DNA from: an uncultured Cytophagales bacterium
GTDB lineage: Bacteria; Bacteroidota; Bacteroidia; Cytophagales; Bernardetiaceae
Assembly (NCBI GenBank): GCA_963761725.1
Contig: CAVXHP010000006.1
Coordinates: forward strand, 253,534-317,533
Direction: 5' to 3'
Length of the DNA stretch: 64,000 bases
Shown here: in pieces, positions 1-64,000 of the stretch
How positions within the stretch are numbered: the stretch's first letter is position 1
Layout: each line of letters begins with the position of its first letter
Made by a program: the position numbers and the translations under genes
The notes under the pieces: generated by a model
The model's database searches: none
What the model saw: the letters and a program-made list of their open reading frames with translations, nothing else
Told to the model about the DNA's origin: nothing

Positions 1-2253
1 TCCTGCTCCGATAGTAAACTCTCCAAATTGCTGATCATCATCTTCTTCTTCCTTTAGTTTTTGATGACCATAACCTAAAGAAATTGCAATTGTATTTGTT
101 GGCATACCAGGTTGAATAATTACAGGGAGTAAGTATTCTAATCCATCAACTGTAACTTTTGCTTGAGAAGTTTTTACTTCAACCGTTTCAAAACCAAGCT
201 CCTTTGCTTTGAGCATAGAAACAAGAACAGCATGTCCCCAAGTCAATTTTGTAATTGGATCTGGCGTTTCTTGTATCCAAGGATTATTTGCCATTGAACC
301 CGTTCCCATTACAGGGGAAGGATAAACTACTAATTCTACTTCATTTCCTTCGTAAGGAACAGTAGTTTTATAGTTTTTGGTAATATTAGCATTTACACTA
401 GACCAATCAGCCTCTGCATAAATTAGTTCTTTTTGATTATCTTCTTTTAAATTTATTTCTTCTTGATTGTCTTGCTCTACAACAGTACCCAAAACAATTT
501 CTTCTGCCGTAACTGTATCAGCATCAACTACAAAATCTGTTTTTGAAAAGTCTGTTTTTAGAGCAGCTAAAGTATCGCCTTGGTTTTGAGTGGCTTCATT
601 TGTTATTGAAGCAGTTCCTAGAGCCGATGACTTCATTCTACGAGTATAAACCCCATCATGAAGCACTTTTTTCCAAAAGTTATCAAAGTTCATACCTTTC
701 ATAGAAAGACCTTTGTTTTGCCAACTTTTACGAAGATATGTATAATAATCACCCTCCATTCCTGCCCAAGTCATTAAGCTGTCTTGAAACTGACGAGTAT
801 CAAAAATTGGATTAATGGTAGGTTGAATAAGACTTAAATGTCCTGCTTTTGGTTCTGCATCATTCCAAGATTCTAAATAGTGACGGTCTGGAGTTAGATA
901 CGTACAAAATTTAGCTGTTGCATCAATTCTGTCAGAAGTAGAAACAGACAACTTAGCTTTTGGAAGTGCTGCTGCAATTCTACCTCCCATTGGGTGGTCA
1001 TAAACAGGGTTACAGTTATAAAAAATTACACCTGCTCCGCTCTCCAAATCTTTTACAAATTCTGCCATTTGCTTATCATCGCCTTTACGTTGATAAGAAG
1101 GGTTTTGCATATCAATTGTAGTACCATAACTACCTAATTTTTGATTGATTGCATTTACAAGCTGCTGAATATCTGGGTCATTTGAGCCAGAAACTACAAG
1201 CACTTTTCCACCAGCAGATTTAATATCTTTGAGAAGCTGCTGATAATTTTTCTCTAAAACAGCATTTTCAAATTTGAAAGAACCACCAGCATTTCCGCCG
1301 ATAGCCTTATACAAAGCTGCTACAATAGCACCTTCTTGTGAAGGAGAAATCGGCAAACGATAATCTGCAGAAGCACCTGTATTTGTATAAACTGATTCAA
1401 TTTGATAATGGCGAGACATTGTTTTTTTCTTATCCGAAATTCTACGTGTCTTGGCGTATTGTACTGAATGTTCAACTTGTGAAAGCCAATAACCTAAAAA
1501 GTCAGCGTTTATAGAAACAATAAGCTCTGCTTTGTCAAAATTATAAGAAGGAACTACTTTTCTACCAAAACTACGGTAATTCGCCTCCATCATACCAGAA
1601 ACAGAAACAGGATCATAAGATACATGTTTTGCTCCCGTTTTAGCACAAAATTCATTTATAAGTTTTTGAGTAGTCGGGCTTACAACCGTCTGACTAACCA
1701 AACGAAGATTAGAACCAGTAGAAGAAATTTTTGACGAAATTTCATTATCAATTGTTTTCCAATCTACCTTTACTTTATCTTTTAGTGGGTGTTTTGCTTT
1801 TTCGTTATCATATAATCCTAAAACAGAAGCACTAATACGAGCATTTACTTTTCCTTGTGAAAGAGGAGAAAAGGCGTTTCCGTCTGCAAAAATAGGACGA
1901 CCTTCACGAGTTTTGATTACTACTGGACTAGCCTCACCACCATCTACAAAAGTAGAAGCGTAGTAATTTGGAATAGTGGGAATAACTTCTTCTGGTGCAG
2001 TAAGATATGGGATAGCATGTTTGACAGGAGCTTCACATGCAGTCAAAGAAACTGCTGCTACACTAAATCCCATCACTTTCAAGAAATCACGACGAGAGCT
2101 TTTCGTTACGTCGTCTTCCTCTTCTGTATTATCACCAAAGGTATCTTTTATTTTAAGATCCTTTGGAAATTCTTTTTCAGCGTTTTGGATAAATTCAGGC
2201 TCGTTCTTTAATTGTTCGATGCCTTTCCAATATATGCGTTCACTTAATTTCAT
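1..2253 (-). CDS. actB: Alternative complex III ActB-like molybdopterin-family/Fe-S oxidoreductase subunit (3' end cut by window edge)
   Basis: Minus-strand frame is open from ATG (complement of 2251-2253) to position 1 (751 codons). It is missing from the ORF track, probably because it has no stop codon inside the window. N-terminus reads MKLSERIYWKGIEQLKNEPEF, followed by a twin-arginine signal SRRDFLKVMGFSVAAVSLTAC. It lies directly downstream of the multihaem gene. Confidence 0.8.
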   Translation of the reverse strand, partial: MKLSERIYWKGIEQLKNEPEFIQNAEKEFPKDLKIKDTFGDNTEEEDDVTKSSRRDFLKVMGFSVAAVSLTACEAPVKHAIPYLTAPEEVIPTIPNYYASTFVDGGEASPVVIKTREGRPIFADGNAFSPLSQGKVNARISASVLGLYDNEKAKHPLKDKVKVDWKTIDNEISSKISSTGSNLRLVSQTVVSPTTQKLINEFCAKTGAKHVSYDPVSVSGMMEANYRSFGRKVVPSYNFDKAELIVSINADFLGYWLSQVEHSVQYAKTRRISDKKKTMSRHYQIESVYTNTGASADYRLPISPSQEGAIVAALYKAIGGNAGGSFKFENAVLEKNYQQLLKDIKSAGGKVLVVSGSNDPDIQQLVNAINQKLGSYGTTIDMQNPSYQRKGDDKQMAEFVKDLESGAGVIFYNCNPVYDHPMGGRIAAALPKAKLSVSTSDRIDATAKFCTYLTPDRHYLESWNDAEPKAGHLSLIQPTINPIFDTRQFQDSLMTWAGMEGDYYTYLRKSWQNKGLSMKGMNFDNFWKKVLHDGVYTRRMKSSALGTASITNEATQNQGDTLAALKTDFSKTDFVVDADTVTAEEIVLGTVVEQDNQEEINLKEDNQKELIYAEADWSSVNANITKNYKTTVPYEGNEVELVVYPSPVMGTGSMANNPWIQETPDPITKLTWGHAVLVSMLKAKELGFETVEVKTSQAKVTVDGLEYLLPVIIQPGMPTNTIAISLGYGHQKLKEEEDDDQQFGEFTIGAG

Positions 2254-2286
2254 TTTATTAGGTTTAAGTAGTTGAGCGTTAGTGGT

Positions 2287-3690
2287 TTAATAGTGACATT
2301 TAGAACATTCAAGCCCACCAATATCTTCAACTTTTAATGGTTCTTTTGAAGTAGAATTATGCAACTTAATAAGATTATCGTAATAATCATTTCCTTTTGC
2401 ATTTACATCCCACTCACGATGACAATTGATACACCAACCCATGGTAAGTAGTGAAACTTGTTGTACTACTTCCATTTCTTTTATATTGCCATGACACGTT
2501 TCACATTCAATACCACCTACTTTTACGTGTTGGGAGTGATTGAAGTAAGAAAGGTCTGGTAGATTATGAATACGAACCCATTGAATAGGTTCATTATTTT
2601 CGATAGCGTTATAGATTTTTTGAATTTCTGGAGAACCACGACGAATCTCGCCATGACAATTCATACAAACGTTTGCAGAAGGAATAACAGCAGATTTACC
2701 TTTTTCTACTCCTGAATGACAGAATTTACAATCAATTTCGTAAAATCCTGCATGTAATTTGTGAGAGAATGCAATAGGTTGAGTAGGAGCATATCCTTGC
2801 TGAACACCGATTGTCCAAAGTCCTGCAAAAAGTTCTTTTGCTCCAACAGCTACCAGTACGAATAATACGACACCAACAAATCCAGGGCTGGTAAAGAAGG
2901 CTTTAAAATTAAAAAGTGGTTGAGTAACTACTATATTTTCGTCCTCTTCTAACTTTTCTCTTTGTAAATAACCAGAAAGAACTGATGTAAGAACAACTAA
3001 TACTAAAGCTACTACTAATAATATAGCAATAAGAGAAATTACAATTCCTAATAAAAGACCAGAATTTGCAGTTCCACCAGCTTCACCGCCTGCAACAGCA
3101 CCTCCACCACCTGCAACAGCAGTAGTAGCAGAAGGAACAGGAACAGTATTTATGTAATCTAATATAGAAGCAACTTGATCATCAGAGAAAAAATCATGAT
3201 TTGGCATCATTTGACCGTACTCTTTATACAAGTCGGCTGCATATTGATTTCCTCCAGTAATTACTTTTTCTGGATATTTAATAAAATTAATGATTGCTGC
3301 ACGACTTTCCCAACGAGATTCTGCTCCAGCTAAAGCAGGACCGACCACTTTTTTGTGGACAGCATGACATTGCTGACAATTTCCCTCGAAAAGCTCTTTT
3401 CCTTGTGCTATTGCTTCTGGACTTGCTCCTCCAGCAGTAGCATCAGCCACAGTAGCATCAGGAGTTGTGGTAGCACCATCACCATCAGTAGGCGTTGTTT
3501 GTGCTGTTGTGTCTTGTTGAGCATAAGCACACTGTATTGAAAGTGTAGTTATGGTAGAGAAGACTAAAAGCATCAAAGCAAAACCAAAAGCACTTCCTTT
3601 TACATTTCTTTTAAGGCTTCGTCTGAATGACCGAAGTTTGTTTTCCTTGTCAGAATATGACTTTTGTATTAGTAGTTGTTTGAATAACAT
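2287..3690 (-). CDS. actA: Multihaem cytochrome c, ActA-like pentahaem module fused to an N-terminal monohaem cytochrome c domain
   Basis: Six CxxCH motifs: CQQCH, CKFCH, CMNCH, CETCH, CINCH and CSKCH. There is a signal/TM segment and a central TM helix. Probable ATG at 3690 (MLFKQLL...); the track ORF extends to a TTG at 3774. Confidence 0.8.
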   Translation of the reverse strand: MLFKQLLIQKSYSDKENKLRSFRRSLKRNVKGSAFGFALMLLVFSTITTLSIQCAYAQQDTTAQTTPTDGDGATTTPDATVADATAGGASPEAIAQGKELFEGNCQQCHAVHKKVVGPALAGAESRWESRAAIINFIKYPEKVITGGNQYAADLYKEYGQMMPNHDFFSDDQVASILDYINTVPVPSATTAVAGGGGAVAGGEAGGTANSGLLLGIVISLIAILLVVALVLVVLTSVLSGYLQREKLEEDENIVVTQPLFNFKAFFTSPGFVGVVLFVLVAVGAKELFAGLWTIGVQQGYAPTQPIAFSHKLHAGFYEIDCKFCHSGVEKGKSAVIPSANVCMNCHGEIRRGSPEIQKIYNAIENNEPIQWVRIHNLPDLSYFNHSQHVKVGGIECETCHGNIKEMEVVQQVSLLTMGWCINCHREWDVNAKGNDYYDNLIKLHNSTSKEPLKVEDIGGLECSKCHY

Positions 3691-4285
3691 ATTTTTTAAA
3701 TAATATAGGTGGCAAGCACAAAATGATAGAGATAAATGATTTGTAAAATTCCGTATTGTCTTTTCAGTAATCAAGATTTTGGCTTATCAATTTAGCTTTT
3801 ATGAGACTGTGCTGTTTTCGTTTACAAAATTAGTATGCGAATTGGTTTTTATCAATGTTTATTTCGAATTCCATCAAAATTTATTTTTCAATAAAAAAAC
3901 GCAACTCATTGACTTACAGTTTATTATGGTATTTTATAAAACTTTAAAGGATAATTTAAAATGATTCTAAATAATTTTGAGTTCTTTTTTTTACTTGTTT
4001 TTATAAAAAAAGGAATTTTCAGTTCTATTTCTTCAATTCTGAAATAACTTAATTACAACCGAATTGAAGCAATTTATCAAACCTTTATTTATTGTTTTTA
4101 TCCGTTATAAAATGTGTTACTATCAGAGATAGAAAAAGTTTGAATAAATTGAAAAGATTTATGTTAAATTCGTTATTTCATTTGTTTTCAATTGTAATAC
4201 TTAAACAAAAGTAGTTTTTTTTGAGTAAAAATCATAATCTCAAACAAAAAATATTTGAACGAAATCCTTCTTGATTCAAAGGCAA

Positions 4286-4317
4286 TAAAAAAAGCATAAA
4301 GTACAACCTTATGCTTT
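4286..4317 (-). terminator. Rho-independent terminator downstream of hmgA
   Basis: On the minus strand, hairpin AGCATAAGG..CTTTATGCT is followed by a T-run (complement of the A-run at 4286-4293). Confidence 0.5.
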
Positions 4318-4353
4318 TCTTCTAAAAATATTTTTTGCACAAAACCTTATATA

Positions 4354-5541
4354 CTATTCCAACCAACTATAGGCATAATTTGTATCTACATACTCCAAAG
4401 CTTGTTTTGTCAGATAAAGAGGACGAAATGTATCGACCATAACTGCATATTCATGAGTAGCTTTTTTACCAATACTTGCCTCATAGGTACCAGGGTGAGG
4501 ACCATGAACAATACCTCCAGGATGTATAGTAAAAGACCCTCTATCAATTCCTTTTCTGCTCATAAAATCACCTTCTGCATAGAAAAGCACTTCATCAGAA
4601 TCTATATTTGAATGATTGTACGGTGCAGGAATAGAATCTGGATGATAATCAAAAAGACGAGGCACAAAGGAACAAATTACAAAACCTCCCTCTGCTTGAA
4701 AGGTCTGATGAACAGGTGGCGGCTGATGAATACGTCCCGTAATTGGCTCAAAATCATAAATTGAAAGCGTATAAGGATACAAACACCCATCCCAACCCAC
4801 AACGTCTAAAGGAGAGAAATCATAAACATGTTGGTGTAAAAAATTTCCTTTTTTTGTTTTTATTAATGTCTCATTTAGTTCCTTTTCTGTAACTAATTCT
4901 TGTGGTGGATGAATATCTCGTTCGCAATAGGGAGAATGTTCTAAAAGTTGTCCCATTTTATTTCTATATCAATTAACTGTTTCGATAGGTGCACTAGATT
5001 CAGTAATCATCATTCTGACTTCTATTTTATTTCCATCTTCATCTACTTCTTCATCAAATTCCATTTTATATACTGTTGTTCTTGGAATGACTACATAATC
5101 TCCTTTTTTTACTCTTAGTTTTCCTTGTGGACAATACAGATACCCATTACCATCGTGCATATAAATCACTTCGTCTTTTTCACCATTTTTATAAAAGTAA
5201 TCCATTGTGTTTTTGCTTGGATTACAAATTGACAAAATACAATCATTATTGGCAAGCAAAGGAACACGAGCATCTAGAAAATCGCCTCCTGTTCTTTCGG
5301 AGAGTGAAGTCTTCAAGTGCATCGGCTGAAGTGGGTAATCTGTGAGCAATTCTGTTTTGATAGGAACTGGCTCAAGCATTTTTTTTATTCTTGTAGGTGG
5401 ATTGATATGATAAAGTATTGTATAGATACCATCAAATCCACGAGAACTGACGAGCTGTTCGTGATATAGACTACCATCTTCTTGTCTAAATTGTGTATGT
5501 CTTTTGGGAGGAATTTGTCCCATTTTTTGGTAATAACTCAT
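4354..5541 (-). pseudogene. hmgA: Homogentisate 1,2-dioxygenase interrupted by one in-frame TGA
   Basis: The two track ORFs (4969-5541 and 4354-4956) are in the same frame. They read ...SSAPIETVN-TGA-YRNKMGQLLEHSPYCERD..., with the TGA at complement of 4969-4971. The combined length of about 395 aa fits Bacteroidota HmgA, which has motifs such as HQPPPVHQTF and PAPYNHSNIDSDEV. Confidence 0.8.
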
Positions 5542-5828
5542 TTTTTAGTAGTGTTTATTATATGATTTTGTGGTTGGCTTATTTTGTTTTTTATTAAAAG
5601 TAGAACTCTGATAACTTATTTTAGTTTAGAGTTGAAACAATTAATGAGTTGCATTTATTTTTGTAATTCTTAGGTATAAGAAAGTACAATTTATTTGAAA
5701 ATGGAAATTTACATAAAAATAGTGCGACATCTCTATTAGCTAGGATTTTTTTTGTGTTATCTTTGTGCGTATTTTTAAATTGCTTTTTCTAAGAAAAATT
5801 TTCTTCAAAAAAACAGAAACAAACGTTC

Positions 5829-6980
5829 ATGTCTTCTACTTCCAATCCTAAACACAATCAACATTTGGAGAACTCTAAAGAGAATACTGAAAAAATAGCT
5901 GATGGTACTTCCAATGAAAAAGAAGTTTTCAAGACCCTTAATACAAATAAGATTTATATTCCTGTTTTAATTGGTCTAGGTGTTGCTATTTATTTTTTCT
6001 TAGAGAAAGTGGATATTCCTATTTTTGTGGAAGCATTAGGAAGGTCAAATTGGATTTGGTTTTTTGCTGCCTTAGTTATGCTTTTAGCTAGAGATGTGGG
6101 CTATGTCTATCGGATTCGAATGATTAGTGATAATGAACTTTCTTGGCAATCTAGTATTTATATTATTTTGTTGTGGGAGTTTGCTTCTGCTGTTACGCCT
6201 TCTGTGGTTGGTGGAACGGCTGTCGCTATTTTTATATTAAATAGAGAAGGATTGTCTTTTGGGAAGTCAATGGCGTATGTTATGATGACGGCATTATTAG
6301 ACAATTTATTTTTTATTCTTTTTTCTCCTCTGGCTATCTTTATTTCTAGTTCGTTTGACTTTGCTGTTTTCCCTCTTATTTCAGCCGACATGTTTAATGA
6401 ATTTGTGCAAAAACAGGGTTTGAAAGGAGCTTTTTATGTGAGCTATGGTCTGACAGTTATTTACGCTTTGTTTTTTGTTTATGGTTTGTTTATAAATCCT
6501 CGTGGTTTTAAGTGGCTATTAATAAGAGCAACTTCAATTCGCTTTTTGAGACGATTTAGAAAAGGTGCTATTACTACAGGAAACGAAATGATAATTGCTG
6601 CCAAAGCATTGCGTGGAAGTGGAGTTTCTCTTTGGGTAAAAGCAATTTTTCTCACTTTCTTTATATGGATAGCTCGTTATTTGATGCTAAACTGCCTCAT
6701 TTCTGCTTTTACGCCTCTTGCTGCTGTGGATCATCTTTTTGTATTTTCTCGTCAGATTGCAATGTGGATTGTTATGTTACTTTCTCCAACTCCTGGTAGT
6801 AGCGGAACAGCAGAAGCTGTTTTTTGTCTGTTTTATGCAGAATATTTGAGAACCGAATTTTGTGCTGCTGTAGGAATTTTATGGCGACTTTTCTATTATT
6901 ATCCTTATCTTTTTATTGGTGCGTTAATTTTGCCTCGTTGGTTGATACGAGTAAACAAGAAAAGGAAGGAAAAAAAATAA
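5829..6980 (+). CDS. Lysylphosphatidylglycerol-synthase-TM-region / flippase-like (UPF0104) membrane protein
   Basis: 383 aa and polytopic, with a hydrophilic N-terminus and a basic C-terminal tail. Overall resemblance to the UPF0104 family is judged from memory. Confidence 0.55.
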   Translation: MSSTSNPKHNQHLENSKENTEKIADGTSNEKEVFKTLNTNKIYIPVLIGLGVAIYFFLEKVDIPIFVEALGRSNWIWFFAALVMLLARDVGYVYRIRMISDNELSWQSSIYIILLWEFASAVTPSVVGGTAVAIFILNREGLSFGKSMAYVMMTALLDNLFFILFSPLAIFISSSFDFAVFPLISADMFNEFVQKQGLKGAFYVSYGLTVIYALFFVYGLFINPRGFKWLLIRATSIRFLRRFRKGAITTGNEMIIAAKALRGSGVSLWVKAIFLTFFIWIARYLMLNCLISAFTPLAAVDHLFVFSRQIAMWIVMLLSPTPGSSGTAEAVFCLFYAEYLRTEFCAAVGILWRLFYYYPYLFIGALILPRWLIRVNKKRKEKK

Positions 6981-6990
6981 ACCTCAAAAA

Positions 6991-7032
6991 ACCTTTATTT
7001 CTTATGTATCAGAAATAAAGGTTTTGCTTTTT
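6991..7032. terminator. Bidirectional hairpin terminator between convergent genes
   Basis: ACCTTTATTTC..GAAATAAAGGT stem with flanking A-run and T-run. Confidence 0.6.
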
Positions 7033-7069
7033 TATTTAGCTTTGATTACTAAAATGTAGAACTCAATTA

Positions 7070-7684
7070 TTATTCCCTTCTACCTTTTCTATTTTCACCA
7101 CGTTTTGCTTTTCGATCTGTTTTAATTTCTTGATAATTAGCAAATTGCTCATCTGAAAGAATAGATTTCAATTCAGTTTCGAAGGCTGTTTTCAGTTTCT
7201 CTACTTCTGTCTTATCTATTCTTTCTTCTCCTGCTGCTTCTTTTAGAGCTTTCATTTTAGTCATGCGAGTTATCAAAGCAGTCTTTACCTTTGCAGTTTG
7301 TGCATCATTTAAAGATAATTCTGTTTTCCATTTCTCTACCCGTTTTTCAGCTCGGCTTTCTGGGTTTTTGCGTTCTGCTTTTAATGCTTCTGCTTTTTTA
7401 CGCTGTTCTGGTGTCAGAATTTTGTCCATTTCTGCTTTAAATTCTGCTCGGTTTTCTTTTCTTTGAGTATTACTTTCTTCTTTCTTTTTTTGATGAAGAG
7501 CTTTTATTTGTTCTACTTGAGCATTAGAAAGTTCTAATTCTGTTTTCATTTTTTCTAACCTTTCCTTTTTATTGTGATGATGTTTTCCTTTCTCGTGTTC
7601 TTGAGCAAAACTACTGACCAAGAAAACAAATAATAAAGCAAAAACTAAAACTGAAGATAAAATAAGTTTTTGAATATTTTTCAT
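7070..7684 (-). CDS. Periplasmic Spy/CpxP-like LTXXQ-motif protein
   Basis: Signal peptide, then repeated L(S/T)xxQ motifs (LSNAQ, LTPEQ, LNDAQ, LSDEQ) in a Lys/Glu-rich helical protein. Confidence 0.65.
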   Translation of the reverse strand: MKNIQKLILSSVLVFALLFVFLVSSFAQEHEKGKHHHNKKERLEKMKTELELSNAQVEQIKALHQKKKEESNTQRKENRAEFKAEMDKILTPEQRKKAEALKAERKNPESRAEKRVEKWKTELSLNDAQTAKVKTALITRMTKMKALKEAAGEERIDKTEVEKLKTAFETELKSILSDEQFANYQEIKTDRKAKRGENRKGRRE

Positions 7685-7834
7685 AATTGATTAAAATTAA
7701 ATTTTGATTTAGTAAATAGATTTTAAATACTTTTATTTGTTGGTATTCGTAAGGTTAGATACAAACAAAAATCAAAGGTTTAATTTGAGGTAAACTCTTT
7801 TTATAAAACTAAAAATTCTACCAGTTTTTGAATA

Positions 7835-8527
7835 TCATTTCACAAAAACGAGTTTATCACAATCAAAAATAGCAGCAGGAGAAATTACATTTTCATTGAG
7901 CTTATTAATAGGAATTTTATTTCCGTATCGTTCTTTCATTTTATTCTTTACAATTTCATTTTCTATATCAAAACTAGATAGCTTTTCTAATTTTCCTAAT
8001 TGAATATTTAAAACTTCTTTATATATTTTCCACACCAGTTCAGAACAATAGATTTTTTCATCAGACCATTCAAAATAAAGGTCGTAATTCTTACCTAACA
8101 GATTTTTTCCTGTATCTTTCATTTTTTGTATTGCTTTGTCCGTCAAAATCTTATCAGCATCTTTCAACCGTTTAACAACAAAGTGAGAATTTTCTCCTCG
8201 TTTTATCCATTCCTTTAGAGGTGTAAATTTTACAGGCTGAACGGCTTCCAAAACTATAAAATCGTTTTCTTTGTCCGTATTAGATTTAAAAATGATTCCA
8301 ACATGACTATATTTAGAATTTGTAGCCAGTTGAATGGCTTTACTTTGAGAAGAAGTGGAGGTTTGAAAAATAATATCGCCTTCCTTTATAATTGATGCAT
8401 CTTTTGAAGTTTGTTCTGTAACCTGTTTTTCATTTGCAGTTTTTTGCTCTTCATAATTACAAGAAACAAGTGAAAAAAATAAAATAATGAAGTGAAAAAT
8501 GAAGTGAAAATAGTGTGAAAAAATCAT
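7835..8527 (-). CDS. YiiX/YaeF-type permuted papain-like (C92) hydrolase, lipoprotein
   Basis: Lipobox LVSC. Motifs GDIIFQTS, SHVGII, LEAV and YCSELVWKIY are typical of the YiiX family. Confidence 0.7.
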   Translation of the reverse strand: MIFSHYFHFIFHFIILFFSLVSCNYEEQKTANEKQVTEQTSKDASIIKEGDIIFQTSTSSQSKAIQLATNSKYSHVGIIFKSNTDKENDFIVLEAVQPVKFTPLKEWIKRGENSHFVVKRLKDADKILTDKAIQKMKDTGKNLLGKNYDLYFEWSDEKIYCSELVWKIYKEVLNIQLGKLEKLSSFDIENEIVKNKMKERYGNKIPINKLNENVISPAAIFDCDKLVFVK

Positions 8528-8687
8528 TTTGTTGTTTTGGTAAAAATTATTTGAGAATAAATTAAGCGTACATAAAAAACTTGCATAAGAATTTTTAGTT
8601 AAAAAGGCTAAAATACAATTTTTTGTTTTATATTCGCTTTATTAAAAGTAAACAGTGATTAGCGAGTTGGTACATTATAAAATAGAT

Positions 8688-10904
8688 ATGAGAAATAGGG
8701 AATACAATTATTATAAAATATACTTAAGACTATTTTTAGTAGTTCTTATCTGCATTCCTATTTTTTTGGTAAAAGCTCAAAACAACACTTCTAAAGTAGT
8801 TCAGGGTGATTCTTTAAAGACAATATGGATCTCCTCTCAACAAGAAAAAATAATTATTTCTGGTTCTTCTCAAATTGCTGAAGACAAAACAGGTTTTTTA
8901 TCTATTCAGAAAGCCATCAAAACATTAAACTTTGAGAATTCTAGTATAGAAAAACCTAATTTTGGTTATACTTCTTCTGCCTACTGGTGTAGGTTTCAAA
9001 TTCAAAACGCAGCAAATGTTGCTCAACTTCGCTGGTTAGAAGTGCAATATCCTTCAGTAGATTCTGTTTGGCTTTATGAGGTAGATAGTGCACAGAATAT
9101 TGTTCAAGTTAGATTGGTAGGTGATAGAATGCCATTTAATGTGAGAGAAATAAAAGATGCTGATTTGGTTTTTATATTAAATATTGATGCTAGAAAGACC
9201 AGAACGTATTATATGCGATTTAAGACAGAAGGAACAATGACCTTTCCGTTGGTACTTTGGCAGCCTCAAGCATTTAGTGAACAGACAGCCAAAGACAGGT
9301 TTGGTTTTGGTATTTATTATGGAATTATTGTCGTGATGGTGTTCTATAATTTATTTATTTTCTTTTCTTTAAGAGATAGAGCCTATTTGTATTACGTACT
9401 TACCATTATTTCGATTGCACTTTTTCAGCTTGCTTTTAATGGATTGGGATTTCAGTATTTGTGGGGAGATTTTTATGCTTTTAATGATATTGCTATGCCT
9501 TTCTCAATCATTTGTTTTTCCTTTATCTCTCTGCTCTTTGCAAGGCAGTTTTTGCATCTAAGAGAACTTCTCCCTAAAATAGATAGAATAGTTTTGATTT
9601 TTGTTGCACTAATTATCATCGAACTTTTGCTAGTCTTTCTTCTTCCTTACAAAATCATGATAAAAGTAAGCTCTATTACTGGAGTAATTGCGACAAGTTT
9701 GCTTTTTTATATGGGTGTAACGAGTTATAGAAAGGGATATAAATCAGCTATCTACTTCTTGATAGCTTGGTCTTTGTTTTGGATAGGTATTTTATTAAGT
9801 ATTTTTAAAGGCTTTGGTCTTGTATCTACCAATTTTATTACGACTTATGCTATACAGATTGGTTCGGCTTTAGAAGTTATTTTATTATCTCTAGGACTTG
9901 CAGACCGTATAAACACGCTAAAAAGTCAGCTTTCTCAAAAAATGATAGCCGAAAAAAATCAGAAAATAGAAAACGAAATAAGACAACGTTATTTAATAGA
10001 AACTCAAAATCAGCAATTAGAAAAACTAGTAACCGAACGAACAGCAGATTTGGAGCAAAAAACAACAGAATTACAAAGTCAAAATCAGAAAATAACAGAC
10101 AGCTTGAAATATGCAAAGCGTATTCAGGAAGCAATTTTGCCTCCCAAAGAAGAACGAGACGGTATTTTGGGAAATCATTTTGTGTTCTTTAAGCCAAAAG
10201 ATATTGTTTCTGGAGATTTTTACTGGATTTCAGAGCATAAAGAACAACAAAAAATAGTTATTGCAGCTGTAGATTGTACAGGACATGGAGTTCCGGGAGC
10301 TTTTATGTCTATTATCGGAAATAATTTATTAAATCAGATTATTAACGAAAAACAAATATTTCATCCTTCTCTGATTTTGGAAAAATTGCATAAAGGTGTT
10401 CGTACTGTCCTAAAGCAAGATTACGATTCACATTCAAGTTCTATAAATACTTCTAGGGACGGAATGGATATTGCACTTTGTGTTATCAATAGAAAAGAAA
10501 ATACATTAGAATTTGCAGGAGCAAATCGTCCTTTATGGATTGTGAAAGATGGAAACTTTGAAGAAATAAAAGGAGATAGAAAAGCAATTGGAGGTTGGCA
10601 AAACGAAACAAAACGAGAATTTACGACACATTCGGTTGTTTTGAATGGAAATATGAATGTCTATTTAGCTTCTGATGGATATAGCGACCAATTTGGAGGA
10701 TGTGATGAAGAAGGACAAGCAAGTAAAAAATTTATGTCCAAAAACTTCAAAAAGCTATTATTAGATATGAATACCAAGAATGATAAAGTACAAAGCCTAG
10801 AAAATCAGTATTCTACTTTAGAAGATGTTTTGGAGAAATGGAAAGGTGATGAACAGCAAATTGACGATGTTTTGGTGGTTGGTTTTAGTGTTAGCAAAGA
10901 ATAG
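8688..10904 (+). CDS. 7TMR-DISM sensor fused to a PP2C/SpoIIE-type phosphatase
   Basis: N-terminal extracellular domain, seven TM helices, a coiled coil, then SGDFYW...AVDCTGHGVPGA...DGMD...SDGYSDQFGG. ATG at 8688; the track ORF starts at a GTG at 8655. Confidence 0.8.
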   Translation: MRNREYNYYKIYLRLFLVVLICIPIFLVKAQNNTSKVVQGDSLKTIWISSQQEKIIISGSSQIAEDKTGFLSIQKAIKTLNFENSSIEKPNFGYTSSAYWCRFQIQNAANVAQLRWLEVQYPSVDSVWLYEVDSAQNIVQVRLVGDRMPFNVREIKDADLVFILNIDARKTRTYYMRFKTEGTMTFPLVLWQPQAFSEQTAKDRFGFGIYYGIIVVMVFYNLFIFFSLRDRAYLYYVLTIISIALFQLAFNGLGFQYLWGDFYAFNDIAMPFSIICFSFISLLFARQFLHLRELLPKIDRIVLIFVALIIIELLLVFLLPYKIMIKVSSITGVIATSLLFYMGVTSYRKGYKSAIYFLIAWSLFWIGILLSIFKGFGLVSTNFITTYAIQIGSALEVILLSLGLADRINTLKSQLSQKMIAEKNQKIENEIRQRYLIETQNQQLEKLVTERTADLEQKTTELQSQNQKITDSLKYAKRIQEAILPPKEERDGILGNHFVFFKPKDIVSGDFYWISEHKEQQKIVIAAVDCTGHGVPGAFMSIIGNNLLNQIINEKQIFHPSLILEKLHKGVRTVLKQDYDSHSSSINTSRDGMDIALCVINRKENTLEFAGANRPLWIVKDGNFEEIKGDRKAIGGWQNETKREFTTHSVVLNGNMNVYLASDGYSDQFGGCDEEGQASKKFMSKNFKKLLLDMNTKNDKVQSLENQYSTLEDVLEKWKGDEQQIDDVLVVGFSVSKE

Positions 10905-11060
10905 ATTTTGCCTAGAAATGTAATGAAAAAGTAATGAAAAAGTAAAAAAATTGACTTTACAAAAAAAAACCTTTATTCCAGTACATGAAAGTACTAAAGT
11001 AAAGGTTTTTATATGTTTTGGCTTTTTCTGATTCTTTGTAAAAAGATATACAAAATAAAC

Positions 11061-11216
11061 CTACGCTTTTTTGTTTTTCTCAAATTCTGCTTTAATTGCC
11101 TCAACATCTACGTTAAGCATTGGAGGAACAAAGTTATTGTGTTTGAGCATCTTTTCACGTGCAACAGATGCACGACGACGACGCTTCAATTTGCGTTCTA
11201 ATCTAGTAACTGACAT
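11061..11216 (-). CDS. Small basic hypothetical protein (51 aa)
   Basis: ATG..TAG ORF reading MSVTRLERKLKRRRRASVAREKMLKHNNFVPPMLNVDVEAIKAEFEKNKKA. It is below the track length cut-off. A hairpin lies at about 10966-11010. The overlapping plus-strand track ORF looks spurious. Confidence 0.35.
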   Translation of the reverse strand: MSVTRLERKLKRRRRASVAREKMLKHNNFVPPMLNVDVEAIKAEFEKNKKA

Positions 11217-11345
11217 AATTTTAATGGTTTAGTGTTTTCGAAAACTAAGATGCAAAGATAGGCAAAATTATTATCAAAAAAAGCTAGAATATATTTTTTT
11301 CTGTTTTATCTACTAGAAATCTTATTAAAGAGTAGTAGGATTCTA

Positions 11346-12158
11346 TTAATATCTATCTATTTTACTCAGTTTCAGAATTCGTATTGCTCCTTGTACAACG
11401 AGAATAAAGACGATAGTTCCTATAATTAAGTCTGGTAAACCTGAATTCAACCAGTTTACTAAAATTCCTGCTACTAGTACTCCTAGATTGATGATTATAT
11501 CATTAGAAGTAAAAATCAAACTTGCCTTCATATGTACTTCTTCTTTACTTTTTGATTTTTGCATCAAATAAAGACAAGCTCCATTTGCAAGTAGAGCAAG
11601 AAAAGATACAATAATCATAGTTTGAAAATCAGGTAATTGCTCGTTTCCAAAAAATCGTCTCAAAATTTCTACAAAACCAATACACGCCAAAATAACTTGA
11701 GAATAACCTGCCAGTTTGGCTACTCTTTGTTTTTGAATAAGTGGTTTTCCTACTGCAAAAAGACTAATTCCATATACAAAAGCATCTGCCAACATATCCA
11801 AACTATCGGCTACTAACCCCATAGATTTCGAAATTAGTCCTGTACTTATTTCTACAACAAAGAAAACAAAATTGATAAGTAAGACCGTCCAAAGTAATTT
11901 CCTTTGATTTTTAGTTTCTACAAAAGTTTCTTTTTCCGATTTCTCTGTCTTGATTTTTTTTGTTCCCAAATTCAACTCTAGGAGAAATTTTTCTATTTGT
12001 TCTTCACTATTTTCTTCCTCGTAAAAAACAATCAGTTCCCGATTTGGAATATCAAAATCAAGATTTTTGATAGTCAAAATGCTGTCTAGTTTCATTCTTA
12101 TTAGATTTTCCTCTGAAGGACAATCCATTTTTGAGATTTTGAAAAGCGTTTTTTGCAT
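11346..12158 (-). CDS. Cation diffusion facilitator-type metal efflux protein with N-terminal MDCPSE metal-binding-like domain
   Basis: KMDCPSEENLIRMKL motif, then about six TM helices with DSLDMLADA and Asp/His-bearing helices. Confidence 0.65.
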   Translation of the reverse strand: MQKTLFKISKMDCPSEENLIRMKLDSILTIKNLDFDIPNRELIVFYEEENSEEQIEKFLLELNLGTKKIKTEKSEKETFVETKNQRKLLWTVLLINFVFFVVEISTGLISKSMGLVADSLDMLADAFVYGISLFAVGKPLIQKQRVAKLAGYSQVILACIGFVEILRRFFGNEQLPDFQTMIIVSFLALLANGACLYLMQKSKSKEEVHMKASLIFTSNDIIINLGVLVAGILVNWLNSGLPDLIIGTIVFILVVQGAIRILKLSKIDRY

Positions 12159-12177
12159 AACTTCTTTACTTTAAAAT

Positions 12178-12414
12178 TTATTTAAAAACAGGAATTGCAG
12201 GGTCTTTCGAATTCGGATTATTCATTGCCGTATCAATTTCTAAAATTTCCTTATTAGATTGTTTTAGTAATTTAGTTTTTTCGTATTGCAGACTATCTTC
12301 CAAAAAAGCATCGTTTATTTTTTCCTCTTTACTCATTCCACAGGATATAAAAAGTAGAGAAGAGACAGTAAATAGTATCAAGACAAGGATTTTTGTAGTG
12401 TATTTTTGTAGCAT
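12178..12414 (-). CDS. Small lipoprotein, hypothetical
   Basis: Signal peptide with lipobox LFISCG; 78 aa. Confidence 0.45.
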   Translation of the reverse strand: MLQKYTTKILVLILFTVSSLLFISCGMSKEEKINDAFLEDSLQYEKTKLLKQSNKEILEIDTAMNNPNSKDPAIPVFK

Positions 12415-12430
12415 AATTAAAGTTGATTAT

Positions 12431-12459
12431 TTCTAATTCGTAATTTCTAATTCGTAATT
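12431..12459. repeat. Heptamer-based TCGTAAT/ATTACGA intergenic repeat
   Basis: Sequence ttctaattcgtaatttctaattcgtaatt, with 7-bp periodicity. Confidence 0.8.
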
Positions 12460-12556
12460 AACAAAAGTATAGTATATTTAGCTTATTTTTGTTAGATTTT
12501 ATTATTTCGCATTATCCTTTTTTTGAAAGCATACTACATCAGAACTACAATTAATT

Positions 12557-14402
12557 TTGCTCAATTTTTTCGAAACTTCTTCTAACAACCTTCATAGTTC
12601 CTATACTCGTTATTCTAAAAAAATAAACGGAATTATTATTCGTTTCTTGATTTGGAAGGGTGAATATTTATCTGATAAAAACTTCCTACTCGTTGTCAGT
12701 ATTTTTATAGGCATTTTGGCAGGTATGGCTGCTATGTTTTTGCGTACAACGGTGCTTTGGGTAGAGCATAGTTTGGCTTCTTCAAGTCAATTTTCGGAAG
12801 ATTACAATTATGGTTTACTCTTTTATCCTACTATTGGACTACTTATTACGGCTTTTTTGTCTAATGTAATTTTCAAAACTGATTTTGGACATGGTTTTAC
12901 AGATATTCTCTATTCTATTTCCAAAAAAGATGGAAAAATAGATTTTAGTAATATTTATTCTCGTATGCTAGGTGCTATTTTTACAGTTGGTTTTGGTGGC
13001 TCGGCTGGTTTGGAAGCTCCGATTGTTATGTCGGGTGGTGCTATCGGTTCGAACGTTTCGAACGGCAATGCTTTTTGCTAAGAAAAAACGTATTTTACTC
13101 ATTGCTTGTGGTGTTGCTGGTACGATTGCAGCTATTTTTGATGCACCGATTGGAGGAGTTATTTTTGCTGCCGAAGTGATTTTATTTGATGTCAGTATTG
13201 CCAATATTGTCCCTATTTTACTGGCTTCTGTTGCTGCCAAACTTACAGCTTTAGTTTTGGGTGGCGATGATGCTCTTTTTACCTTTCGCTTAAAAGATGC
13301 TTTTCAAACCATCGATGTTCCTTACTGCATTGCTTTGGGAATTTTGTGTGGGTTTCTCTCACTTTATTTTATGATTGTCGTTAAGAAGACAAATAAATTA
13401 GCGAAAAAAATACCTAACCCTTATCTAAAAGCACTTATTGGAGGACTATTTTTGTCTGCTCTGATTGTCGTTTTTCCACCTGTTTATGGAGAGGGAACAA
13501 TGCTTTTGAAATCTCTTTTGAGCGGTAGTGAAATTGTAATTTTTGCAAACAGTATTGTTTTTAAAGAATTGCCTCCTCAGGCTTTATTTTTAATTTATGT
13601 TTTGGTAATGCTTTTGTTCAAATGTATTGCTTCGGCTATCACAATTGCAGCAGGTGGAAGTGGTGGTACTTTTGCACCTTCCTTGTTTTTGGGTGGAGTT
13701 TTGGGTTTTACCTTTGCTAGAATTGTCAATATTACGGGTTGGGAGAGCTTGTCAGAAAGTAATTTTATACTTTTTGGAATGTGTGCAGCTATCTGTGGCG
13801 TCCAGTATGCACCCTTAGCAGCTATATTTTTAATTGCCGAACTTACGGGTGGTTACGAATTATTTGTTCCTCTAATGCTTACTTCGGCAGTTACCTATAT
13901 TACTGTTACTTATTTCGAACCTCATTCGCCTTACATTCGTGAACTTGTAGAGCAAGGAGATATTATAAAAGGAGACCAAGATAAAAAAGTACTTAGTAAA
14001 ATTAAGATTAACAAATTAATAGAAAAAGACTTCAAATCTGTTCCAGAAAAAGGAACGCTTCAAAACCTTGTGGATACCATAAAATTGAGTCATCGCAATT
14101 TATTTCCTGTCTTGAACGAAGAAAAAGAGTTTGTAGGAATGATTCAATTAAATGATGTTAGAAATCTAATATTTGAACCCACAAAATACAAAACTATTGT
14201 TTTGCGTGATTTGATGCAACGTCCTTCCGAAATTATAGAATATGGAGAAGCAATGGACACTGTTATGAAAAAATTTGAAAGTAGTCAGGCGTGGAATTTA
14301 CCTGTTATCAAAAAAGGAAAGTACTTGGGTTTTGTGTCAAAATCTTCTATTTTAAATAAATATAGAGAGGGAATGCAAGAAGAAAATGAAGAGATTTGGT
14401 AA
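12557..14402 (+). pseudogene. ClC voltage-gated chloride channel with C-terminal CBS pair, +1 frameshifted (or sequence error)
   Basis: Two overlapping track ORFs in different frames. The first ends GFGGSAGLEAPIVMSGGAIGSNVSNGNAFC*. The second continues ...AMLFAKKKRILLIACGVAGTIAAIFDAPIGGVIFAAE. Removing one T from the T-run at 13056-13058 gives a continuous GSNVRTAMLFAKKKR. Confidence 0.8.
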
Positions 14403-14649
14403 AAGGAGATTTTGAATAAAATAGACTATATTTAGAGATATAATAAAGCAAAATTAATCCTATCTATCCTCTATTTTAAATTGGTCTGTACCGAAGAGCT
14501 GACCAGTTTAAAATGTGTATTTAAAGCTCAAAAAGGCTTATTTTGTTCAAGTCAGACCTTCGTTACAGACTTTAAAAAAATTAAGATATACTATAAACTA
14601 CTCATTACAAGTTACTTATACTCCACTACTTACTTTTCTATTTTACAAT

Positions 14650-15816
14650 ATGCACCTACAAAATGATTCTCTAAACGATAAAGAAAATTATACAAAGACA
14701 AAAAAAGAGCTTTTAATATGTAAAAATTGTGGTTTTGAGCCTGTTGATAAATTCTGTTCTAATTGTGGACAGCGTACTCAAAGTCGTTTTGATTTAAAGT
14801 ATATTGTACAAGAACTCTTTGCTGTATTCGAATTGGAAAAAGGATTTTTGAAAAATATAGTCGAACTTACCTTTCGTCCTGCCAAAATGATTGAAGAATA
14901 TATAAATGGAAAAACGAAAGATTTCTACTCTCCTTTTAGCTATTTCTTCGTTAGTATGACTATTTTTTTGTTTATTTCCTTCAACTTTCCTATTTCTTCC
15001 ACCTTTAGTATCGGAGAAGAGAACGATGATAACTCGGAGGAGATTATGGTTTTTAATGTAAAAGAAGAAGAGAACAATTTGAAGGAAAAATATGCTCAAA
15101 AAATAAAATCTATTTCTACACAAATAGGAATTGCAGATAGTTTGAGATGGAAAGAATATTTGATTCAAAACGAATTGAACGATAAAATGCTTACTTTACA
15201 GAAGTTTAGGGAAGCAGAAATTATATTAGAAAAAGATAGCCTTTTCGTAATAGACGAAAGCAAAAATAGAGATGAAACTGAAAATCAAAATGCTTCTATT
15301 TACAGTTCCTTTTATACAACTGTTTCACACCAGTTAATTAATTTACAAAATCAAAGAGAAAAGGAAGTAAAAGATTTAGAAAAAAAATCACTTTCTGCAC
15401 AAATTGCTACTTATACAATTTTTTATCTTACTCCTTTGTATTTAGCATTTATAGTTTCATTGTTTTACTCTAAAAAGAAACTTTATTTTACCGAACATCT
15501 CATCACTCAAACTTTTATTGTAACTCAACTTGTTGTGCTGATTACTTGTCTGGTGGGAGTATTTCGCATTTTATATTGGATAAGTTATTTTTTCGATAAA
15601 GATTCTACTTTTCTACAAGATATAAATATTATTTTGGCCGCTTTACTTTGGTTTTCTGGATTTCTTGGTATAATTGGCTATTACTTTTTTGTTATGCGTC
15701 GTCTATACAAACAATCTTGGTGGCTTACTTTACTCAAATGTACGGGAATAAGTATAATTTTGTACTTTATAGCTTTTATGTTTTTTGTTATCGTTAATTT
15801 AATTTTTGTAGGGTAA
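14650..15816 (+). CDS. DUF3667-like zinc-ribbon membrane protein
   Basis: N-terminal CKNCGFEPVDKFCSNCGQ zinc ribbon, then KGFLKNIVELTFRPAKMIEEYINGKTKDFYSPFSYF and C-terminal TM helices. ATG at 14650. Confidence 0.65.
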   Translation: MHLQNDSLNDKENYTKTKKELLICKNCGFEPVDKFCSNCGQRTQSRFDLKYIVQELFAVFELEKGFLKNIVELTFRPAKMIEEYINGKTKDFYSPFSYFFVSMTIFLFISFNFPISSTFSIGEENDDNSEEIMVFNVKEEENNLKEKYAQKIKSISTQIGIADSLRWKEYLIQNELNDKMLTLQKFREAEIILEKDSLFVIDESKNRDETENQNASIYSSFYTTVSHQLINLQNQREKEVKDLEKKSLSAQIATYTIFYLTPLYLAFIVSLFYSKKKLYFTEHLITQTFIVTQLVVLITCLVGVFRILYWISYFFDKDSTFLQDINIILAALLWFSGFLGIIGYYFFVMRRLYKQSWWLTLLKCTGISIILYFIAFMFFVIVNLIFVG

Positions 15817-15831
15817 TTTTAGCTTATCCTT

Positions 15832-16608
15832 TTATTTCACCAAAACCTCATCAAAACTACTTTTTAAAGTATTGAGGTTATAATGTTTCATCGTTAGTTT
15901 ATTCTTTATAGAATTAAGACCAAAATGAGAAATAATTTGTGTCAAGCTAACTGTTCCTCCGTGTGGGTCTTCCATCAAAATTTGTTCTCTAGGAATAGCA
16001 TTTTGTTTTTCTCCTCCTTTTACATGAAAATGCCACAATATTTGAGAAATAATATCTAATTTCTGTCCTTTTTTAAAGTAAAAATCTATCCACTGCTCAA
16101 ACCATTCTTCTCTTTTTTCGGCTATTTCAGAAGTATAAAGTGTCGCTGAAGACCAAATATAAGCAAATTTTGTATCTATGATTTTCTTATATAATTTATT
16201 TTCTTCTTCCACCCATCTATATTCAGTAAGTGAAAAAATACTCCTTTTCTCATGTTTTTCTATCCAAATAAGTGTAAAGGATTCTATTTTATCAAAATTA
16301 TAGCTCTCAATTTCGCTTTGAGAAGTTGCTGCTAATAAATCCATCAAAATAATTCCTCTACTTTTTCTGTAAGGCGTATTTCTATTGTGTCTTTGAAAAG
16401 CACCATTCAAAAGGCAAAGTGTACGCCCTTTATCTGTAATTCCAATCCAAGAACCACCCGCATCACCATCAATAGGACGAAGAATTTTAGTTTTATTTAA
16501 TTCTGTAAAAGAAGGTAATTCAGAATTTTTACGAGTTTTTTGTTCATCTCTGCTTGAAGTGAGAATAAAATCGTTGTTTTCTAAAGGAACAAAAGTAAGC
16601 GTACACAT
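15832..16608 (-). CDS. NRDE (TANGO2-like) family protein
   Basis: N-terminal MCTLTFVP...SSRDE signature; 258 aa. Confidence 0.7.
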   Translation of the reverse strand: MCTLTFVPLENNDFILTSSRDEQKTRKNSELPSFTELNKTKILRPIDGDAGGSWIGITDKGRTLCLLNGAFQRHNRNTPYRKSRGIILMDLLAATSQSEIESYNFDKIESFTLIWIEKHEKRSIFSLTEYRWVEEENKLYKKIIDTKFAYIWSSATLYTSEIAEKREEWFEQWIDFYFKKGQKLDIISQILWHFHVKGGEKQNAIPREQILMEDPHGGTVSLTQIISHFGLNSIKNKLTMKHYNLNTLKSSFDEVLVK

Positions 16609-16613
16609 ATAAT

Positions 16614-16644
16614 AATTACGAATTAAAAATTACGAATTACGAAT
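16614..16644. repeat. Heptamer ATTACGA repeat (left arm of an inverted pair)
   Basis: Sequence aattacgaattaaaaattacgaattacgaat. Its inverted partner is at 16775-16806. Confidence 0.8.
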
Positions 16645-16774
16645 ATAATGATAAATGAGTGAACAAAAGTATCTACAAAAAACGGCATTTCAAAAATGTA
16701 TCTTTATCCTCTGTAAACTATGTGTTAGAAAAATAAATGATTAATGAACATAAATTTTATAACTTAGAATATTG

Positions 16775-16806
16775 TAATCGTAATTTTTAATTCGTAATTC
16801 GTAATT
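16775..16806. repeat. Heptamer TCGTAAT repeat (right arm of an inverted pair)
   Basis: Sequence taatcgtaatttttaattcgtaattcgtaatt, which is near-complementary to 16614-16644. Confidence 0.8.
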
Positions 16807-16810
16807 GTTT

Positions 16811-17257
16811 CTAATTTTCATTCTCAAAAAACTTCCTATAAACAGGACTTCTGTACGCAAATTGTGCCCACATTCCAGGATAAATAATAGCGTCTAATAC
16901 TTTTGAGGACGTGTAATAATCTATATCATCGATAATAATACAATTATTTTCATCTACTTTTTTGATTCTATGCTGATGTTTCCATGTTTTGAGGGGAAAA
17001 GGCAAATCTTCGGCTGTATCTACAAAATAAATTTCGCTGTCTGTTTCGGCTTGTTCTACTATATAGGAAGTCCATTTTGAGCTATAAATCCCAAAATCTA
17101 ATTCTAAATGTACCTCATCACCTACTTTACAGCCATCAAAACGGTTGAGTTTGAGTTTTGGAAAAGGAGGACTGAGTTTTAAAAATAATTTTTCTGTAAA
17201 ACCATTCCATACTTCTTCAGCAGAACGGTTGATTGGAGTTTCAACGGTTAATTTCAT
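16811..17257 (-). CDS. SRPBCC (START/cyclase-dehydrase-like) family protein
   Basis: About 148 aa reading MKLTVETPINRSAEEVWNGF..., typical of the SRPBCC ligand-binding fold. ATG at 17257. Confidence 0.55.
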   Translation of the reverse strand: MKLTVETPINRSAEEVWNGFTEKLFLKLSPPFPKLKLNRFDGCKVGDEVHLELDFGIYSSKWTSYIVEQAETDSEIYFVDTAEDLPFPLKTWKHQHRIKKVDENNCIIIDDIDYYTSSKVLDAIIYPGMWAQFAYRSPVYRKFFENEN

Positions 17258-17431
17258 AGCCAACAAAAGCAAATACTAAAGGAAAATGTTTTGTTATCTT
17301 TGTTCTGAATTACTGTATATTATGATTGTTAAGGATTGACAGGATTTATAGGATTTGAAAATACAGATTAATACAAATGAATTTTTGTATTAATTAATCA
17401 CTAAACGCTTATAACTAATCACTAAAAAAAA

Positions 17432-18538
17432 ATGCTTTTCTCTGATATTTTAGGTTTAGACGACCTCAAAAAAACGCTTACTTCTGCCGTTCATAATAAC
17501 CATGTGGCACATGCACAACTTTTTTTGGGTTATGAAGGAAGTGCAGGACTTTCGCTTGCGTGGGCGTATGCGACTTTCTTGAATTGTGAAAACAAACAAG
17601 AAAACGATGCGTGTGGAAAGTGTAGTTCCTGTATTCGTTACAAAAAACTAATTCATCCAGATTTACATTTTGTCTTTCCGACAGCAAAAGCGAAAGCCTA
17701 TAAAGAGCGTGAGGAGTTTATGAAAGGCTGGAGAGAATTTTTACCAAAACATACTTATCCAGTTTTACAAGATTGGTCAGATTTTTTGGAAACCGATGGA
17801 AAACAGTTTAGTATTTCGGTATCTGAAAGTCGTTATATTTCCAAAATTTTATCTCTAAAAGCGTATGAAGGAGGTTATAAAATTATGATTTTGTGGTTGC
17901 CCGAATATATGAATGCCAGCGCAGCAAACGCACTTTTGAAGGGGTTGGAAGAGCCTCCAAACAAAACTATTTTTCTTTTGGTAACAGAAAAAACAGACAG
18001 AATGCTCGCTACTATTCTTTCTCGTTGTCAGCTTATCCAAATTCCTCGTTATTCGGATAAAGAAGTGAAAGAATATTTGACAAGTCAGAATATAAAAGAA
18101 GAAGAAGCCATAGAAATTGCTCCTTTAGTAGATGGAAATCTAAATGAAGCGATGAAACTTAGTCAGCATACACAAAATAAAAATCAAGAATGGTTTAGGG
18201 ATTGGATGCGTCTTTGTTTCAAACACGATTATGCAGGTTTTGTAGCTCAAGCCGATTTGTTTCATAGCTTAGGAAAAGAAGGACAAAAAACACTTCTGAT
18301 GTATGCCTTAACTATTTTGAGAGAATCCTTAATTTCTAATTTTGGAACAGAAGAGCTTATCCGTACAGAATCTGAAACATTAAAATTTGTACAAAATTTT
18401 GCTAAAGTAATAGATGAGAGGAATATTTTTTCATTAGTAGAAAAGATTGATGAAGCTTACTTTCACTTAGAAAGAAATGCAAATTCTAAAATTATCTTTA
18501 TGGATTTGTCGGTGCAGATTGCTAGGCTTTTGAGATAA
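17432..18538 (+). CDS. holB: DNA polymerase III delta-prime subunit
   Basis: HAQLFLG..GSAG, zinc module CGKCSSC, the LLKGLEEPP box and SRCQ sensor motifs. Confidence 0.85.
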   Translation: MLFSDILGLDDLKKTLTSAVHNNHVAHAQLFLGYEGSAGLSLAWAYATFLNCENKQENDACGKCSSCIRYKKLIHPDLHFVFPTAKAKAYKEREEFMKGWREFLPKHTYPVLQDWSDFLETDGKQFSISVSESRYISKILSLKAYEGGYKIMILWLPEYMNASAANALLKGLEEPPNKTIFLLVTEKTDRMLATILSRCQLIQIPRYSDKEVKEYLTSQNIKEEEAIEIAPLVDGNLNEAMKLSQHTQNKNQEWFRDWMRLCFKHDYAGFVAQADLFHSLGKEGQKTLLMYALTILRESLISNFGTEELIRTESETLKFVQNFAKVIDERNIFSLVEKIDEAYFHLERNANSKIIFMDLSVQIARLLR

Positions 18539-18551
18539 ACAAACTATATTC

Positions 18552-18875
18552 TCAATCCACAAAAGTTTCCTTTATTATTTCCTTTACTTTTTTTATTGTT
18601 TTGGGTTCTAATGTTCCTATATTTTTTGTTATTCTAGTTTTATCTATGGTTCTTATTTGGTCAATTACAATGGAGTTTTTCTTGCCTTCTAAATCAAAAG
18701 AAATACGAGTAGGGTAATTTTTGTTTTGCGAAGTAATAGGACAAATAACGATAGTTTTCAAATTGGTATTTATCTCATTTGGAGAAATAATAACACAAGG
18801 ACGAGTTTTTTTGATTTCACTTCCTACTGTCGGATTAAGATTGACAATTACTATTTCGTATTGATTGTAATTCAT
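18552..18875 (-). CDS. mazF: Type II toxin, MazF/PemK family
   Basis: YEIVIVNLNPTVGSEIKKTRPCVIIS...ICPITS...IDQIRTIDKTR. It is paired with an upstream AbrB-type gene. Confidence 0.85.
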   Translation of the reverse strand: MNYNQYEIVIVNLNPTVGSEIKKTRPCVIISPNEINTNLKTIVICPITSQNKNYPTRISFDLEGKKNSIVIDQIRTIDKTRITKNIGTLEPKTIKKVKEIIKETFVD

Positions 18876-18927
18876 TTTTTGAGTTGTGTTTTATTGTTCG
18901 ATAATCGAAAATGACTTAATTTAAAGT

Positions 18928-19173
18928 TTAATCTAACTCCTCAAAATTTTCATCTTCAAAAATATCATCTATCAATAATTCATCATCTCCATTTTTGTGC
19001 ATTGCTTGAAAAGCCTTTTCCCAACCCTGACGAGGTTTTGTAATAGGCTTCATAATTATACAATCCTCTTCCAAAATAAGCTCTATTTTATCTGTAATCT
19101 GATATTTTTCCAAAAGCATTTTGTTCAAACGAATGCCTTTTGAGTTTCCAATCTGAACTACTGAAATTTGCAT
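18928..19173 (-). CDS. mazE: Type II antitoxin, AbrB/MazE/SpoVT family
   Basis: MQISVVQIGNSKGIRLNKMLLEKYQI swapped-hairpin motif with an acidic C-terminus. Confidence 0.8.
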   Translation of the reverse strand: MQISVVQIGNSKGIRLNKMLLEKYQITDKIELILEEDCIIMKPITKPRQGWEKAFQAMHKNGDDELLIDDIFEDENFEELD

Positions 19174-19404
19174 AATAATTTTATTTTTAGGTAAATCTGT
19201 AATTACAACGTGATTACTTATAATTTTGTTATTCGTTCTACTATTAATAAATCTCTAATTCTTTTTTTATACAGATTTAGAATCTAAAGCAACCTTTCCA
19301 AATCATTCTGCATCTACCTAAACAAGAAACAAAAACAACTTAATCTAGCGTATTTTTAAAGAAATGCAGAAATACGTACTCAACCTTTTTTATGAAATAA
19401 TTTT

Positions 19405-20019
19405 ATGTTCGGATTTCTTCGCAATAAAGAACGCTCTACTCAAGATTTATCAGAAAACGAACTGATAGAAGCCTGTAAAAATGGTAGCAGTAAAGCACAA
19501 AAACAACTTTATGAACAGCATTCTGGCAAAATGTTCGGTGTCGCTCTGCGTTATGTGGGCAATCATCATGAAGCCGAAGACGTGCTAGTTACTGCTTTTA
19601 TGAAAGTGTTTGAGCATTTAGATTCTTTCAAAGGCGAAGGAAGTTTTGAAGGTTGGATTCGTAGAATTGTCAGTAATGAAGCTCTAGGTCTTATCCGAAA
19701 ACGCAAAAAAGTGTTTATGGAAGAAATAGAAAACGCAGATTATAAAGGAAAAAACAATCCTGCTAGTACGGCTTTAGAAACAAATGATTTGCTTTCTCTA
19801 GTCAAACAATTACCTGACGGATACAGAACTGTTTTTAATATGTATGCCATTGAAGGTTTTTCGCATAAAGAAATTGGCGAACAATTAGGGATTTCTGAAA
19901 ATACCTCAAAATCTCAACTCAGTAGAGCAAGAGCATTGCTCAAAAAGTGGTTAGAACAAATAGATAACAATACAGACGATACATTGAATAGTCAATCTGT
20001 TACTAGTTTTGTTTTATAA
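19405..20019 (+). CDS. ECF-type RNA polymerase sigma-70 factor
   Basis: Region 2 (HHEAEDVLVTAFMKVF...FEGWIRRIVSNEAL) and region 4 (GYRTVFNMYAIEGFSHKEIGEQLGISENTSKSQLSRAR). Confidence 0.9.
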   Translation: MFGFLRNKERSTQDLSENELIEACKNGSSKAQKQLYEQHSGKMFGVALRYVGNHHEAEDVLVTAFMKVFEHLDSFKGEGSFEGWIRRIVSNEALGLIRKRKKVFMEEIENADYKGKNNPASTALETNDLLSLVKQLPDGYRTVFNMYAIEGFSHKEIGEQLGISENTSKSQLSRARALLKKWLEQIDNNTDDTLNSQSVTSFVL

Positions 20020-20113
20020 ATCGTAGCAGTTTGATTTATAAAAAATACAACAATAAAAAATTTGTCTTTTACATAAGGATTCTAGAAAAATCTTTTTAAA
20101 AATATACGTCATA

Positions 20114-21100
20114 ATGGACAATCAAAAAAATAAATTTTCTACAAATAATTCCGATTCTGATTTAGACCTTCTTTTCAAAGAAACCTTACAGAACCATTCA
20201 GTTCCTACTGAAGACTACGTTTGGAGAAGAATTCAGCATGGATTAGCAGATAGAAAAGGAGCAGAAATTTCTCCCATTACAAAATCAATTATAAAGCGTT
20301 CGTACCTTCCTATTTGGTCGGCTGTAACTGGAATTGCTGCATCACTTTTGATTTGGGCTATCTTTTTCACGCCTTCAACCTCAAATAATGTAGAATTAAA
20401 TTCCACTACAATTGCAAATTCTTCTCAAATAGAAACTGCAAAGGATTTGAACACTTCTTCAATTACTTCTAAAGAAATAGCTTCTCTTAGTTCTGATAAA
20501 GAAATAGTAAATAATAATTTAAAAATCAAAGAAAATCAGAACACAGAGGCAACCTCTTCAAATTTAATTGCATCTAAGAAGCAACAAAAAAAACCAACAA
20601 TTAATAAAATAAATACTCCTTCAAAAAATAAAATCAATCCTAATACTAGTATTGATGAAGTAGTAGCCAGTCTTGAAAAAGACCAAACCAAAAACAGAAA
20701 TCGCAATTCACAGGATAAAATAAATAGTAAAACATTTACTAATCCAAGCACACATATTTCTCAAAATGTTTGGGCAAGTGATTTTGTAGTTCAGAGTTCA
20801 AATTCTTCTTCTTTGAAAAAAAGTAACACAGATACACATCAATTAAATCTTGATAATCAGACTGTTGCTATTACAATCAAGGTAGGAAAAAATGATAATC
20901 TGAATAGTACAAGTCAAGCAACAGGTTTTGATACAATTCAGAATCCTTCACAGTTTGATAAAGCAAAAAATGTCTTGAAAGAAGTTTGGAATCTAAAAAC
21001 TGGTAAAAAAGTTAATTTACAAAATATACTTCCGAATAATGAAAATGAAAAATCAACCACTAATCAATCTAGTTCGAATAATGAAATTCAAGCAGATTAA
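20114..21100 (+). CDS. Putative anti-sigma factor, single-pass membrane protein with low-complexity Ser/Asn/Lys-rich tail
   Basis: Sits immediately downstream of the ECF sigma gene. One TM helix (LPIWSAVTGIAASLLIWAIFF). There is no direct family motif, so the call rests on position only. Confidence 0.4.
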   Translation: MDNQKNKFSTNNSDSDLDLLFKETLQNHSVPTEDYVWRRIQHGLADRKGAEISPITKSIIKRSYLPIWSAVTGIAASLLIWAIFFTPSTSNNVELNSTTIANSSQIETAKDLNTSSITSKEIASLSSDKEIVNNNLKIKENQNTEATSSNLIASKKQQKKPTINKINTPSKNKINPNTSIDEVVASLEKDQTKNRNRNSQDKINSKTFTNPSTHISQNVWASDFVVQSSNSSSLKKSNTDTHQLNLDNQTVAITIKVGKNDNLNSTSQATGFDTIQNPSQFDKAKNVLKEVWNLKTGKKVNLQNILPNNENEKSTTNQSSSNNEIQAD

Positions 21101-22151
21101 TCTAAAAAAGCTCTCTGTACTCACTCTTATTGCTGGATTTATTTTATCTAGCACCTCCAATTCTCTGGCTCAATCGCAGCCTGATACTGTCATTATTGAT
21201 TTTGGAGATAGTAGTAAAGTAAATGTATTTATTCAAAACCAAAAAGATGCAAAGGAAATACGCAATCTTGATTGGAATTTGATTATGGAAAGAACGGCTA
21301 ATTATCTTGAAGAAGCACATCAAAACAACGATAAAGCTGAAAACGAAAGAAAGAAAAAAGAAATTAGCGATGTAGAGGAAACAGAAGACACTTCTAAAAA
21401 AGAAGATGGCAAAACTACTACAATTATTTTCGGAACAAAAGGAATTCGTATCGAACATGATGAAGATGGAGATGGAGTAGCTGATGAGCGTAAGCCAAAA
21501 ACTAAATATCGGAGAACAACTCACTACCAAATTCCAATTGAATTTGGTCTAAACAACTACTTTCAAAACGGTAACTTTGGAGAAACACCAACAGGAGAAG
21601 ATCATGAATTACGCACTTGGGGTTCTCGTTACTTTGCCTTTGGTACTATGTTCAAAACTCAAATTGGTGGTCAGAAAAGTCCTCTTTTGATACAATATGG
21701 ATTAGAAGCATCGTGGAACAACTTTATGTTTTCTGGAGATAATTATGCTTTAGAAACACTAAATGGAATTGAGTTTCCTGAATATGAAAATTCATTAGAA
21801 AAATCAAAACTAACGGCTGCTTATATAAACTTACCTCTTATGGTTCATTTAGATTTTGCAGAAAATAATAAAAGAGGTCTAAAATTAGCCTTTGGTGGTT
21901 ATGCAGGATATAGAGTTGGTGGTTATACCAAAATTGTATATCGTGAAAATGGCGACCGTCAGAAAGATAAAGAACATTCTAATTTCCTATTAAATGATTG
22001 GAGATATGGTCTAAGAGCAGAAATTGGAATTGGAGAAGACAAATTTGATAGTGGTCTGCGTCTTTTCTTTAGTTATGACCTCAATCCACTTTTTACAGAA
22101 AATTCGAATGCTCCCAAATTAAATGCTTTTAGTTTCGGAATTAGACTTTGA
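21081..22151 (+). CDS. Outer-membrane beta-barrel (porin-family-like) protein
   Basis: Signal peptide MKFKQINLKKLSVLTLIAGFILSSTSNSLAQ. The C-terminal half has alternating aromatic/Gly strands and ends ...NAFSFGIRL. Confidence 0.5.
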   Translation: MKFKQINLKKLSVLTLIAGFILSSTSNSLAQSQPDTVIIDFGDSSKVNVFIQNQKDAKEIRNLDWNLIMERTANYLEEAHQNNDKAENERKKKEISDVEETEDTSKKEDGKTTTIIFGTKGIRIEHDEDGDGVADERKPKTKYRRTTHYQIPIEFGLNNYFQNGNFGETPTGEDHELRTWGSRYFAFGTMFKTQIGGQKSPLLIQYGLEASWNNFMFSGDNYALETLNGIEFPEYENSLEKSKLTAAYINLPLMVHLDFAENNKRGLKLAFGGYAGYRVGGYTKIVYRENGDRQKDKEHSNFLLNDWRYGLRAEIGIGEDKFDSGLRLFFSYDLNPLFTENSNAPKLNAFSFGIRL

Positions 22152-23096
22152 AGCTGTTTAAACTTTTTTATTTTTCATAAAGTATTCCCAAAAAGTGTTA
22201 TTTTTAAATAGACTAACATTTAAAATTACTACACTCATGGGAATACTTGGCAAAGATATAATTGAAAAATGGATTTTACCTCATTTACCAGTTGGAAAAA
22301 GAGGTTTTAGTATTGGAGTTCCTTTGGAAGAACTTGTTGAATGTATCTTGCATCGTTTAAAAACAGGTTGTCAATGGCGAGAACTTCCAACAAGACAATT
22401 TTTTGTAAGTGGTACTGTTTTAGACTGGAATACAGTTTATTATCACTTCAATAAATGGTCTAAAGCAGGTTGTTGGAAGCAAATTTGGCTTTCAGTTCTG
22501 ATAGCTCATCGTGAGTATTTAGACTTATCTTCTATAGAATTAGATGGAAGCCACACTCCTGCTAAAAATGGAGGAGAAGCTGTTGGCTATCAAGGACGAA
22601 AAGGTTGCAAAACAAGCAATGCTTTGTTTATGTCTGATAGTCAAGGTGTTATGCTCGCCATTTCTACTCCTCAAGAAGGACAGCACCACGATTTGTTTGA
22701 AATACAAACTCTTTTTGAAGAGTTATGCACTATTTTAAAAGAGGCGAAAATTGATTTAGAAGACTTGTTTTTGAATGCAGACCCTGGATTTGATTCAGAG
22801 AATTTCAGAGAAGCCTGTAAGAAAGAGAATATATTTCCTAATGTGAAACCAAATCCGAGAAATAACTCAAAAAATGAAGATAGAGAACCTTATCAAAGTG
22901 GAACACATATTTTTGATGAGCAACTTTATAAAAAAAGAACAGTAATTGAACATGCTAATGCTTGGTTAGATGGATTTAAAGCTCTTTTAGTACGATTTGA
23001 GTTTAAAAAACAGAATTGGGTAGCTTTACATTTTATCGCATTTGTAATTATATTTTTAAGGAAAATTAAGAAACTAAAAAAAGTTTAAACAGCTTC
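22150..23096 (+). mobile_element. IS5-family insertion sequence (947 bp)
   Basis: Perfect 20-bp terminal inverted repeats: GAAGCTGTTTAAACTTTTTT at 22150-22169 and its reverse complement at 23077-23096. A single DDE transposase ORF lies between them. TTT flanks both ends. Confidence 0.85.
22237..23088 (+). CDS. IS5-family DDE transposase
   Basis: N-terminal HRLKTGCQWRELP (DUF4096-like) motif. DDE candidates are ELDGSH, NADPGFDS and RTVIEHANAWLDGFKALLVRFE. Confidence 0.85.
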   Translation: MGILGKDIIEKWILPHLPVGKRGFSIGVPLEELVECILHRLKTGCQWRELPTRQFFVSGTVLDWNTVYYHFNKWSKAGCWKQIWLSVLIAHREYLDLSSIELDGSHTPAKNGGEAVGYQGRKGCKTSNALFMSDSQGVMLAISTPQEGQHHDLFEIQTLFEELCTILKEAKIDLEDLFLNADPGFDSENFREACKKENIFPNVKPNPRNNSKNEDREPYQSGTHIFDEQLYKKRTVIEHANAWLDGFKALLVRFEFKKQNWVALHFIAFVIIFLRKIKKLKKV

Positions 23097-23564
23097 TTTA
23101 AAATAAAGTAAGAAGTAAAATGTCAGAGGTTAAGTAGTCGTACAAAATTAATAATACATATTAGCGAGTGATTTTTAAGATTTTTAAGATAAAATACAAG
23201 ATAAATGCAAATAAAACAAATAATAATTGTTTTTTTAATAGTAATTAAATTTTTATTGCATTTATCTTCATTCATCATATAGATCATAAAAATCATTTAC
23301 CAATAAGTTCAAGTCATTTTTATTTTGTCCAACTACTTAGAAATGTAGAATTTGACTTCATACTTCTGACTTTCATTAAAAAACCAGCTATGATAATTAA
23401 ATAATCAAACAAATACTCTCTTCCAATTAATGAAGAATAAGCAATTACAAATATCTTGTAGTTGCTTATTTTTTTTGATTTTACTTTACTAAAAAAATGA
23501 ATAGTTTTACGGTATTGAATTTTAGCTATTTTAGCTAAAGAGTAATATTTAAAAAAATCAAAAA

Positions 23565-24179
23565 ATGAAATTAAATTACTTATTCTTATTGGCACTAATC
23601 ATTCTTAATTCTTGTAAAAATCTACCTTCTACCTCTAGCACTTCTTTTTTTTCAGAAGAAGAATTAAAATTAATCTATGAGCAGGATTCTAGTCAAGCCA
23701 TGCGTGTTTGGAAAATTACAAATAAAGAAGATTCTATATTTTTGAGGAAGAGTTCTCAAGAGGTAAAATTTGACCCAACAGACACCACTATTCAGCATTT
23801 CGTTTACCGACTTTTCAAAACGGTTCGTCATCCCAACTCATTAGGAGTAGGAATTGCTGCTCCACAAGTAGGAATTAATAAGCGTATTATTTGGGTAAAG
23901 CGTTTTGATAAAGTGACAGAAGAAATGCCTTTTGAGGTTTATATCAATCCTAAAATTATCAAATATAGCGACGAAGTAAAAGAAACGATGGAAGGCTGCC
24001 TTTCTATTCCAGACCGTAGAGAAAAAGTAATTCGTCCAGACAAAATAACGATTGAATACCAGACTTTAGATGGAGAAAAACACCAAGAAATTGTCAATGG
24101 TTTTACTTCTGTTATCTTTCAACACGAAATAGACCATCTTGATGGAATATTGTATTTGGATCATTTGAAGAATGAGTGA
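23565..24179 (+). CDS. def: Peptide deformylase paralogue with lipoprotein signal peptide
   Basis: All three PDF motifs are present: GVGIAAPQVG, EGCLSIP and QHEIDHLDG. The N-terminus MKLNYLFLLALIILNSCK looks like a lipoprotein signal. Confidence 0.85.
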   Translation: MKLNYLFLLALIILNSCKNLPSTSSTSFFSEEELKLIYEQDSSQAMRVWKITNKEDSIFLRKSSQEVKFDPTDTTIQHFVYRLFKTVRHPNSLGVGIAAPQVGINKRIIWVKRFDKVTEEMPFEVYINPKIIKYSDEVKETMEGCLSIPDRREKVIRPDKITIEYQTLDGEKHQEIVNGFTSVIFQHEIDHLDGILYLDHLKNE

Positions 24180-24273
24180 GATATTGTTACTTATTAGATT
24201 TAATGAATTTTAGCTACAGAGATTACATTGCTCTGCAACTAAAATTCTGAAAATAATTTAATTAATAATCATA

Positions 24274-24810
24274 ATGTCAAAAAAAACTAAACTGATTTTA
24301 TTATTTTTAATGATGACTCTACTACAGTCTTGTAAAAATGATAAGTCAAATACTAATATAGAATTAAAGTTAGATAGCATTTTTATTAATCAACACCAAA
24401 ATAAAGAAATTGAAGGTTTACCCTATGTTTTTTTCTATTATAGTTTTTTCAACAATACAAAAGATACAGTCATTTTAGATTTTAAAATGTTTGCAGACTT
24501 AGAAAATGCTAATTTAGAAAACGCTAGAGATAGAGCCTTTTGTTTGTGTAACAAAGATTCAATAGAGTTATTTACTGATATACTTGATGAATACATAGTT
24601 CCTCCTAATAAAGTACAAGATATTAGATTTGGTATTTCTATTGATTTTTTTACAGATAATAATCTTAAACTAGACACATTAACTTTTTATGCAAATAATT
24701 GTAAAAACATATTCTACATAAATAGTAAAATTATTGAAGACCTTTCCATTAAGCCTAAAATTAGATATAGAGATGTAAATGATACATCAGAAACTCAAAT
24801 TTGGAAATAG
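24274..24810 (+). CDS. Hypothetical lipoprotein
   Basis: Signal peptide with lipobox LLQSCK; 178 aa; no recognisable domain. Confidence 0.5.
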   Translation: MSKKTKLILLFLMMTLLQSCKNDKSNTNIELKLDSIFINQHQNKEIEGLPYVFFYYSFFNNTKDTVILDFKMFADLENANLENARDRAFCLCNKDSIELFTDILDEYIVPPNKVQDIRFGISIDFFTDNNLKLDTLTFYANNCKNIFYINSKIIEDLSIKPKIRYRDVNDTSETQIWK

Positions 24811-24869
24811 ATAAATTTATTAATGTTTGTGTTCTGCAAACAACATTCCCAACATTTTTCTAAAATCAC

Positions 24870-24900
24870 AATCTCATAATTATTATTTTATCAAAATAAA
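24870..24900 (+). repeat. attL core (31-bp direct repeat)
   Basis: Identical to 40069-40099. Confidence 0.8.
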
Positions 24901-25036
24901 CAATCTATTGTTTTTTTACTTTTTATGTATAATATGAAAACGCCCCTCAGATATAAATAAGGCACTTTTTAGTCAAAAGAGTTGAATAAGTCAAAGTAGA
25001 ACATAGTGATTTTTTTTACACTATATTTACACCAAG

Positions 25037-26266
25037 ATGTCTTCTATCAAAACTATTTTGTACACACAGAAAAAACTAGCAGACGGACAGTCGCCAGTTA
25101 TGCTTTACGTTTATGAAGAAAAACCTTATCGTCTTTCACTAGGTTACAGAGCTTTTCCGAAAGACTGGGATAATAAGAAAGGGAGGTTTAATAAAAGCCA
25201 TCCTAATGCAAAAGCTAAAAACCTTGAATTACGTAAAAAGGAACTACTTGCTCACGAGCTTGTAGATGATTTTGTCAGAAAAGGAGAACGATTTGATTTC
25301 CCTACTTTCAAAAAAGTATTTAGAGGAGAAAAAGAAGAAAAACAGGAAGAGAAAAAAGAAGTTAATTTTTATGACTTTGTTGAAGAGCTAATTTCTGCTA
25401 AGAAAAAACTTGGAAAAATATCTACTTCAAGAGGTTACAAAGATGTTTACAATATCTTAAAGCGTTACCATCCAAAGCCATTAAAGTTTGAGGATATAAA
25501 CTATTCCTTTCTGAAAAAAATAGAAGCTGAACTATTTGCAATAGGGTCTAAAAAAGGAACTGTCTTTACTCGTATGGCTATACTAAGAGCTATGTATTAT
25601 GAAGGTATTAGATGCAATCACATTTCAAAAGATAAAAACCCCTTTAATAATTCCTTTAAAAAAGACGGATATAATTTTTCAAAATTTAAGTCAGATTTAA
25701 GACCTAGAGCTTTAGATAAAGAAGAGTTAGATAGGTTCAGAAATTTTGATATTAAGAAATATCCAGAGCTATCCTTAGCTTGGTATTATTTTATGTTTTC
25801 TTTCAAGTTGTTTGGGATTAATTTCACAGATATAGCAAAGCTAACAGACGATAATATTAAAGGCACACGTTTGGAGTATGTAAGACAAAAAACAGGTAAA
25901 TCCTTTAGTTTGCTACTAACAAAAGAAACACAAGATATTATAAAAAATTTTAGTTCTGAATCAGATTATCTCTTTCCAGTTCTCAAAAAAGAGAAGCATA
26001 ACACTATTGTAAAAATAAAAAACAAAATAGGTAATACTCAAAAGCAAATCAACGACGATTTGAGACAAATTGCACTAATCCAAGGCATTAGTAAATATAT
26101 CACGTTTTATACAGCTAGACATACTGCTGCAATGGCTTTAAAACGCAAGGGAATAAGCACAGATATTATTTCAGAAGCGTTAGGACACAGCGACTTAGCA
26201 GTTACACAACATTATTTGTCTAAGTTTGATAACAATGTTTTAGATAGTGCTATAATGGACTTGTAG
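25037..26266 (+). CDS. int: Tyrosine-type site-specific integrase
   Basis: C-terminal catalytic region TARHTAAMALKRKGISTDIISEALGHSDLAVTQHYL (R..H..R..Y pattern). The N-terminal arm-type/SAM-like region is typical of Bacteroidota integrases. Confidence 0.9.
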   Translation: MSSIKTILYTQKKLADGQSPVMLYVYEEKPYRLSLGYRAFPKDWDNKKGRFNKSHPNAKAKNLELRKKELLAHELVDDFVRKGERFDFPTFKKVFRGEKEEKQEEKKEVNFYDFVEELISAKKKLGKISTSRGYKDVYNILKRYHPKPLKFEDINYSFLKKIEAELFAIGSKKGTVFTRMAILRAMYYEGIRCNHISKDKNPFNNSFKKDGYNFSKFKSDLRPRALDKEELDRFRNFDIKKYPELSLAWYYFMFSFKLFGINFTDIAKLTDDNIKGTRLEYVRQKTGKSFSLLLTKETQDIIKNFSSESDYLFPVLKKEKHNTIVKIKNKIGNTQKQINDDLRQIALIQGISKYITFYTARHTAAMALKRKGISTDIISEALGHSDLAVTQHYLSKFDNNVLDSAIMDL

Positions 26267-26353
26267 CACTTATTCGGATTCAAATCACTTGAAATATCCA
26301 TTTCTATTTACATACTCTTGAAAATAAATTTTCAAACAAAAATGTAACACAAA

Positions 26354-26668
26354 ATGGATATTTCAAAATTTGGCTGGACACGAAAAGAACAAGAAGTAAA
26401 AACAGGAGATTATCATTTTTCTGGTCGTATTCTTATGACAGCTACTGTTCAAGAGCATTTAGAACAAGAGGTAATACAAGCTATTGTATTTGATGCCTTG
26501 AAATTTGCAAAAGAACAAAACGGAATAGACTATTTATTAGTCTATCTAAATGCAGAAACAGGCGAAAAGCTATTTTTCATTGATGAATCTACTAAGGCTG
26601 AATTACAGTCTGGTCAAAAGCCACAAGAGTATAATTATGCTACTCTTATGTTTGCAGAAGATTACTAA
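26354..26668 (+). CDS. Hypothetical protein (104 aa)
   Basis: Clean ATG..TAA ORF followed by a terminator hairpin. No recognisable motif. Confidence 0.5.
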   Translation: MDISKFGWTRKEQEVKTGDYHFSGRILMTATVQEHLEQEVIQAIVFDALKFAKEQNGIDYLLVYLNAETGEKLFFIDESTKAELQSGQKPQEYNYATLMFAEDY

Positions 26669-26675
26669 AAAAACA

Positions 26676-26705
26676 AAAAGCAAGAACAGATTTGTTCTTG
26701 CTTTT
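26676..26705. terminator. Bidirectional hairpin terminator
   Basis: AAAAGCAAGAAC agattt GTTCTTGCTTTT, located between convergent genes. Confidence 0.65.
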
Positions 26706-26727
26706 CTTTTATAAAGAATATTATCTT

Positions 26728-27081
26728 TTATAAGATTCTGGTTCCATCTTCTACTTTAAAAGAAGGCTCTAACAATACAGTTCCTTCTTTTTTACATATA
26801 GCAGCCAATACTAAAACCTCAGATTTCACACCAGCAATCCTTTTTGAAGGGAAATTAATTACAGCAATGATTTGTTTGTTCATTAGGTCTTCAATAGTGT
26901 AATTTTCTGTTATTTGTGCAGAACTATTTTTTACCCCTAACTTTCCAAAGTCAATTTCTAATTTATAAGCTGGTTTACGAGCCTTTGGATTTAGTTCTAC
27001 TGATATTATAGTTCCAGTAAACATTCCAACTTTTAAGAAATCATCAAACTGGATTTCTTGTAAATTTTCTATATTTTGCAT
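26728..27081 (-). CDS. csaA: CsaA/Trbp111-like tRNA-binding (EMAP/OB-fold) domain protein
   Basis: FLKVGMFTGTIISVELNPKARKPAYKLEIDFG...SSAQIT...LMNKQIIAVINFPSKRIAGVKSEVLVLA. ATG at 27081. Confidence 0.75.
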   Translation of the reverse strand: MQNIENLQEIQFDDFLKVGMFTGTIISVELNPKARKPAYKLEIDFGKLGVKNSSAQITENYTIEDLMNKQIIAVINFPSKRIAGVKSEVLVLAAICKKEGTVLLEPSFKVEDGTRIL

Positions 27082-27165
27082 TGATTTCAAAGGTTAAATT
27101 AAATGTTTTAAACAAAAACTCCCCACTACTGACTATCAGTATAGTGAGGAGGATTACTATTTTAA

Positions 27166-28074
27166 CTAATCAAAACCATTAACCAAGCTAAATTCTAAAG
27201 GAATTTCCAAATGCTCCTCTAAAGAATCAAACTTGAAAGAAGGGTGTTTTTCGCTTTTTGGTCTTCTCGTGAAGAAAAGAATCATATCTCGCCACGCTTC
27301 TAAGTTTTCGTCGTGTGGATTCAATGCAGATACTGAATGTTTCAATTCGCTATCTACAATAATAAGGGTATCTAAAAAATGCCAATGTTGGCACTTACCT
27401 ATAACAAATCTAGGGTCTGTTTTATCCCAAGATACGCCTATTTGTTGCTTTTCATTATGTACTTCTGATATTGCAGAGTTCTTTTTCATATTACTAGAAC
27501 GAATAAACGTAGTCATAGTATGCTCTACTCCATCGCTATGAACCCCCTCTTTTGCAGGTTCTCCAATATGGTCTTTATTAGTGATAGTACGAAGCTGAAA
27601 AACTGTTGATACCCAACACATTACATCTTTTTGCAAGTTTGAACGAAGTTTTACATCCACGCTGCTAATAATGATAGCCTTAAATTTCATTAGAGCTTGA
27701 AATGCAGTGTTACATTGTAAATTATCTTGAATCCCTCTAAAATGACGCAACATACCTGCATCATCTCTGACAAAATCTTCATCCTCAGAAAGAACAAAAG
27801 GTTGAAATTTTAGTCTAGAAACTTTCTCTTCTTGTAGGTTAATAAGAAAACGACCATTACGAGACTTTCTAAACGGAAGAGTTGGGTCTTCTCCCAAATC
27901 TTGGTTAGCATATTGAAGATTAGACAAATCTTCCTCACTTGCACCTAAAAAGCGTAGGATAGTTTCAATCTTCCATCCTTGAATAAAAACAAATCTGTTT
28001 TTTTCATAATTTTCCTTAATCTCCATTAGGTATTTCCCAACAGGAGTTACTTTTGACATCAAATTTGTACTCAT
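27166..28074 (-). CDS. 2OG-Fe dioxygenase family protein (PF10014-like, the isoleucine-hydroxylase IDO family)
   Basis: EGVHSDGVEH (HxD) ...IRSSNM... then D..LKHSV (distal His) and WRDMILFFTRR. Resemblance to the PF10014 consensus is judged from memory. Confidence 0.6.
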   Translation of the reverse strand: MSTNLMSKVTPVGKYLMEIKENYEKNRFVFIQGWKIETILRFLGASEEDLSNLQYANQDLGEDPTLPFRKSRNGRFLINLQEEKVSRLKFQPFVLSEDEDFVRDDAGMLRHFRGIQDNLQCNTAFQALMKFKAIIISSVDVKLRSNLQKDVMCWVSTVFQLRTITNKDHIGEPAKEGVHSDGVEHTMTTFIRSSNMKKNSAISEVHNEKQQIGVSWDKTDPRFVIGKCQHWHFLDTLIIVDSELKHSVSALNPHDENLEAWRDMILFFTRRPKSEKHPSFKFDSLEEHLEIPLEFSLVNGFD

Positions 28075-28427
28075 AGTATTAGTTATTTTGTTTGAGTATA
28101 AAATAATATTGCGTTTGACTGTCTAATCATTAAAAAAGGTCTAGGTAGTCTTTAAGTTATTTTGTACTACCCAGTGTCGTAAATGTATCCTATTTACGGC
28201 ACTTTTTTTATGTGAAAAAGATAACAAACAACAATGCATCACAAACGTTAGTAATGTTATCATAAATATAAGTTATATTTTTTATTTAGGCAAATTATTT
28301 GATATAATAACTAACAAAAATCACGAATTTTTTTTTCGCAATAGTTTCTACATAAAATATATATTGCTATTATAGCTTACAATTTTGTAGTTTTGCAAAA
28401 AATCACAGCACTAAAACATAATTTATA

Positions 28428-29546
28428 GTGAGAAATAATACAACAAACGTTAGGAATATCTTATCTCTTTGGTTAGGTGTATTCCTTAGTAGGATGAGAC
28501 AACAAAGGAGTATTTCAGCTAATGACCTTAGTACGACAATGAAATTTTCTACTCCTTATTTACGTATGGTGGAAAATGGTCTTACCAACATAGCCCCAGC
28601 AAGAGCATTAGATGTATTGATAGGTTTTACAGACTTATTCAGTTTGAATGGTTACTTGTCATCACTTAGTAATTACTTAGTTGCTGTACAGTATCTATCA
28701 ACTTATGATGACGTAAAAAGCACAAAAGCTGCATTACAAGATTTGAAAGATGCAGATAAAGGTTTAGAAAAATTACTTTCAAATATTAATGATATACATT
28801 GGAAATATTTGGAAGAACAAGATTATGATGAACTAAAGAATAGTTTTGGAAAAAAGCCATTTGTTGAAGAGTTAGAAAAATATTTGACTAATCCATATTA
28901 TGCCCTTAATCAAGTAGATGGAATTGCTCAAAATTGGGCAGACTTATATGGTAAAACACCTTCACTATTTCAAGATTTTCTATATAGAAGATACAATTCA
29001 ATAAAAAACGACATAGAAGACTTAATCTCATACTCTCAATATTATAGCTTATCAGATTGGGAAGATAATAATGAAAAAATGATAGTAAAGTGTTTGGGGA
29101 TTACAAGAAGTATAGACCACTTACTATTAGATTCAGATAAGTTTAAGTGGAGCTTTTTGAAAAATAAAAGTTTTAAAAGTCTGAAATGTATAATATTTGA
29201 GCCGTACAATTCCCTTAAGGAAGATAAACTATTCAGTATAATTTCAGAACAATGCCAAATACCTATTGACAAAGCAAGACAACTTATTAATTTGGTTACA
29301 CTTCCCTCGGATGAGGTAGAGTATATTTGTAATCACTTACCAAGGTATACAAAAAGTTTAAATATAGATTACTGGCTTTATGAATTAAAGAACACAAATA
29401 AAATAGGTTTCTGTATTACTTTTCAAGATAGTTTACCTATAGAACTTAGTAAGCAATATTTAAACTATACTCTATATGATACTTCAGAGATTTTGAGTAA
29501 TGATGAAATACGAGAAATATTTACGATAATAAATCAATATTTATGA
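28428..29546 (+). CDS. XRE-type HTH domain protein with large uncharacterised C-terminal domain
   Basis: N-terminus LSRMRQQRSISANDLSTTMKFSTPYLRMVENGLTNIAPARALDVL resembles an HTH_3 domain. GTG start. The stop overlaps the next start (ATGA). Confidence 0.55.
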   Translation: MRNNTTNVRNILSLWLGVFLSRMRQQRSISANDLSTTMKFSTPYLRMVENGLTNIAPARALDVLIGFTDLFSLNGYLSSLSNYLVAVQYLSTYDDVKSTKAALQDLKDADKGLEKLLSNINDIHWKYLEEQDYDELKNSFGKKPFVEELEKYLTNPYYALNQVDGIAQNWADLYGKTPSLFQDFLYRRYNSIKNDIEDLISYSQYYSLSDWEDNNEKMIVKCLGITRSIDHLLLDSDKFKWSFLKNKSFKSLKCIIFEPYNSLKEDKLFSIISEQCQIPIDKARQLINLVTLPSDEVEYICNHLPRYTKSLNIDYWLYELKNTNKIGFCITFQDSLPIELSKQYLNYTLYDTSEILSNDEIREIFTIINQYL

Positions 29547-30355
29547 AAGCCAAAATATTATTAGAAACTACTGAGAGTAGTATGCATCTAATAGCTAAAG
29601 AGTTTGGAACTCCAATCTTTGTTAGAAAAAATAAAATACTTAATCTCATATCTGATGTTGTCAGAGTAAAAGCAAACTTATTATACCAAGAAATTGAACT
29701 AAATGGAAATTTCCATTGTGATAATCTTACAGTTGAGAAAGTAAAAGTGTATGGTCTACTTGGCAAAACTAGTAATAGCATAAAAACTAATCTTTTACTA
29801 ACAAAAGACATAAAATTATATACTACATTGCCAGTATTGTCAGTCGGTAATAAGGTAATTATCTCATTTTCTAATTTACAGTTTACATCTAAGAATCAAA
29901 GAGTACTAGACCTTGATGATATACCTAAAGATAAATCTAGCCTTATTAATTTCTGTAAAGTATGTAGAGATAACTGTTGTGTATTAGGTAAAGTAAATGT
30001 AACAGAAGAGGAGTATAGAAAAATTTATGAATATACAGGACGAGGAGATTACTTTTTACGCAATGAAGATGGTGTTAGGCAAATTGACAATGAAAAGGGT
30101 AAATATTGTCGTTTTTTTGATAAAGAAAAAAAACTTTGCTCAATTCAACATATCAAACCAATTGAATGTAAAAGTTACCCAGTTTATTTTGGAGAGAAAG
30201 GTTCAATAAAAAATTTTTCAATCTATACTGGATGTCCTGCAAAAAGCTTTTTGACTGAAAAATATGTTTTACAGGCAAAAAAAGAGCTAGAGAAAATACC
30301 TAAGCAAGACAGAGAAAAATATTATGAGATTACTAAAAAACTGGGACAACTATGA
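29543..30355 (+). CDS. YkgJ-family (CxxCxxxCC) Cys-cluster protein with novel N-terminal domain
   Basis: CKVCRDNCC...EEEYRKI...YCRFFDKEKKLCSIQHIKPIECKSYP. Translationally coupled on both sides. Confidence 0.6.
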   Translation: MKAKILLETTESSMHLIAKEFGTPIFVRKNKILNLISDVVRVKANLLYQEIELNGNFHCDNLTVEKVKVYGLLGKTSNSIKTNLLLTKDIKLYTTLPVLSVGNKVIISFSNLQFTSKNQRVLDLDDIPKDKSSLINFCKVCRDNCCVLGKVNVTEEEYRKIYEYTGRGDYFLRNEDGVRQIDNEKGKYCRFFDKEKKLCSIQHIKPIECKSYPVYFGEKGSIKNFSIYTGCPAKSFLTEKYVLQAKKELEKIPKQDREKYYEITKKLGQL

Positions 30356-31443
30356 TATTAGAACTATCAAATATAACAAAGCGTTTTCCTAAGACATTGG
30401 CAGTAGATAATATTTCTCTACAAGTTCAGGCTAATGACCACTTTTTCATTTTAGGCTCTAGTGGATGTGGAAAGAGTACGCTTTTAAATATGATAGCAGG
30501 TTTTATTAAACCTGATAAAGGAATTATAAAATTAGATGGAAATATAATAAATGAAATTTTACCTAATAAACGCCCTATTCATACTGTTTTTCAAGATTAT
30601 GCTCTTTTTCCTCATTTAAATGTATTTGAAAATATAGCATTTAGTTTAAAAGTTCAAAAAGTAAATAAGAGTAATATAAAACATAGAGTGGGAGAGATGC
30701 TAGAACTAGTTAAATTAAGTGGCTTTGAACTCCGTAGAGTTAATGACCTTAGTGGAGGAGAAAAACAAAGAATTGCATTAGCTAGAGCTTTAATAAATCG
30801 TCCTTTAATACTACTCTTAGATGAACCACTTTCTGCTTTAGATTCTAAATTGAAGCGTGAAATGATTGTAGATTTACAAAAAATCAAAAGAGATATTAAT
30901 TGTACATTCATTCACGTAACTCACGACCAATCAGAAGCTCTAAGTTTAGGGGATAAAATTGCAATAATGAGTAAGGGTAAAGTAATACAAGTAGATTCTC
31001 CTATGAACATTTATCAAAAACCTACTACTCATTTTACAGCTTCTTTTATGGGGAAAATAAATACTTTTGAAATAAATAATATATTTAATCGTAGTAATAG
31101 TATTTATATAGGGAAAGCCAAAGATGGTAGTTTATTTTCTTTTGTCTCTGATAAAAAGATTGAAAAAACTGTTTTACTTGGTATTAGACCAGAAAATATT
31201 ATTGTTAGCAAAATAAAAAATAAATCTTTGTTACCTGATTTCTCCTTAGAGAAAAATAAATTGATAGGAAAAATACTATTACAATCCTTTCAAGGTAGTG
31301 ATATTGAATATACATTATTAACATCAATAGGAGAGTTTATAGTGCGAGTTCCTTTAAGTAAAGTAGCAGATTTTAAAACTGAGGAAGAGCTTTTACTTGA
31401 GTGGGAGACTGAATCTTCAATAGTTCTAAATAAAAATGTATAA
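30352..31443 (+). CDS. potA: ABC transporter ATP-binding protein, PotA-like (polyamine-type importer)
   Basis: Walker A GSSGCGKST, signature LSGGEKQRIALARAL, Walker B LLLDEPLSALD, and a C-terminal TOBE-like region. Confidence 0.85.
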   Translation: MILELSNITKRFPKTLAVDNISLQVQANDHFFILGSSGCGKSTLLNMIAGFIKPDKGIIKLDGNIINEILPNKRPIHTVFQDYALFPHLNVFENIAFSLKVQKVNKSNIKHRVGEMLELVKLSGFELRRVNDLSGGEKQRIALARALINRPLILLLDEPLSALDSKLKREMIVDLQKIKRDINCTFIHVTHDQSEALSLGDKIAIMSKGKVIQVDSPMNIYQKPTTHFTASFMGKINTFEINNIFNRSNSIYIGKAKDGSLFSFVSDKKIEKTVLLGIRPENIIVSKIKNKSLLPDFSLEKNKLIGKILLQSFQGSDIEYTLLTSIGEFIVRVPLSKVADFKTEEELLLEWETESSIVLNKNV

Positions 31444-32279
31444 TGAAAAAAATAAAAGTAAGTTGGATAAATAAAATACTGATATTTCCTTCTGGACTTT
31501 GGATAACAGCATTTTTTTTGATGCCCTTTTTTGTAGTTTTTATTTATACGTTTTTTAGTAGGGGTATTTATGGTAACATTGAGTACAACATCAATATAAA
31601 TAATTATTATAGAGCTTTTGAGTTTGTGTATGCTACATCTTTTTTTCGTTCATTAATATATGCTATACTCACTAGTTTAATAACTTTATTAATTGGATAT
31701 CCTGTTGCATATTGCATAGTTAAAATTTCAAATTTAAAGGTTAAAAGACTACTATTATTTCTTATAATACTTCCTTTTTGGTCAAATTATATTGCGAGAA
31801 TATATGCTTGGGCTATGCTACTGAGTGATAAAGGAATAGTATATCAATTACTATTTGAGTTAAATTTGATAGAAGAAAATCTAAGTATCTTATACTCATC
31901 AAACGCAGTTTATATTGGTCTAATTCATAATTATCTACCTTTTATGATACTATCAATATATGTCGCATTAGAAAACATAGATAAAAGGATATTAAATGCT
32001 TCCTATGATTTAGGTGCATCATTTAGTTACTCATTTATGAGAATTATACTACCCTTGTCTTATAGTGGAATTAGAAATGGATGTATAATGGTATTTAGTT
32101 TTGCAATAGCTGACTACGTAATACCTAACATACTTGGAGGTTCTAAAAAACTTCTAATAAGCAATGTAATTTCTAACCAGTTTATTACAACTAGAGATAT
32201 TCCTTTCGGTGCTACTTTAACAGTCTTATTCACTATTTTAGTATTTGCAATGATATATTACTTATATAAAAAAAATTAA
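31443..32279 (+). CDS. potB: ABC transporter permease, PotB-like
   Basis: Six TM helices with an EAA-like loop (NASYDLGAS...MRIILPLS). Confidence 0.8.
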   Translation: MKKIKVSWINKILIFPSGLWITAFFLMPFFVVFIYTFFSRGIYGNIEYNININNYYRAFEFVYATSFFRSLIYAILTSLITLLIGYPVAYCIVKISNLKVKRLLLFLIILPFWSNYIARIYAWAMLLSDKGIVYQLLFELNLIEENLSILYSSNAVYIGLIHNYLPFMILSIYVALENIDKRILNASYDLGASFSYSFMRIILPLSYSGIRNGCIMVFSFAIADYVIPNILGGSKKLLISNVISNQFITTRDIPFGATLTVLFTILVFAMIYYLYKKN

Positions 32280-32281
32280 AA

Positions 32282-33061
32282 ATGTTTGTAATGAATAAAA
32301 CCTTATCTATATATACATTCCTAATAATAAGTTTCTTATACATTCCTATAATTATACTAGCTATATATTCATTCAGTTCTGACCCCTATTCTATTTCTTT
32401 AAATAGTTTTTCTTTAGATGCATACATAGATTTATATAATGATAGAAGTTTTATATCAGCAATATGGAATAGTGTCATCGTAGCAATAATAGCATCTACA
32501 TTAGCTATAACTATTACAATTCCATTAGTTTATATTTTACACAAAAAGAAAAATATTATAGCGATAACAATAAAGAGTGTGTCCAAGTGGATTTTAATAG
32601 TGCCAGATATAAGTGTTGCTATTGGCATAATGATTTTATTTAAAGCTCTCAACTTCAATAGAGGTTTAGAAACAATTATTATTTCTCATACTACATTTTC
32701 TATAGCATATACAATACTAATAATTGAACCACATATTGAAAGTATTGTACCAAAATTAACAAATGCTGCGATGGATTTAGGTGCAACCGAAATACAAGTT
32801 ATTACAAGTATAATCATACCCTTGATAACTCCCAATTTAATAGTTGCTTTTTGTATTAATTTTACGTTATCTTGGGACGACTTTATTTTTTCTTTTTTCA
32901 ATTCAAGTGCAGGAAATTCTACTCTTTCTGTTTATATTTACACTCTTATAAAAAAAGGTGCTAATCCATCAATCAATGCTATATCTATCATATCTATGAT
33001 TGTATCATTGATTTTTATTACTATTAGCATAAAATTTCAAAGAATTTTGAACAAAATTTAA
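32282..33061 (+). CDS. potC: ABC transporter permease, PotC-like
   Basis: Six TM helices with an EAA-like loop (NAAMDLGATEIQVITSIIIPLITP). Confidence 0.8.
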   Translation: MFVMNKTLSIYTFLIISFLYIPIIILAIYSFSSDPYSISLNSFSLDAYIDLYNDRSFISAIWNSVIVAIIASTLAITITIPLVYILHKKKNIIAITIKSVSKWILIVPDISVAIGIMILFKALNFNRGLETIIISHTTFSIAYTILIIEPHIESIVPKLTNAAMDLGATEIQVITSIIIPLITPNLIVAFCINFTLSWDDFIFSFFNSSAGNSTLSVYIYTLIKKGANPSINAISIISMIVSLIFITISIKFQRILNKI

Positions 33062-33066
33062 CAATT

Positions 33067-34111
33067 ATGTTGAAGCATATAAAACATAGCCTATTTATAA
33101 CCATACTTTTCATTTTTGGAGGTTGTTCTTTTCGACAACAACAATAATAAAGAAAAAACAGACGAATTCATAAACGTCTATAATTGGACATATGTTATTC
33201 CTTCTGAGGTAATTACAGATTTTGAAAAAACATATCATGTGAAAGTAAATTATGATAATTACTCTTCTAATGAAGAATTATTAGCTAAAATACAAAGCCC
33301 ATCACATAATTACGATTTAATTTTTCCTAGTGATTATATGGTGCAAATAATGATAAAACAAGATTTATTAGCACCATTGAATTACAGTAATATTCCTAAT
33401 TCAGAAAATATTTCAGACGATTTTAAAGGCTTATTTTTTGACCCTAAAGATAAATATAGCATACCTTTTGAATGGTCTACAGCAGGTATTAGTGTCAATA
33501 CTAATAAAGTTCAGAATTACAATAAGTCGTGGGATATACTATTTGATGAAAAGTTTAAGAATGATGTAACAGTGTTAGATGACATGAGGTATGGTATTTT
33601 ACCAGCTATATTTAAGCTAGGTTACAATCCAAACACAAAGGAAGAAGACGAGATTAATAAAGCAAAAGAATTGATGTTTAAACAAAAAGAATTTGTTAAA
33701 GCATATAGTAGTGATACTTATATTGATATGCTAAAAAAAGAAGAAGTTGCTATTGCTTATGGTTGGAGTATAGACTTATTAAAAATCCAAAAGGAAAAAC
33801 CACACATTCGTTATTTTATTCCCAAAGAAGGTTCTACAAAAATTATAGAATTGATGTGTATTCCAAAAGAATCTAAAAGAAAAGGTTTAGCAGAAAAGTT
33901 TATTAATTACATACTAATTCCAGAGATTCACGCTAAAATCTCTAACTATTCAATGGCAACAAACCCTAATGAGAAGGCAAAACCTTTTATAAACGAAAAT
34001 TATAGAAGTATTAGTGATAGCGTTGATATGGACAAGCTCTTTTTTCTGAAAGATGTTGGAGACGCAACTATATTTTATGATAATGCTTGGAATGATATAA
34101 AAAATAAGTAA
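33067..34111 (+). pseudogene. potD: PotD-like periplasmic/lipoprotein solute-binding protein; signal peptide out of frame with the mature domain (+1)
   Basis: ATG at 33067 encodes MLKHIKHSLFITILFIFGGCSF, a lipoprotein signal, and then stops at 33145. The mature domain (track ORF 33116-34111: NVYNWTYVIP...) is in the next frame. Deleting one T of the T4 run at 33129-33132 fuses them as ...GGCSFDNNNNKEK. Confidence 0.75.
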
Positions 34112-34146
34112 TGTGATTAAAATTAGTTTTAACTTTTTTAATCAAA

Positions 34147-34737
34147 ATGAACCTACTCCCCCACCAAATAGCCCAAAAGTTATGAGTTTCCGAAAGGACA
34201 ATCTATAATTATAGAAAAAAAATAAAAGGTAAATTCAAAGAAGAGCTAAGAAACGGCATGACTTACCTAGAGTTTGTACCATTTTTAGAGTATGCAAAAT
34301 CACTTGGCAATACCTTTCCGAAAGATTCAGAAATATTTCCGAATATTCAGAAAGAGGCACAAAATGATTCAGAAAAAGTGAAAGAAAACAAGATAGAAAA
34401 GCCAAATTGAAATTTCTGAAATATTTCGGAAAGGGTTGCAGAAGTTTCCGAAAGCAAGGAAAATACCCAAAACCGAAATAAAAAGAAAAAACAGCTAGAA
34501 AATTATAGCAATAATCTAAATGAACAAGTTCAAAAATATGCACTTGCATTTAATGAAGAAAAAGCAGAGAGAAAAGAATTACAAAAAAAATACGATACTT
34601 TAGAAACTAGATTTTTGGATAAGGTAGAAGAAGTAGCTCGTTTTAAATGAAAAACAGCTTTATTCTTTGCACTTTTGGGAGGACTTGCTTTTGCTCTTAC
34701 ACTAATTTTAGTTTACCTACTCTTTCTCAAAACCTAA
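34147..34737 (+). pseudogene. HTH DNA-binding protein with coiled coil and C-terminal TM helix; open only if 4 in-frame TGA are read as sense
   Basis: ATG at 34147 and TAA at 34735. In-frame TGA at 34183, 34408, 34417 and 34648. Reads ...HQIAQKL[TGA]VSERTIYNYRKKI...; with Gly this gives the canonical LGVSxxTIY helix-turn-helix. The C-terminus ALFFALLGGLAFALTLILVYLLFL is a TM helix. Confidence 0.6.
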
Positions 34738-34740
34738 AGA

Positions 34741-35034
34741 AAAACAACGTTGTCTTTTTTTATTTTACTATTTTATATATTTTACGCAGCTTAAAGACCA
34801 GTTCAGACCTAGTGTTTCAGACTTAAAGATGGAATAAGATAGGTCTAAATAAGAGTATTATGGGGTAAAATATGAATAAATTAGGGTTTAAGATGGAATA
34901 AGATAGGTTCTATATATGAGAAAAATGAGGTTGTTGAAAAAATAAGTATGGAAATAAAAGTTTTCCACTCATATTTTAGCTTGTATTTATGTAAATTTTC
35001 CTTAGATTTTTAGTGTTTAGCTTATCTTACTGCA
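34741..35034 (+). other. Putative iteron-type replication origin upstream of rep
   Basis: 19-bp iteron AAGATGGAATAAGATAGGT at 34826-34844 and 34890-34908, 64 bp apart, with similar flanks. AT-rich stretch at 34754-34785. The 12-mer CCAGTTCAGACC at 34798-34809 is repeated inside rep at 35728-35739. Confidence 0.6.
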
Positions 35035-36231
35035 ATGGAAAAAGCCACACAACAGTTAGTAGTAAAGCATAATTATCTGATTAATGCCAAATATGATTTT
35101 TCTCTTTTAGAAATGAAGGTATTTTTGTTAGCCGTTTCTAAAATACAGCCACAAGATAAAACAACTACCAAGTATAGAATTTATGTAAAAGATTTTAAGC
35201 AACTTGTAAACACACAATCTAAGCAGGAATATAAAAGAGTGAAAGCAACCGTTAAAAGTCTAATGAAAAAGATTGTAGAAATACCAAGAGGAGAAGATAA
35301 ATCTGTTTTGATGTGTCAATTATTTTGACCTTCTGTTTACCACGACGGAGAAGGCTATGTAGAAATTCAGTTTTATGAAGAAATAAGAGCTTATTTATTA
35401 GAACTCAAAGAGAGATTTACACAGTATAACCTTCACAATATTGTCAGAATAAAATCCTTTTCCAGTATTAGAATCTATGAATTACTCAAACAGTACGAAA
35501 CGATAGGAAAAAGAACTTTTGAACTTACAGAGCTAAAAAGTATTCTAAAGGTAGAGAAAAAGTATAAATCATACGCTGATTTTAAAAGGTATATTTTAAA
35601 GAGAGCGCAGAAAGAAGTTTGAGCCTATTGTGATATTTCATTTACCTTTAAAGAAATCAAAAAGGGTAGGAGAGTAAATAAATTAGTGTTTTACATCCAA
35701 AGGAAGGAAAAAAAAGATACTCAAAACCCAGTTCAGACCGTCGTAGAAAATGATTTAAGTGCAAAATTTTTGCTTACCCCTAGACAAGTCCGTGAAGTGC
35801 TAAAAAAATATGAGAATGATTTGCTTCATTTAGAGAAAATTCTTTGAGAAATAGCTAAGAAATATAAAACAGGAGAAATAGAAAAATTAGGAGCTTATAC
35901 TTTCAAAACTTTAATAGAAGGAAAACACGAAAAAAGTCTTTTTGATGAAGAAGTCCAAATAGAAAAAGACAAAAAGCAACAGAAGAAAGCAGCAAAGATA
36001 GAAGAACAAAAACAGAGTGAAAAAGATAAACAGAAAACACAAGAAGAAAAAGAGCAGCTAATCACTCAGATAGAAAAAGCACTTTCAGAAGATGAAAAAA
36101 ATAGTTTGGAAGAGGAATTTAAAACTCATATTTCAAAACCTCATTTGCAACAACTAAGCGAACGCCCACGAGGAAAGAAGATATTACGACAAAATTTTTT
36201 GGCTAAAAAGTTCCTATCCGAAGACGATTAA
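35035..36231 (+). pseudogene. rep: Rep_3-type plasmid replication initiator; open only if 3 in-frame TGA are read as sense
   Basis: Reads QQLVVKHNYLINAKYDFSLLEMKVFLLAVSKI ... YHDGEGYVEIQF ... IRIYELLKQYETIGKRTFELTELKSIL...YADFKRYILKRAQKEV... The single frame is open for 398 codons. In-frame TGA at 35326, 35620 and 35845; terminates with TAA at 36229. Confidence 0.75.
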
Positions 36232-36254
36232 ATTTTATTTTCAACTTTGTTTGA

Positions 36255-36689
36255 ATGGAAAAGACAAAAGCAGATTTTGATTTGCGAAACAAGCAGAAAC
36301 AAAAAATAGAAAAAAGTGATGATTCTATACTTTCAGTTCGTGAATGACAACTTTGGCGATATTATGAGTGAATGAATGTAGGTAACGAACAATCAAAATG
36401 AAGAGAATGAAATTTTAGAAGAGTAGGTTTGATTCTAAACAAAAAAGTAGGTCGTTGAATGGTTCTTATTCTACCTATCACAACAAAATACAAAGAAGAA
36501 CATAGGGTTTACAAACTTCTCATTAAGAACCCTACTCAATACGGACTTTCAAATCCAAGTGCATTTATCTTAAATCGTTTCAACGTTATTTCTACAAAAA
36601 GATTAATTAAGGAAAAATCTGATTCTGTTTTACACTCTAATTTTTTGCAACTTTTGAAGAGGAAAATAATTAGCACTATTCACGAATAA
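36255..36689 (+). pseudogene. MazF/PemK-like toxin; open only if 5 in-frame TGA are read as sense
   Basis: ATG at 36255 and TAA at 36687. In-frame TGA at 36345, 36369, 36399, 36408 and 36456. Reads SVRE[TGA]QLWRYYE[TGA]MNVGNEQSK[TGA]RE[TGA]NFRRVGLIL...LILPITTK...FNVISTKRL. It aligns without gaps to Kid/PemK ERGEIWLVSLDPTAGHEQ (recalled from memory), placing the first TGA on the conserved Gly. Confidence 0.65.
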
Positions 36690-36879
36690 AGAAATACATC
36701 ATTATTTATTTTTCTCTAATATTAAATTAGCAACTTTTTAGATTATTTGAACTTAATTACCATTTCTAAGATGGAATGTTGCATAGGGTGGATAGTTATA
36801 AGAATATTTTGTAGAAATAATGTTATATTTGATTAGAGTTAGTGTTAACAAATTTACTTACAAATAACGTGCATTATAA

Positions 36880-38241
36880 ATGATTATAGTTAGACCTAGG
36901 TTGAATGATTATCATAACATTCCATTCACACAAGAAGAAGTAGATTTTGCAATTCCTTATTTGAATGAAGATATACCTTTATATGTTGATCCATTTTTAT
37001 TGTGGAAATCTCCATCACTTCAAGATAATTCTTTGCATACAGTTATCATCAACTCATTTAATCATCTTGGTCATTTAGTTAATACAAATAAAGAAGACAA
37101 AGCTATTGATATTCTGGTACAAACAAGTGAATGTAATGAAGTTGGAATGGGTAATTCAAAAACAAGAATAGGAAAACCAATAGGACATAAAACAGCTAAA
37201 GAAATATTGAATTTATTTATAAATATTCCTCAGTTAAAAAGCTCTGGTTTCGTCCATTTTGAAAGTATTCAACTACTTGTTAATGGTATTTCAAAGGATA
37301 GAATTAGTGATTTTACTACTAGCTTTATTAAATCTTTTCTAATAGATTATACAATAGAACAATGTGAAAAATATCACATACCTATTCATTCTGTAAAAAT
37401 AGAATCACTTTATAGTTACAAAGAAAATTCTATAATTTCAGAGAACGTTTATTTACCTACGAATCCTGAAAATAACTCTCCTATTTTGTTTGTTCCAAAA
37501 AGATGGTTAAGATTCATTCCTTGGATAAATTTTGATGACTACTATAAAACCTTTCAATTAAAAGATACACAACAACAAAAAGATAGAATTCCATTATTGA
37601 ATTACAATAGACAGAATTTCGATGCTGTTATGGCTTATGTAAAAATTAAGGAAAGTGAAAGAAAATTATGTAAAAATGACTTGATATTTAAGCCTATTTC
37701 AAAGACTTCTGTTACTAGAAAGGTAAATACAATTATTAAACTAGATACAGGCAAGACAAATAATGCTGATATTGAATTTGAAAAAAATATTTGTTCTGTA
37801 CTTCCTACGACATTCTTTCCATATTTGGATTTTGCTGAAGCACAAAGTAGAACTGTAGATGGAGTACATATAAGAGATTTAATATTTTATAATAATCGTT
37901 CTCACTCTTTCCTTGAGGAAATATATGAACAGTATGAATGTAAACAGATTATTTTTGAACTAAAGAATGTTAAGGAGCTAAGTAATGAACACGTAAATCA
38001 ACTGAATAGATACTTAAAAGAGCAATTTGGTAAATTTGGTGTTTTAGTAACGAGAAGCCCTCCATCTAAGAAAGTCCTGAAAAACATAATAAATTTATGG
38101 TCAGGTCAGCGAAAATGTATTTTAGTTCTTACAGATGAAGACATGAAATTAATAGGCAGTCTTTATCAAGGAAATCAAAGACCAGCCATTGATATTTTAA
38201 AGAAAAAATATGTAGAGTTTACAAGAGATTGTCCATCCTAA
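36880..38241 (+). CDS. Uncharacterised 453-aa protein with C-terminal Mrr/PD-(D/E)xK-like nuclease signature
   Basis: C-terminus reads VDGVHIRDLIFYNN...(about 25 aa)...IIFELKNVKELSNEHVNQLNRYLKEQFGKFGVLVTRSPPS, a D...ExK pattern followed by a Q..Y and G.lvT pattern like restriction-endonuclease (Mrr_cat) domains. The N-terminal 300 aa has no recognisable family. Confidence 0.55.
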   Translation: MIIVRPRLNDYHNIPFTQEEVDFAIPYLNEDIPLYVDPFLLWKSPSLQDNSLHTVIINSFNHLGHLVNTNKEDKAIDILVQTSECNEVGMGNSKTRIGKPIGHKTAKEILNLFINIPQLKSSGFVHFESIQLLVNGISKDRISDFTTSFIKSFLIDYTIEQCEKYHIPIHSVKIESLYSYKENSIISENVYLPTNPENNSPILFVPKRWLRFIPWINFDDYYKTFQLKDTQQQKDRIPLLNYNRQNFDAVMAYVKIKESERKLCKNDLIFKPISKTSVTRKVNTIIKLDTGKTNNADIEFEKNICSVLPTTFFPYLDFAEAQSRTVDGVHIRDLIFYNNRSHSFLEEIYEQYECKQIIFELKNVKELSNEHVNQLNRYLKEQFGKFGVLVTRSPPSKKVLKNIINLWSGQRKCILVLTDEDMKLIGSLYQGNQRPAIDILKKKYVEFTRDCPS

Positions 38242-38253
38242 ATTTTAAACTAG

Positions 38254-38649
38254 ATGAATGAAGAGCAAATTAACAATTTTGAGAAATGTCAGACACAAAT
38301 TGAAGGATTATTATCTGAGATAGGTTTATTATCTAAGAAAAATCCTAATGATGCAGTAAATAAATTCAAACTTATTTTTATTAATGAATTAATTACGAAT
38401 GCTAACATAATTCTGACTTCTGACTATATGCCTTTCAAATCGTTCAATGATTTTGATGTAGATTCTGTCCCCTCTAATAGTGATGTTACTTTCATCCTAT
38501 CACAATATCTAAATTGTTTTGAGAAACTAAGAGCAGATAATATATACTGTAAGTCTGAATACATAGGAGGTAAATACCATAATAATTGGTATTGGAGAAC
38601 AGGTAATAAAAAATTAATAGCTACTTCACAACCAAACAAAATAAAATGA
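38254..38649 (+). CDS. Small hypothetical protein, paralogue A (131 aa)
   Basis: Shares P..(D/E)..NKFK...IN...(V/L)PSNSD....I.QY......R with the next ORF. Its stop overlaps the next start (ATGA). Confidence 0.6.
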   Translation: MNEEQINNFEKCQTQIEGLLSEIGLLSKKNPNDAVNKFKLIFINELITNANIILTSDYMPFKSFNDFDVDSVPSNSDVTFILSQYLNCFEKLRADNIYCKSEYIGGKYHNNWYWRTGNKKLIATSQPNKIK

Positions 38650-39062
38650 AAAATAACAAAAAAAATGAAAAAGATTTATTTCCTTCTCAAGAAGAAGTAG
38701 ATAAATTCAAAATGTTAGAAGGTTTAATTGAATCTATTACTTTAGAAATGAAGGAATTTGCTAAGAAGAAGCCTGATGAAACATTGAATAAGTTTAAGAC
38801 TAATACAATAAATAATATTCTAAAAGACTTGAAAGAAATCATGAGAAAGGAAGCTACCAATGATTATCTTGTTTTATTAGATAAAGATGTTTTACCATCT
38901 AATAGTGATGCTGTGATTGTCATAGGACAATATAACTCAGCAATATCTCAATTTAGAGCAAAATATAATGGTAAAACAGACGAATATTCGTTACAACGTT
39001 GGTTCACACAAGAAAATCCAGGAACTCATTATAAGCAAAGAGGTTTATTAGATGGGTTGTAA
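38646..39062 (+). CDS. Small hypothetical protein, paralogue B (138 aa)
   Basis: Paralogous to 38254-38649 (KKKPDETLNKFKTNTINN...LPSNSDAVIVIGQYNSAISQFRAKY). Translationally coupled to it. Confidence 0.6.
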   Translation: MKNNKKNEKDLFPSQEEVDKFKMLEGLIESITLEMKEFAKKKPDETLNKFKTNTINNILKDLKEIMRKEATNDYLVLLDKDVLPSNSDAVIVIGQYNSAISQFRAKYNGKTDEYSLQRWFTQENPGTHYKQRGLLDGL

Positions 39063-39172
39063 GTTTTATTTTAGTTAAAAATTATAAGCTACATCTATTA
39101 ATTTAGTGGTAGCTTTTTTTATATAAGTAACCATATTGTTAGCAAATAAAAAACATTTAATTTATTATAATT

Positions 39173-39235
39173 GAATCTCCTTCTGTTTTACACTCTAATT
39201 TTTTGCAACTTCTCAAAAGGAAAAATTTCATTTAA
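39173..39235 (+). pseudogene. Orphan 3'-end fragment of a second MazF-like toxin allele
   Basis: Encodes ESPSVLHSNFLQLLKRKNFI*, compared with KSDSVLHSNFLQLLKRKIISTIHE* at 36615-36689. A 31-bp identical core occurs at 36623-36653 and 39181-39211. It is followed by synonymous differences (TTG AAG versus CTC AAA). Confidence 0.75.
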
Positions 39236-39242
39236 AAAAATC

Positions 39243-39280
39243 GCCTACTCACACTAAGGAGAGTAGGAAGCTGGAGACTC
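39243..39280. repeat. 38-bp hairpin-containing direct repeat, copy A
   Basis: GCCTACTCACACTAAGGAGAGTAGGA-agc-TGGAGACTC, preceded by an A-run. CCTACTC/GAGTAGG forms a hairpin. On the minus strand this is a hairpin followed by a T-run, which is terminator-like. Confidence 0.7.
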
Positions 39281-39442
39281 AAATTAAGGTCTCTATGGCA
39301 TTTGCTTTTAAGCTAATGCCTATGAAAATAGCTTATTGATTTTTAAAGAAAGATCAAGTTTTTATTATTTCTACTTATTTACAACTTAATGCTCTAATTG
39401 TCGTACTCATATAGAAGATTTTTTTAATTAAACCTTACTATT

Positions 39443-39778
39443 ATGTCAATAAGAAATGTATTAAGCATAAACTATAGCTTTACACAAGAACAAGAAGAAA
39501 TGATTAATTCTGAAATTCATAAACACGCTAAAGAAAATGCAGGTTTTCTAAGTAAATACTCTGTTGAGTTTAAGTCTGTTAAAATCACTGGGAATAAAAA
39601 TGGAGATTTTATTACTCTTAAAGGGAGTGGTACTGTACAAGGGCATATCACAAAAAGTAGTAATTCTAATTATACCCAAGAGGGTGTAGAGGAAAAAACA
39701 GCATACTTTAATTTTGATGTTTCCATAGATGAAGAAGATGAAATAGTGGTTGAATCTAATAGCACAACTTATATCTAA
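39443..39778 (+). CDS. Hypothetical protein (111 aa)
   Basis: ATG..TAA ORF followed by a strong hairpin. No recognisable motif. Confidence 0.5.
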   Translation: MSIRNVLSINYSFTQEQEEMINSEIHKHAKENAGFLSKYSVEFKSVKITGNKNGDFITLKGSGTVQGHITKSSNSNYTQEGVEEKTAYFNFDVSIDEEDEIVVESNSTTYI

Positions 39779-39794
39779 ATATGTTCTTTTTACT

Positions 39795-39837
39795 AAAAAT
39801 AGCCATTCATAATCAAAAATTATGAGTGGCTATTTTT
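39795..39837. terminator. Hairpin terminator
   Basis: AAAAATAGCCATTCATAAT caaaa ATTATGAGTGGCTATTTTT. Confidence 0.7.
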
Positions 39838-39987
39838 CATTTTATAGGCATTGAAAGTATTAATGATTTATTTCATTTTTCAATTCAGAAAAGAAGTTGA
39901 ATTTATTTTGTCTTTTGGTTTTTTGCCTTTCGGTTCGCTCGTGGAAAAAGAAGAAAAGGAATAGCGAAATGTTGTTTAAAAAAAATT

Positions 39988-40025
39988 GCCTACTCACACT
40001 AAGGAGAGTAGGATGTTGGAGACTC
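39988..40025. repeat. 38-bp hairpin-containing direct repeat, copy B
   Basis: GCCTACTCACACTAAGGAGAGTAGGA-tgt-TGGAGACTC, preceded by an A-run. It matches 39243-39280 at 35 of 38 positions. Confidence 0.7.
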
Positions 40026-40068
40026 TGCCTTTGTTAGTATTCCCACCAACGATATTTTCAATATTTCT

Positions 40069-40099
40069 AATCTCATAATTATTATTTTATCAAAATAAA
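40069..40099 (+). repeat. attR core (31-bp direct repeat)
   Basis: Identical to 24870-24900. It lies 57 bp upstream of the sucD ATG. Confidence 0.8.
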
Positions 40100-40155
40100 A
40101 GGTATTTTTGTCTATATCATTTTTTACATTCACAAAAAATAACTATAACGAAACT

Positions 40156-41043
40156 ATGAGCGTACTTGTAAATAAAGATTCTAAAATTATCGTTCAAGGA
40201 TTTACTGGAAAAGAAGGTTCTTTTCATGCCGAACAAATGATCGAATACGGAACTAATGTAGTAGGTGGAGTTACACCAGGAAAAGGTGGTACTTTGCATT
40301 TGGGTTTGCCTGTTTATGATACGGTTGCTGATGCTGTTGAAGATGCAAAAGCTGATACTTCAATTATTTTTGTTCCACCTGCGTTTGCTGCCGATGCCAT
40401 TATGGAAGCTGCTGATGCTGGAATTAAGGTAATTATTGCGATTACAGAAGGAATTCCTGTTCAGGATATGGTAAAAGCAAAAGCATATGTTTTGGCTCAC
40501 AAAGATTGTCGTCTGATAGGTCCAAACTGTCCTGGAGTAATTACGCCAGGTGAAGCAAAAGTAGGAATTATGCCTGGTTTTGTATTCAAGAAAGGTAAAA
40601 TCGGAATTGTTTCTAAATCAGGAACATTGACGTATGAAGCTGCCGACCAAGTAGTAAAAGCAGGAATGGGAATCTCAACAGCTATCGGAATCGGTGGTGA
40701 CCCAATCATCGGAACAACTACAAAAGAAGCCGTAGAACTTTTGATGAATGACCCAGAAACAGAAGCAATCGTTATGATTGGTGAAATTGGTGGAAACTTA
40801 GAAGCAAATGCTGCTCGTTGGATTAAAGAAACAGGTAATAAGAAGCCAGTAGTTGGTTTTATTGCTGGACAAACAGCTCCAAAAGGAAAACGTATGGGAC
40901 ACGCAGGTGCAATAATCGGAGGTGCAGATGATACAGCAGAAGCAAAAATGCGTATTATGCGTGAATGTGGAATCCACGTGGTAGATTCTCCTGCAAATAT
41001 TGGAGTTACGATGAAAGAAGTTTTGGATAAAGCTCACGCTTAG
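40156..41043 (+). CDS. sucD: Succinate--CoA ligase (ADP-forming) alpha subunit
   Basis: [24 protein letters not shown]...GGVTPGKGG...SKSGTLTYE...MGHAGAII (catalytic His loop). ATG at 40156. Confidence 0.95.
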
Positions 41044-41050
41044 TTTCTTC

Positions 41051-41081
41051 AATTACGAATTACGAATTAAAAATTACGAAT
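41051..41081. repeat. Heptamer ATTACGA repeat (left arm)
   Basis: Sequence aattacgaattacgaattaaaaattacgaat. Its inverted partner is at 41172-41200. Confidence 0.8.
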
Positions 41082-41171
41082 GTAAATTGCTATTTATTAG
41101 CTCTCTTTAATTTAAGAATTAGTGTTTTAATTTGTGATAATTAAATTCCTTTCTAAATTAGAAAAAATTCT

Positions 41172-41200
41172 ACGTAATTTTTAATTCGTAATCCGTAATT
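41172..41200. repeat. Heptamer CGTAAT repeat (right arm)
   Basis: Sequence acgtaatttttaattcgtaatccgtaatt. Confidence 0.8.
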
Positions 41201-41205
41201 ATTCA

Positions 41206-42486
41206 TTAATCCTCCAACGTCTGCAAATCTTTCCAAATTCGTTGAATTACGTTTTCTTCTTTTGGATTATAAACCCAATTGTGGTCAAAGACTTCCAATA
41301 TTTCTGCATTTGCATCTTTAGCAATGGCAAGACTGTGAAAACGAGTATCTTTTTGGCGTTCGGTTTCCATTCGTTTTATAAAATCTTCTCTCAAAGAATA
41401 CATCACAAAATCCGAAACCATAAGTACATCGGCATCTTTAAAGTCATTTTCTTTTAACAGGTTTAATGTTTCAGAAAGTGCGGGTGTGGCATCTGTTCCA
41501 CCATCAAAAGACATAGATAAGAAATCTACAATTCTATCCAACGATTCTGCAATATCATCTAAGCGAATTTTCTTTATTCCTACCGAAAACGATATTAAAT
41601 AAGCCTTTCTACTTTCTTTTGCAGCCATTTTCATAATAGCAAAACAGAGCGTTTTGGCAATCTGTGAAGGTGTTCCTTGCATTGAACCACTTGTATCAAT
41701 ACAGACTATAAATGCTCCTTTTTCTTTCTTTTTTTGATGTTGGTGTGAAAATGTTTCTTCTTCAGAATTATAAATAGTCTTTGTTCCTTCGTATTGAAAA
41801 GATAATAATTGACTATCAGCATATTTTTTCAAAAACATCCATTCGGTTTCTGGCGTTGCTAGAAAAGCAATTTCAGACGGCAAGACCGTATTCAAATCAT
41901 TACTTGTTCGTGTTCCGTTTATTTCAGAACGCAAATGTGGGTCTTTTACTTTGGATTGATAAACGACAACTTCTTTATATTCTTCTTCTTCAGTTTCAAT
42001 TTGTGCTTCACGCATTTTTCCTAGTAAATCTACCAGTTCTTGAATCGCTGTTTCGTTTTCTAAAATAGCAGCATATTTTTCTAGTGCTTCAAAACCCGTT
42101 TTTTTCCAAAGTGCTTGCGACAAATCCCAATAACGACCTACTTCCATTGCAAAAGGCGAAATCAGTTTGCCTAATTTTTCCAAATCATCAGCTTTTTGAT
42201 AGAGTTTTTGAGAAAAATCTTCGCTTGCCTCTTCTAAATAGTGAGCTTGAAATTCTAACCATTTTGCTGTCAAAAGTGCGTCCCATTGTGCCAGTAAATC
42301 AGCAATTAAAATATCTAAAGGTAACTTTTTTTCTGCTTGTGGGTCGTATTCTTTTGAGAGAATAAAATCTTTACTTTGAGGTATTAAATCTTTAAATTTT
42401 TGAGTATAGAAGCTACTATCTAACTCTTCTCTATTATATCGAATAGAAAGATAATTGATAAGATTATCCCAATCTGTCAGATACAA
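41206..42486 (-). CDS. ViaA-like von Willebrand factor A (VWA) domain protein
   Basis: MIDAS motif IVCIDTSGSM, then ...GGTD...VLMVSDF. It resembles E. coli ViaA in the C-terminal half. The track start is a TTG. The frame stays open upstream to a TAG at 42601-42603. Confidence 0.75.
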   Translation of the reverse strand: MYLTDWDNLINYLSIRYNREELDSSFYTQKFKDLIPQSKDFILSKEYDPQAEKKLPLDILIADLLAQWDALLTAKWLEFQAHYLEEASEDFSQKLYQKADDLEKLGKLISPFAMEVGRYWDLSQALWKKTGFEALEKYAAILENETAIQELVDLLGKMREAQIETEEEEYKEVVVYQSKVKDPHLRSEINGTRTSNDLNTVLPSEIAFLATPETEWMFLKKYADSQLLSFQYEGTKTIYNSEEETFSHQHQKKKEKGAFIVCIDTSGSMQGTPSQIAKTLCFAIMKMAAKESRKAYLISFSVGIKKIRLDDIAESLDRIVDFLSMSFDGGTDATPALSETLNLLKENDFKDADVLMVSDFVMYSLREDFIKRMETERQKDTRFHSLAIAKDANAEILEVFDHNWVYNPKEENVIQRIWKDLQTLED

Positions 42487-42600
42487 ATGGGTTGGTTTGT
42501 GCGCCCATGCATCAAACTTGTCTTGTTCTTCTTGAAATGGATTTTTTGCATTAATTTTTTTGTCTGTATCTTTTATCCATTTTATGGTGTCATTTATTAT

Positions 42601-42897
42601 CTAAGTGGTCAAAGATTCATTTTCTTTGGCAAGTTTAATAAGCGTTTGATTTTCAAAAATGGTATCTAATGTTTTTCTTAGATATGCAAAATAAGAAGAT
42701 TGAAATTCTTCTTTGTTTATCCCTTCTTCTCCTAATTGATTATATTCACTTTCATTATGTTTACTACTTTCTCCTTTCAGAATTGAATATAAATAAAACA
42801 CCAAAAACTTGCGTGTTGGTTTGTCTAATACTTTTCCAAAATCTATAAAACGGCTAAAGGTAAGTTCTAATTCTTCGTAAGAAATCATGTTCTTCAT
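42601..42897 (-). CDS. Hypothetical 98-aa protein, in the same frame as the downstream VWA gene (possible detached N-terminus)
   Basis: Starts at ATG 42897 and ends at a TAG. There are 38 further sense codons in the same frame before the annotated TTG of the VWA ORF. Confidence 0.4.
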   Translation of the reverse strand: MKNMISYEELELTFSRFIDFGKVLDKPTRKFLVFYLYSILKGESSKHNESEYNQLGEEGINKEEFQSSYFAYLRKTLDTIFENQTLIKLAKENESLTT

Positions 42898-42979
42898 AAT
42901 TGTCAGTTATCAGTTTTTCAGTAAACAGTTATCGCTTGAATACCTTTTGCTGGGTAGAATTGTTATTTAATGGATAAAC

Positions 42980-43465
42980 TTAATTTTCTCCTGCAATTTC
43001 TAAAATAGTAGCAAATAATTGCTCACTTATGAAAACTCCTTGTTGCTTTACTTGAAATAATAAAGGTTTTATTTCACTAATCAATCCTACTTCTTTAGCT
43101 CTAAGAAGCACACCAAACGAACCTATATAATTGCAATTTTGCCTTTGAGCATAAGTTCTACCTAATTTCTCATCAATAATAAGTAAATCAGCTTTCAATT
43201 CTTCGTATAAAATTAAGGCTTGAGCTTCTCCTTTGTCTAAATGATTTTCTAGTTGCTGTAAAGCTAATTTATTATTAACCTCTCTTATTTCTATCCAGTC
43301 ATAACTTTTCAAATCAGTATAAAACTCTTTTTCTACTCCATTTTCTATTTCTTCATATACACCTATTGGAATATATATTTTCCCATAGATTTCTTTCAAT
43401 ATTTCTAGTTTATCTATTACCAAAAACGTAATAATAGGAGTCGTATTTGAAACTATAATATCCAT
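42980..43465 (-). CDS. DUF3368-type PIN-like toxin
   Basis: MDIIVSNTTPIITFLVIDKLEILKEIYGKIYIPIGVYEEI...GEAQALIL...LLIIDEKLGR...GSFGVLLRAKEVGLI. Confidence 0.75.
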   Translation of the reverse strand: MDIIVSNTTPIITFLVIDKLEILKEIYGKIYIPIGVYEEIENGVEKEFYTDLKSYDWIEIREVNNKLALQQLENHLDKGEAQALILYEELKADLLIIDEKLGRTYAQRQNCNYIGSFGVLLRAKEVGLISEIKPLLFQVKQQGVFISEQLFATILEIAGEN

Positions 43466-43466
43466 T

Positions 43467-43745
43467 TTATTTTTTATGTAATCCAGTTTTACGAGCTTTA
43501 TTTAGTTCTTCTTGTAATTCTGATGTGTCTAAATCCTCAAAAATGCTTACTTGATATTGGTTTAATATATCAATAAAAGCAATTTTTGTAACTCCTAATA
43601 AAAATGCTGCTTTCCCAGAAGATACTTTTCCTAATTCATAAAGTTTTATCAGAGCTATTTTTTTTATTTCGTAACTAAACTCTACTTCATTCATGTGAAG
43701 TAAAAAGGCTAGTTCTTGAGGAAAATCTACTTGTAGTTGTTTCAT
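43467..43745 (-). CDS. UPF0175-family antitoxin
   Basis: ALIKLYELGKVSSGKAAFLLGVTKIAFIDILNQYQVSIF. Its stop is 1 nt from the start of the PIN gene. Confidence 0.75.
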   Translation of the reverse strand: MKQLQVDFPQELAFLLHMNEVEFSYEIKKIALIKLYELGKVSSGKAAFLLGVTKIAFIDILNQYQVSIFEDLDTSELQEELNKARKTGLHKK

Positions 43746-43809
43746 TTTTTAATAAAATTAATGTGTAATTATTCAACGAATTAAGTAATCAAAACGTTTT
43801 ACTCTGTTT

Positions 43810-44421
43810 TCATTTCTTCCACTCAAAAGTTTCCAACATGTGCATCATATCATCTTTTGTATATTTCAAAATTGGAGCAAGCGAATCATTTTGGCTAGAA
43901 GTAGGAACGTACATAGCTGCTCTCAAAAAATGCGTAGAACTATCAGAAACCCAATAATTAAAAACTGTCGGAACTTCTCCTTCCGAAAATGTAAAGACAA
44001 TTCCGTTACCCTTTTTTGAATCAATTACTTGGTCAATGGCAGACGAACGAGCTGTGTTTATTTCATTGAAAGTGATTTTGTGAGCATCGTTTACATATTC
44101 CATAAAAAGTTTGGGTTCGTTTTTTATCTCTTTGTAGGTAATATGAATTTCGGCTACACTTATAGGTGCATATTTCAACGTAATCCAATACTCTTCAGCA
44201 TTTTGGCTTTCGTTTTTAACTACTTTAGCGTATTTTGAATGCTCAAAAGAATACGGAAAATTACCTTCTAATTTTACATAACTCTTTTCTGGAAGGTCAA
44301 TTCTGAAATAACCGTAGGGTTTTGGAATAAAACTATCTTCTTCATTTTGGCAGGAAGAAAAAACTAAATTTGTTATAATAAATAAAAAAAGGAGCGTTGC
44401 AATGGGATGGATAAATTTCAT
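43810..44421 (-). CDS. gldD: Gliding motility lipoprotein GldD-like
   Basis: Lipobox FSSC, then PKPYGYFRIDLPEKSY, PYSFEHSKYAKV, SDSSTHFLRAAMYV and DSLAPILKY...ETFEWK. The pattern resembles GldD as recalled from memory. Confidence 0.6.
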   Translation of the reverse strand: MKFIHPIATLLFLFIITNLVFSSCQNEEDSFIPKPYGYFRIDLPEKSYVKLEGNFPYSFEHSKYAKVVKNESQNAEEYWITLKYAPISVAEIHITYKEIKNEPKLFMEYVNDAHKITFNEINTARSSAIDQVIDSKKGNGIVFTFSEGEVPTVFNYWVSDSSTHFLRAAMYVPTSSQNDSLAPILKYTKDDMMHMLETFEWKK

Positions 44422-45152
44422 CTTTTCGTTTTAATTTTCTTAGAATATTTTCTTAGGACTCTACTTGAAATTATATAACTTCAAAAAATAGTTTTTGGTA
44501 TAAATTATTTTTGTTCAATTTATTAAACCAATAAAATTAATTTCTTAGTAAACTTCTTTGCAAGCCCTATCATTATTTCAAATGAAGAGGCAGAATAATT
44601 CAACGAAAGATACATCAAAGGGAACAATAATTGTAAAAGTGATACTTAGATATATCAAAAAAGTGATTGTATTACCAAAATCAAACTGTATTAACACTAT
44701 TTCTTGTAAAAAATCTGTTTTTTAAACAAAAAAATCATAACAAAATCCTATCTTTACTAAAAAAATAGAAATGTATTCGTGTTTTAAAGACTAGAAAAAT
44801 CACAGAATTATTTTAGTAGTAAATAAACGCAAAATCTGTTTTTTTTTGATTTATCACTTTTCACTTTCTTATTCAATCGTGTTAGCGTATTTTTGTTTTT
44901 TCTATATTTTAAGGATTCTATTCAATATGCTACTCAAAAGAACCGTTAAATACGAAAGCGTAAGCTACATAAATAGAGAGTGATTCACTTTGTTTTAGAA
45001 AAGATTTTTTTAGTTTATATTAATTATTCATTTCCTGATTATATTTATCTTGTATTATTATTTTTTAAGTCTATCTATTTGAATGAATAGTTTGTACTCT
45101 GATTTGATAAATAAGTTATTATAGTAATTAAAATATAATTTGATTATATATT

Positions 45153-48100
45153 ATGCGTAACATACAATTTTTATTTCTTTCGTTTTTTGTTCTCATTAGT
45201 CTTACTGGCATTGCTCATTCTTCCTATGGACAGCTTCTTCAAGGTATTGTTACAGTGAATAATGGGGGTTCAATCAGCAATGATGCAGAAGGACGTGTTA
45301 TTTTGAAGATTTTTGCCAAAGGAGCCAGTGAAATGCGTGTTAGTAATAATGCCAGTTTTATTGGTGCAAAATGGGAACCTTTTGAAGGACAAAAAAGTTG
45401 GCGTTTGGATGCTCGTGAAGATGGAATCAAAACTGTTTATGTACAATTTAGAGATGGTTCTGCTACTATGGTTTCAGACCCTGCGGTTGCACAAGTAGAG
45501 CTTGACCGTAGCCCTCCTACCAATCCATCTATCAATATTAATTCAGGTGCAGAATATACTAATGCTAGAGATAGAAAAGTATATTTAGAATTGTATTGTG
45601 ATGAAGCCTATGAAATGCAGATTAGTAATAGAAGTGATTTTCAAGATGCTCCTCGTTGGTATCCTTATAAAGAAACTATACAAGGCTGGCCACTTACAGG
45701 TGGAGAAGGTACTAAGCAAGTATATGCTCGTTTCAAGGATTATGCAGGAAATATTTCTGCAAGTGCTGTTGATACTATTATTGTTGATCAAACTCCTCCA
45801 AAGGGACAATTTGAAATAAATAATAATGCAAAATTTACGACTACTCGTAATGTAAAACTACAATTTAATGCTGAAGGAGCAAGTGATATTTCTATTCAAT
45901 CATTAGGAACTTGGGTACCTTATGCAAAGGAGATGGATTTTGAGTTATCTGCTGTGCAAGGTCCTCAAGTAGTAGCGGTAAAGTTTAGAGATAAAATGGG
46001 TAATCAATCAAAACCTGCTTTTGCACGTATTATTTTAGATTTAGAGGCTCCTTCTATGCCTAGAATATTATTGAACGGTGGAAATCGCTACACCAAAAGT
46101 TATAATGTAAATATTCGTCTTTCTGCTATTGGTGCATCTGAAATGATAGTTAGTAATAATCCAGATTTGCGTGGTGCAGAATGGCAACCCTATCGCTATT
46201 TACTTCCTAGCTGGACATTTGATGTAACAGATGGAGAAAAAACAGTTTATGTGAAATTTAGAGACGAAGCGGGAAATGAAACAGAAATAAAATCAGATAA
46301 AATTATTCTTGATCAAGGACAACCCTCAGGAGGAAAAATAAAAATTATCTCAAAAGAAGGCACTCAAGGAATAACAAGTAATAAAGAAGGATTAGTAAAC
46401 CTTGAGCTTTCAGTGGAAGGCGATGATGCTCGTTATATGATGGTTAGCAATACAGAAAATTTCTTTGAAGGACGTTGGGAGATTTATAGAAATAAGGTAG
46501 AAGATTGGAAATTGGCAGTAGGAGACGGTGAAAAAGCAGTTTATGTGAAATTTAGAGATAGAGCAGGTAATGTTTCCAGTCCTGTTTCGGATAGGGTAAT
46601 CTTAGACCTTACTGCTCCCATTGATACACGTATAGCCGTAGAAAAAAGAGCTAAATACGTACAAAGCAATTCGGTTGCTGTAAATGTATATGCTCGTGGA
46701 GCAAGTGAAGTAATGTTAGGCAAATCCGAACAGTTTACGAATGGAAAGTGGCAAAAATACGAAGAAGAAATAAAAGGTTGGCAATTAGAAGGAGAAGACG
46801 GAAAAAAAGTAGTTTATGCAAAATTCAAAGACCAAGCAGGAAACGAAACTCCACCTATTAGTACAGAAATTATTTTGGATAGAGTAGCACCACAAGACCC
46901 ACAAATTAGAATAAATAAAGGAGATAGTGTTACTAATAATCCGAATAAAACAGTTTTGATGCAAGCTAAATCCGATGGAGCAGTGATGATGCAACTCGGT
47001 ATGGACGAAATTTTTAGTGGTAGCCGTTGGATTAATTATCAAGCAGGAAAAAATATTCCTTTTACCCTACCAGGTGATGATGGAATGAAAGAAGTGTTTG
47101 CTCGTTTTAGAGATGAAGCGGGAAATGTTTCGGATATAGTTTCTCAAAAAATCCTTCTTGACCGTACTCCTCCTATTGTTGGGGAAGTCAAAATAAATGA
47201 AGGAGATAATGGAACAAATATTCAAACAGTATCTCTTACCTTAAATGCACAAGGTGCAACTCATATGATGCTATCTAGCCGTATCAATTTTCCAGACGCA
47301 AAATGGGAGTCTTACAATACAACAAGGCAATTTACTTTAGTAGGAGATGATGGAGTTAAGTTTGTTTTTGTTCGTTATAGAGATGGGGTGGGTAATATTT
47401 CTGAAATTGCCTACGATAGAATTGGTCTTGATCGTACAGCTCCTACTGAAGGTGAAATTGTGATAAACAAAAATGCAAAATATACCACAAATATCAACAA
47501 ATATGTAACGCTTCAACTTCGTGCTAAAGGTGCCTCAGAAATGCGTATTGGTAAAAGCGAATCTATGGATAGTGCTTCATGGCAGACTTACAGACCAATT
47601 ATTACAAATCATATTTTACCAAATGAAGATGGCGAAAATAAAGTTTGGGTACAATTTGGAGATAAATCAGGCAATCAAACCAAACCAATTAGTGCAAGTA
47701 TTATTTTGGATAGACAAGCACCCTTTGGAGAGGAAATTATAATAAATGGAAGTGAGCCTTATACGAATAAGCATCAAGTAAAATTAGATATAATGGCAGA
47801 AGAGGCATCACATATGATGATTAGTAATATGAGAGGTTTTCCACCTCCTGCACGATGGGAAGATTACAATACGACTTCTAATTGGACTCTTTCTGGTGCA
47901 GATGGTTACAAAACAGTTTATATAAAGTTTAGAGACGAAGCTGGAAATCAGTCTTTTGTGGCTAGTTCTCAGATTCTTTTAGACACGCAGCCACCACAAC
48001 CTGGTATTATCAGGATTGAAGGAGGACAAACTCGTGTCAAAGACAATCAAGTAACATTACTATTCAATGCTCGTCAAGCTAATTATATTATGGTTTCGAA

Positions 48101-48266
48101 TTCGGCTAAATTTGATGATGGTGCATATTGGCAAGAATATACTGATAAATTAGATTGGGTTCTTACAAGTGGCGAAGGCTACAAAAGAGTGTATGCAAAA
48201 TTCAAAGATACCAGTGAAAACGAAACAGGAATTATCTTTGCAGAAATTACGGTAGAAGGCTTTTAA
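45153..48266 (+). CDS. Secreted protein made of about 11 tandem 92-97-aa beta-rich repeat modules
   Basis: Signal peptide, then a reiterated module: ILD(R/L/Q)xxP...I.IN.G..YT....V.L.L.A.GASEM..SN...F....W..Y.....W.L..GDG.K.VY.KFRD.AGN.S. Confidence 0.85.
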   Translation: MRNIQFLFLSFFVLISLTGIAHSSYGQLLQGIVTVNNGGSISNDAEGRVILKIFAKGASEMRVSNNASFIGAKWEPFEGQKSWRLDAREDGIKTVYVQFRDGSATMVSDPAVAQVELDRSPPTNPSININSGAEYTNARDRKVYLELYCDEAYEMQISNRSDFQDAPRWYPYKETIQGWPLTGGEGTKQVYARFKDYAGNISASAVDTIIVDQTPPKGQFEINNNAKFTTTRNVKLQFNAEGASDISIQSLGTWVPYAKEMDFELSAVQGPQVVAVKFRDKMGNQSKPAFARIILDLEAPSMPRILLNGGNRYTKSYNVNIRLSAIGASEMIVSNNPDLRGAEWQPYRYLLPSWTFDVTDGEKTVYVKFRDEAGNETEIKSDKIILDQGQPSGGKIKIISKEGTQGITSNKEGLVNLELSVEGDDARYMMVSNTENFFEGRWEIYRNKVEDWKLAVGDGEKAVYVKFRDRAGNVSSPVSDRVILDLTAPIDTRIAVEKRAKYVQSNSVAVNVYARGASEVMLGKSEQFTNGKWQKYEEEIKGWQLEGEDGKKVVYAKFKDQAGNETPPISTEIILDRVAPQDPQIRINKGDSVTNNPNKTVLMQAKSDGAVMMQLGMDEIFSGSRWINYQAGKNIPFTLPGDDGMKEVFARFRDEAGNVSDIVSQKILLDRTPPIVGEVKINEGDNGTNIQTVSLTLNAQGATHMMLSSRINFPDAKWESYNTTRQFTLVGDDGVKFVFVRYRDGVGNISEIAYDRIGLDRTAPTEGEIVINKNAKYTTNINKYVTLQLRAKGASEMRIGKSESMDSASWQTYRPIITNHILPNEDGENKVWVQFGDKSGNQTKPISASIILDRQAPFGEEIIINGSEPYTNKHQVKLDIMAEEASHMMISNMRGFPPPARWEDYNTTSNWTLSGADGYKTVYIKFRDEAGNQSFVASSQILLDTQPPQPGIIRIEGGQTRVKDNQVTLLFNARQANYIMVSNSAKFDDGAYWQEYTDKLDWVLTSGEGYKRVYAKFKDTSENETGIIFAEITVEGF

Positions 48267-48285
48267 AATCATCAACTTTAAGAAC

Positions 48286-48325
48286 AAAGCATTTTCATAA
48301 TTTTACTATGAAAATGCTTTTTTTG
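48286..48325 (+). terminator. Rho-independent terminator
   Basis: AAAGCATTTTCATA..TATGAAAATGCTTT followed by TTTTT. Confidence 0.75.
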
Positions 48326-48452
48326 TTTTATGAAAAAAGCATTTGTAGTTCAAAAGGCTTGCCTTTGACTATATTCTTTTTTTGGTATATTTGTGCTATT
48401 AAAACAGTATTGAAAAACAAGTAGAAGACAATTTTAAAAGAGAAAATAAATT

Positions 48453-49842
48453 ATGAAAAAACCTTCTGTTCCACAGGGAATGCGTGATTTTTCACCCAAT
48501 CAAATGCTCAAACGTCAATGGCTTTTTGATTCTATAAAAAAGGTATTTGTAAAATATGGTTTTCTACCTTTAGAAACTCCTACAATGGAAAATCTAAATT
48601 CTCTAACAGGAAAATATGGCGATGAAGGCGACCAGCTTCTTTTTAGAGTGCTTAATTCAGGCGATTTTTTGAAAGATGTACAAAAAAAAGAGGGTCAAAA
48701 AAAAGTAGAAGAATTAGATTATAAAGAAATTACGACAAAGGTAAGTAAGCGAGGTTTACGATATGATTTGACTGTTCCTTTTGCTCGTTATGTAGTTCAG
48801 CACCAAAGCGAAATTACGTTTCCTTTTCGCAGATTTCAAATTCAACCTGTTTGGCGTGCCGACCGTCCACAAAAAGGACGTTACCGTGAATTCTATCAAT
48901 GTGATGCTGATGTTGTGGGTTCAGATTCTTTAATTAATGAAGCCGAATTATTACAATTAGCCGATGAGGTTTTTGAGAAATTGAATCTAAAAGTTACTAT
49001 CAAACTCAATAGTAGAAAAATATTGCAAGGACTTTCAGAAGTAGTCGGTTTTCCAGAAAAAATGACTGATATTACTGTTGCCATTGATAAGTTAGATAAA
49101 ATCGGCTGGGAAGGCGTTTCGAAAAGAACTCACAGAAAGAGAACTTTCAGAAGAGGCTATTTCTAAAATAAGTGAATTTATAGATTTCTTGACCAATAAA
49201 AATACAAGTTTCAATCAAGAGAAATTAGATTACTTAAAATCTTTTTTTAGTGGAAATCAAGTAGGAGAAGCAGGAATTATAGAACTAGAACAAGTACAAC
49301 AGTTTTTAGAGCATATTCCGTTTGTCAATAATTTAGAAATTGACCCAACTCTTGCAAGAGGTTTAGGATATTACACAGGCTGTATTTATGAAATAAAAGC
49401 AGACGAAGCCCAAATGGGTAGTATTGGTGGTGGAGGTCGTTATGATGACCTTACAGGAATTTTTGGTTTAAAAGGATATTCTGGAGTAGGAATTTCATTT
49501 GGAATAGAACGAATTTATGATGTTTTGGAAGACTTAGATTTATTTCCAAAAGAAATTTCAGAATCTACCAAAATTATATTTTTAGCCTTTGATGAATCTG
49601 CACGAATTTGGAGTTTGCCACTTGTAAGAAGGCTTAGAGACAGAAATATTGCTACCGAAGTCTATACAGAAAACAAGAATATCAAAAAACAATTTGATTA
49701 TGCCAATAAAAGAAATATTCCTTTTTGTGTAATTATAGGAGATAATGAAATGAAAACAGGAAAATTGGCAGTCAAAAATATGGTTGAAGGTTCGCAAGAA
49801 GTAATGTCTATTGATGAACTAATTGAAAAATTTGCTTTATGA
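48453..49842 (+). CDS. hisS: Histidine--tRNA ligase, apparent +1 frameshift in an A-run (probable sequence error)
   Basis: Class II motifs are present: [43 protein letters not shown] and GGGRYD. The track splits the gene at 49166/49189. Deleting one A of the A4 run at 49122-49125 gives a continuous ...[31 protein letters not shown]... Confidence 0.9.
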
Positions 49843-49851
49843 TTAATTTCT

Positions 49852-49969
49852 TGTCTAAAACTTTGTCAGTAGTGTTTTGGTAATCCAAAATAACTCTGAA
49901 TAGTTGATGTAAATATTTATATCAAACTATTGATAGCCTTCTGGAAGGTCTGTCAAAGTTTTAGAAACA
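49852..49969 (+). other. About 118-nt structured element (outer stem enclosing three hairpins) downstream of hisS
   Basis: Outer stem: TGTCTAAAACTTTGTCAG (49852-49869) pairs with CTGTCAAAGTTTTAGAAACA (49950-49969). Inner hairpins: 49875-49890 (TTTTGG taat CCAAAA); 49899-49931 (AATAGTTGAT..ATCAAACTATT); 49937-49948 (CCTT ctgg AAGG). Confidence 0.4.
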
Positions 49970-49986
49970 AAAAGACATTTAGACAA

Positions 49987-50031
49987 AAAAATAAGCCTTC
50001 AAAAATTAAACGTTTTTGAAGGCTTATTTTT
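49987..50031. terminator. Bidirectional hairpin terminator
   Basis: AAAATAAGCCTTCAAAAA..TTTTTGAAGGCTTATTTT, located between convergent hisS and the M23 peptidase gene. Confidence 0.75.
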
Positions 50032-50072
50032 ACACTAATCACTAATAATTAAAAAATTAATCACTAGATCTG

Positions 50073-51521
50073 TTACCTTATCCTCAAGCGTCTTCCCAGT
50101 CTCAAACTCGCTCGTGTACTAATATTATTAAGTTTACAAATTGAAGCAATCGTTACTCCATATTGGCGACTAATTTTCCAAAGAGAATCTCCACTTTTGA
50201 TTTTGTGATAAATTACTCTTCTTACAGTATGAACTTCTTCAGAGTCGTCATCTCCATCATCCTCGTGTGTATGTGTACTATTTACTCTTGCACCCAAATG
50301 CTTGAAGTTGGCAGCCGTAAGCTCAAAATCTTTTAGCTTTATTTCGTTTTTTTCAAAATCAAAAATAGTTGCTGGGTCTATCGAATTGCCTTCATAACGC
50401 ATCTCAAAATGCAAATGAGGTCCCGTACTCCTTCCAGTACTTCCACCCTTTCCAATCATCTGACCTGCTTTTACGTAATCACCTACCTCTACATCGGTTG
50501 CACTAAGATGTCCATACACCGTTTCAAGTCCGTTATTATGTCGTATTACAATATGATTTCCAAAACCTCTACCGTATTTTTTTACTCTAATTATTCCATC
50601 AAAAACAGCATAAATAGGGTCACCTGTATCCAAATCTAAATCGGTTCCGTGATGCCAGCGATAACGACGATACCCAAAATTTGAGTTTATTCTGTTACTC
50701 GCCATAGGTGGCGACCAATATTGGCTTTTTGCTGAATCATAGAGAGCAATCTGAACGGTGTCTCTAAATTTTGAAGCATCAATTCCATACGGGTTTACGG
50801 CATCTGAACTCCAAACTTTATAATACTGACGCATTGTAATCCAAACACAATCAATTGCAATTTCTTCTGAAATCAAAACGATATTGCTCATCTTTACATT
50901 ATCGTAATTACTTGTATCTTCTCTAAATAAACTTTTGCGAGTATTCATACTAATAGCAAGCGTATCTAAAAAAAGTGAGTATCCCCAGCTTCCACTAAGT
51001 GTACTAAGGCGTAACATAGTTGTATCAGAAAGATTTAAGAGAGTAGCATTTGCAGGACGAAAATTTTCTTCCTCATAACTATCTCCACCAATAGAAGGAG
51101 CATTTTTATTAAATACAGCAGAGTTTTCAAAGGATTTTGAAGTAACTACTCCTAGTGAATCTTTTGATGAATCGCTTTTAACTTCTCCATTTTCAGAAAC
51201 TGACCTAGATAAATCAGAATCCATATTACTTTTAGAAATGCTAAAAGCATCTATTGAATCTGTCTTCGAAATGGCTAGAGTTAATCTTAAAGAATCTGTT
51301 TTCTTGTCTTTTGTATCTTCCTTTATATCTTCTCTTGGAGCTACTTTTTCAATAGCTGCATTTTTATCTGTTGTAGCAGGGAGAATTAAAAAATTTGGAA
51401 TTATAATAGTTTTAAAATCACTTTGACTGTTACTTTTGTCTTGCAGAGTATTTTGTGCTGTAACGTTATTCTTTTGAGCTAAAAAAGTAAATAAAATGAA
51501 AAAGAAACTGATAAATCTCAT
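50073..51521 (-). CDS. M23-family peptidoglycan metalloendopeptidase with C-terminal LysM domain
   Basis: HHGTDLD ... GSTGRSTGPHLHFE (M23 motifs). C-terminal YHKIKSGDSLWKISRQYGVTIASICKLNNI (LysM). Signal peptide starts at M30 (ATG at 51521). Confidence 0.85.
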   Translation of the reverse strand: MRFISFFFILFTFLAQKNNVTAQNTLQDKSNSQSDFKTIIIPNFLILPATTDKNAAIEKVAPREDIKEDTKDKKTDSLRLTLAISKTDSIDAFSISKSNMDSDLSRSVSENGEVKSDSSKDSLGVVTSKSFENSAVFNKNAPSIGGDSYEEENFRPANATLLNLSDTTMLRLSTLSGSWGYSLFLDTLAISMNTRKSLFREDTSNYDNVKMSNIVLISEEIAIDCVWITMRQYYKVWSSDAVNPYGIDASKFRDTVQIALYDSAKSQYWSPPMASNRINSNFGYRRYRWHHGTDLDLDTGDPIYAVFDGIIRVKKYGRGFGNHIVIRHNNGLETVYGHLSATDVEVGDYVKAGQMIGKGGSTGRSTGPHLHFEMRYEGNSIDPATIFDFEKNEIKLKDFELTAANFKHLGARVNSTHTHEDDGDDDSEEVHTVRRVIYHKIKSGDSLWKISRQYGVTIASICKLNNISTRASLRLGRRLRIR

Positions 51522-52079
51522 CGCTTTTGTGTAATACAAAGTAGGATAAAATATGTTTTTTGAGTAATTATTCGAGTCCATTTGAAAGATAATAAAGATA
51601 TAAGGCATAAAAACAAACCAATGTTTGTTTGATATGAGCTATTAAACTACTTATTTTGTAAATTTATCTTTAAATAAATAAGTCCTTGGGAATATTTTTT
51701 GAGCAACTATTTTGAGCAACTATAAGTCTAACCCCAAATACTACTAGTTTGCAGTATGTATTTTGTTTGAAGGGTTCAATATTTTTTATAAAAGAAACTA
51801 ATTTTAGTTTTCTTTTAAATGAAGGTGCAATTTACAACTATTTTATAAACACTACCAAATATTATATTTGATTTGGCTTTTCATTTGTACTTATAATTTA
51901 AACAATAGGATAAAACTAATATAAATTCTGTAATTTCATTTATTTTTGTCTTTAAAAGAGATTGTACTAAACAAAATTAATTTTTCTTTGTCCTATAAGT
52001 GAGTAAGAGTAGTCAGTTTTGCTCAAAAATATATATTTTTGTATTGGTAGAAAATGTGTTTTTAAATAAAGAGAAGCGT

Positions 52080-52922
52080 ATGGAAAATAGGAATGAGAAT
52101 ATTAATAATGAGGATACTAATAATGAGAATACTAATAAAGGTAATTTTAGTCTCATAGCTAATGAGCAAATAAAAAATTTAGTCTCAAAAAACTACGTCT
52201 ATGCTGCTGTATTACATTATTTTGGCATAGATTTTTACAATCACACTCATCAAACTTTGGCTCAAACGTGTACAGAAAACGGGATTGATGCACGTTTTTT
52301 GATACAGCAATTAGAGCAAGCCGTAAAAAATAAGACTAAATCTAATGTATCAAAGCCTTCATTTCAGAATATAGGTAATTACCCTGTCCAACTCGTTATC
52401 CATTATTTGAAGCATTCGCATCGTATTTTTATGCGTCGTAGCTTGCCTTATATGTCAAAACTAGTTTGTGATTGTCAGAGTGATGGCTTTGAGAATAAAT
52501 ATAAATCAGTAATAGAAGATTTGAAAATTGCTTTTCCTTTATTTGCAGAAGATTTTATTCATCATATTTTTGAAGAAGAAGAGTCGCTCTTCGATTATAT
52601 CAACCTCTTAGACAACGCTTTCTATGAAAAAATACCAATGACAAAAGTATTTTATCCCATGCAAGAACATTCTATTTCTCGTTTTTTGCGTCAGCATCAG
52701 CAAGACGATGACGAAATGAAAGGGATTAGAGAACTTACAGAAAATTATAAAACTACATCAAATACACCTCTTTTGATAAAAGTATTGTATTCAGAGTTGA
52801 AGGATTTTGAAGAGGAATTGAAGATACACGCAGATATAGAAAACAGAATATTGCTTCCAAAAGCTCTAAAATTAGAATTAAAATTAAAAGAAAGTATTAT
52901 AGCAAAAAGTAAGTTTAATTGA
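52080..52922 (+). CDS. ScdA_N/hemerythrin-like (RIC-type di-iron) domain protein
   Basis: NYVYAAVLHYFGIDFY resembles the ScdA N-terminal motif. Later H/E-rich helices (HYLKHSHRIF, FIHHIFEEEESLF, HADIENRILLP) suggest a hemerythrin-like cation-binding fold. Confidence 0.45.
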   Translation: MENRNENINNEDTNNENTNKGNFSLIANEQIKNLVSKNYVYAAVLHYFGIDFYNHTHQTLAQTCTENGIDARFLIQQLEQAVKNKTKSNVSKPSFQNIGNYPVQLVIHYLKHSHRIFMRRSLPYMSKLVCDCQSDGFENKYKSVIEDLKIAFPLFAEDFIHHIFEEEESLFDYINLLDNAFYEKIPMTKVFYPMQEHSISRFLRQHQQDDDEMKGIRELTENYKTTSNTPLLIKVLYSELKDFEEELKIHADIENRILLPKALKLELKLKESIIAKSKFN

Positions 52923-53102
52923 GCAAATAGAAATGAAGAACAGGAAACGGGAAGGAAGAGTACAATTTCTAATTCAAATTATTTTAATCACTAAATATTC
53001 CTAAATCAGCTTTTTTCTGCAATCCTTTAAATAGTTTTTACGTAAGTAAATTAAATAAATTACTATTTTTTAATTATTAATTCATTGATAATCAATACAT
53101 TA

Positions 53103-53149
53103 AATTCGTAATTTTTAATTAGCTTCGCTGCTTTAGCAGGTCGTAATTA
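53103..53149. repeat. TCGTAAT heptamer repeat with GC-rich palindromic insert
   Basis: Sequence aattcgtaatttttaatt-agcttcgctgctttagcaggtcgtaatta. An inverted copy lies at 56971-57021. Confidence 0.8.
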
Positions 53150-53212
53150 CTCCTAAGTTGTAAAGACGAAGGAAAACAAAATAAAATTATAGTATAAGTC
53201 AAAACTCAATAC

Positions 53213-53635
53213 ATGGGAAATTTAATATTACCACCTTCACTTACTCGTGAACTTCCTTATGCTGTTACGGCACAACTTGCAGAATTGCCACAGGAAGCAC
53301 AACGAGAGTTTTTTGAAGAATACAACCGAAATGCACGTACTACTTCGATAGGTTACATTTTGCATCTGCTTGTCTTTGGAACTCATTATGCTTATCTCAA
53401 TCAGTGGCTTTTGCAGTTTTTGTATTGGTTTACGGCTGGAGGTTTTGGTATTTGGTGGTTTATAGATTTGTTCAGAATTCCCTCTATGATAGAGGCACAT
53501 AATAATAAAGTAGCTGACCAAACGCTTCAACACGTACTTGTAAAATACCGTTACGGACTTAAAAATAATACAACATCTGATTTTATTTCATCTTCTGCAA
53601 AAGGTTCGAAGGTTTATGCTCCGAACGCCTTATGA
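53213..53635 (+). CDS. TM2 domain-containing membrane protein
   Basis: GYILHLLVFGTHYAYLNQWLLQFLYWFTAGGFGIWWFIDLFRIP, a TM2 signature. Confidence 0.7.
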   Translation: MGNLILPPSLTRELPYAVTAQLAELPQEAQREFFEEYNRNARTTSIGYILHLLVFGTHYAYLNQWLLQFLYWFTAGGFGIWWFIDLFRIPSMIEAHNNKVADQTLQHVLVKYRYGLKNNTTSDFISSSAKGSKVYAPNAL

Positions 53636-54242
53636 TTTACAGAAAAAAGAAGACAACCCTCAAAATAATGATACATTAGACAAACGCAGTATTTCTAGAA
53701 TGCGTCCGATTGTGCCACGAGTTTTGGATAATCCAGAAGCTGACCCCATGCGACTCAGCATCGTAAATATAAAGGCAGGCTATTTAGTAGATTTTGATTT
53801 GACAACGTGGGAAACTGTACAGGAATGGCAATACGACTGGGATAATGGAAATAGTGGAAAAGAATTTCGTTTAGTAAATGAAAAAGAAACGCTGCATTTA
53901 TATATGCGAAATGAAGGAACTCAACTGCATACTATTCTGGGAAGAAAAGTAAATATTTTTTCTATTGATAGAGAATTGGAAGACGAAATTCAGACCAATT
54001 CTCGTCCTCCATCGGTACTCAATTATCAAGAAATAGACTATTTTAGAGAAAATACAAAAACAGGTTGGAGACACGAACTATCCTCCAAAACAAGTGCAAA
54101 CAAACTTACTATTTGGGAATATTTTGATGAAACCATGACGTTTTTTATGCGTATCGAACAAATAGAAAATCAAACTTACAAAGCAACCGTAGGCGAAGTA
54201 ATTTCTCCTTTTGAGTTTTCGAATGTTTTGCCGAAAGAATAG
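53616..54242 (+). CDS. DUF4178-like protein
   Basis: Overlaps the TM2 gene by 20 nt. GYLVDFDLTTWETVQEWQYDWDNGNSGKEFRLVN is a pattern recalled for DUF4178. Confidence 0.45.
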   Translation: MLRTPYDLQKKEDNPQNNDTLDKRSISRMRPIVPRVLDNPEADPMRLSIVNIKAGYLVDFDLTTWETVQEWQYDWDNGNSGKEFRLVNEKETLHLYMRNEGTQLHTILGRKVNIFSIDRELEDEIQTNSRPPSVLNYQEIDYFRENTKTGWRHELSSKTSANKLTIWEYFDETMTFFMRIEQIENQTYKATVGEVISPFEFSNVLPKE

Positions 54243-54254
54243 AATATTTAATCA

Positions 54255-54306
54255 AAAATTACGAATTCGGAAAAGAATTATAATTCTATTTCCGTAATTC
54301 GTAATT
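54255..54306. repeat. ATTACGA-family long palindrome
   Basis: AATTACGAATTCGGAAA-agaattataattct-TTTCCGTAATTCGTAATT. The central 14-mer is itself a perfect palindrome. Confidence 0.75.
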
Positions 54307-54314
54307 GATTTTCA

Positions 54315-54425
54315 GGTAGTGTTAAATATATAATGCTGCAATTCTAAAAATCTGTGTTTTGTTCGTTTAATCTGCGTTATCTGTGTTCCATTTTTATTTA
54401 CAGCATTACTTTGTGATACACTACC
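54315..54425. repeat. 111-bp MITE-like element, copy 1
   Basis: Termini GGTAGTGTTAAATATATAATGCTG ... CAGCATTACTTTGTGATACACTACC are inverted repeats. The interior contains three ATCTG(T/C)GTT repeats. A second copy lies at 57166-57276. Confidence 0.8.
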
Positions 54426-54430
54426 GATTT

Positions 54431-55501
54431 TCAATTTCCCAAAGCTCTATTAAAAAGCTGTTTTATAAGCTCAAAACCTTCATCAAATTTATTTCTTTTC
54501 TGCTCAAAAGACAAAGTACCATCTTCATTTTCTGTAATCAAGTAGGTAAACACAAAATCGCCATCTCCATTCTGCCAGCCGTCTAATTGTCCGAAACGAA
54601 GGTCATTTATTTGATACATGGTATTTCCATTTTCTTCATATTTTCCTACTGTATAATATCCTTGTGGAACTTCTATAAGCTGTTTTACTTTTTTATTGTC
54701 TTTTATTGGGTCTAAGGCTTCCCAATTTTTTTCAAAATAATGGTATTTTATTTCCTTATTATTGTCTAAGACAGAATAATAACCACTATAATAACCGTCT
54801 TCTGTTTCTACAATATTATTCCAAAGCAAAATATTCAAAGGTGTAGTTTTGGTATCATAACGTAGATAATCAATGTTTTGAGCCTTTAGACTTTCTTCAA
54901 AAACAGAATTTACTCGCTGCTGATTAATAATTCCCATCAATAGATAAAAAGAAGACATTCCAACACCAAACCAAACCAAAAAAGAACGTTTCTCATTATA
55001 CGAATGACTGTATAAATTCCCTTTGAAAACGGGTAAAAATCTAGCCCAAAGCAGTAAAATAAGAAAAGGAATTGTATAGAAAAAATCAATTACAAAAACG
55101 GTTTTGAGTGCATAACCATGTTCTGAAAAAGGATAAAATATTTTTGTTCCCCAAGTAGTGAAAATATCCAACCAAGAATGCGTAATCATTCCCCAAAAAA
55201 ACAGATTTGTCCACCTCCAAAAACTCATTTCTAAAAGATATTTGAGTTTGTATTTTGTTCCCAAAGAATTGAAAAGCCAACCTAAAAAAGGAGCAAATAA
55301 GACAGCAAACAAAATAGAGTGCATCAAACTTCTATGCCAACGCAATTCTTGTACAATATCTAAAAAAGGGTTTACCAAAACATCTAAATCTGGAATTGTG
55401 CCAGCGACTGCTCCCCAAAGCATAGCCTGATTTCCAATTTTTCGTCCTGCGATAAGCTCGCCAACGGCTGCTCCTAATACAATTTGTGTGAGTGAATCCA
55501 T
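54431..55501 (-). CDS. Membrane-bound metal-dependent hydrolase (YdjM/YbcI, DUF457-like) with C-terminal soluble extension
   Basis: MDSLTQIVLGAAVGE...GTIPDLDV...HRSLMHS...THSWLD motifs. Confidence 0.7.
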   Translation of the reverse strand: MDSLTQIVLGAAVGELIAGRKIGNQAMLWGAVAGTIPDLDVLVNPFLDIVQELRWHRSLMHSILFAVLFAPFLGWLFNSLGTKYKLKYLLEMSFWRWTNLFFWGMITHSWLDIFTTWGTKIFYPFSEHGYALKTVFVIDFFYTIPFLILLLWARFLPVFKGNLYSHSYNEKRSFLVWFGVGMSSFYLLMGIINQQRVNSVFEESLKAQNIDYLRYDTKTTPLNILLWNNIVETEDGYYSGYYSVLDNNKEIKYHYFEKNWEALDPIKDNKKVKQLIEVPQGYYTVGKYEENGNTMYQINDLRFGQLDGWQNGDGDFVFTYLITENEDGTLSFEQKRNKFDEGFELIKQLFNRALGN

Positions 55502-55864
55502 TCTACAAAAATACTCTAAAATCAGTTAAACTACAGATTTCAAATAATAAATTAACTATTTTCAAAATTGAAGCAAAAAAATTATCTATTGCCAAATTCT
55601 TTATCAACGCTTTACCAATTCAGTTTTTCTAGTAAACGATAAATTATTATTTCGTCATAAATCCATTTTACAAAATAGATTTTTTATAGCACTAATTTTA
55701 CTACTAACTGATTATCAATTAAATAGCGATTTTTATAATTAAAAATTCTATTTTTGTTCGTTAAGTATCTAAATCGTTTTTTACCAATCAAACTATATCG
55801 TTGCTTGTCTGACCACCAGCGACCTACTATAAAACACAAACACACTTCTTTTTTATATAGAATT

Positions 55865-56965
55865 ATGATACAAACTCAAACGCTCGCTCCTCCTTCAACT
55901 GACTCTGTAATGGAGATTATGCAAAAAATGGGACATGAAAACCTCGTTTTTTGTCAAGACGAACACTCTGGTCTTCGTGCAATTATTGGTATTCACTCTA
56001 CCGTTTTAGGACCTGCTTTGGGAGGAACTAGAATGTGGAACTATGCAAATAGCACAGAAGCTGTAACCGATGCACTACGCCTTTCTCGTGGCATGTCGTA
56101 TAAAAACTCCATTGCTGGACTAAATTTGGGAGGTGGAAAAGCCGTTATTATTGGCGATGCACGTACGCAGAAAAACGAATTTTTATTGCGTCGTTTCGGA
56201 AAATTTGTAGAAAGTCTTAACGGAAAATATATCACTGCCGAAGACGTAGGAATGTCCACAATAGATATGAGCTATATTGCGATGGAAACCAAACACGTAA
56301 CAGGACTAGATGAAAGTCGTGGTGGTTCGGGTGATCCTTCTCCATTTACTGCTCTTGGAACGTATATGGGAATGAAAGCAGCAGCCAAAAAAATGTATGG
56401 AAGTGATAGCTTAGAAGGCAAAAAAGTTTCTATTCAAGGTGCAGGACATGTAGGCGAATATATCATCGAACACTTATCAAAAGAAGGTGCAAAGATTTAT
56501 GTTACAGATGTGTATGAAGACCGTTTGAAAGAAATTTCGGATAAGTATAAAGTAGAAATTGTAGGGTTAGAAGAAATCTATGATTTAGACGTAGATATTT
56601 ATTCTCCTTGTGCTTTGGGTGCAACTATTAACGACGAAACATTAAGCCGTTTGAAATGTCAAATTATTGCGGGTTGTGCCAACAATCAGCTTAAAGACGA
56701 GACAATTCATGGAAATGCATGTCTTGAGCGAGGAATTATTTATGTTCCAGACTTTTTGATTAATTCGGGTGGTGTAATCAATGTATATTCTGAATTTGCT
56801 TCACTTCCTCGTGAATGGGTCGTACAAAAAACAGAGCGTTTGTATGATATGTGTTTGGAGGTAATCAATACTTCTGTTTCTGAAAACAAAAATGCTCAAG
56901 ATGTAGCTATTCAGATTGCTCAAGAAAGAATTGATTCGATTGCAAATATCAAAACTAGAAGATAA
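55865..56965 (+). CDS. Leu/Phe/Val (Glu/Leu/Phe/Val family) amino-acid dehydrogenase
   Basis: GPALGGTRMW, NLGGGKAVI (catalytic Lys) and the Rossmann motif GAGHVG. The start is ambiguous (ATG at 55865 or 55910). Confidence 0.85.
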   Translation: MIQTQTLAPPSTDSVMEIMQKMGHENLVFCQDEHSGLRAIIGIHSTVLGPALGGTRMWNYANSTEAVTDALRLSRGMSYKNSIAGLNLGGGKAVIIGDARTQKNEFLLRRFGKFVESLNGKYITAEDVGMSTIDMSYIAMETKHVTGLDESRGGSGDPSPFTALGTYMGMKAAAKKMYGSDSLEGKKVSIQGAGHVGEYIIEHLSKEGAKIYVTDVYEDRLKEISDKYKVEIVGLEEIYDLDVDIYSPCALGATINDETLSRLKCQIIAGCANNQLKDETIHGNACLERGIIYVPDFLINSGGVINVYSEFASLPREWVVQKTERLYDMCLEVINTSVSENKNAQDVAIQIAQERIDSIANIKTRR

Positions 56966-56970
56966 GGAAC

Positions 56971-57021
56971 AATTACGACCTGCTAAAGCAGCGAAGCTAA
57001 TTACGAATTAAAAATTACGAA
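56971..57021. repeat. ATTACGA heptamer repeat with GC-rich palindromic insert (inverted copy of 53103-53149)
   Basis: Sequence aattacgacctgctaaagcagcgaagctaattacgaattaaaaattacgaa. Confidence 0.8.
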
Positions 57022-57165
57022 GCTATTTAATTTTTATTCCTAATATTTTAATTGTCAGACACTTTCAGAAGTGTCAGACAATGTACACACAAAAAAACAG
57101 AGAAAAGCGAATTGCCTTGCTGCAATTCGCTTTTTTTGTGCGTATAGTTTAAGAATAAAATACAA

Positions 57166-57276
57166 GGTAGTGTTAAAGATGTAATGCTGCAATTCTAAAA
57201 ATCTGTGTTTTATTCGTTCAATCTGTGTTATCTGTGTTCTATTTTTTATTTACAGCATTACTTGTTATAGACTACC
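57166..57276. repeat. 111-bp MITE-like element, copy 2
   Basis: GGTAGTGTTAAAGATGTAATGCTG ... CAGCATTACTTGTTATAGACTACC. Same length and orientation as copy 1, with roughly 90% identity by eye. Confidence 0.8.
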
Positions 57277-57309
57277 AAATACAAATTACCTTAAAATCAA
57301 TCTGCTTTT

Positions 57310-58008
57310 ATGAAAAAAATCTATCAAATCGTTTTTGCACTTCTGTTCTTATTTTTCATTATAGGACAGGAAAGTCTAGTTTTTGGGCAAATGGATTTAC
57401 AAACTGCTCTTTCGGGTAAATTAGTTTGTCTTCAATCTATGGCAACTTCTACTAAAGCAGACAGTACAAACCAAACAGTAAAAGATACAACTAAAACGAC
57501 TAGAATTGTAATGCGTTGTTATTCCTCTTATACTCCAACTAAAGAACCATTATATATCATAGATGGTATTCCTCTTTCTGAAAATGATTCTACTTTCAAA
57601 AATCTTTCTCCAGAAGATATTGAATCAATTTCTGTGATGAAAGGAGTATCTGCAACAGCTCTCTATGGTTCAAGAGGTGCAAATGGAGTAATTCTTATTA
57701 TCCTCAAAAAGAAAGAAATTAAAGAAGAGAAAACAGAAAAACCAGTAGAAGAAGTTGAAATAAATGTTTTTCCTAATCCGACAACAGAGTTTGTAAATAT
57801 TGCTTTAAACCTCAAAGAAAAATCAGAAGTAGAAATCAAAATTTATAATCTTCAAACTTTAGAGAGTTATGAAATAAATAAAGAAATGTATGAAGCAGGA
57901 GAACAGCAGATTAACTGGAAAGTTAATTCTTTAGCAAATGGAACATACAACATAAAAATTAAAATTGGAAAACAGATTATTACTAAAAAACTTGTTATTC
58001 AAAAATAG
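57310..58008 (+). CDS. Secreted protein: TonB-dependent-receptor plug-like segment plus T9SS C-terminal sorting domain
   Basis: Signal peptide; PLYIIDGIPL...IESISVMKGVSATALYGSRGANGVILI (plug-like); C-terminal VFPNPTTEFVNI...GTYNIKIKIGKQIITKKLVIQK (Por_Secre_tail-like). Confidence 0.7.
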   Translation: MKKIYQIVFALLFLFFIIGQESLVFGQMDLQTALSGKLVCLQSMATSTKADSTNQTVKDTTKTTRIVMRCYSSYTPTKEPLYIIDGIPLSENDSTFKNLSPEDIESISVMKGVSATALYGSRGANGVILIILKKKEIKEEKTEKPVEEVEINVFPNPTTEFVNIALNLKEKSEVEIKIYNLQTLESYEINKEMYEAGEQQINWKVNSLANGTYNIKIKIGKQIITKKLVIQK

Positions 58009-58174
58009 AGATTTGGTATTTTACGTTTTTGAAATATTGAAACTGTATCTATTGATTTTATTAGAAAAATTATACAAAAAACTCAAAAAAACACATTATA
58101 TTTTGGTATAGTGTGTTTTTTTGTAAATTGAACGAATTATAGTCCTAAAATTTATATAAAAAATACTAAAATAT

Positions 58175-58801
58175 ATGAAGCAAAATTTTAAAATTATTTT
58201 TGCCTTTACTACTTTATTCTTTGTTGTAAGTCAAGTAAATATATTGGTGGCACAAGATAAAAGTCTAAAAAAAGACCATTCTGAAGTCATAACAAGAGGT
58301 TCTACATCGTCTATTACTGAAAAAATACCAACTTTATATGTTGTAGATGGTGTCATACAAGCTGACTCTGCCGCTGTTATGAGTAAAATCAGTCCAAGTC
58401 AAATTGAATCTGTAACTATATTCAAAGGTGAAAAAGCGGTTTCACTATATGGTTCTAGAGGAGTAAATGGTGTAGTTTATATCATACTCAAAAAAGATGA
58501 AAAAATCATAGAAGAACAAGAAGAAGAAATAAAAGAAATAGAAGAAACTCTGGTAAATATTTTTCCAAATCCTACTTCTGAGCTTGTAAATGTTACTTTA
58601 TATTTAAAAGAAAAATCTGAAGTAGAAATTATTATGTATAATCTTCAAACGCTAGAAAAGCACGAAATAAGCAAAGAAATGTATGAAGCAGGAGAACAGC
58701 AAATTAATTGGAAAGTTAATTCTTTAGAAAATGGAACATATAACGTAAAGATTAAAATTGGAAAACAGATTATTACTAAAAAACTTGTTATCCGAAACTA
58801 A
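58175..58801 (+). CDS. Tandem paralogue: plug-like segment plus T9SS C-terminal sorting domain
   Basis: LYVVDGV...IESVTIFKGEKAVSLYGSRGVNGVVYI, and a C-terminal about 90 aa nearly identical to the upstream paralogue. Confidence 0.7.
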   Translation: MKQNFKIIFAFTTLFFVVSQVNILVAQDKSLKKDHSEVITRGSTSSITEKIPTLYVVDGVIQADSAAVMSKISPSQIESVTIFKGEKAVSLYGSRGVNGVVYIILKKDEKIIEEQEEEIKEIEETLVNIFPNPTSELVNVTLYLKEKSEVEIIMYNLQTLEKHEISKEMYEAGEQQINWKVNSLENGTYNVKIKIGKQIITKKLVIRN

Positions 58802-58860
58802 ATACTCTGCTATTGCTCGTATTCTGACAAGCGATATGTAAATCACAAAAAAAATATAAA

Positions 58861-58896
58861 AAAAGCGTATTGTATTTTATTACAATACGCTTTTTT
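58861..58896. terminator. Hairpin terminator
   Basis: AAAAGCGTATTGTA ttttat TACAATACGCTTTT followed by TT. Confidence 0.75.
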
Positions 58897-58968
58897 GTAT
58901 GTAAATTTGAAAAATGTAACGTACCTTTTAAGGTGCGAAAAATCAATGAAAATATTTTATTAATAACT

Positions 58969-59172
58969 ATGGCAACAGAAAAATATATTTGTGAATCGTG
59001 TGGTAGTAATGAATTTGTAACCAAACCCAACCATTTTGATTTATTTTCAGCAGAAGACGGAAAACTTATTTTTCAAGAATCAATGCTAGTAGAAGACGAT
59101 AGCAATTTAGAGCTTTTTTGTTTTGAGTGTGATGAAAAATTAGAATTTGATGAGGAAGATTTGGAGTTTTAA
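58969..59172 (+). CDS. Small acidic zinc-ribbon-like protein (67 aa)
   Basis: CESCGS...(39 aa)...CFECDE, two CxxC pairs. ATG at 58969. A terminator follows. Confidence 0.45.
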   Translation: MATEKYICESCGSNEFVTKPNHFDLFSAEDGKLIFQESMLVEDDSNLELFCFECDEKLEFDEEDLEF

Positions 59173-59206
59173 TTTTTTGTTTTTATTCATTGAAAATTAG
59201 ACTTTG

Positions 59207-59252
59207 GAGAATAGAAGTGGGTAAATACTAATTCTATTCTCTTTCTTTTTTT
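59207..59252 (+). terminator. Rho-independent terminator
   Basis: GAGAATAGAA..TTCTATTCTC followed by a T-rich run. Confidence 0.65.
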
Positions 59253-59296
59253 GTAAATTGGGTTTGAGTCTTGAAGTAAATCATTTTATAAATTAA

Positions 59297-59404
59297 GAAT
59301 AGTATAGACACTATTTTAGCAGAATTTCCAGACTTAGAAAGAGAAGATATATTTGCTTGTTTGCAGTATTCTTTGGCTAATATTGTTCAAAAAAGAATAA
59401 ATTA
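59297..59404 (+). pseudogene. C-terminal remnant of a DUF433-type antitoxin gene
   Basis: Encodes ...DTILAEFPDLEREDIFACLQYSLANIVQKRIN*, matching the DUF433 C-terminal pattern (YP.L..EDI.A.L.Y). There are stop codons immediately upstream and no N-terminal part. Confidence 0.5.
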
Positions 59405-59666
59405 ATTACTTCTTTTTAATTCTTGACGCAGTGTGTCAAGAATTGAAAAATATAGCAAATCTAATATTTGACGCATTGCCTTAAGAATTCAAAACAAACA
59501 TCTTTTCGCATCAAAATACATGCTTTATTTGCCAAAAGAAGAAGAACTAAAAGCAGAATTAGAACGAGAAAGATTATTTATTGAGAATAGAAAGAAGTCA
59601 TAAAACGGAACAAAGAACATCAAAAAGCGTATTCAATAGTAAAGAACACTATAAAATAAATCAATT

Positions 59667-59879
59667 ATGCAAGAACAACTCATTTTATCGCAACTTTACA
59701 CACTTCCAGAAAATCTAAAAACAGAAGTATTACGTTTTATTCTATTTCTAAAATCTGAAAGTGAAAGTGATACAGTAATTGCTGAAAAAAAACAGCGAGT
59801 TTTTGGACGTTCGAAGGGACGTTACAAAATGGCTGATGATTTTGATGCACCTTTAGATGATTTTAACGAATATATGTAA
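59667..59879 (+). CDS. DUF2281-type antitoxin (VapB-like)
   Basis: LYTLPENLKTEVLRFILFLK ... FGRSKGRYKMADDFDAPLDDF. Confidence 0.65.
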   Translation: MQEQLILSQLYTLPENLKTEVLRFILFLKSESESDTVIAEKKQRVFGRSKGRYKMADDFDAPLDDFNEYM

Positions 59880-59917
59880 TGAAATATTTATTAGATACAC
59901 ATACTTTTTTATGCTGA
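59879..59917 (+). pseudogene. 12-codon remnant of a PIN/VapC toxin gene
   Basis: ATG overlaps the antitoxin TAA and encodes MKYLLDTHTFLC*. MKYLLDT is the canonical VapC N-terminus with the first catalytic Asp. The rest of the gene is replaced. Confidence 0.55.
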
Positions 59918-60321
59918 AATATTTTAGAAAAGAAATAACAACAGAGAATGGTTATTATTTGCTTGAACAAGTTGATAAAAATATCAAACTTGGCAACAAA
60001 CAGAAATTAGGTTTAAAAAGATTTCTTAGATCTGAATTTAAAGATAATTATAAAAGAACTACAATTATACCTTGGGATTTAGATTTTCGTAGCAGAATAT
60101 TAAATTACTTCATAGATGTATTTCCTCCCAATGGTTCTACAATCAAAAAATTTTACTTAACTGAGAATAATGAATTGTGTATTTTGTACGAACAATTACC
60201 AGATTTTGACAGTGATATACATTTCTATCCATTTAATTTAGACAAAAAATCTGAATGGTTAGCCACATTTAATTTTTCTGAGCAAAAATGGAAGCTAAAA
60301 AGAATAAGCTATTTAAAGTAA
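59911..60321 (+). CDS. Hypothetical protein (136 aa) occupying the position of the lost VapC body
   Basis: ATG at 59911 (MLKYFRKEITTENGYY...). No recognisable motif. Confidence 0.45.
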   Translation: MLKYFRKEITTENGYYLLEQVDKNIKLGNKQKLGLKRFLRSEFKDNYKRTTIIPWDLDFRSRILNYFIDVFPPNGSTIKKFYLTENNELCILYEQLPDFDSDIHFYPFNLDKKSEWLATFNFSEQKWKLKRISYLK

Positions 60322-60373
60322 TAGCTTTCATATAAAAAATAAAGAATTACAGAGCTAAAATTATGTACGAATC

Positions 60374-60426
60374 AATTCGTAATTTTTAATTGACTGCGTC
60401 GTCTTTCAGTTCGTAATTCGTAATTG
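60374..60426. repeat. TCGTAAT heptamer repeat with GC-containing insert
   Basis: Sequence aattcgtaatttttaatt-gactgcgtcgtctttcag-ttcgtaattcgtaatt. Confidence 0.8.
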
Positions 60427-60434
60427 AATAAAAC

Positions 60435-61166
60435 ATGTACGAAATAAAAATACCCGTTTTTGAAGGAGCTTTTGATTTGTTACTTTTCTTTATTGAGAGG
60501 GACGAATTAGATATTTATGACATTCCGATTACTAAAGTAACGACTGATTTTTTGGAGTACATTCGTGCGCTAGAAAAAATGAATATCGAACTTGCCAGCG
60601 AATTTATTGTAGTGGCTGCAACGCTCATGCAAATAAAAGCAAAAATGCTCATTCCTCGTGAGCAAGTCGATGCAGAAGGAAATATTATTGACCCAAGAAA
60701 AGAACTCATTCAGCAGCTTTTAGAATACAAGCGTTTTCGTCCTGTCATTGAGCAGCTTTCTAATTTGGAAGACGATTCTTTGGCTAGAGAAACGAGAGGA
60801 AATATTATTTCAGAACTCAAATCTCTTAATAAAGTGCGTCCAGAAGATGTGGACTTGGAAGACGTAGATTTGTATAAATTACTAAAGGCTTTTCAGAATG
60901 TGATGGAATTACACGAGCTTTCTCAACCCAGATTAGATAATATAAAACCTTATCCGTATAGTGTAAATAATCAAAGAGTCTATTTAATAGAAAAGATTTT
61001 AAAGAATGAACGAGTAAATTTTGTAGAAATCTTAAAAGAAAGTGGAAATCGCATTTTGGTTGTCTTTAACTTTTTGGCAATCTTAGAACTTATACAAATT
61101 GGAGATATTAAGCTAGAAATGGGTGAAGAACCTGATTTCAATGAGTTCTATCTTTGCAGAGGATAA
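60435..61166 (+). CDS. scpA: Segregation and condensation protein A
   Basis: FEGAFDLLLFFIERDELDIYDIPITKVTTDFLEY...ASEFIVVAATLMQIKAKMLIP. Confidence 0.85.
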   Translation: MYEIKIPVFEGAFDLLLFFIERDELDIYDIPITKVTTDFLEYIRALEKMNIELASEFIVVAATLMQIKAKMLIPREQVDAEGNIIDPRKELIQQLLEYKRFRPVIEQLSNLEDDSLARETRGNIISELKSLNKVRPEDVDLEDVDLYKLLKAFQNVMELHELSQPRLDNIKPYPYSVNNQRVYLIEKILKNERVNFVEILKESGNRILVVFNFLAILELIQIGDIKLEMGEEPDFNEFYLCRG

Positions 61167-61318
61167 ACTTTTTATTAATAAATCCTCAAGTGATTATACC
61201 AAAAAAGTACAATTTATTAGTAAGAAGTTAATGAAGGCGTAAGGTAAGAAGAGTAAGTTTGCAACATCAATAAAACAATGAAATATTGATTCAAAAATTT
61301 ACTAATAACACTATCAAA

Positions 61319-62788
61319 ATGAAAACTTCAAAACTCAATTTATTTGCACTTGCTTTTTTAGGTTTGAACCTAACGACAGCTTGTAACGACGACAATACGC
61401 CTGACGCAATCCGTACAGAAGCTCAATTGGTTGCTCATTCTATTACTCCTTCTTTCCTGAAAGTTGCTCCTGAGTTTTCAGGTATTAAAGTAATGCCTTT
61501 GCTTACCTCAGAGGATAAATTAAGCGAAACTCCTAATTTCGTTTATGGTTCAATGGCTGATGGTGCAGGTTTATTAAAAAATCCAGACGGAACTTATACG
61601 CTCATAAATAATATTGAAGCCGATTATTCTATCGCCAGAATTACACTTGACAAAACGTTCAAACCTGTAAAAGGCGAGTATATTCTCAATGCACAAGCAA
61701 CAGCTTTTACTGCTCAATGTTCGGGTACACTTGTTACTCCTCAAGAACATGGTTTTGGTCCTGTTTATTTATCAGGTGGAGAATGGGGTGGAGCTTCAAA
61801 AGGTGTTTTTATTGTTGATCCTTTCAAAAGTGCTACTCTGGCTTCTTCTCCTCGTATGCTAAATGCTATGGGACAATGGTCGACAGAGAATGCAGTTCCT
61901 ATTGGAAAAGACGCTTATTCTGACAAAACGGTTGTCTTTATAGGTGATGACCATTCTGACAATTCTATTCCTTCAGGACAGTTAGGAATGTATGTAGGAA
62001 ACAGAGGCGATTTGGAGGGTGGCAAACTCTATGGTCTTAAAGTTACTTCTGCTGGCGTAAACTACGAAATGGATATGAAAGAAGGTACTTCATATGATAT
62101 GGAATTTGTAGAATTAAAAGAAAAAAGCATCGATTTGCTTGATGCAGAAGCCAAACAAAAAGGCGTTATGGGTTTTTCAAGAGTAGAAGATATTGATTGG
62201 AGAAGAGGTTCTGGAGCTAACAACAGAGAAGTTTATTTTTGTGTTACAGGTCGTAAAAGAGATGCTTTAGCAGGAAAAGGAACATTCTACGGACGTATCT
62301 ATAAAGTAACACTAAATCCAGAAGACCCAACTAAAATAGGCAAAATTACATGTGTTTTAGATGGCGATAAGCTAGATGGAAAAGCAAAAGCATTCCATAG
62401 TCCAGATAATATCTTAGTTACTGAAAATTATGCCTACATTCAAGAAGATCCAAATGGCGTTTCGGATGCTAGTACGCCAGAGAAGGAACACTATGCACGT
62501 TTATATCAATACAATTTGAATACAGGAGAATTGAAAAACGTACTAGATTGTGATCAAGCAAAAGCAATATCACAAGGATATGGAACGGAGAATTTCTGGG
62601 AACTTACAGGAATGATTGATATTTCCGATATTGTAGGAATTGATGAAACATTTTTACTGATTACTCAAAATCACGGTTGGGAAAGAGCTGACGGTGTTCC
62701 ATTTACAGACCCAAATGCTGTTTCAGATATAAATAATAGTAGAAAAGAAGGAAGTATGCTATTCATAATAAATGGTTTGGGAAGATAA
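61319..62788 (+). CDS. Secreted lipoprotein, PhoX/DUF839-like beta-propeller protein
   Basis: Lipobox LTTAC. FSRVEDIDWRRG...REVYFCVTGR and FHSPDNILVTENYAYIQEDPNG resemble PhoX-family motifs as recalled from memory. Confidence 0.5.
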   Translation: MKTSKLNLFALAFLGLNLTTACNDDNTPDAIRTEAQLVAHSITPSFLKVAPEFSGIKVMPLLTSEDKLSETPNFVYGSMADGAGLLKNPDGTYTLINNIEADYSIARITLDKTFKPVKGEYILNAQATAFTAQCSGTLVTPQEHGFGPVYLSGGEWGGASKGVFIVDPFKSATLASSPRMLNAMGQWSTENAVPIGKDAYSDKTVVFIGDDHSDNSIPSGQLGMYVGNRGDLEGGKLYGLKVTSAGVNYEMDMKEGTSYDMEFVELKEKSIDLLDAEAKQKGVMGFSRVEDIDWRRGSGANNREVYFCVTGRKRDALAGKGTFYGRIYKVTLNPEDPTKIGKITCVLDGDKLDGKAKAFHSPDNILVTENYAYIQEDPNGVSDASTPEKEHYARLYQYNLNTGELKNVLDCDQAKAISQGYGTENFWELTGMIDISDIVGIDETFLLITQNHGWERADGVPFTDPNAVSDINNSRKEGSMLFIINGLGR

Positions 62789-62911
62789 TTTTTCCATTTT
62801 TATTCTAAAAAACAACCCTAAGAAATAATTGATTAATTCAGTTTTTCTTAGGGTTTTGATAATTATAATTCATTTTCATAGAACTTTCGCACAATCTCGT
62901 TCAAGCATCTG

Positions 62912-62954
62912 CTTGGACGCTCTTTTTCGCAAGCATATGCTTGCAAAGTAATAA
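62912..62954. promoter_or_regulatory. Pair of related palindromes (putative operator) upstream of the 63009 gene
   Basis: CAAGCAtcTGCTTG at 62912-62925 and the perfect 16-bp palindrome GCAAGCATATGCTTGC at 62939-62954. Confidence 0.4.
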
Positions 62955-63008
62955 GCAAAAGATAGAATCTTGCGATAGAAAGATTAATCTTAAAAAAAAC
63001 TACCTCAA

Positions 63009-64000
63009 ATGAAATTCCCAATTTACTTTCTCATTTTAATTTCTATTCTCTTTCTTGTAGTAATTTCTTGTACAAATTCTCAAAAAGAAACTTCTCCAAA
63101 TAGCAACCTTCAAGAAGCTAGAAATCCATTCCAAGAAATAGAAAAAATCTATCTTGCGAATATAGAAAACGCTATCAAAAACTTAGAAGCTACCAAAACT
63201 ACGCTCAATTTCATAGATAAAGATACGGCTTATAATAAAGTTCATATCCAAAAAAGCCAAGAACATTACAGAGAAGCCAGAAATAGTTTTAAGAAAATAG
63301 AACCCATTTTATCTTTTGTAGATGCCAATAATTACAAGACACTTATTTCTCCAAATATTCTGAAAGTAGAAGAAGAAGATGCAACAGATATTAAAATAAA
63401 TGAACCTTTCGGTTTTCAGGTATTAGAAGAACTATTATTTTTAGAAATAAATCCGAATGGAAATAATGAAGAAAAGCTAATCCAAAAAGTTCAAGACAAT
63501 GCAGACAAAACACTTCAACGCCTTCGATTGATTGAAAGAAATACAGACCTTTCTGTTTATAAAAATTATCATTTTCTGTGGCTTTTTAGAGATGCCATCT
63601 TTAGAGTAGCTCTGACAGGAATTACAGGTTTTGATTCGCCTTCTGGAATTTCTCTTGAGGATAATAAAATTGTTTATCAAGAATTAGAAAACTATTTATC
63701 CTTTTTTGAAACGAACTTTGAAAATACAAACCTGTTTCAAGAATGGAAAGAATCATTACAAAAAAGTACGGAATTTTTGAACGAAAATAATGGAACTAAC
63801 TTCGAAAACTTTGACAGATATTCCTTCATTAAAAATCATACAGAAGCACAAATCAAACTTTGGAACAAAACAGTAAAGGATTGGAATATTACTTTTCCAT
63901 TAGAACTCGCCATTCAGAACAATACAACATCGCTTTTTTCAGATTCTACCTTTAATCTAAATTTCTTTTCTGACCAACAATTAGGACAAATTTCTCAAGA
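63009..64000 (+). CDS. Hypothetical lipoprotein (3' end cut by window edge)
   Basis: ATG at 63009 encodes MKFPIYFLILISILFLVVISC (lipobox). The frame stays open to the window end (330 codons). Confidence 0.6.
   Translation, partial: MKFPIYFLILISILFLVVISCTNSQKETSPNSNLQEARNPFQEIEKIYLANIENAIKNLEATKTTLNFIDKDTAYNKVHIQKSQEHYREARNSFKKIEPILSFVDANNYKTLISPNILKVEEEDATDIKINEPFGFQVLEELLFLEINPNGNNEEKLIQKVQDNADKTLQRLRLIERNTDLSVYKNYHFLWLFRDAIFRVALTGITGFDSPSGISLEDNKIVYQELENYLSFFETNFENTNLFQEWKESLQKSTEFLNENNGTNFENFDRYSFIKNHTEAQIKLWNKTVKDWNITFPLELAIQNNTTSLFSDSTFNLNFFSDQQLGQISQ

Follow-up and report, generated by a model that had tools for sequence, protein, structure and literature searches.

The window, as we call the whole 64-kb stretch of DNA that was analysed, comes from a marine Bernardetia (Cytophagales) and carries, directly upstream of sucD, a 15.2-kb island whose features are collected in Table 1. 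The island lies between two exact copies of the 31-bp sequence AATCTCATAATTATTATTTTATCAAAATAAA, with a start-to-start spacing of 15,199 bp; these are still the only two copies in the window when up to 3 mismatches are tolerated, and 0 of 100 dinucleotide shuffles gave any match, for a chance expectation of none. An earlier note on this DNA had described this perfect direct repeat, an integrase gene just inside its left copy and sucD just behind its right copy, and all of this was borne out: 136 nt separate attL from the ATG of an intact integrase frame, and 56 nt separate attR from the sucD ATG at 40156. The TAnnTTTG-like box that the note placed just outside attR is also there, as the promoter-like TATTTTTG (40103-40110), 4 bp from the att core, and ARAGORN found neither tRNA nor tmRNA genes in the whole 64-kb window, in agreement with the claim that no tRNA lies at the junctions. 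It is therefore confirmed that an island with its own integrase gene lies between two att copies upstream of sucD, and not at a tRNA.

Table 1. Features of the sucD island and its target, in window coordinates.
Feature	Position	Strand	Basis or remark
attL, left 31-bp copy	24870..24900	+	exact repeat
Left arm (P arm), core to int	24901..25036	+	97.8-98.5% identical in L093 and L097
Tyrosine integrase (int), 409 aa	25037..26266	+	Pfam; PHROG integrase match
orf104, backbone gene downstream of int	26354..26668	+	94-95% aa identity in L093 and L097
Cargo slot 1, 7.4 kb	26719..34145	.	Pfam, NCBIfam
CsaA-like tRNA-binding protein, slot 1	26728-27090	-	Pfam/NCBIfam
2OG-Fe dioxygenase, slot 1	27166-28074	-	Pfam/NCBIfam
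HTH protein, slot 1	28428-29546		Pfam/NCBIfam
CxxCxxCC protein, slot 1	29543-30355		Pfam/NCBIfam
PotABCD-like ABC transporter, slot 1	30352-34111		Pfam/NCBIfam
HTH / coiled-coil / C-terminal TM-helix gene, 196 codons	34147..34737	+	backbone; terminator TAA
Two 19-bp direct repeats AAGATGGAATAAGATAGGT, candidate iterons	34826-34844, 34890-34908 (span 34826..34908)	+	upstream of rep
Rep_3 replication initiator, single 398-codon frame	35035..36231	+	terminator TAA
Antitoxin-like small ORF	36255-36371	+	1 in-frame TGA
PemK/MazF-like toxin	36372-36689	+	3 in-frame TGA; toxin pair span 36255..36689
Cargo slot 2, candidate defence system PDC-M36	36668..39173	+	PADLOC
PDC-M36 gene A	36880-38241		
PDC-M36 gene B	38254-38649		
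PDC-M36 gene B'	38646-39062		
Cargo slot 3, 111-aa ORF at 39443-39778	39351..39786	+	
Right arm	39787..40068	+	97.9% identical in L097
attR, right 31-bp copy	40069..40099	+	exact repeat
Target gene region, box TATTTTTG and sucD (40156-41043)	40100..41043	+	sequence, Pfam

The right-hand part of attL (24879-24900) is a 22-bp core, ATTATTATTTTATCAAAATAAA, which is common to all att sites, holds the inverted repeat TTATTTT-ATC-AAAATAA, and shows no difference among attB, attL and attR in six genomes, with one mismatch in the locus L096. All Bernardetia loci conserve the 56 bp from the core to the sucD ATG, and in the alignment of attB, attL and attR the right boundary is sharp, at the same base in three genomes, and the left flank is homologous. 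The imperfect similarity that the earlier note saw extending leftward from the repeat is weak inside the window, where the two 45-nt stretches that end with the repeat copies share 87% identity, the exact repeat accounting for 31 nt; it is nevertheless real, because comparison with other genomes reveals homology between native sucD-upstream sequence and the right end of the island. The last ~60 bp of the right arm are a copy of that native sequence, homologous to the upstream region at two empty sites, L094 and L096, and to what lies left of attL in Bernardetia sp. OM2101. The motif is not a dispersed one: the core had 46 matches in the JGI metagenome collection, of which 3 had Bernardetia-like flanks, all 3 directly upstream of sucD, and there were chance matches to it in AT-rich contigs of unrelated origin. 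Neither an excised circle nor an attP junction turned up in the JGI metagenomes, the sole collection scanned for these, which gave attB sites only.

The integrase has a complete set of Pfam domains (Arm-DNA-bind_5, Phage_int_SAM_5 and the Phage_integrase catalytic domain), its residues R283, R361, H384 and Y393 do not vary among 20 homologs, and its frame runs without an in-frame stop to a TAG terminator. In the left arm, a box, TTTTTTTTACACTATATTTACACC (25010-25033), is kept in L084, L085 and L088, which are relatives at ~50% integrase identity, and may serve as the promoter of int or as an arm-site region. Among the relatives, those with the closest integrases lie beside tRNA 3' fragments, which agrees with the earlier remark that a junction lacking a tRNA is less usual: at 48-56% identity, they have an Asn, Thr or Met tRNA 3' fragment exactly at the position of the core of this island (Rfam tRNA model, 24.5 bits, E = 0.0035 for one relative), and, because of this, we conclude that the integrase lineage has switched its target from a tRNA to a promoter. 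These tRNA-targeting islands (L084, L085-L087 and L088-L090 among them) share with ours a homologous integrase and left arm, a core at equal distance upstream of int, and an element-borne copy of the displaced part of the target; in contrast, the present core belongs to an AT-rich stretch of promoter without a tRNA, and what is restored is a regulatory region upstream of a gene instead of a tRNA 3' end. The next backbone gene, orf104, has homologs of ~100 aa in 129 cluster representatives, with weak DUF960 matches in 5 of 50 homologs, and its AlphaFold2 model (pLDDT 96.7) gave no significant match to solved folds; no excisionase was recognised on the island, orf104 included.

Two sister islands occupy the same sucD site, in OM2101 (L093) and in contig_2059 (L097), and they share the backbone with the window island while carrying different cargo, which upholds the description of the content as a mosaic. 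The OM2101 integrase protein is 95% identical to that of the window, and the Rep region is 94-95% identical in nucleotides; in contig_2059, attL and attR are 29 bp long and int has lost most of its length by internal deletion. In slot 1, OM2101 has thyA, AAA_28 and Ham1 genes instead. Slot 2, bracketed by 51-bp direct repeats (36616-36666 and 39174-39224), is missing in both sisters; it is the defence-like cassette of the earlier note, and it matches the PADLOC candidate system PDC-M36 strongly (E-values of 1e-220, 3e-50 and 1e-36). In slot 3, OM2101 and contig_2059 carry a CBASS operon (Cap15 and SMODS). A hairpin element in the right arm (39960-40025) has a second copy at 39215-39280, and no relaxase, oriT or transfer genes were found in the island.

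Empty sites with a single att copy before sucD, which the earlier note had predicted, were found in other Bernardetia genomes, although the order lipoprotein gene, att, sucD was nowhere seen and the order is def, att, sucD instead. In B. litoralis DSM 6794 (L094), def and sucD are 138 bp apart with one core copy between them, in L112 and L113 the order is OMP, def, a single att copy matching 31/31, and sucD, and L096 and L134 are further empty sites. The 178-aa lipoprotein gene was thus rejected as a conserved flank, since it belongs to a separately variable def-attL interval, which is empty in B. litoralis and contig_2059, and holds AraC and SDR genes in OM2101. A near-isogenic contig of the same metagenome, contig_18619, has flanks 98-99% identical to the window and lacks window positions 24199-40074, but it is no clean attB, for a truncated MITE lies directly against the core, and the lipoprotein gene is gone as well. 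As to history, the backbone has a synonymous divergence (pS 0.11-0.34) only modestly below that of the flanking genes (pS 0.29-0.48), so the island may have had a long vertical residence followed by losses.

The replicon module proposed earlier does contain a Rep gene, but not a simply truncated one: the Rep_3 frame runs over its full length, and conserved TGA codons are all that interrupts it. We found that the four backbone genes from the HTH/TM gene to the toxin hold 11 in-frame TGA, 0 TAA and 0 TAG in their 736 codons, all 11 TGA being conserved in three islands, while the 3641 codons of int and cargo hold 0 in-frame TGA. Across the four genes pN/pS is 0.07-0.25, against values mostly about 1 or above (0.3-4) in other reading frames. 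The HTH/TM gene has four of these TGA (34183, 34408, 34417 and 34648), all kept in L093 and L097, with pN/pS of 0.17-0.22 in the coding frame versus 0.5-1.75 in the other frames, and its L222 homolog has a TGA at the matching HTH position. Rep_3 has three (35326, 35620 and 35845) and 0 frameshifts, and past the first TGA (codons 99-398) its pN/pS is 0.07-0.10; it aligns in one frame with the Rep of L091 (40% identity over 212 aa), full-length homologs of ~400 aa exist, and the Rep3_N and Rep3_C domains are complete only when TGA is read through. The two copies of AAGATGGAATAAGATAGGT covary, TAAG being replaced by ACTT in both between the window and OM2101. The toxin pair has pN/pS of 0.16-0.25, and only the read-through product passes the Pfam cutoff for PemK_toxin (27.2 bits versus 17.8 for the fragment). 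Two further groups of islands, L085/L087 and L091, have in-frame TGA as well, and so does the closest Rep homolog (L222-L224 contigs), there at partly identical positions.

The host itself reads TGA as a stop, given that def ends in TGA in the window and in TAA at the corresponding codon in B. litoralis, and TGA terminates 9 of 40 long ORFs of the window. No suppressor tRNA was found on the element or in any locus examined. The residues aligned to the TGA sites are Gly at three and Ser/Ala, Ala, Glu, Asp or Arg elsewhere, and the three aligned sites would point to Gly as the amino acid inserted.

Taking all of this together, we consider it highly probable that the island is a 15.2-kb mobile element of a Bernardetia-specific family, which was inserted at sucD by its integrase and whose TGA-containing genes are functional. 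Its own Bacteroidota-type tyrosine integrase would have recombined the attP of the element with a chromosomal attB that overlaps the promoter of sucD and ends 4 bp short of the TAnnTTTG box, and this recombination would leave the two 31-bp repeats. Strand exchange must take place inside the core, at a crossover position that we infer, and the 7-3-7 inverted repeat is of the type bound by tyrosine recombinases. Because the right end resembles the native sequence before the core, insertion rebuilds the sucD upstream region, and promoter function would probably be preserved. To the left, the conserved backbone has int and orf104; to the right, it has the HTH/TM gene, the iteron-like repeats, Rep_3 and the toxin pair of PemK type. 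Three exchangeable slots hold the polyamine-type ABC transporter and oxygenase cluster, PDC-M36, and the small ORF. Int and cargo are ordinary standard-code genes, unlike the backbone genes for replication and toxin. Such an island is probably mobile today.

Other readings have to be weighed against this one. That the 31-bp repeat is a chance or dispersed AT-rich promoter motif around ordinary chromosome has practically nothing left to it: the sequence is indeed very AT-rich and its core does find chance matches in unrelated contigs, but this reading is contradicted by the shuffles, by a repeat that stays at two copies at 3 mismatches, by Bernardetia-flanked matches that all sit at sucD, and by the existence of empty sites. 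It is unlikely that the locus variants spread mainly by homologous recombination through the def and sucD flanks, with the site a hotspot and the repeat a relic. Recombination is implied by cargo slots that differ between islands with a common backbone, and the variable def-attL interval and the mosaic int (97.6% identity over the first 288 nt versus 91% overall) fit it as well; against it stand the exact repeats with the same sharp right boundary in three genomes, an intact integrase at the canonical distance from the core, where relatives have their tRNA att site, and empty sites that retain exactly one core copy.

A dead integrated-plasmid remnant, in which rep and toxin are nonsense-killed pseudogenes, the att pair is a fossil and the backbone is unexpressed, seems to us more doubtful still. 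Under the standard code, Rep would end after 97 aa and PemK after 76 aa, transfer genes are absent, the contig_2059 sister lacks most of int, and no circular form came out of the JGI scan. However, decay would hardly account for 11 of 11 interruptions being TGA and none TAA or TAG when TAA is the commonest host stop, for 398 Rep codons free of frameshifts, for pN/pS of 0.07-0.25 past the stops against ~1 or more in other frames, for TGA positions some of which are kept in L222 contigs at 41-53% protein identity, or for iteron-like repeats that change in concert. A phage satellite or defective prophage, instead of a plasmid-derived island, is a somewhat better but still unlikely candidate: islands of 9-15 kb with an integrase, a replication module, no structural genes and defence in variable slots (PDC-M36, CBASS) resemble P4-like or PICI-type satellites, and recoded prophages have been reported to show this same combination of a standard-code integrase with other genes that are stop-interrupted. 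Yet genes for capsid, terminase, packaging or lysis are absent, PHROG matches only the integrase and, weakly, the HTH, neither the integrase (best match 37% identical) nor Rep has a close relative in IMG/VR, Rep_3 together with iterons makes a replicon of the plasmid type, and the relative L085 carries a T4 coupling protein-like gene.

Among known systems, CTnDOT, NBU1, NBU2 and Tn4555 are Bacteroidota integrative elements with IntDOT/NBU-type tyrosine integrases, and some elements of this type also use non-tRNA targets. Like them, the mobile element proposed here has an integrase with N-terminal arm-binding, SAM-like core-binding and catalytic domains, whose gene adjoins one att site, and it is flanked by short direct repeats; unlike them, it lacks mobilisation and transfer genes, targets the sucD promoter region with an attP that carries the upstream look-alike, and has a plasmid-type Rep_3 and TGA-interrupted backbone genes. 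The Rep_3 iteron plasmids of Cytophagales (for instance those of Chondrinema litorale, Aureispira and Bernardetia sp. MNP-M8) belong to the same family at 35-38% identity to the island Rep, and also have direct repeats upstream of rep and a toxin-antitoxin pair adjoining it, but their rep is uninterrupted, whereas that of the island is chromosomal and needs TGA decoding. P4-like and PICI defence satellites likewise combine a conserved backbone with exchangeable defence slots, here PDC-M36 and in the sisters CBASS, but the island has no recognisable helper-related genes.

The recoded prophages of the Garnet and Topaz clades are integrated in standard-code hosts, with a stop-free integrase and other genes holding many copies of one in-frame stop, and a life cycle in two phases, kept apart by the genetic code, was proposed for them (Borges et al., preprint 10.1101/2021.08.26.457843). 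The island shares with them the standard-code host, the stop-free int and the other genes rich in one stop codon; in contrast, it has no structural or lysis genes, its recoded genes are a replication initiator, an HTH/TM protein and a toxin pair, its codon is TGA, aligned to Gly at three sites and with no suppressor tRNA on the element, and its cargo is in the standard code, some cargo genes even ending in TGA. It is this TGA-interrupted module that is the novel part of the island, and because TGA is conserved in genes under purifying selection, we infer that the replication and toxin genes must be translated through TGA in some setting.

The island is an integrase-mediated insertion of a known kind, sitting at a non-tRNA site within a family whose relatives use tRNA genes, and its replication and toxin module, interrupted by TGA codons, is stop-codon recoding of a new sort. 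The 31-bp direct repeat from which the earlier note had drawn its boundaries, AATCTCATAATTATTATTTTATCAAAATAAA, is exact at 24870-24900 and 40069-40099, with a start-to-start spacing of 15,199 bp. A window-wide scan returned these two copies and still two when 3 mismatches were allowed, with no third att copy at up to 4 mismatches and no match to the 31-mer in 100 dinucleotide-preserving shuffles. The rest of the anatomy described in that note was correct in its facts throughout and essentially right in its interpretation: the integrase ORF (int, 25037-26266) starts 136 nt to the right of attL, the sucD ATG at 40156 lies 56 nt to the right of attR, a TAnnTTTG-like box (TATTTTTG, 40103-40110) is found just outside attR, and ARAGORN detected no tRNA in the whole 64 kb, with neither a tRNA gene nor a tRNA 3' part at the island junctions. 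An att pair bounds the element and an integrase gene adjoins one of the two sites, as in site-specific integrative elements.

Aligning the att sequences, of which four are attB, three attL, and two attR, revealed a 22-bp core, ATTATTATTTTATCAAAATAAA, identical at every aligned att site except one, which carries one mismatch. The right boundary of this core is sharp, the sequence continuing as AGGTATTTTTGTC on the chromosome (toward sucD) or as YAATCTATTGTTTTTTTAC in the island (toward int), and the left flank is alike across all aligned att sites. Inside the core there is an inverted repeat, TTATTTT-ATC-AAAATAA, which we infer to be a pair of core-type binding sites around the crossover; a search for arm-type sites gave AGTTGAAT as the sole motif common to both arms, and this motif is not convincing. 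The left flank of attR, that is, the right end of the island, shows homology to the native sequence that precedes the core at empty sites, with the shared flank reading CAACGATATTTTCAATA(T/A)TTCT in locus L096, in attL of Bernardetia sp. OM2101, and in attR of the window, and ACATTTTTAATAATTCT in B. litoralis. Because of this homology, attP appears to hold a look-alike of the sucD upstream region, and insertion would regenerate that look-alike beside sucD. The attP junction on the excised circle is predicted to read ...TTCTAATCTCATAATTATTATTTTATCAAAATAAACAATCTATTG.... Tandem accretion, in which the similarity to the left of attL would be the right end of an older island, was also considered and was discarded, given that the empty sites bear the same sequence upstream of the core.

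The comparison loci were obtained by exact-protein look-ups and a pattern scan, and the 90%-identity cluster of the integrase includes WP_375562709.1 from Bernardetia sp. OM2101 (Cytophagales), whose complete genome is CP170094.1. The empty site had been predicted to read lipoprotein gene, one att copy, and sucD. The single att copy before sucD is indeed there in B. litoralis DSM 6794, where def is followed by 138 bp with one core copy and then by sucD, in loci L112 and L113, which read OMP gene, def, a single copy 31/31 identical to the repeat, and sucD, and in a further empty site (L134); the lipoprotein gene is absent from them, and this 178-aa gene (24274-24810) is missing from every other locus compared. 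The interval between def and attL (24199-24869 in the window, 7700-9833 in the OM2101 locus, L093) varies independently, containing the lipoprotein gene in the window and AraC and SDR genes in OM2101 and being empty in B. litoralis, L112, and contig_2059; no remnant of an att site could be found at the left edge of the interval. Another island-free site is that of contig_18619, whose metagenome also yielded a near-identical copy of the window; its flanks are 98-99% identical to the window, and it lacks window positions 24199-40074. There, a truncated MITE abuts the att core, so this site is rearranged and not pristine. This MITE-like family, with terminal inverted repeats AATTACGAATTACGAATTAAAAATTACG / CGTAATTTTTAATTCGTAATTCGTAATT, is also seen at 16600-16810 and 41051-41200 of the window and at 7285-7374 of contig_18619 (L002), and one copy lies directly downstream of sucD. 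A SucD-anchored contig scan gave neither Bernardetia nor an empty site among the matches listed, the best of which were 76-86% identical and which included a weak, 4-mismatch look-alike of the core (L034).

Two sister islands occupy the same site. In OM2101 the order is def, AraC and SDR genes, attL, int, orf104, cargo, Rep region, and CBASS operon, with an int 95% identical to that of the window at the amino acid level, the same Rep region, and different cargo (thyA, AAA_28, Ham1). In contig_2059 (L097) a 9.3-kb island lies between 29-bp repeats, with int cut to its first 96 codons, the same Rep region, a CBASS operon, and a right end that matches the window island's at 97.9% identity. The backbone shares 91-98% nucleotide identity with the sister islands, and the flanking genes 80-92%. 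The claim of recent horizontal transfer that could be made from this higher backbone identity was weakened once pS was computed, being 0.11-0.34 in island genes vs. 0.29-0.48 in def, the OMP gene, sucD, and the sigma factor gene. Since synonymous divergence is just modestly lower in the island, these sequence comparisons lead us to claim gain and loss at a fixed site rather than recent transfer. No attP junction was found among 46 metagenome matches, and the island contains no recognisable excisionase or transfer genes.

According to its Pfam matches, all past the curated cutoffs (Arm-DNA-bind_5, 1.4e-13; Phage_int_SAM_5, 2.2e-11; Phage_integrase catalytic domain, 5.9e-16), the int product is a tyrosine integrase of the Bacteroidota arm-binding type. 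Residues R283, R361, H384, and Y393 are invariant in an alignment with 19 homologs, so the catalytic set looks intact, the role of each residue being assigned by motif position, and the usual HxxR motif is YxAR throughout the integrase clade. Roughly 35 proteins share 45-56% identity with this integrase, and the loci fetched for five of them comprise three distinct elements with a tRNA 3' part some 110 nt upstream of the integrase gene and antisense to it. These fragments, with anticodons GTT, TGT, and CAT, occupy the position of the AT-rich core of the window; ARAGORN found no complete tRNA at the fragment positions, and in one relative's fragment the Rfam tRNA model recognises the anticodon arm, T arm, and acceptor strand (24.5 bits, E = 0.0035). 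The stretch from core to integrase gene is conserved between the tRNA-site relatives and the window, including TTTTTTTTACACTATATTTACACC right before the ATG, and it follows that the integrase and the P arm are orthologous and that the core alone differs. Judging from these alignments, the window's integrase lineage has exchanged tRNA genes for a promoter as its target. Rep_3 genes are present in two of the relatives, and a TrwB/TraG-like gene in one (L085). A paralogous integrase, 52% identical and from the same metagenome, lies beside a tRNA-Thr fragment in L084 (ERZ25039505 contig_16976, 9900-21212), at the head of a defence island that comprises GmrSD-like genes, a type I restriction-modification system, and a caspase-like peptidase. 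Scans of IMG/VR, run with the core and with the alignments of the integrase and of Rep, yielded distant relatives alone, at best 37% identical.

Comparison with the OM2101 and contig_2059 islands defines the layout of the element as an alternation of shared backbone and variable cargo, as collected in the table.

Layout of the island and in-frame TGA codons of its backbone genes (window coordinates)
Feature	Position	Content	In-frame TGA codons
Backbone left	24879-26718	left arm, int, orf104	
Cargo slot 1	26719-34145		
Backbone middle	34146-36667	HTH/TM gene, repeats, Rep, toxin pair	
HTH / coiled-coil / TM gene	34147-34737		34183, 34408, 34417, 34648
Rep_3 gene	35035-36231		35326, 35620, 35845
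Antitoxin-like ORF and PemK-like toxin	36255-36689		36345, 36399, 36408, 36456
Cargo slot 2	36668-39173	PDC-M36; bracketed by 51-bp direct repeats	
Backbone	39174-39350		
Cargo slot 3	39351-39786	CBASS in sister islands	
Backbone right end	39787-40068		

PADLOC matched one ORF of the second slot to PDC-M36A over its full length (E = 1.2e-220) and the next two to PDC-M36B (3.3e-50 and 1e-36), and with adjacent A and B genes this three-gene cassette is assigned by profile to the PADLOC candidate defence system PDC-M36. The 51-bp repeats lie at 36616-36666 and 39174-39224, and their arrangement suggests that the cassette was inserted by recombination at a duplicated segment. A hairpin element, GCCTACTCACACTAAGGAGAGTAGG, occurs twice near the right end of the island (39215-39280 and 39960-40025). 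The other island genes encode a CsaA-like tRNA-binding protein, a 2OG-Fe dioxygenase, an HTH protein, a CxxCxxCC protein, a PotABCD-like ABC transporter, and a 111-aa ORF without a family match. The conserved 104-aa ORF downstream of int, orf104, gave a confident AlphaFold2 model with no match to a solved fold, and as there is no solved fold alike and its DUF960 matches are weak, we dropped it as an excisionase candidate. No island ORF has a Pfam match to a relaxase, coupling protein, or type IV secretion system, and with no oriT found either, the island does not qualify as an ICE or IME; it also lacks phage structural genes, has no megablast match to PLSDB plasmids when searched whole, and gave nothing credible in an Rfam scan.

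The reading frame of Rep runs for 398 codons to a TAA and is interrupted solely by TGA, at codons 98, 196, and 271, so that under the standard code the protein stops after 97 aa. Across these interruptions the sequence aligns in one frame over 212 aa with the Rep of L091, full-length homologs of about 400 aa exist, and OM2101 and contig_2059 share all three TGA codons. Pairwise comparison of codons 99-398 among the islands gave synonymous/non-synonymous differences of 38/12, 31/10, and 37/16, and a pN/pS of 0.07-0.10 vs. 1.2-2.7 when either of the other frames is read. The HTH / coiled-coil / TM gene (pN/pS 0.17-0.22) and the antitoxin-like ORF with its PemK-like toxin (0.16-0.25) each bear four TGA codons. 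Altogether, the 736 codons of these four backbone ORFs hold 11 in-frame TGA, all conserved in the three islands, and no TAA or TAG, and no TGA is found in frame in the 3641 codons of int, orf104, and all the cargo genes; one stop type in several selected genes, with the integrase spared, is the pattern described for recoded phages. In the Pfam profiles, Rep3_N (2-141 of 141, 136 bits) and Rep3_C (2-59 of 59, 59 bits) are complete solely in the conceptual read-through product, and PemK_toxin rises from 17.8 bits in the 76-aa standard-code fragment, below the cutoff of 23.1, to 27.2 bits at profile positions 13-105 of 109 in the read-through product. Upstream of rep, two 19-bp direct repeats, 64 bp apart (34826-34844 and 34890-34908), are candidate iterons whose central 4 nt co-vary, from TAAG in the window to ACTT in OM2101, a joint change as would be expected of functioning iterons that evolve together with their initiator.

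The host code is standard, given that def ends with TGA in the window and with TAA at the same codon in B. litoralis, and cargo genes also stop with TGA, one of them in an ATGA start/stop overlap. Related loci carry the same feature: in L085/L087 there are 6-7 TGA codons in the rep frame and 2 in the coupling-protein-like frame, and in L091 there are 5 in the rep frame. P0243, the Rep homolog nearest to that of the window (53% identical), had its gene called under a code in which TGA is Trp; the contigs that carry it (L222-L224) were recovered from three samples, share one Rep TGA and two HTH-gene TGA with the window by position, and all complete genes called on L222 contain TGA. Rep_3 genes on Cytophagales plasmids, including a Bernardetia plasmid, are uninterrupted. 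The nucleotide T follows 1 of 24 island TGA codons vs. a background of 0.21, and 8 of 25 in the L222 contigs, a difference that is suggestive at most.

Long ORFs of the window use all three stops (TAA 24, TGA 9, TAG 7), and random nonsense mutations would therefore not be TGA throughout; this single stop type, together with the lack of frameshifts and a low pN/pS with positions kept down to about 45% identity, means that decay is not an explanation. Inefficient natural read-through of the TGA codons is possible, and 3-7 of them per gene are hard to square with it. From the sequence record, we conclude that UGA is read through in the TGA-bearing genes in some setting, or was until very recently. 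As to the residue inserted, at three sites TGA stands opposite Gly, or at a position commonly occupied by Gly in HTH motifs (KL-u-VSERT, RN-u/G-KTY, EKL-u/G-AY), which would point to Gly. Together, GGN and TGA account for 3.9% of backbone codons, Gly is 4.0% in the other island genes, and TGG is depleted in the backbone ORFs (1 in 736 codons). Genetic code 25 is a known code in which UGA is read as Gly.

ARAGORN finds no tRNA, hence no suppressor tRNA, in the window, L093, L097, L085, L091, or L222-L224. Decoding could come from a suppressor tRNA supplied in trans in Bernardetia, e.g., from a TGA-recoded helper phage or another element, in which case the island would be a satellite-like sensor, replicating or killing the cell on infection; alternatively, it could come from another host with UGA as a sense codon, Bernardetia being the integration host. 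On either route the genetic code itself might be the switch, with int, orf104, and cargo readable by the host and with Rep, the HTH/TM gene, and the PemK-type toxin TGA-locked until UGA is sense, although we hold this to be a tentative and rather doubtful proposal; at least two further lineages of the island family show this TGA lock. The nearest precedent is that of recoded prophages whose integrase is kept in the standard code (Borges et al., 10.1101/2021.08.26.457843), but those are phages with their own suppressor tRNAs, whereas the island is a non-phage element in which no tRNA of its own was found. In a limited literature we found no description of a stop-codon lock in a plasmid-like or island element, which is not proof of novelty, and nothing on Bernardetia integrases or on PDC-M36.

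Several features of the flanking chromosome deserve a record of their own. A homogentisate-dioxygenase-like (hgmA-like) gene at 4354-5541 on the reverse strand has one in-frame TGA at 4969-4971, aligned to Arg (CGT) in B. litoralis; we rejected this TGA as part of the recoding, and it has probably arisen by ordinary nonsense mutation or through an assembly error, with no relation to the TGA codons of the island. The histidyl-tRNA synthetase gene is split into 48452-49165 and 49188-49841 in different frames, and likewise in contig_18619, an oddity in an essential gene that may be a long-read assembly frameshift error or a real split. Between these near-identical strains, the window alone has a DDE_Tnp_1 element (22195-23088) between the OMP gene and def, and contig_18619 alone a DDE_3 element downstream of sucD (L002, 8572-9605). 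A toxin-antitoxin-like DUF3368 / UPF0175 pair (42980-43745, reverse strand) lies between a VWA gene and gldD and is absent there in B. litoralis.

In summary, the island offers a clean natural case in which an integrase lineage has left tRNA genes for a housekeeping promoter, and the mimicry by attP of the upstream sequence it displaces bears on the origin of integration specificities and on how damage to the target is avoided. The def-sucD site is a defined hotspot of cargo turnover in a marine gliding bacterium, including CBASS and PDC-M36. To our knowledge, stop-codon recoding as a life-cycle switch has hitherto been described for phages with their own suppressor tRNAs; here, it would concern a non-phage integrative element in a standard-code host, with 11 TGA codons under purifying selection and a suppressor tRNA of its own not found. 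The switch idea is directly testable, given that Bernardetia sp. OM2101 is in culture and has been fully sequenced, and if it is true that a foreign tRNA or a host with a different code unlocks these genes, this would be a new route by which elements sense helpers or cross code boundaries.

Follow-up and report, generated by a model that had tools for sequence, protein, structure and literature searches.

A putative plasmid replicon in a probable Absconditabacteria-type genetic code within an integrase island of a Bernardetia-like bacterium

Three adjacent plus-strand genes of a Bacteroidota contig, at 34147–36689 of the 64 kb stretch of DNA analyzed here (the window), raise the question of the code in which they are written and of the cell in which they are used. 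Across this block, 12 in-frame TGA codons were counted, together with 0 TAA or TAG codons and 0 frameshifts, and TAA terminates each of the three genes (Table 1). Frames of 197, 399, and 145 codons that stay open greatly exceed what chance would give, since each of the five alternative frames across this 3 kb contains 24–73 TAA or TAG codons. An earlier reading made from the window's letters (the sequence-only reading) had proposed these 12 codons, the single frames, and the TAA ends, and every position matched on re-translation. No other TGA-interrupted genes were found in otherwise ORF-free space of the 64 kb window.

Table 1. Features of the island and of the recoded block, in window coordinates
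Feature	Coordinates	Strand	Evidence and remarks	In-frame TGA	CGA
Left 45-nt direct repeat, candidate attL	24856..24900	.	Repeat D3		
Tyrosine integrase, Bacteroidota type	25037..26266	+	Pfam Arm-DNA-bind_5, Phage_int_SAM_5, Phage_integrase; standard code, TAG end		
Gene 1, HTH-TM protein, 196 aa	34147..34737	+	N-terminal helix-turn-helix, coiled-coil middle, C-terminal transmembrane helix; TAA end	34183, 34408, 34417, 34648	34474
Putative origin of replication	34738..35034	.	Repeats, AT-rich tract, invariant ~105 nt, iterons		
Gene 2, Rep_3-family replication initiator, 398 aa	35035..36231	+	Pfam Rep3_N and Rep3_C; TAA end	35326, 35620, 35845	36169, 36187
Gene 3, PemK/MazF-like, 144 aa	36255..36689	+	Weak Pfam PemK_toxin match; TAA end	36345, 36369, 36399, 36408, 36456	36285, 36357
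2.56 kb cargo cassette inside gene 3 3' end	36667..39224	+	Flanking 51-nt repeat, PADLOC; standard code		
Right 45-nt direct repeat, candidate attR, just upstream of sucD	40055..40099	.	Repeat D3		

In the host, TGA terminates translation and CGA encodes Arg. In the window, 13 of the 53 ORFs end in TGA, including three genes flanking the block (28428–29546, 29543–30355, and 38254–38649) that had been put forward as carrying genuine TGA stops, and all three end in this codon. Exact protein look-ups assign the window to a contig of 739 kb, the proteins of which cluster with those of Bernardetia spp., and judged from these clusters, the host is a Bernardetia-like Cytophagales. Since TGA is a stop codon and CGA is an Arg codon in this host, none of the three block proteins can be made there.

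Reading UGA as Gly in the block genes is supported at most TGA sites, in agreement with the earlier claim that Gly is favored and that Trp fits worse. TGA falls mostly on columns of Gly or small residues, exchanges with GGA or GGC between relatives, and occupies the glycine of the Fic motif AIEGN on related contigs. When residues were substituted at TGA in Pfam comparisons, G outscored W in HTH families, PemK, DUF4153, and TMEM43. At the first TGA of gene 1, in the turn of the helix-turn-helix, G was the top-scoring residue in all HTH families compared, as the sequence-only reading had expected. The five TGA sites of gene 3 correspond to G/G/G, TGA/G/G, G/G/G, G/S/A, and G/H/K in three homologues. 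Substitution in this gene was weakly discriminating, the PemK_toxin score being 26.1 bits with G, 28.4 with Q, and 21.3 with W; the threshold was passed with G, over aa 46–138 only, and failed with W. At the TGA columns of gene 2, homologues carry S/A, K/E/S/A, and A/Q/E, and never W. The earlier argument that the second of these, KEV(TGA)AY, falls where Rep_3 proteins have KEIN held in part: the in-frame TGA was confirmed, but the column is a variable K/E/S/A one, neither Gly nor Asn.

The block also contains five CGA codons, three of which stand on conserved Trp columns. W was found at the position of CGA 36187 in 9 of 9 Rep homologues, and among toxin homologues at CGA 36357 in 4 of 4 and at CGA 36285 in 3 of 4. 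The remaining two CGA codons fall in linkers that are basic and could not be aligned; Arg would suit these sites equally. TGG is depleted 10-fold, with 1.4 per 1000 codons in the block versus 13.5 in the host, and the sole TGG of the block is at 36354 in gene 3; host genes use CGA at 4.2 per 1000. Moreover, the gene 3 homologue P0152 has CGA at positions where others have TGG. As judged from these alignments, CGA very probably means Trp in the block genes, which would place their code with the Absconditabacteria (SR1) type and not with plain code 25. For the code 25 that Absconditabacteria (SR1) and Gracilibacteria use, PMC8629427 cites Campbell 2013 and Rinke 2013, and the combination of CGA/CGG = Trp with UGA = Gly has been published for Absconditabacteria only (Shulgina & Eddy 2021, PMC8629427). 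The block would provide independent, gene-level support for this predicted CGA to Trp reassignment. It resembles the Absconditabacteria code in TGA on Gly columns, ends at TAA/TAG only, CGA on Trp columns, depleted TGG, and low G+C. Unlike code use in Absconditabacteria, however, it is confined to a 2.5 kb module within standard-code Bacteroidota chromosomes.

The best reading of the block, from its predicted gene content, is a minimal plasmid replicon comprising an HTH membrane protein, a putative iteron origin, a Rep_3 initiator, and a PemK/MazF-like protein. With X placed at TGA, gene 2 matched Rep3_N (PF01051) over aa 9–152 (E value 1.7e-39; 135.9 bits, cut-off 22.4) and Rep3_C (PF21205) over aa 164–221 (E value 4.3e-16; 59.3 bits, cut-off 21.1), and these matches span two TGA sites uninterrupted. 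Its nearest relative, P0001, is 53% identical and TGA-recoded, with the first TGA column in common. The nearest standard-code relatives, at 35–40% identity, are plasmid Rep genes of Cytophagales and Saprospirales, and in a DNA comparison with the plasmid collection, only short rep-gene stretches matched. Within its first ~105 nt, the putative origin has a short inverted repeat with a T-run behind it, as well as an AT-rich tract and CAGACC/CAGACT repeats. Two iterons of 21–22 nt (34823–34844 and 34887–34908; direct repeat D12) lie 64 nt apart and 130–210 nt upstream of rep, against 0 matches expected by chance, and the copies co-vary, both changing together between genomes. Iterons as in a Rep_3 replicon are thus present, in fewer copies than is typical. 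The block is like iteron-regulated Rep_3 plasmids in Rep3_N/Rep3_C, in the repeats and AT-rich tract upstream of rep, and in the linked stability-type gene. It is unlike them in having two iterons only, in its integration into a chromosomal island, in not being translatable by the carrier cell, and in its partners, which are an HTH-TM gene and a solitary PemK-like gene, not ParA/ParB.

The Pfam HTH matches of gene 1 were sub-threshold or borderline. A homologue of this gene lies upstream of Rep on contigs L001–L003, with TGA common at three columns and a TGA facing a GGC of the window, and no homologue was found in the plasmid collection. Gene 3 is a weak member of the PemK/MazF family and a putative toxin, its PemK_toxin (PF02452) match being weak (24–26 bits; cut-off 23.1). 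A word-indexed protein search with X at TGA returned no match for gene 3, and a PDB sequence search returned spurious OmpH matches only; the TGA-free C-terminal 76 aa served as query in an exhaustive homologue search. The homologues are P0152 (SR1-type code), P0153 (standard code), a Helicobacter plasmid PemK/MazF toxin, and a paralogue on contig L039, and the identity to annotated Helicobacter plasmid PemK/MazF toxins is 29% over 92% of the length. No cognate antitoxin gene was found immediately upstream of gene 3, where Rep ends 23 nt upstream, and the genes upstream of its homologues are mutually unrelated or are a toxin paralogue.

The block belongs to the conserved backbone of a 15.2 kb island that lies between pdf and sucD, ends in 45-nt repeats, and carries an integrase and swappable defense cargo. 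The two repeat copies are 87% identical, with identical 3' 30 nt, and are 15,199 nt apart; cross-matches between loci agree. The cluster mate of the integrase is a tyrosine-type recombinase of Bernardetia sp. OM2101. Nucleotide identity of the block was 92.4% with OM2101 (complete chromosome CP170094.1) and 93.7% with a Cytophagales MAG. The pdf–sucD position of the block is identical in the three genomes, with sucD downstream of the island in 3 of 3, and the flanking cargo is unlike in each. Likewise, the left block border is common to the three genomes, with unrelated upstream flanks. Variable slots between core genes hold CBASS or PDC-M36, and the breakpoints fall exactly at core gene ends. 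In the window, the cassette carries the candidate defense system PDC-M36A (36880–38241) and two PDC-M36B genes (38254–38649 and 38646–39062), with PADLOC E values of 1e-220, 3e-50, and 1e-36, and one cassette gene ends in TGA. A 51-nt direct repeat (36616–36666 and 39174–39224), which is the duplicated 3' end of gene 3, marks the insertion, and through it the final 8 codons of gene 3 were replaced. The cassette is absent in OM2101 and in the MFD MAG, where the toxin continues into a homologue of 39174–39350. Integrative defense islands and hotspots combine a conserved backbone with swappable cargo. The present island is like them in its integrase at one end, terminal repeats, and core genes flanking variable slots, and unlike them in that its core genes for replication use a foreign code.

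Selection on the block was assessed by comparing the window with OM2101. The dN/dS of the block was 0.098, on par with neighboring standard-code genes, with values of 0.15 for gene 1, 0.05–0.06 for gene 2, 0.11 for gene 3, and 0.06 for the integrase. Downstream of the first TGA, it was 0.10. Third codon positions account for 93 of 137 differences, versus a maximum of 61 in 5000 neutral simulations, and the N:S counts by branch were 11:39, 21:46, and 13:25. No new TAA or TAG was seen, versus ~5.1 expected (P=0.004). Indels numbered 0 in 2,190 coding nt and were present in the 297-nt intergenic origin and in the flanks; the first ~105 nt of the origin were unchanged despite a dS of ~0.27. As the block dN is 0.025 and the host dS 0.36–0.64, neutral residence is limited to ~4–7% of host divergence. 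The low dN/dS beyond the first TGA, the co-variation of the iterons, and the 105 invariant nt argue against both decay and a chimera. Ordinary pseudogenisation, which had been considered unlikely from the window's letters, was accordingly rejected on dN/dS ~0.1, 0 new TAA/TAG where ~5 were expected, no coding indel, and intact frames. Between the window and a second assembly (L004), identity is 99.9% with 0 differences in the block, and this pair is uninformative on selection. In the MFD MAG, the integrase is internally deleted, the toxin site 36369 has changed from TGA to TAA, and the HTH gene has two frameshifts; this copy has begun to decay, where decay is expected. For the two indels in the HTH gene of this copy, errors of long-read sequencing are a possible cause. 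Relative to the sequence-only reading, the CGA codons on Trp columns, the conservation of the block by purifying selection at a single site shared by three genomes, and the membership in an integrase-island backbone are new.

Relatives outside Bernardetia were found on contigs of different codes. The P0001-bearing contigs (L001 type) have the HTH–Rep gene order of the block, their called stops are all TAA/TAG, and in-frame TGA occurs in all but one cut-off gene. These relatives look like plain code 25, and CGA = Trp was dropped for L001-type replicons, whose CGA codons stand in basic contexts. Contig L039 (135 kb) carries the closest full-length toxin homologue together with a tandem paralogue, and in three Pfam families the highest scores of its genes came from reading UGA as G and CGA as W, TMEM43 rising from 194.5 to 221.4 bits. 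From its code only, the L039 lineage would be SR1-type; no named close relatives of its proteins, including TMEM43, were found. A near-identical block was found on no SR1-type contig, the best outside identities being 53% (Rep) and ~40% (toxin). In a close-relative scan of GTDB genomes, the only matches were two more Bernardetia-like copies and remote Reps in the standard code, with none in a CPR genome. Viral contigs held no relative of the block, and Rep and HTH profiles had no match in JGI metagenomes. ARAGORN found no tRNA genes in the 64 kb window or in eleven loci (L001–L004, L006, L008–L011, L039, and L040), and no RNA families were found in the window by Rfam search.

Other explanations were weighed against these results. 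An assembly or binning artefact, in which a Bacteroidota contig would have been fused with a contaminant contig from SR1 or Gracilibacteria, is exceedingly improbable. Absconditabacteria contamination of assemblies is documented (PMC8629427), and the window appears metagenome-derived; however, the same junctions recur in the second assembly (ERZ25039505 contig_18618), and the block lies within a 1.87 Mb MAG contig and within the 5.9 Mb OM2101 chromosome, with Bernardetia genes on both sides and differing cargo. It is also highly improbable that TGA stands for Trp (table 4), selenocysteine, or leaky read-through instead of Gly. Gene callers did give W in relatives, and with TGG near-absent in the block, a Trp reading would restore normal content. 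Nevertheless, CGA accounts for the missing Trp, W or another aromatic residue stands at no TGA column in any standard-code homologue, and both the Pfam scores of G over W (HTH families, PemK, DUF4153, and TMEM43) and the TGA–GGN exchange between relatives oppose it. Selenocysteine was rejected, as 0 of the 12 sites lie on Cys columns and the window is free of Rfam families. A dead relic, that is, one ancient code-25 transfer that was vertically inherited, untranslated, and functionless anywhere, is very unlikely. The inability of the host to translate the block, the same locus in three genomes, and the nonsense change and frameshifts of the MFD copy would suit such a history, whereas dN/dS ~0.1 on every branch and past the first TGA, no coding indel versus OM2101, the missing TAA/TAG gains (P=0.004), and the neutral residence of at most ~4–7% of host divergence are at odds with it.

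Alternatively, the block might be a recoded mobile element of Bernardetia itself, gated by stop-codon suppression, for which a helper phage or plasmid would supply the UGA-reading tRNA and which would act as a satellite or abortive-infection trigger. This was considered unlikely. In its favor are the purifying selection on a block that keeps one chromosomal position in three genomes of standard code, the defense-island context, a toxin without antitoxin, and the mosaic of a code-neutral integrase and a recoded module, such as has been reported in recoded phages (bioRxiv 10.1101/2021.08.26.457843). In contrast, the window and the scanned loci yielded no tRNA gene, the residue is Gly whereas Trp or Gln is known from recoded phages, CGA = Trp would mistranslate Arg codons of the host, the closest toxin homologues lie in a chromosome with the same dual code throughout, and viral contigs yielded no relative. 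The earlier alternative of a suppressor tRNA encoded elsewhere is weakened likewise, by the lack of tRNA genes in the window and scanned loci and by the reassigned host Arg codon that CGA = Trp would need. As outlined in the same preprint, stop-codon-recoded phages have mixed-code genomes in standard-code hosts, including as prophages. The island is like them in being a mobile element in a standard-code (Bacteroidota) host with one alternative-code module and an exempt integrase; it is unlike them in not being a phage, in Gly instead of Trp or Gln, in a second sense-codon reassignment, and in that no suppressor tRNA was found.

The other origin suggested by the sequence-only reading, a replicon module from a TGA = Gly organism or its plasmids, gained support and is sharpened here to an SR1-type code. 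That an SR1-type-coded replicon module resides in the Bernardetia island, as neither decay nor artefact, appears very likely from the comparisons above. The whole statement, in which this replicon is silent in its host and maintained via an SR1-type cell, is favored with modest confidence, and the maintenance mechanism as such is given an even chance. By this mechanism, the module would be translationally silent inside the host chromosome, and its frames and origin would have been under purifying selection until very recently. Selection despite silence in the host suggests that it was exerted where an SR1-type code is read. The reading cell would be that of an SR1-type bacterium, which plausibly lives on Bernardetia as an epibiont or preys on it. 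A plasmid pool in SR1-type cells may repeatedly refresh the chromosomal copies, or the island replicon itself may be used once its DNA reaches an SR1-type cell. What we infer here is which cell this would be, which way the DNA has moved, and by what path. The common left border and the one island backbone fit long residence in Bernardetia better than repeated import, and long residence would leave the source of selection unexplained. Evidence for DNA crossing the code barrier between CPR and Bacteroidetes has been presented, and phages were inferred to be in contact with code-25 CPR as well as with bacteria of standard code (Liu et al. 2023, PMC10746230). These dual-host phages mostly avoid TGA, whereas the block is full of it.

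A further, tentative reading, thought doubtful though conceivable, takes the code as the host switch of a two-host element, which would be a silent, integrase-borne passenger in Bernardetia and readable in an SR1-type epibiont or predator. If so, the chromosome would be a reservoir of an SR1 plasmid that replicates in the attacker; alternatively, the antitoxin-less toxin would harm the attacker as a 'Trojan horse' against a CPR parasite, not a phage.

A difference in genetic code is usually taken as a firewall to gene flow, or as grounds to dismiss a locus as contamination or pseudogenes. In the present case, a module very likely written in an SR1-type code is carried in the chromosome of a cultivable standard-code bacterium; its location is shared by no fewer than three genomes, and its signature of selection is clear. 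It would tie an uncultivated CPR lineage, in a concrete and testable way, to the candidate host genus Bernardetia, OM2101 apparently being a cultured isolate. It also raises the possibility that mobile elements or defense islands use code differences, limiting expression to one partner cell. On the practical side, the block is a warning: standard annotation shows its locus merely as small fragments (50, 97, and 76 aa).

The block constitutes a coherent, minimal replicon that uses an SR1-type code, namely, that of Absconditabacteria, with UGA as Gly and CGA probably as Trp. It is embedded as part of the backbone in a Bernardetia defence-cargo island and is maintained under purifying selection, and its carrier cannot read it. 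Three successive plus-strand frames were found, encoding an HTH-TM protein, a Rep_3 initiator and a PemK/MazF-like toxin. These frames contain no TAA, TAG or frameshift, and 24–73 TAA/TAG codons occur in each other frame of the same 3 kb. On re-reading, the 12 in-frame TGA positions listed in the sequence-only reading agreed exactly, and the three neighbouring genes described there as TGA-terminated do carry TGA stops. Outside the block, the window consists of dense ordinary ORFs, and TGA is the stop in 13 of 53. With X placed at the TGA sites, Pfam matches to Rep3_N (1.7e-39) and Rep3_C (4.3e-16) were obtained that span two TGAs, while the PemK_toxin match was weak and the HTH matches were sub-threshold. 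No further TGA-interrupted genes were found in the ORF-free space of the window, and neither tRNA genes nor Rfam matches were found in the window.

Features of the block, its island and their surroundings in the window
Feature	Position	Remark
45-nt direct repeat	24856-24900 and 40055-40099	bounds island; copies 15,199 nt (15.2 kb) apart
Tyrosine integrase, Bacteroidota-type	25037-26266	start of island, followed by 104-aa ORF (orf104)
HTH-TM gene	34147-34737 (+)	197 codons; 4 TGA; ends TAA
Putative origin	34738-35034	
Motif CCAGTTCAGACC	34799-34813 and 35729-35745	conserved origin part and within Rep coding sequence; spotted by eye
Rep_3 gene	35035-36231 (+)	399 codons; 3 TGA; ends TAA
CGA in Rep, KKIL[CGA]QNF	36187	W in 9/9 homologues that have this column filled; codon TGG in P0001
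Toxin gene	36255-36689 (+)	145 codons; 5 TGA; ends TAA
CGA in toxin	36285	W in 3/4 of P0152, P0153, Helicobacter toxin, L039 paralogue
CGA in toxin	36357	W in P0152, P0153, Helicobacter toxin, L039 paralogue
51-nt duplication	36616-36666 = 39174-39224	
PDC-M36 cassette	36667-39224	2.56 kb; PADLOC candidate defence system
PDC-M36A	36880-38241	PADLOC, E 1e-220
PDC-M36B, two paralogues	38254-38649 and 38646-39062	PADLOC
66-nt repeat with palindrome GCCTACTCACACTAAGGAGAGTAGG	39215-39280 and 39960-40025	also L010 11659 and 14341, L011 11660
Putative restriction-modification pair	48453-49166 and 50073-51608 (-)	beyond island

When Rep was aligned with 25 homologues that use the standard code, its TGA columns read S18/A5/V2, K11/E4/S3/A3/others and A11/Q4/E3/others, and W was absent from all three. 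The position KEV[TGA]AY, which had been equated with KEIN of Rep_3 proteins, did not hold up, as this column is merely variable. The closest Rep relative, P0001, was 53% identical (the runner-up about 40%) and is carried by three metagenome contigs, L001–L003, on which the called gene stops are exclusively TAA or TAG, in-frame TGA occurs in all genes except one that is cut off (up to 13 TGA in 268 codons), and Rep is preceded by the same HTH gene as in the window. The first Rep TGA column of the window is TGA also in P0001, and a TGA of P0001 lies opposite GGA in the window (EKL[TGA]AYSY vs EKLGAYTF). Similarly, the HTH gene preceding P0001 has TGA opposite a window GGC, and three further TGA columns are common to both. 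On L001, TGA falls on the inhibitory-motif glycine of the Fic gene (AIE[TGA]NTL vs AIEGNTL of FICD) and on the small residue preceding Y.YY in MerR. The first gene of L001 (1-546) contains zero TGA, and the Fic-MerR fusion gene of L001 and L002 is divided between two overlapping frames (L001 3766-4293/4266-4808), owing to a frameshift or because these are two genes in their own right.

At the first HTH TGA, G gave the highest score in every HTH family (HTH_23, 23.7 bits with G vs 15.1 with W), in line with the earlier argument from the HTH turn. The Pfam residue test on the toxin alone was weak, and toxin homologues were retrieved by an exhaustive search with the TGA-free toxin C-terminus. The five TGA columns were G/G/G, TGA/G/G, G/G/G, G/S/A and G/H/K across P0152, P0153 (standard code) and a PemK/MazF toxin from a Helicobacter plasmid, and against P0153, G was the best of 20 residues at TGA (308; W, 281). 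Trp was rejected, as W is missing from the Rep columns and G exceeded W for HTH_23 and for the toxin against P0153. Overall, the reading of TGA as Gly in the block is well supported by these comparisons, and the earlier preference for Gly over Trp is backed by Rep, HTH and toxin alike.

Only one TGG was found among the 738 sense codons of the block (1.4 per 1000; host genes, 13.5 per 1000), and three of its five CGA codons coincide with columns of conserved Trp; the remaining two lie in basic linkers and are unalignable. P0153, which uses the standard code, encodes the conserved WW pair of the toxin as TGG-TGG, P0152 as CGA-TGG and the window as TGG-CGA. P0152 is located on L039, a 135 kb contig with TGA, TGG and CGA at 2.7%, 0.5% and 1.2% of codons, respectively, and with TAA or TAG at all stops. 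Three L039 genes were translated in alternative ways and compared with Pfam, and UGA=Gly with CGA=Trp gave the top score for all three families; for NUDIX, the comparison covered the two translations with TGA=G. This combination is predicted for Absconditabacteria only (Shulgina & Eddy 2021, PMC8629427). Unlike L039, the L001-type replicons look like plain code 25 (UGA=Gly alone). L039 also carries tandem paralogues of the PemK-like protein (9337-9774 and 10001-10429) with a giant ORF of >4,000 aa nearby, and no conserved antitoxin partner was found in any examined context of this toxin family.

Pfam scores of three L039 genes under alternative translations
Family	TGA=G, CGA=R	TGA=G, CGA=W	TGA=W, CGA=R	TGA=W, CGA=W
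TMEM43	194.5	221.4	183.9	208.4
DUF4153	40.8	44.9	29.8	36.5
NUDIX	64.9	71.6		

The proteins of the window's 739 kb contig cluster at ≥90% with Bernardetia spp. (Cytophagales). A second assembly contains both block junctions and is 99.9% identical to the window; therefore, the same population was probably sampled. Copies of the block were found in two further genomes: Bernardetia sp. OM2101 has one in its complete chromosome (CP170094.1; 92.4% nucleotide identity), and a Cytophagales MAG (MFD03250.bin.2.105) has one on a contig of 1.87 Mb (93.7%). An assembly chimera was rejected, given the same junctions in the second assembly and the block within the OM2101 chromosome and the MAG contig. In all three genomes the element is flanked by pdf and sucD, and homology begins precisely at the HTH ATG, with unrelated flanks upstream. 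The 45-nt repeat and the integrase delimit an integrated island adjoining sucD, with the backbone order integrase, orf104, cargo slot 1, HTH-ori-Rep-toxin, cargo slot 2 and right repeat. Its G+C content is 26–29% (surroundings, 31–36%).

Between the window and OM2101, the 2,190 coding nucleotides showed 137 differences (codon positions 29/15/93) and no indels, and 12/12 TGA, 5/5 CGA and the sole TGG were kept. The dN/dS was 0.098 overall (HTH 0.15, Rep 0.06, toxin about 0.12), and selection was equally strong 3' of each gene's first TGA (0.10). In neutral simulations, in which the observed substitution spectrum was scattered at random, 5.1 new TAA/TAG were expected (P of none = 0.004) and third-position changes reached at most 61, compared with 93 observed. 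On the three branches, N:S was 11:39, 21:46 and 13:25; under neutrality, about 4:1 would be expected. Both dN/dS and dS (0.15–0.31) match those of the neighbouring standard-code integrase, orf104, sucD and pdf. Decay was thus rejected on the dN/dS, the lack of new TAA/TAG and of indels against OM2101, and the 93 third-position changes, as the sequence-only reading had anticipated. The non-coding origin is also constrained, with no difference between the window and OM2101 in its first ~105 nt and with co-variation of its two iterons. The sole inactivating changes across block copies were in the MFD MAG, namely, TGA to TAA at toxin 36369 and two 1-nt HTH indels (aligned to window 34215 and 34428); the indels could be long-read errors. 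The island integrase of this MAG has an internal deletion of ~1 kb (L010 5109-5893).

The main competing explanation is that Bernardetia itself reads the module, gated by a suppressor. This explanation is weakened by the CGA-on-Trp signature, by Gly as the residue and by the lack of a tRNA gene in the window or the related loci scanned, but the fixed locus and the purifying selection are in its favour. If the block were untranslated and neutral in Bernardetia, dN of 0.025 would cap its residence at about 4–7% of host divergence (dS 0.36–0.64). Under the preferred reading as an SR1-coded replicon, selection would act where the code is read, in an SR1-type bacterium. Such a cell is plausibly in physical association with Bernardetia because an episymbiotic or predatory way of life is ascribed to the SR1 lineage. 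Episymbiosis of CPR bacteria and contacts across genetic codes have been described (PMC8406219, PMC10746230). An SR1-borne plasmid pool may refresh the chromosomal copies, or the island replicon may be put to use after its DNA enters an SR1-type cell. The nearest standard-code Rep relatives are plasmid Reps of Cytophagales and Saprospirales, which fits a long ecological association. Among Cytophagales plasmids of standard code, those whose Rep is nearest (35–37%) differ in having ParA/ParB partners and not this HTH gene or toxin. No near-identical block copy beyond Bernardetia was found in GTDB genomes, viral contigs, JGI metagenomes or the Rep homologue search.

Code 25, the predicted CGA/CGG reassignment to Trp, the contamination of assemblies by SR1 sequences, the presence of recoded phages in hosts of standard code and, from spacers, encounters of code-25 phages with Bacteroidetes were already known. 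A full-text literature search returned no SR1-coded plasmid module that is conserved, selected and structural in an integrative island of a standard-code genus' chromosomes. Bernardetia is a standard-code genus with at least one sequenced isolate.

The cargo differs between islands. An ABC transporter operon is part of slot 1 in the window. The PDC-M36 cassette 3' of the block, missing from OM2101 and the MFD MAG, entered the toxin gene within its final codons, with a target duplication of 51 nt. The OM2101 island carries genes of nucleotide metabolism together with CBASS; thymidylate synthase, AAA_28 and Ham1-like genes lie 5' of the block and a CBASS-like operon with a Cap15 effector and a SMODS/DncV-like nucleotidyltransferase lies 3' (L008 18663-20933). 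The 66-nt repeat is confined to this island and brackets cargo slot 2 (CBASS in OM2101), and it may serve as a terminator or as a site of cassette recombination. The restriction-modification pair looks like an NgoBV-type restriction endonuclease and DNA methylase, by analogy with OM2101 locus L009.

Follow-up and report, generated by a model that had tools for sequence, protein, structure and literature searches.

This locus raises a simple question: why does the 3' end of a toxin-like gene occur twice in a Cytophagales chromosome, on either side of a three-gene cassette? In the window (the whole 64,000-nt stretch of DNA that was analyzed) the last codons of this gene, KSDSVLHSNFLQLLKRKIISTIHE at 36615-36689, recur at 39173-39235 as ESPSVLHSNFLQLLKRKNFI. 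A 31-nt core, TTCTGTTTTACACTCTAATTTTTTGCAACTT, is found exactly twice, at 36623-36653 and 39181-39211. A preliminary description of this DNA had reported both observations with the correct coordinates and sequences. No match to the core was found in 100 shuffles, with up to 3 mismatches allowed. The full direct repeat spans 51 nt with an identity of 46/51. Copy 1 (D2a, 36616-36666, plus strand) lies at the upstream junction, and copy 2 (D2b, 39174-39224) lies within the second toxin 3' end (39173-39235, plus strand), which proved to be the displaced original one. As described before, the core is followed by TTG AAG AGG AAA in copy 1 and by CTC AAA AGG AAA in copy 2. The copies had been said to differ by synonymous changes. 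This holds for three of the six in-frame differences; the other three are nonsynonymous (K>E, D>P), and the synonymous excess is a weak signal that is not significant (P(>=3 of 6) = 0.17 under neutrality).

The repeated gene belongs to a captured plasmid backbone

The region from 24.85 to 40.1 kb is an integrative island of ~15 kb located upstream of sucD in a Bernardetia-like Cytophagales chromosome. It is bounded on the left by an attL-like copy of a ~54-nt direct repeat (24849-24900, 87% match to 40046-40099) and on the right by an attR-like copy (40046-40099) directly upstream of sucD (40108-41043). Its tyrosine integrase gene (25007-26266, plus strand) contains no in-frame TGA, has a dN/dS of 0.06 against the related element L006 described below, and is identical to a gene of locus L008 in which the Pfam domains Arm-DNA-bind_5, Phage_int_SAM_5 and Phage_integrase were found. 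The right part of the island is a captured small-plasmid backbone composed of an HTH gene, iterons, a Rep_3 gene, a PemK-like toxin gene and a hairpin. The first of these genes (34147-34737, plus strand) encodes an HTH, a coiled coil and a transmembrane region, contains 4 in-frame TGA codons and has a homolog on a plasmid contig that reads TGA as sense (L011); its HTH turn reads KLxVSERTIY. Two 22-nt iteron-like direct repeats (family D20, 34823-34908), 95% identical and with a spacing of 64 nt (34823-34844 and 34887-34908), lie upstream of rep. The Rep_3 replication initiator gene (35035-36231, plus strand) matches Rep3_N (E=2e-39) and Rep3_C (E=1e-15) and contains 3 in-frame TGA codons. The rep stop (36231) and the start of the toxin gene (36255) are only 23 nt apart, and Rep and toxin genes are also adjacent in a standard-code relative, L014.

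The toxin gene itself (36255-36689, plus strand) contains 5 in-frame TGA codons, and its last 7 codons (IISTIHE*) lie within the inserted DNA. It had been called MazF-like, which agrees with the profile search for a frame that is open only when TGA is a sense codon. With TGA read as Gly the product scores 26.1 bits against Pfam PemK (PF02452, cut-off 23.1); the score is 28.4 with Q and falls below the cut-off, to 21.3, with W. The product is thus a predicted PemK/MazF-like toxin, which would be expected to act as a sequence-specific endoribonuclease. No small ORF that could encode the adjacent cognate antitoxin of a type II toxin-antitoxin operon was found up- or downstream of it. An exhaustive protein search was performed with the TGA-free C-terminal half as query. 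The toxin homologs are P0242 and P0243, the latter carrying a PF02452 annotation. No further family members were obtained by a word-index search, in JGI metagenomes, in IMG/VR or by tblastn of the toxin against PLSDB, and exact look-up of an HGD-like N-terminal fragment gave no other contig. The toxin family is rare. At the DNA level, searches of plasmids returned only weak Rep matches, in Emticicia and Chondrinema, and searches of phages returned none.

The insert carries a candidate defence cassette

The DNA that separates the two copies (~2.5 kb, 36667-39173, plus strand) contains three genes, all on the plus strand. The first, PDC-M36A (DUF8370, 36880-38241), has a predicted C-terminal PD-(D/E)xK nuclease-like region. 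It matches PADLOC profile PDLC04597 over its full length (E=1e-220) and Pfam PDDEXK_3 at 23.1 bits, and it has 2839 homologs of ~60% identity across phyla. It is followed by two PDC-M36B paralogs. Residues 1-131 of paralog 1 (38254-38649) match positions 1-124 of the 125 positions of PDLC04599 (E=3e-50), and its TGA stop overlaps the next start codon (ATGA), that of paralog 2 (38646-39062, PDLC04600, E=1e-36). With A and B profile matches side by side on one strand, the insert is by profile the candidate defence system PDC-M36 of PADLOC, represented by a single A gene and two B paralogs. PDC systems were put forward through guilt-by-embedding and are untested candidates (bioRxiv 10.1101/2024.01.29.577857). 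The cassette genes use the standard code, with no in-frame TGA and a B gene ending at TGA. The three proteins contain no recombinase domain and the insert contains no recombinase gene. Besides an exact 11-nt match to the iteron core TAAGATGGAAT in the cassette leader (36767), which is at chance level (BLAST E = 0.14), neither leader nor trailer showed homology to the backbone. A related PDC-M36 locus (L005, 72% amino acid identity) has no flanking repeat, so that PDC-M36 cassettes do not in general come with such repeats.

Related elements have an empty site

Two closely related elements were available for comparison, so that three independent elements were compared in all. L006 is the chromosome of Bernardetia sp. 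OM2101, a cultured isolate with a complete genome, and L007 is a Cytophagales MAG. Both have the ~54-nt island repeat at the identical site upstream of sucD. Their backbones are 92.5% (L006) and 93.7% (L007) identical at the nucleotide level to that of the window up to position 36665 or 36667, where the BLAST maps stop, to restart at 39174. In both, the toxin gene is uninterrupted, ends in ...LLKKKIKNFI* (L006) or ...LLKRKVKKFI* (L007), and is directly followed by the same hairpin as here. The PDC-M36 cassette is therefore an insertion relative to L006 and L007, in which the empty site is present, and not a cassette swapped in between conserved flanks as had been proposed. The empty sites are unlikely to result from cassette loss because they hold 6 nt that are absent from both window copies. 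The segment duplicated in the window corresponds to 51-52 nt of the empty site (10158-10209 in L006). Since the toxin gene of the relatives ends directly before the hairpin, copy 2 and the hairpin represent the displaced original gene end. This shows that the backbone natively ends in the tail of copy 2 (NFI* and the hairpin). Copy 2 had been regarded as the remnant of another allele: it is indeed a toxin 3' end and its left edge (GA>CC) looks foreign, whereas its tail is native. The full-length alleles ending like the second fragment that this idea called for exist in L006 and L007.

The hairpin (D1a, 39232-39280) is part of a structured region with three hairpins (39232-39345, plus strand) that lies 3' of the toxin gene in all relatives. 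The predicted RNA fold of this region has an energy of -34.4 kcal/mol (z = -4.0); no covariation was seen with 3-4 sequences, and no Rfam family matched it in the window. A swap of cargo did occur, in the neighbouring slot between two hairpin copies. Here this slot holds ORF111 (39443-39778, plus strand), which has no family match, and in L006 and L007 it holds a CBASS-like cassette with Cap15 and CD-NTase instead. Homologous elements with different cargo next to this boundary, as anticipated in the preliminary description, thus exist. An older, degraded second toxin tail with its hairpin (D1b, 39960-40025, plus strand, 66 nt) is 83% identical to 39215-39280 and has an ortholog in L007 with identical private bases. 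D1a and D1b form a second nested pair, in which toxin tail and hairpin are duplicated around a variable-cargo slot.

Possible origins of the direct repeat

The repeat was compared with several known types of insertion. Transposons and insertion sequences leave short (2-15 bp) identical target-site duplications and have terminal inverted repeats and a transposase. As already argued from the divergence of the copies, a duplication of this type is ruled out: the repeat is 51 nt long and 90% identical, there are no inverted ends beyond chance and no transposase is encoded. An integron cassette is likewise ruled out by the lack of attC and IntI and by the nature of the repeats, which are direct copies of a coding 3' end and not imperfect palindromes. 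The sole integrase is phage-type and encoded 11 kb from the cassette. The att repeat of the island does not resemble D1 or D2 (p > 0.2), and action of the island's own integrase on either of them was rejected on this ground. The insert resembles a site-specific integrative module in that its direct repeats share an identical core while their arms have diverged and in that the relatives have an empty site, but it has neither a recombinase of its own nor a core in common with the island att.

Copy 1 differs from L006 and L007 by 1 private base and copy 2 by 4 private bases, all outside the core, and by a 6-nt deletion. The two copies have 2 derived core bases in common relative to L006 and L007, so that within the core they are each other's closest relatives. 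To the right of the core, at 36654 and 36656, copy 1 but not copy 2 has the bases of L006 and L007. Copy 2 looks foreign at its left edge, and copy 1 does so in its new tail. The tails of the toxin family (IKNFI, VKKFI, IRNTI and CLQFIQ) have the pattern I-x-x-[F/T]-I, to which IISTIHE* conforms, and this suggests a genuine allele end rather than random read-through.

We lean towards entry of the cassette by one reciprocal crossover with a cassette-linked, diverged toxin 3' end as the most likely mechanism. A single crossover within the 31-nt identical stretch would have joined the resident toxin gene to a short diverged toxin 3' end carried with the cassette on a circular molecule. This putative donor may have been a module that had been excised, or else a related plasmid, from which the duplicated replicon was later lost by deletion. 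Two hybrid junctions would result. At copy 1 the toxin frame would stay open and gain a 7-codon tail with its own stop, and at copy 2 the displaced original end would keep its hairpin. Since copy 1 has the bases of the relatives at 36654 and 36656, a crossover at the right edge, or drift of copy 2, fits better than a crossover inside the core. The reaction could have been carried out by RecA-type short-homology recombination or by a recombinase supplied in trans. D1a and D1b around the next cargo slot may be the trace of an older event of the same kind, and the toxin 3' end with its hairpin would then be a boundary where defence cargo builds up. Several observations count against this mechanism: the insert lacks a recombinase gene, the island att repeat is unlike D1 and D2, the L005 locus is free of repeats, the clustering of differences outside the core reaches only p = 0.03-0.04, and three independent elements are few. 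A donor, that is a toxin allele ending in IISTIHE* beside PDC-M36, was not found in the metagenome and viral scans.

The absence of a donor from these scans is what one would expect if the insertion itself had doubled ~51 nt of its target, through widely staggered breaks or a replication template switch, and the non-coding copy 2 had then drifted while selection continued to act on copy 1. We judge this in-situ duplication to be possible, with odds clearly against it. It agrees with the 2 derived bases that both copies have in common, with the 6 nt lost from copy 2 and with the excess of private changes in this copy (4 versus 1), which is expected if only copy 2 drifts freely. However, there are neither transposon ends nor a transposase, and we know of no insertion mechanism that yields 51-nt target duplications. 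The central 31 nt are free of differences (p = 0.03-0.04 for an identical run of at least 31 bases, given 5 differences in 51), the tail of copy 1 resembles genuine toxin tails, and each of the 4 private changes of copy 2 introduced a C although the region has 28% G+C, an odd outcome of plain drift.

The junctions would look exactly as under the single crossover if a whole related plasmid, with a toxin gene followed by PDC-M36, had recombined in the toxin gene and all but the final 51 nt of its HTH-Rep-toxin segment had later been deleted. In terms of mechanism this would be one particular form of the single crossover, and it makes explicit the idea of the preliminary description. Small Rep-toxin plasmids do exist, both in the standard code (L014) and with TGA as sense (L011), and the iteron core in the cassette leader hints at a plasmid origin. 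This match is however at chance level for the space searched, the second replicon left no trace, and the cassette is in the standard code whereas TGA as sense would be expected of a sister plasmid; we consider this sequence of events unlikely. It is very improbable that the 31-nt repeat was mis-joined in the metagenome assembly and that cassette and toxin gene are not truly adjacent. The Logan k=31 contig L004 extends exactly from core to core and breaks there on both sides, so that short-read graphs are ambiguous at this point. Yet an independent 42-kb ENA contig (L003) from another strain or sample, 99.78% identical across 21 kb, with differences elsewhere of 46 substitutions and 1 indel, shows this same arrangement, and outside the core the copies differ and are each contiguous with their own flanks. 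The Logan contig, covering the stretch from one core to the other, also agrees with the structure. L003 and the complete isolate genome with the same backbone rule out a chimera.

Insertion by the favoured single crossover recalls elements whose integration replaces the target gene's 3' end, such as e14 and phage 21 at the E. coli icd gene, and the islands that target tRNA and tmRNA genes in tandem arrays. As with these elements, the direct repeats combine an identical core with diverged arms, the target ORF remains open at the upstream junction thanks to an element-borne end, the displaced native end persists as a remnant at the far junction, and repeated events leave an older, more degraded remnant downstream (D1b). 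Unlike them, the insert does not encode its own integrase, the boundary segments used by the two nested events differ and have no crossover core in common, and the target is a gene of another mobile element in a different genetic code. The locus also resembles the defence-gene hotspots of mobile elements, such as P2/P4-type cargo hotspots and defence islands: closely related elements have conserved flanks and interchangeable cargo (PDC-M36, CBASS, an ORF without family match) at one boundary. It differs from them in that one gain is visibly an insertion with a 51-nt duplication and not a clean replacement between flanks. Taken alone, the flanking repeat is an ordinary record of defence-cargo gain at a mobile-element hotspot, in which the empty sites and the displaced gene end date the insertion event.

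The backbone genes are written with TGA for glycine

The real surprise is that a module in which TGA encodes Gly is kept in standard-code Cytophagales chromosomes, one of them that of a cultured isolate. The preliminary description had missed that the genetic code of the toxin gene differs from that of the host and of the cassette. The HTH, Rep_3 and toxin genes contain 12 in-frame TGA codons in total and are readable only with TGA as sense; 12 of the 30 Gly codons of the module are written as TGA. The residues of P0243, a toxin homolog in the standard code, at the 5 TGA sites of the toxin gene are G, G, G, S and H. In the Rep alignment, a TGA of L011 lies opposite a Gly of the window in a Gly-dominant column, and W never occurs in TGA columns. 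In-frame TGA thus lies opposite Gly in standard-code homologs, as expected of a code-25 gene set, and a reading of TGA as Trp is not favoured by these alignments. Taken alone, the Pfam scores for the different substitutions (Q, G and W) did not discriminate between them. In the contigs of L011 (the closest Rep homolog) and L015 (a toxin homolog) each gene is full of in-frame TGA. By contrast, TGA is a stop in host genes, integrase and cassette. It terminates 10 of 47 host genes (about 20%), which argues for the presence of RF2. A code-25 cell would be expected to have a tRNA-Gly with anticodon UCA and to lack RF2; neither the window nor 7 related loci yielded a tRNA of any kind, suppressor tRNAs included.

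All in-frame TGA codons are retained across the three standard-code Cytophagales chromosomes, except for one TGA>TAA change in the toxin gene of L007. The dN/dS of the module genes (0.05-0.2) indicates strong purifying selection: it is 0.15-0.20 for the HTH gene, 0.11-0.13 for the toxin gene and 0.05-0.06 for rep, in which L006 and L007 have kept the TGA codons, no indel has occurred and the value is below 0.15 in each inter-TGA segment. The low dN/dS, the indel-free rep and selection in every inter-TGA segment rule out that the backbone ORFs are decayed pseudogenes. At the level of sequence, these comparisons show that a module written with TGA for Gly (table 25) is maintained inside a standard-code Cytophagales chromosome. 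To our knowledge, UGA-to-Gly decoding is so far known only from Absconditabacteria, Gracilibacteria and the phages assigned to them.

Alternatively coded prophages occur integrated in standard-code bacteria, where the reassignment is of TAG to Gln or of TGA to Trp; phages with code 25 have been assigned to code-25 hosts (Borges et al., bioRxiv 10.1101/2021.08.26.457843). Like such prophages, the present element sits in a standard-code host and has a stop-free integrase, with other genes that need a reassigned stop. It differs from them in the reassignment of TGA to Gly and in being a plasmid replicon module (Rep_3, HTH, PemK) with only 3 recoded genes. An alternatively coded prophage as such is rejected, the stop-free integrase being its only match; no phage structural genes or suppressor tRNA were found in the island. 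Genetic code 25 is given as that of Absconditabacteria/Gracilibacteria in the part of PMC13092985 that cites Campbell et al. (2013). The module agrees with this code in its TGA codons opposite Gly and in their share of the Gly codons, whereas unlike a code-25 organism it resides in Cytophagales chromosomes in which about one gene in five stops at TGA.

One tentative reading, which we hold to be less probable than not by some distance, is that the HTH-Rep-toxin module may be a code-gated replicon, silent in its host and translated only when a UGA-to-Gly tRNA is present. Such a tRNA could come from an infecting phage, from another mobile element or from entry into a code-25 cell of the Gracilibacteria/Absconditabacteria type. 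The island would then act in one of two ways: as a satellite or abortive-infection device that detects a switch in the genetic code, or as a bilingual shuttle connecting two lineages whose codes are incompatible. If the genes are expressed in Bernardetia, conditional UGA-to-Gly decoding would exist outside Absconditabacteria and Gracilibacteria and would be open to direct testing in an organism that can be cultured. Expression exclusively elsewhere would mean that the island records gene flow across a genetic-code barrier. Under the code-gated reading, standard-code defence cassettes would gather at the toxin boundary and leave the gated genes undisturbed.

A candidate defence cassette lies between two toxin-gene ends

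The region 24849-40099 is bounded by a direct repeat of about 54 nt (24849-24900 and 40046-40099), starts with a tyrosine integrase gene (25007-26266) and ends just upstream of sucD; it is therefore a 15-kb integrative island. Its further cargo includes potABCD-like transporter genes, a tRNA_bind-domain protein and a 2OG-Fe oxygenase. Within the island, an HTH/coiled-coil/TM gene (34147-34737), two iterons of 22 nt each, a rep gene encoding a Rep_3 initiator (35035-36231; Pfam E=2e-39) and a PemK-like toxin gene (36255-36689) form a small-plasmid backbone located upstream of the insert analyzed here.

The preliminary description reported that the 3' end of the toxin gene recurs beyond a three-gene cassette, and this observation is confirmed. 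Re-reading of the window showed that the sequences and coordinates reported for both toxin ends were exact, with KSDSVLHSNFLQLLKRKIISTIHE* encoded by 36615-36689 and ESPSVLHSNFLQLLKRKNFI* by 39173-39235. The 31-nt core shared by the two copies (36623-36653 and 39181-39211) occurs nowhere else in the window and was not matched in any of 100 shuffles, with up to three mismatches permitted. The full repeat measures 51 nt (36616-36666 and 39174-39224), of which 46 are identical. Both copies are toxin-gene ends, and the repeat was rightly distinguished from a transposon footprint. All five differences between the copies fall outside the core; with five random differences in 51 nt, an identical run of this length has p = 0.03-0.04. 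The synonymous changes first taken as informative are not so, since only three of six changes are synonymous (p = 0.17).

An independent ENA contig of 42 kb, 99.78% identical to the window over 21 kb, has the same repeat-cassette structure. The 47 differences (46 substitutions and one indel) include two in the cassette and none in 34.1-36.7 kb, the remainder lying in the host flanks. A Logan contig assembled with k=31 spans exactly from core to core, which a repeat of 31 nt would lead one to expect. Without the cassette, the join would read ...core + CTCAAAAGGAAAAATTTCATTTAA, and the junction of a circular form would read ...TTATAATTGAATCTCC + core + TTGAAGAGGAAAATAATTAGC....

The three genes of the cassette correspond to the PADLOC candidate defence system PDC-M36, one of the PDC candidates proposed from "guilt by embedding" (bioRxiv 10.1101/2024.01.29.577857). 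They encode the A protein (453 aa; E=1e-220), whose C-terminus weakly matches PD-(D/E)xK nucleases, and two B paralogs (131 and 138 aa). Proteins of the A family share about 60% identity across Bacteroidota, Chlorobi, Firmicutes and archaea, a pattern typical of defence genes that move horizontally. In the leader of the cassette, 36767-36777 matches the 11-nt iteron core TAAGATGGAAT exactly; the core is also present at 34889. The match may mark a Rep-binding site brought by a plasmid donor, but is statistically at chance level.

The cassette is an insertion relative to two related loci

A one-genome-per-species scan with the TGA-free half of the toxin gene as query led to the identification of two related loci, one on the chromosome of Bernardetia sp. 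OM2101 (L006; complete genome NZ_CP170094.1) and one in a Cytophagales MAG (L007), carrying the backbone at 92.5% and 93.7% nucleotide identity respectively. The alignments break at window positions 36667 (L006) and 36665 (L007) and restart at 39174. In both loci the toxin gene is unbroken, ending with ...LLKKKIKNFI* in L006 and ...LLKRKVKKFI* in L007, and is directly followed by the hairpin and a structured region of about 110 nt. Copy 2 and the hairpin thus represent the original end of the toxin gene, and the 2.5-kb PDC-M36 segment is an insertion, with 51-52 nt of the target (L006 10158-10209) found on both sides. These gene ends are collinear with copy 2, and the full-length alleles proposed to match the second copy do exist (...KNFI* in L006, ...KKFI* in L007). 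The comparison contradicts the idea of a cassette swapped between conserved flanks, and the tail of the second copy (NFI* followed by the hairpin) is the native gene end, not a foreign remnant.

Variable cargo at this boundary, also anticipated in the preliminary description, was found downstream of the hairpin, where L006 and L007 carry a CBASS-like cassette (Cap15 and CD-NTase) and the window carries ORF111 (39443-39778). In this slot cargo has been replaced between conserved flanks. The slot is bordered in the window by a 66-nt direct repeat with 83% identity (39215-39280 and 39960-40025) containing the hairpin CCTACTC-N10-GAGTAGG, and the repeat is found in L007 at 10207-10292 and 12889-12974. 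The distal copy, an older copy of the toxin tail and hairpin, closes the slot in the window and in L007, where the two are orthologous; L006 has no distal copy. Together with the 51-nt repeat, this indicates that the boundary was hit at least twice, a displaced boundary copy being left each time.

The region 3' of the toxin gene (39236-39345) consists of three consecutive hairpins with a closing helix formed by an A-run and a T-run. Its predicted fold has a free energy of -34.4 kcal/mol (z = -4.0). L006 and L007 share this conserved region, and a similar-looking stretch follows the toxin homolog in L014, a standard-code contig. It has no Rfam match, and so few sequences provide no covariation. 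The region could be an antitoxin RNA, a control RNA or a plasmid site. L007 also shows an internal deletion in the integrase gene and middle cargo that differs from that of the window.

Origin of the 51-nt repeat

The repeat was most likely made by a single reciprocal crossover between the resident gene and a toxin end linked to the cassette. The exchange would have occurred inside the identical stretch. The partner of the resident toxin gene would have been a toxin 3' end, short and diverged, that was carried with the cassette on a circular molecule (an excised module, or a related plasmid trimmed afterwards). The insertion of e14 and phage 21 in icd and of islands at tRNA genes follows the same crossover logic. 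The new tail of copy 1, IISTIHE*, shows the hydrophobic pattern I-x-x-[F/T]-I seen in toxin tails of this family, and so may derive from a real but more distant toxin allele.

The main rival, which we consider unlikely, is a duplication in situ followed by drift of the displaced copy. Site-by-site comparison with the empty sites of L006 and L007 shows that the two copies share two derived bases within the core, that copy 1 has a single private base and that copy 2 has four, two on the left (GA>CC) and two on the right (T>C and G>C), and a 6-nt deletion at its right edge.

Several observations weaken the proposed crossover within the identical stretch. Two bases to the right of the core fit better with a crossover at the edge of homology, or with drift of copy 2. 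No recombinase gene was found within the insert, the 51-nt repeat does not resemble the att site of the island, and no donor for the crossover was found.

The backbone genes are predicted to read TGA as glycine

The three backbone genes (34147-36689 in the window, 7686-10225 in L006 and 7687-10225 in L007) contain 12 in-frame TGA codons (four in the HTH gene, three in rep and five in the toxin gene) and no in-frame TAA or TAG. All are kept in L006 and L007 except for one TGA>TAA in the L007 toxin gene, at codon 39 (about 9911-9913), where the window and L006 have TGA. The L007 toxin is thus inactive under either code; the L007 rep gene is intact. The differences between the backbones fall mostly at third codon positions (11/6/51 and 8/2/42 by position), with no indel in rep across the three loci. 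Rep has a dN/dS of 0.05-0.06, staying below 0.15 in each of the four segments between TGA codons, and the values are 0.11-0.13 for the toxin gene and 0.15-0.20 for the HTH gene, compared with 0.09-0.12 for the host sucD and 0.06 for the integrase (0.05 for its 5' part against L007). dS is 0.16-0.31 in the backbone and 0.34 in sucD. Conservation of the TGA codons, absence of indels in rep and low dN/dS rule out that these are decayed genes.

At the five TGA sites of the toxin, a standard-code homolog (P0243) has G, G, G, S and H. One TGA of the Rep gene on L011, a plasmid-like contig, aligns with a Gly of the window protein in a Gly-dominant column, Trp never occurs in the TGA columns, and the turn of the HTH protein reads KLxVSERTIY. 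Judging from these alignments, TGA is predicted to encode Gly in the module. Searches of the window and of seven related loci found no tRNA gene.

Relatives of the module and the two codes of the island

The closest relatives of the window Rep and HTH genes are on L011 (ENA ERZ780648 NODE_1703; 5.5 kb, with HTH, Rep and Fic genes), whose Rep is 53% identical, and that of the toxin gene is on L015 (ENA ERZ26858972 contig_18), part of a 135-kb chromosomal contig. All genes of both contigs, which come from organisms using TGA as a sense codon, are full of in-frame TGA. The source of the backbone is therefore the plasmid pool of such a lineage. Decoding of UGA as Gly is known solely from Absconditabacteria and Gracilibacteria (PMC13092985). 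Recoded prophages with TAG or TGA-to-Trp reassignment and stop-free integrases are described in standard-code hosts, and phages with code 25 are assigned to hosts that use this code (bioRxiv 10.1101/2021.08.26.457843). The island resembles the former in its standard-code host and its integrase without internal TGA, but differs in that the reassignment is to Gly.

Read in the host's code, the toxin gene with the duplicated end is silent. Its translation could rely on a UCA tRNA encoded at another site of the genome or by a different mobile element, or on a tRNA supplied by an infecting phage; alternatively, the backbone could be expressed only after transfer into a code-25 cell. The cassette inserted into the toxin gene uses the host's code, and the TGA stop of PDC-M36B, which agrees with the profile length, overlaps the start codon of the following gene. 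The island is therefore a mosaic of two codes joined in the last codons of the toxin gene. On its own, the repeat records an ordinary gain of cargo; what makes the locus worth following up is a selected code-25 module in a standard-code chromosome.

In the host genes of the window, 10 of 47 long ORFs end with TGA and internal TGA is absent save in one gene similar to homogentisate dioxygenase (HGD; 4354-5544, minus strand). Its single internal TGA (4969-4971) aligns with the conserved Gly in the ANGLANPRDF motif of human HGD. It is either a nonsense mutation (GGA>TGA) of private origin or a sign that the host decodes TGA as Gly; this gene fragment is on record in no other contig. Downstream of sucD, a 28-nt inverted repeat of AATTACG-like units (41051-41078 and 41173-41200), with a further copy 24 kb away (16778-16807), looks like a host REP-like element.
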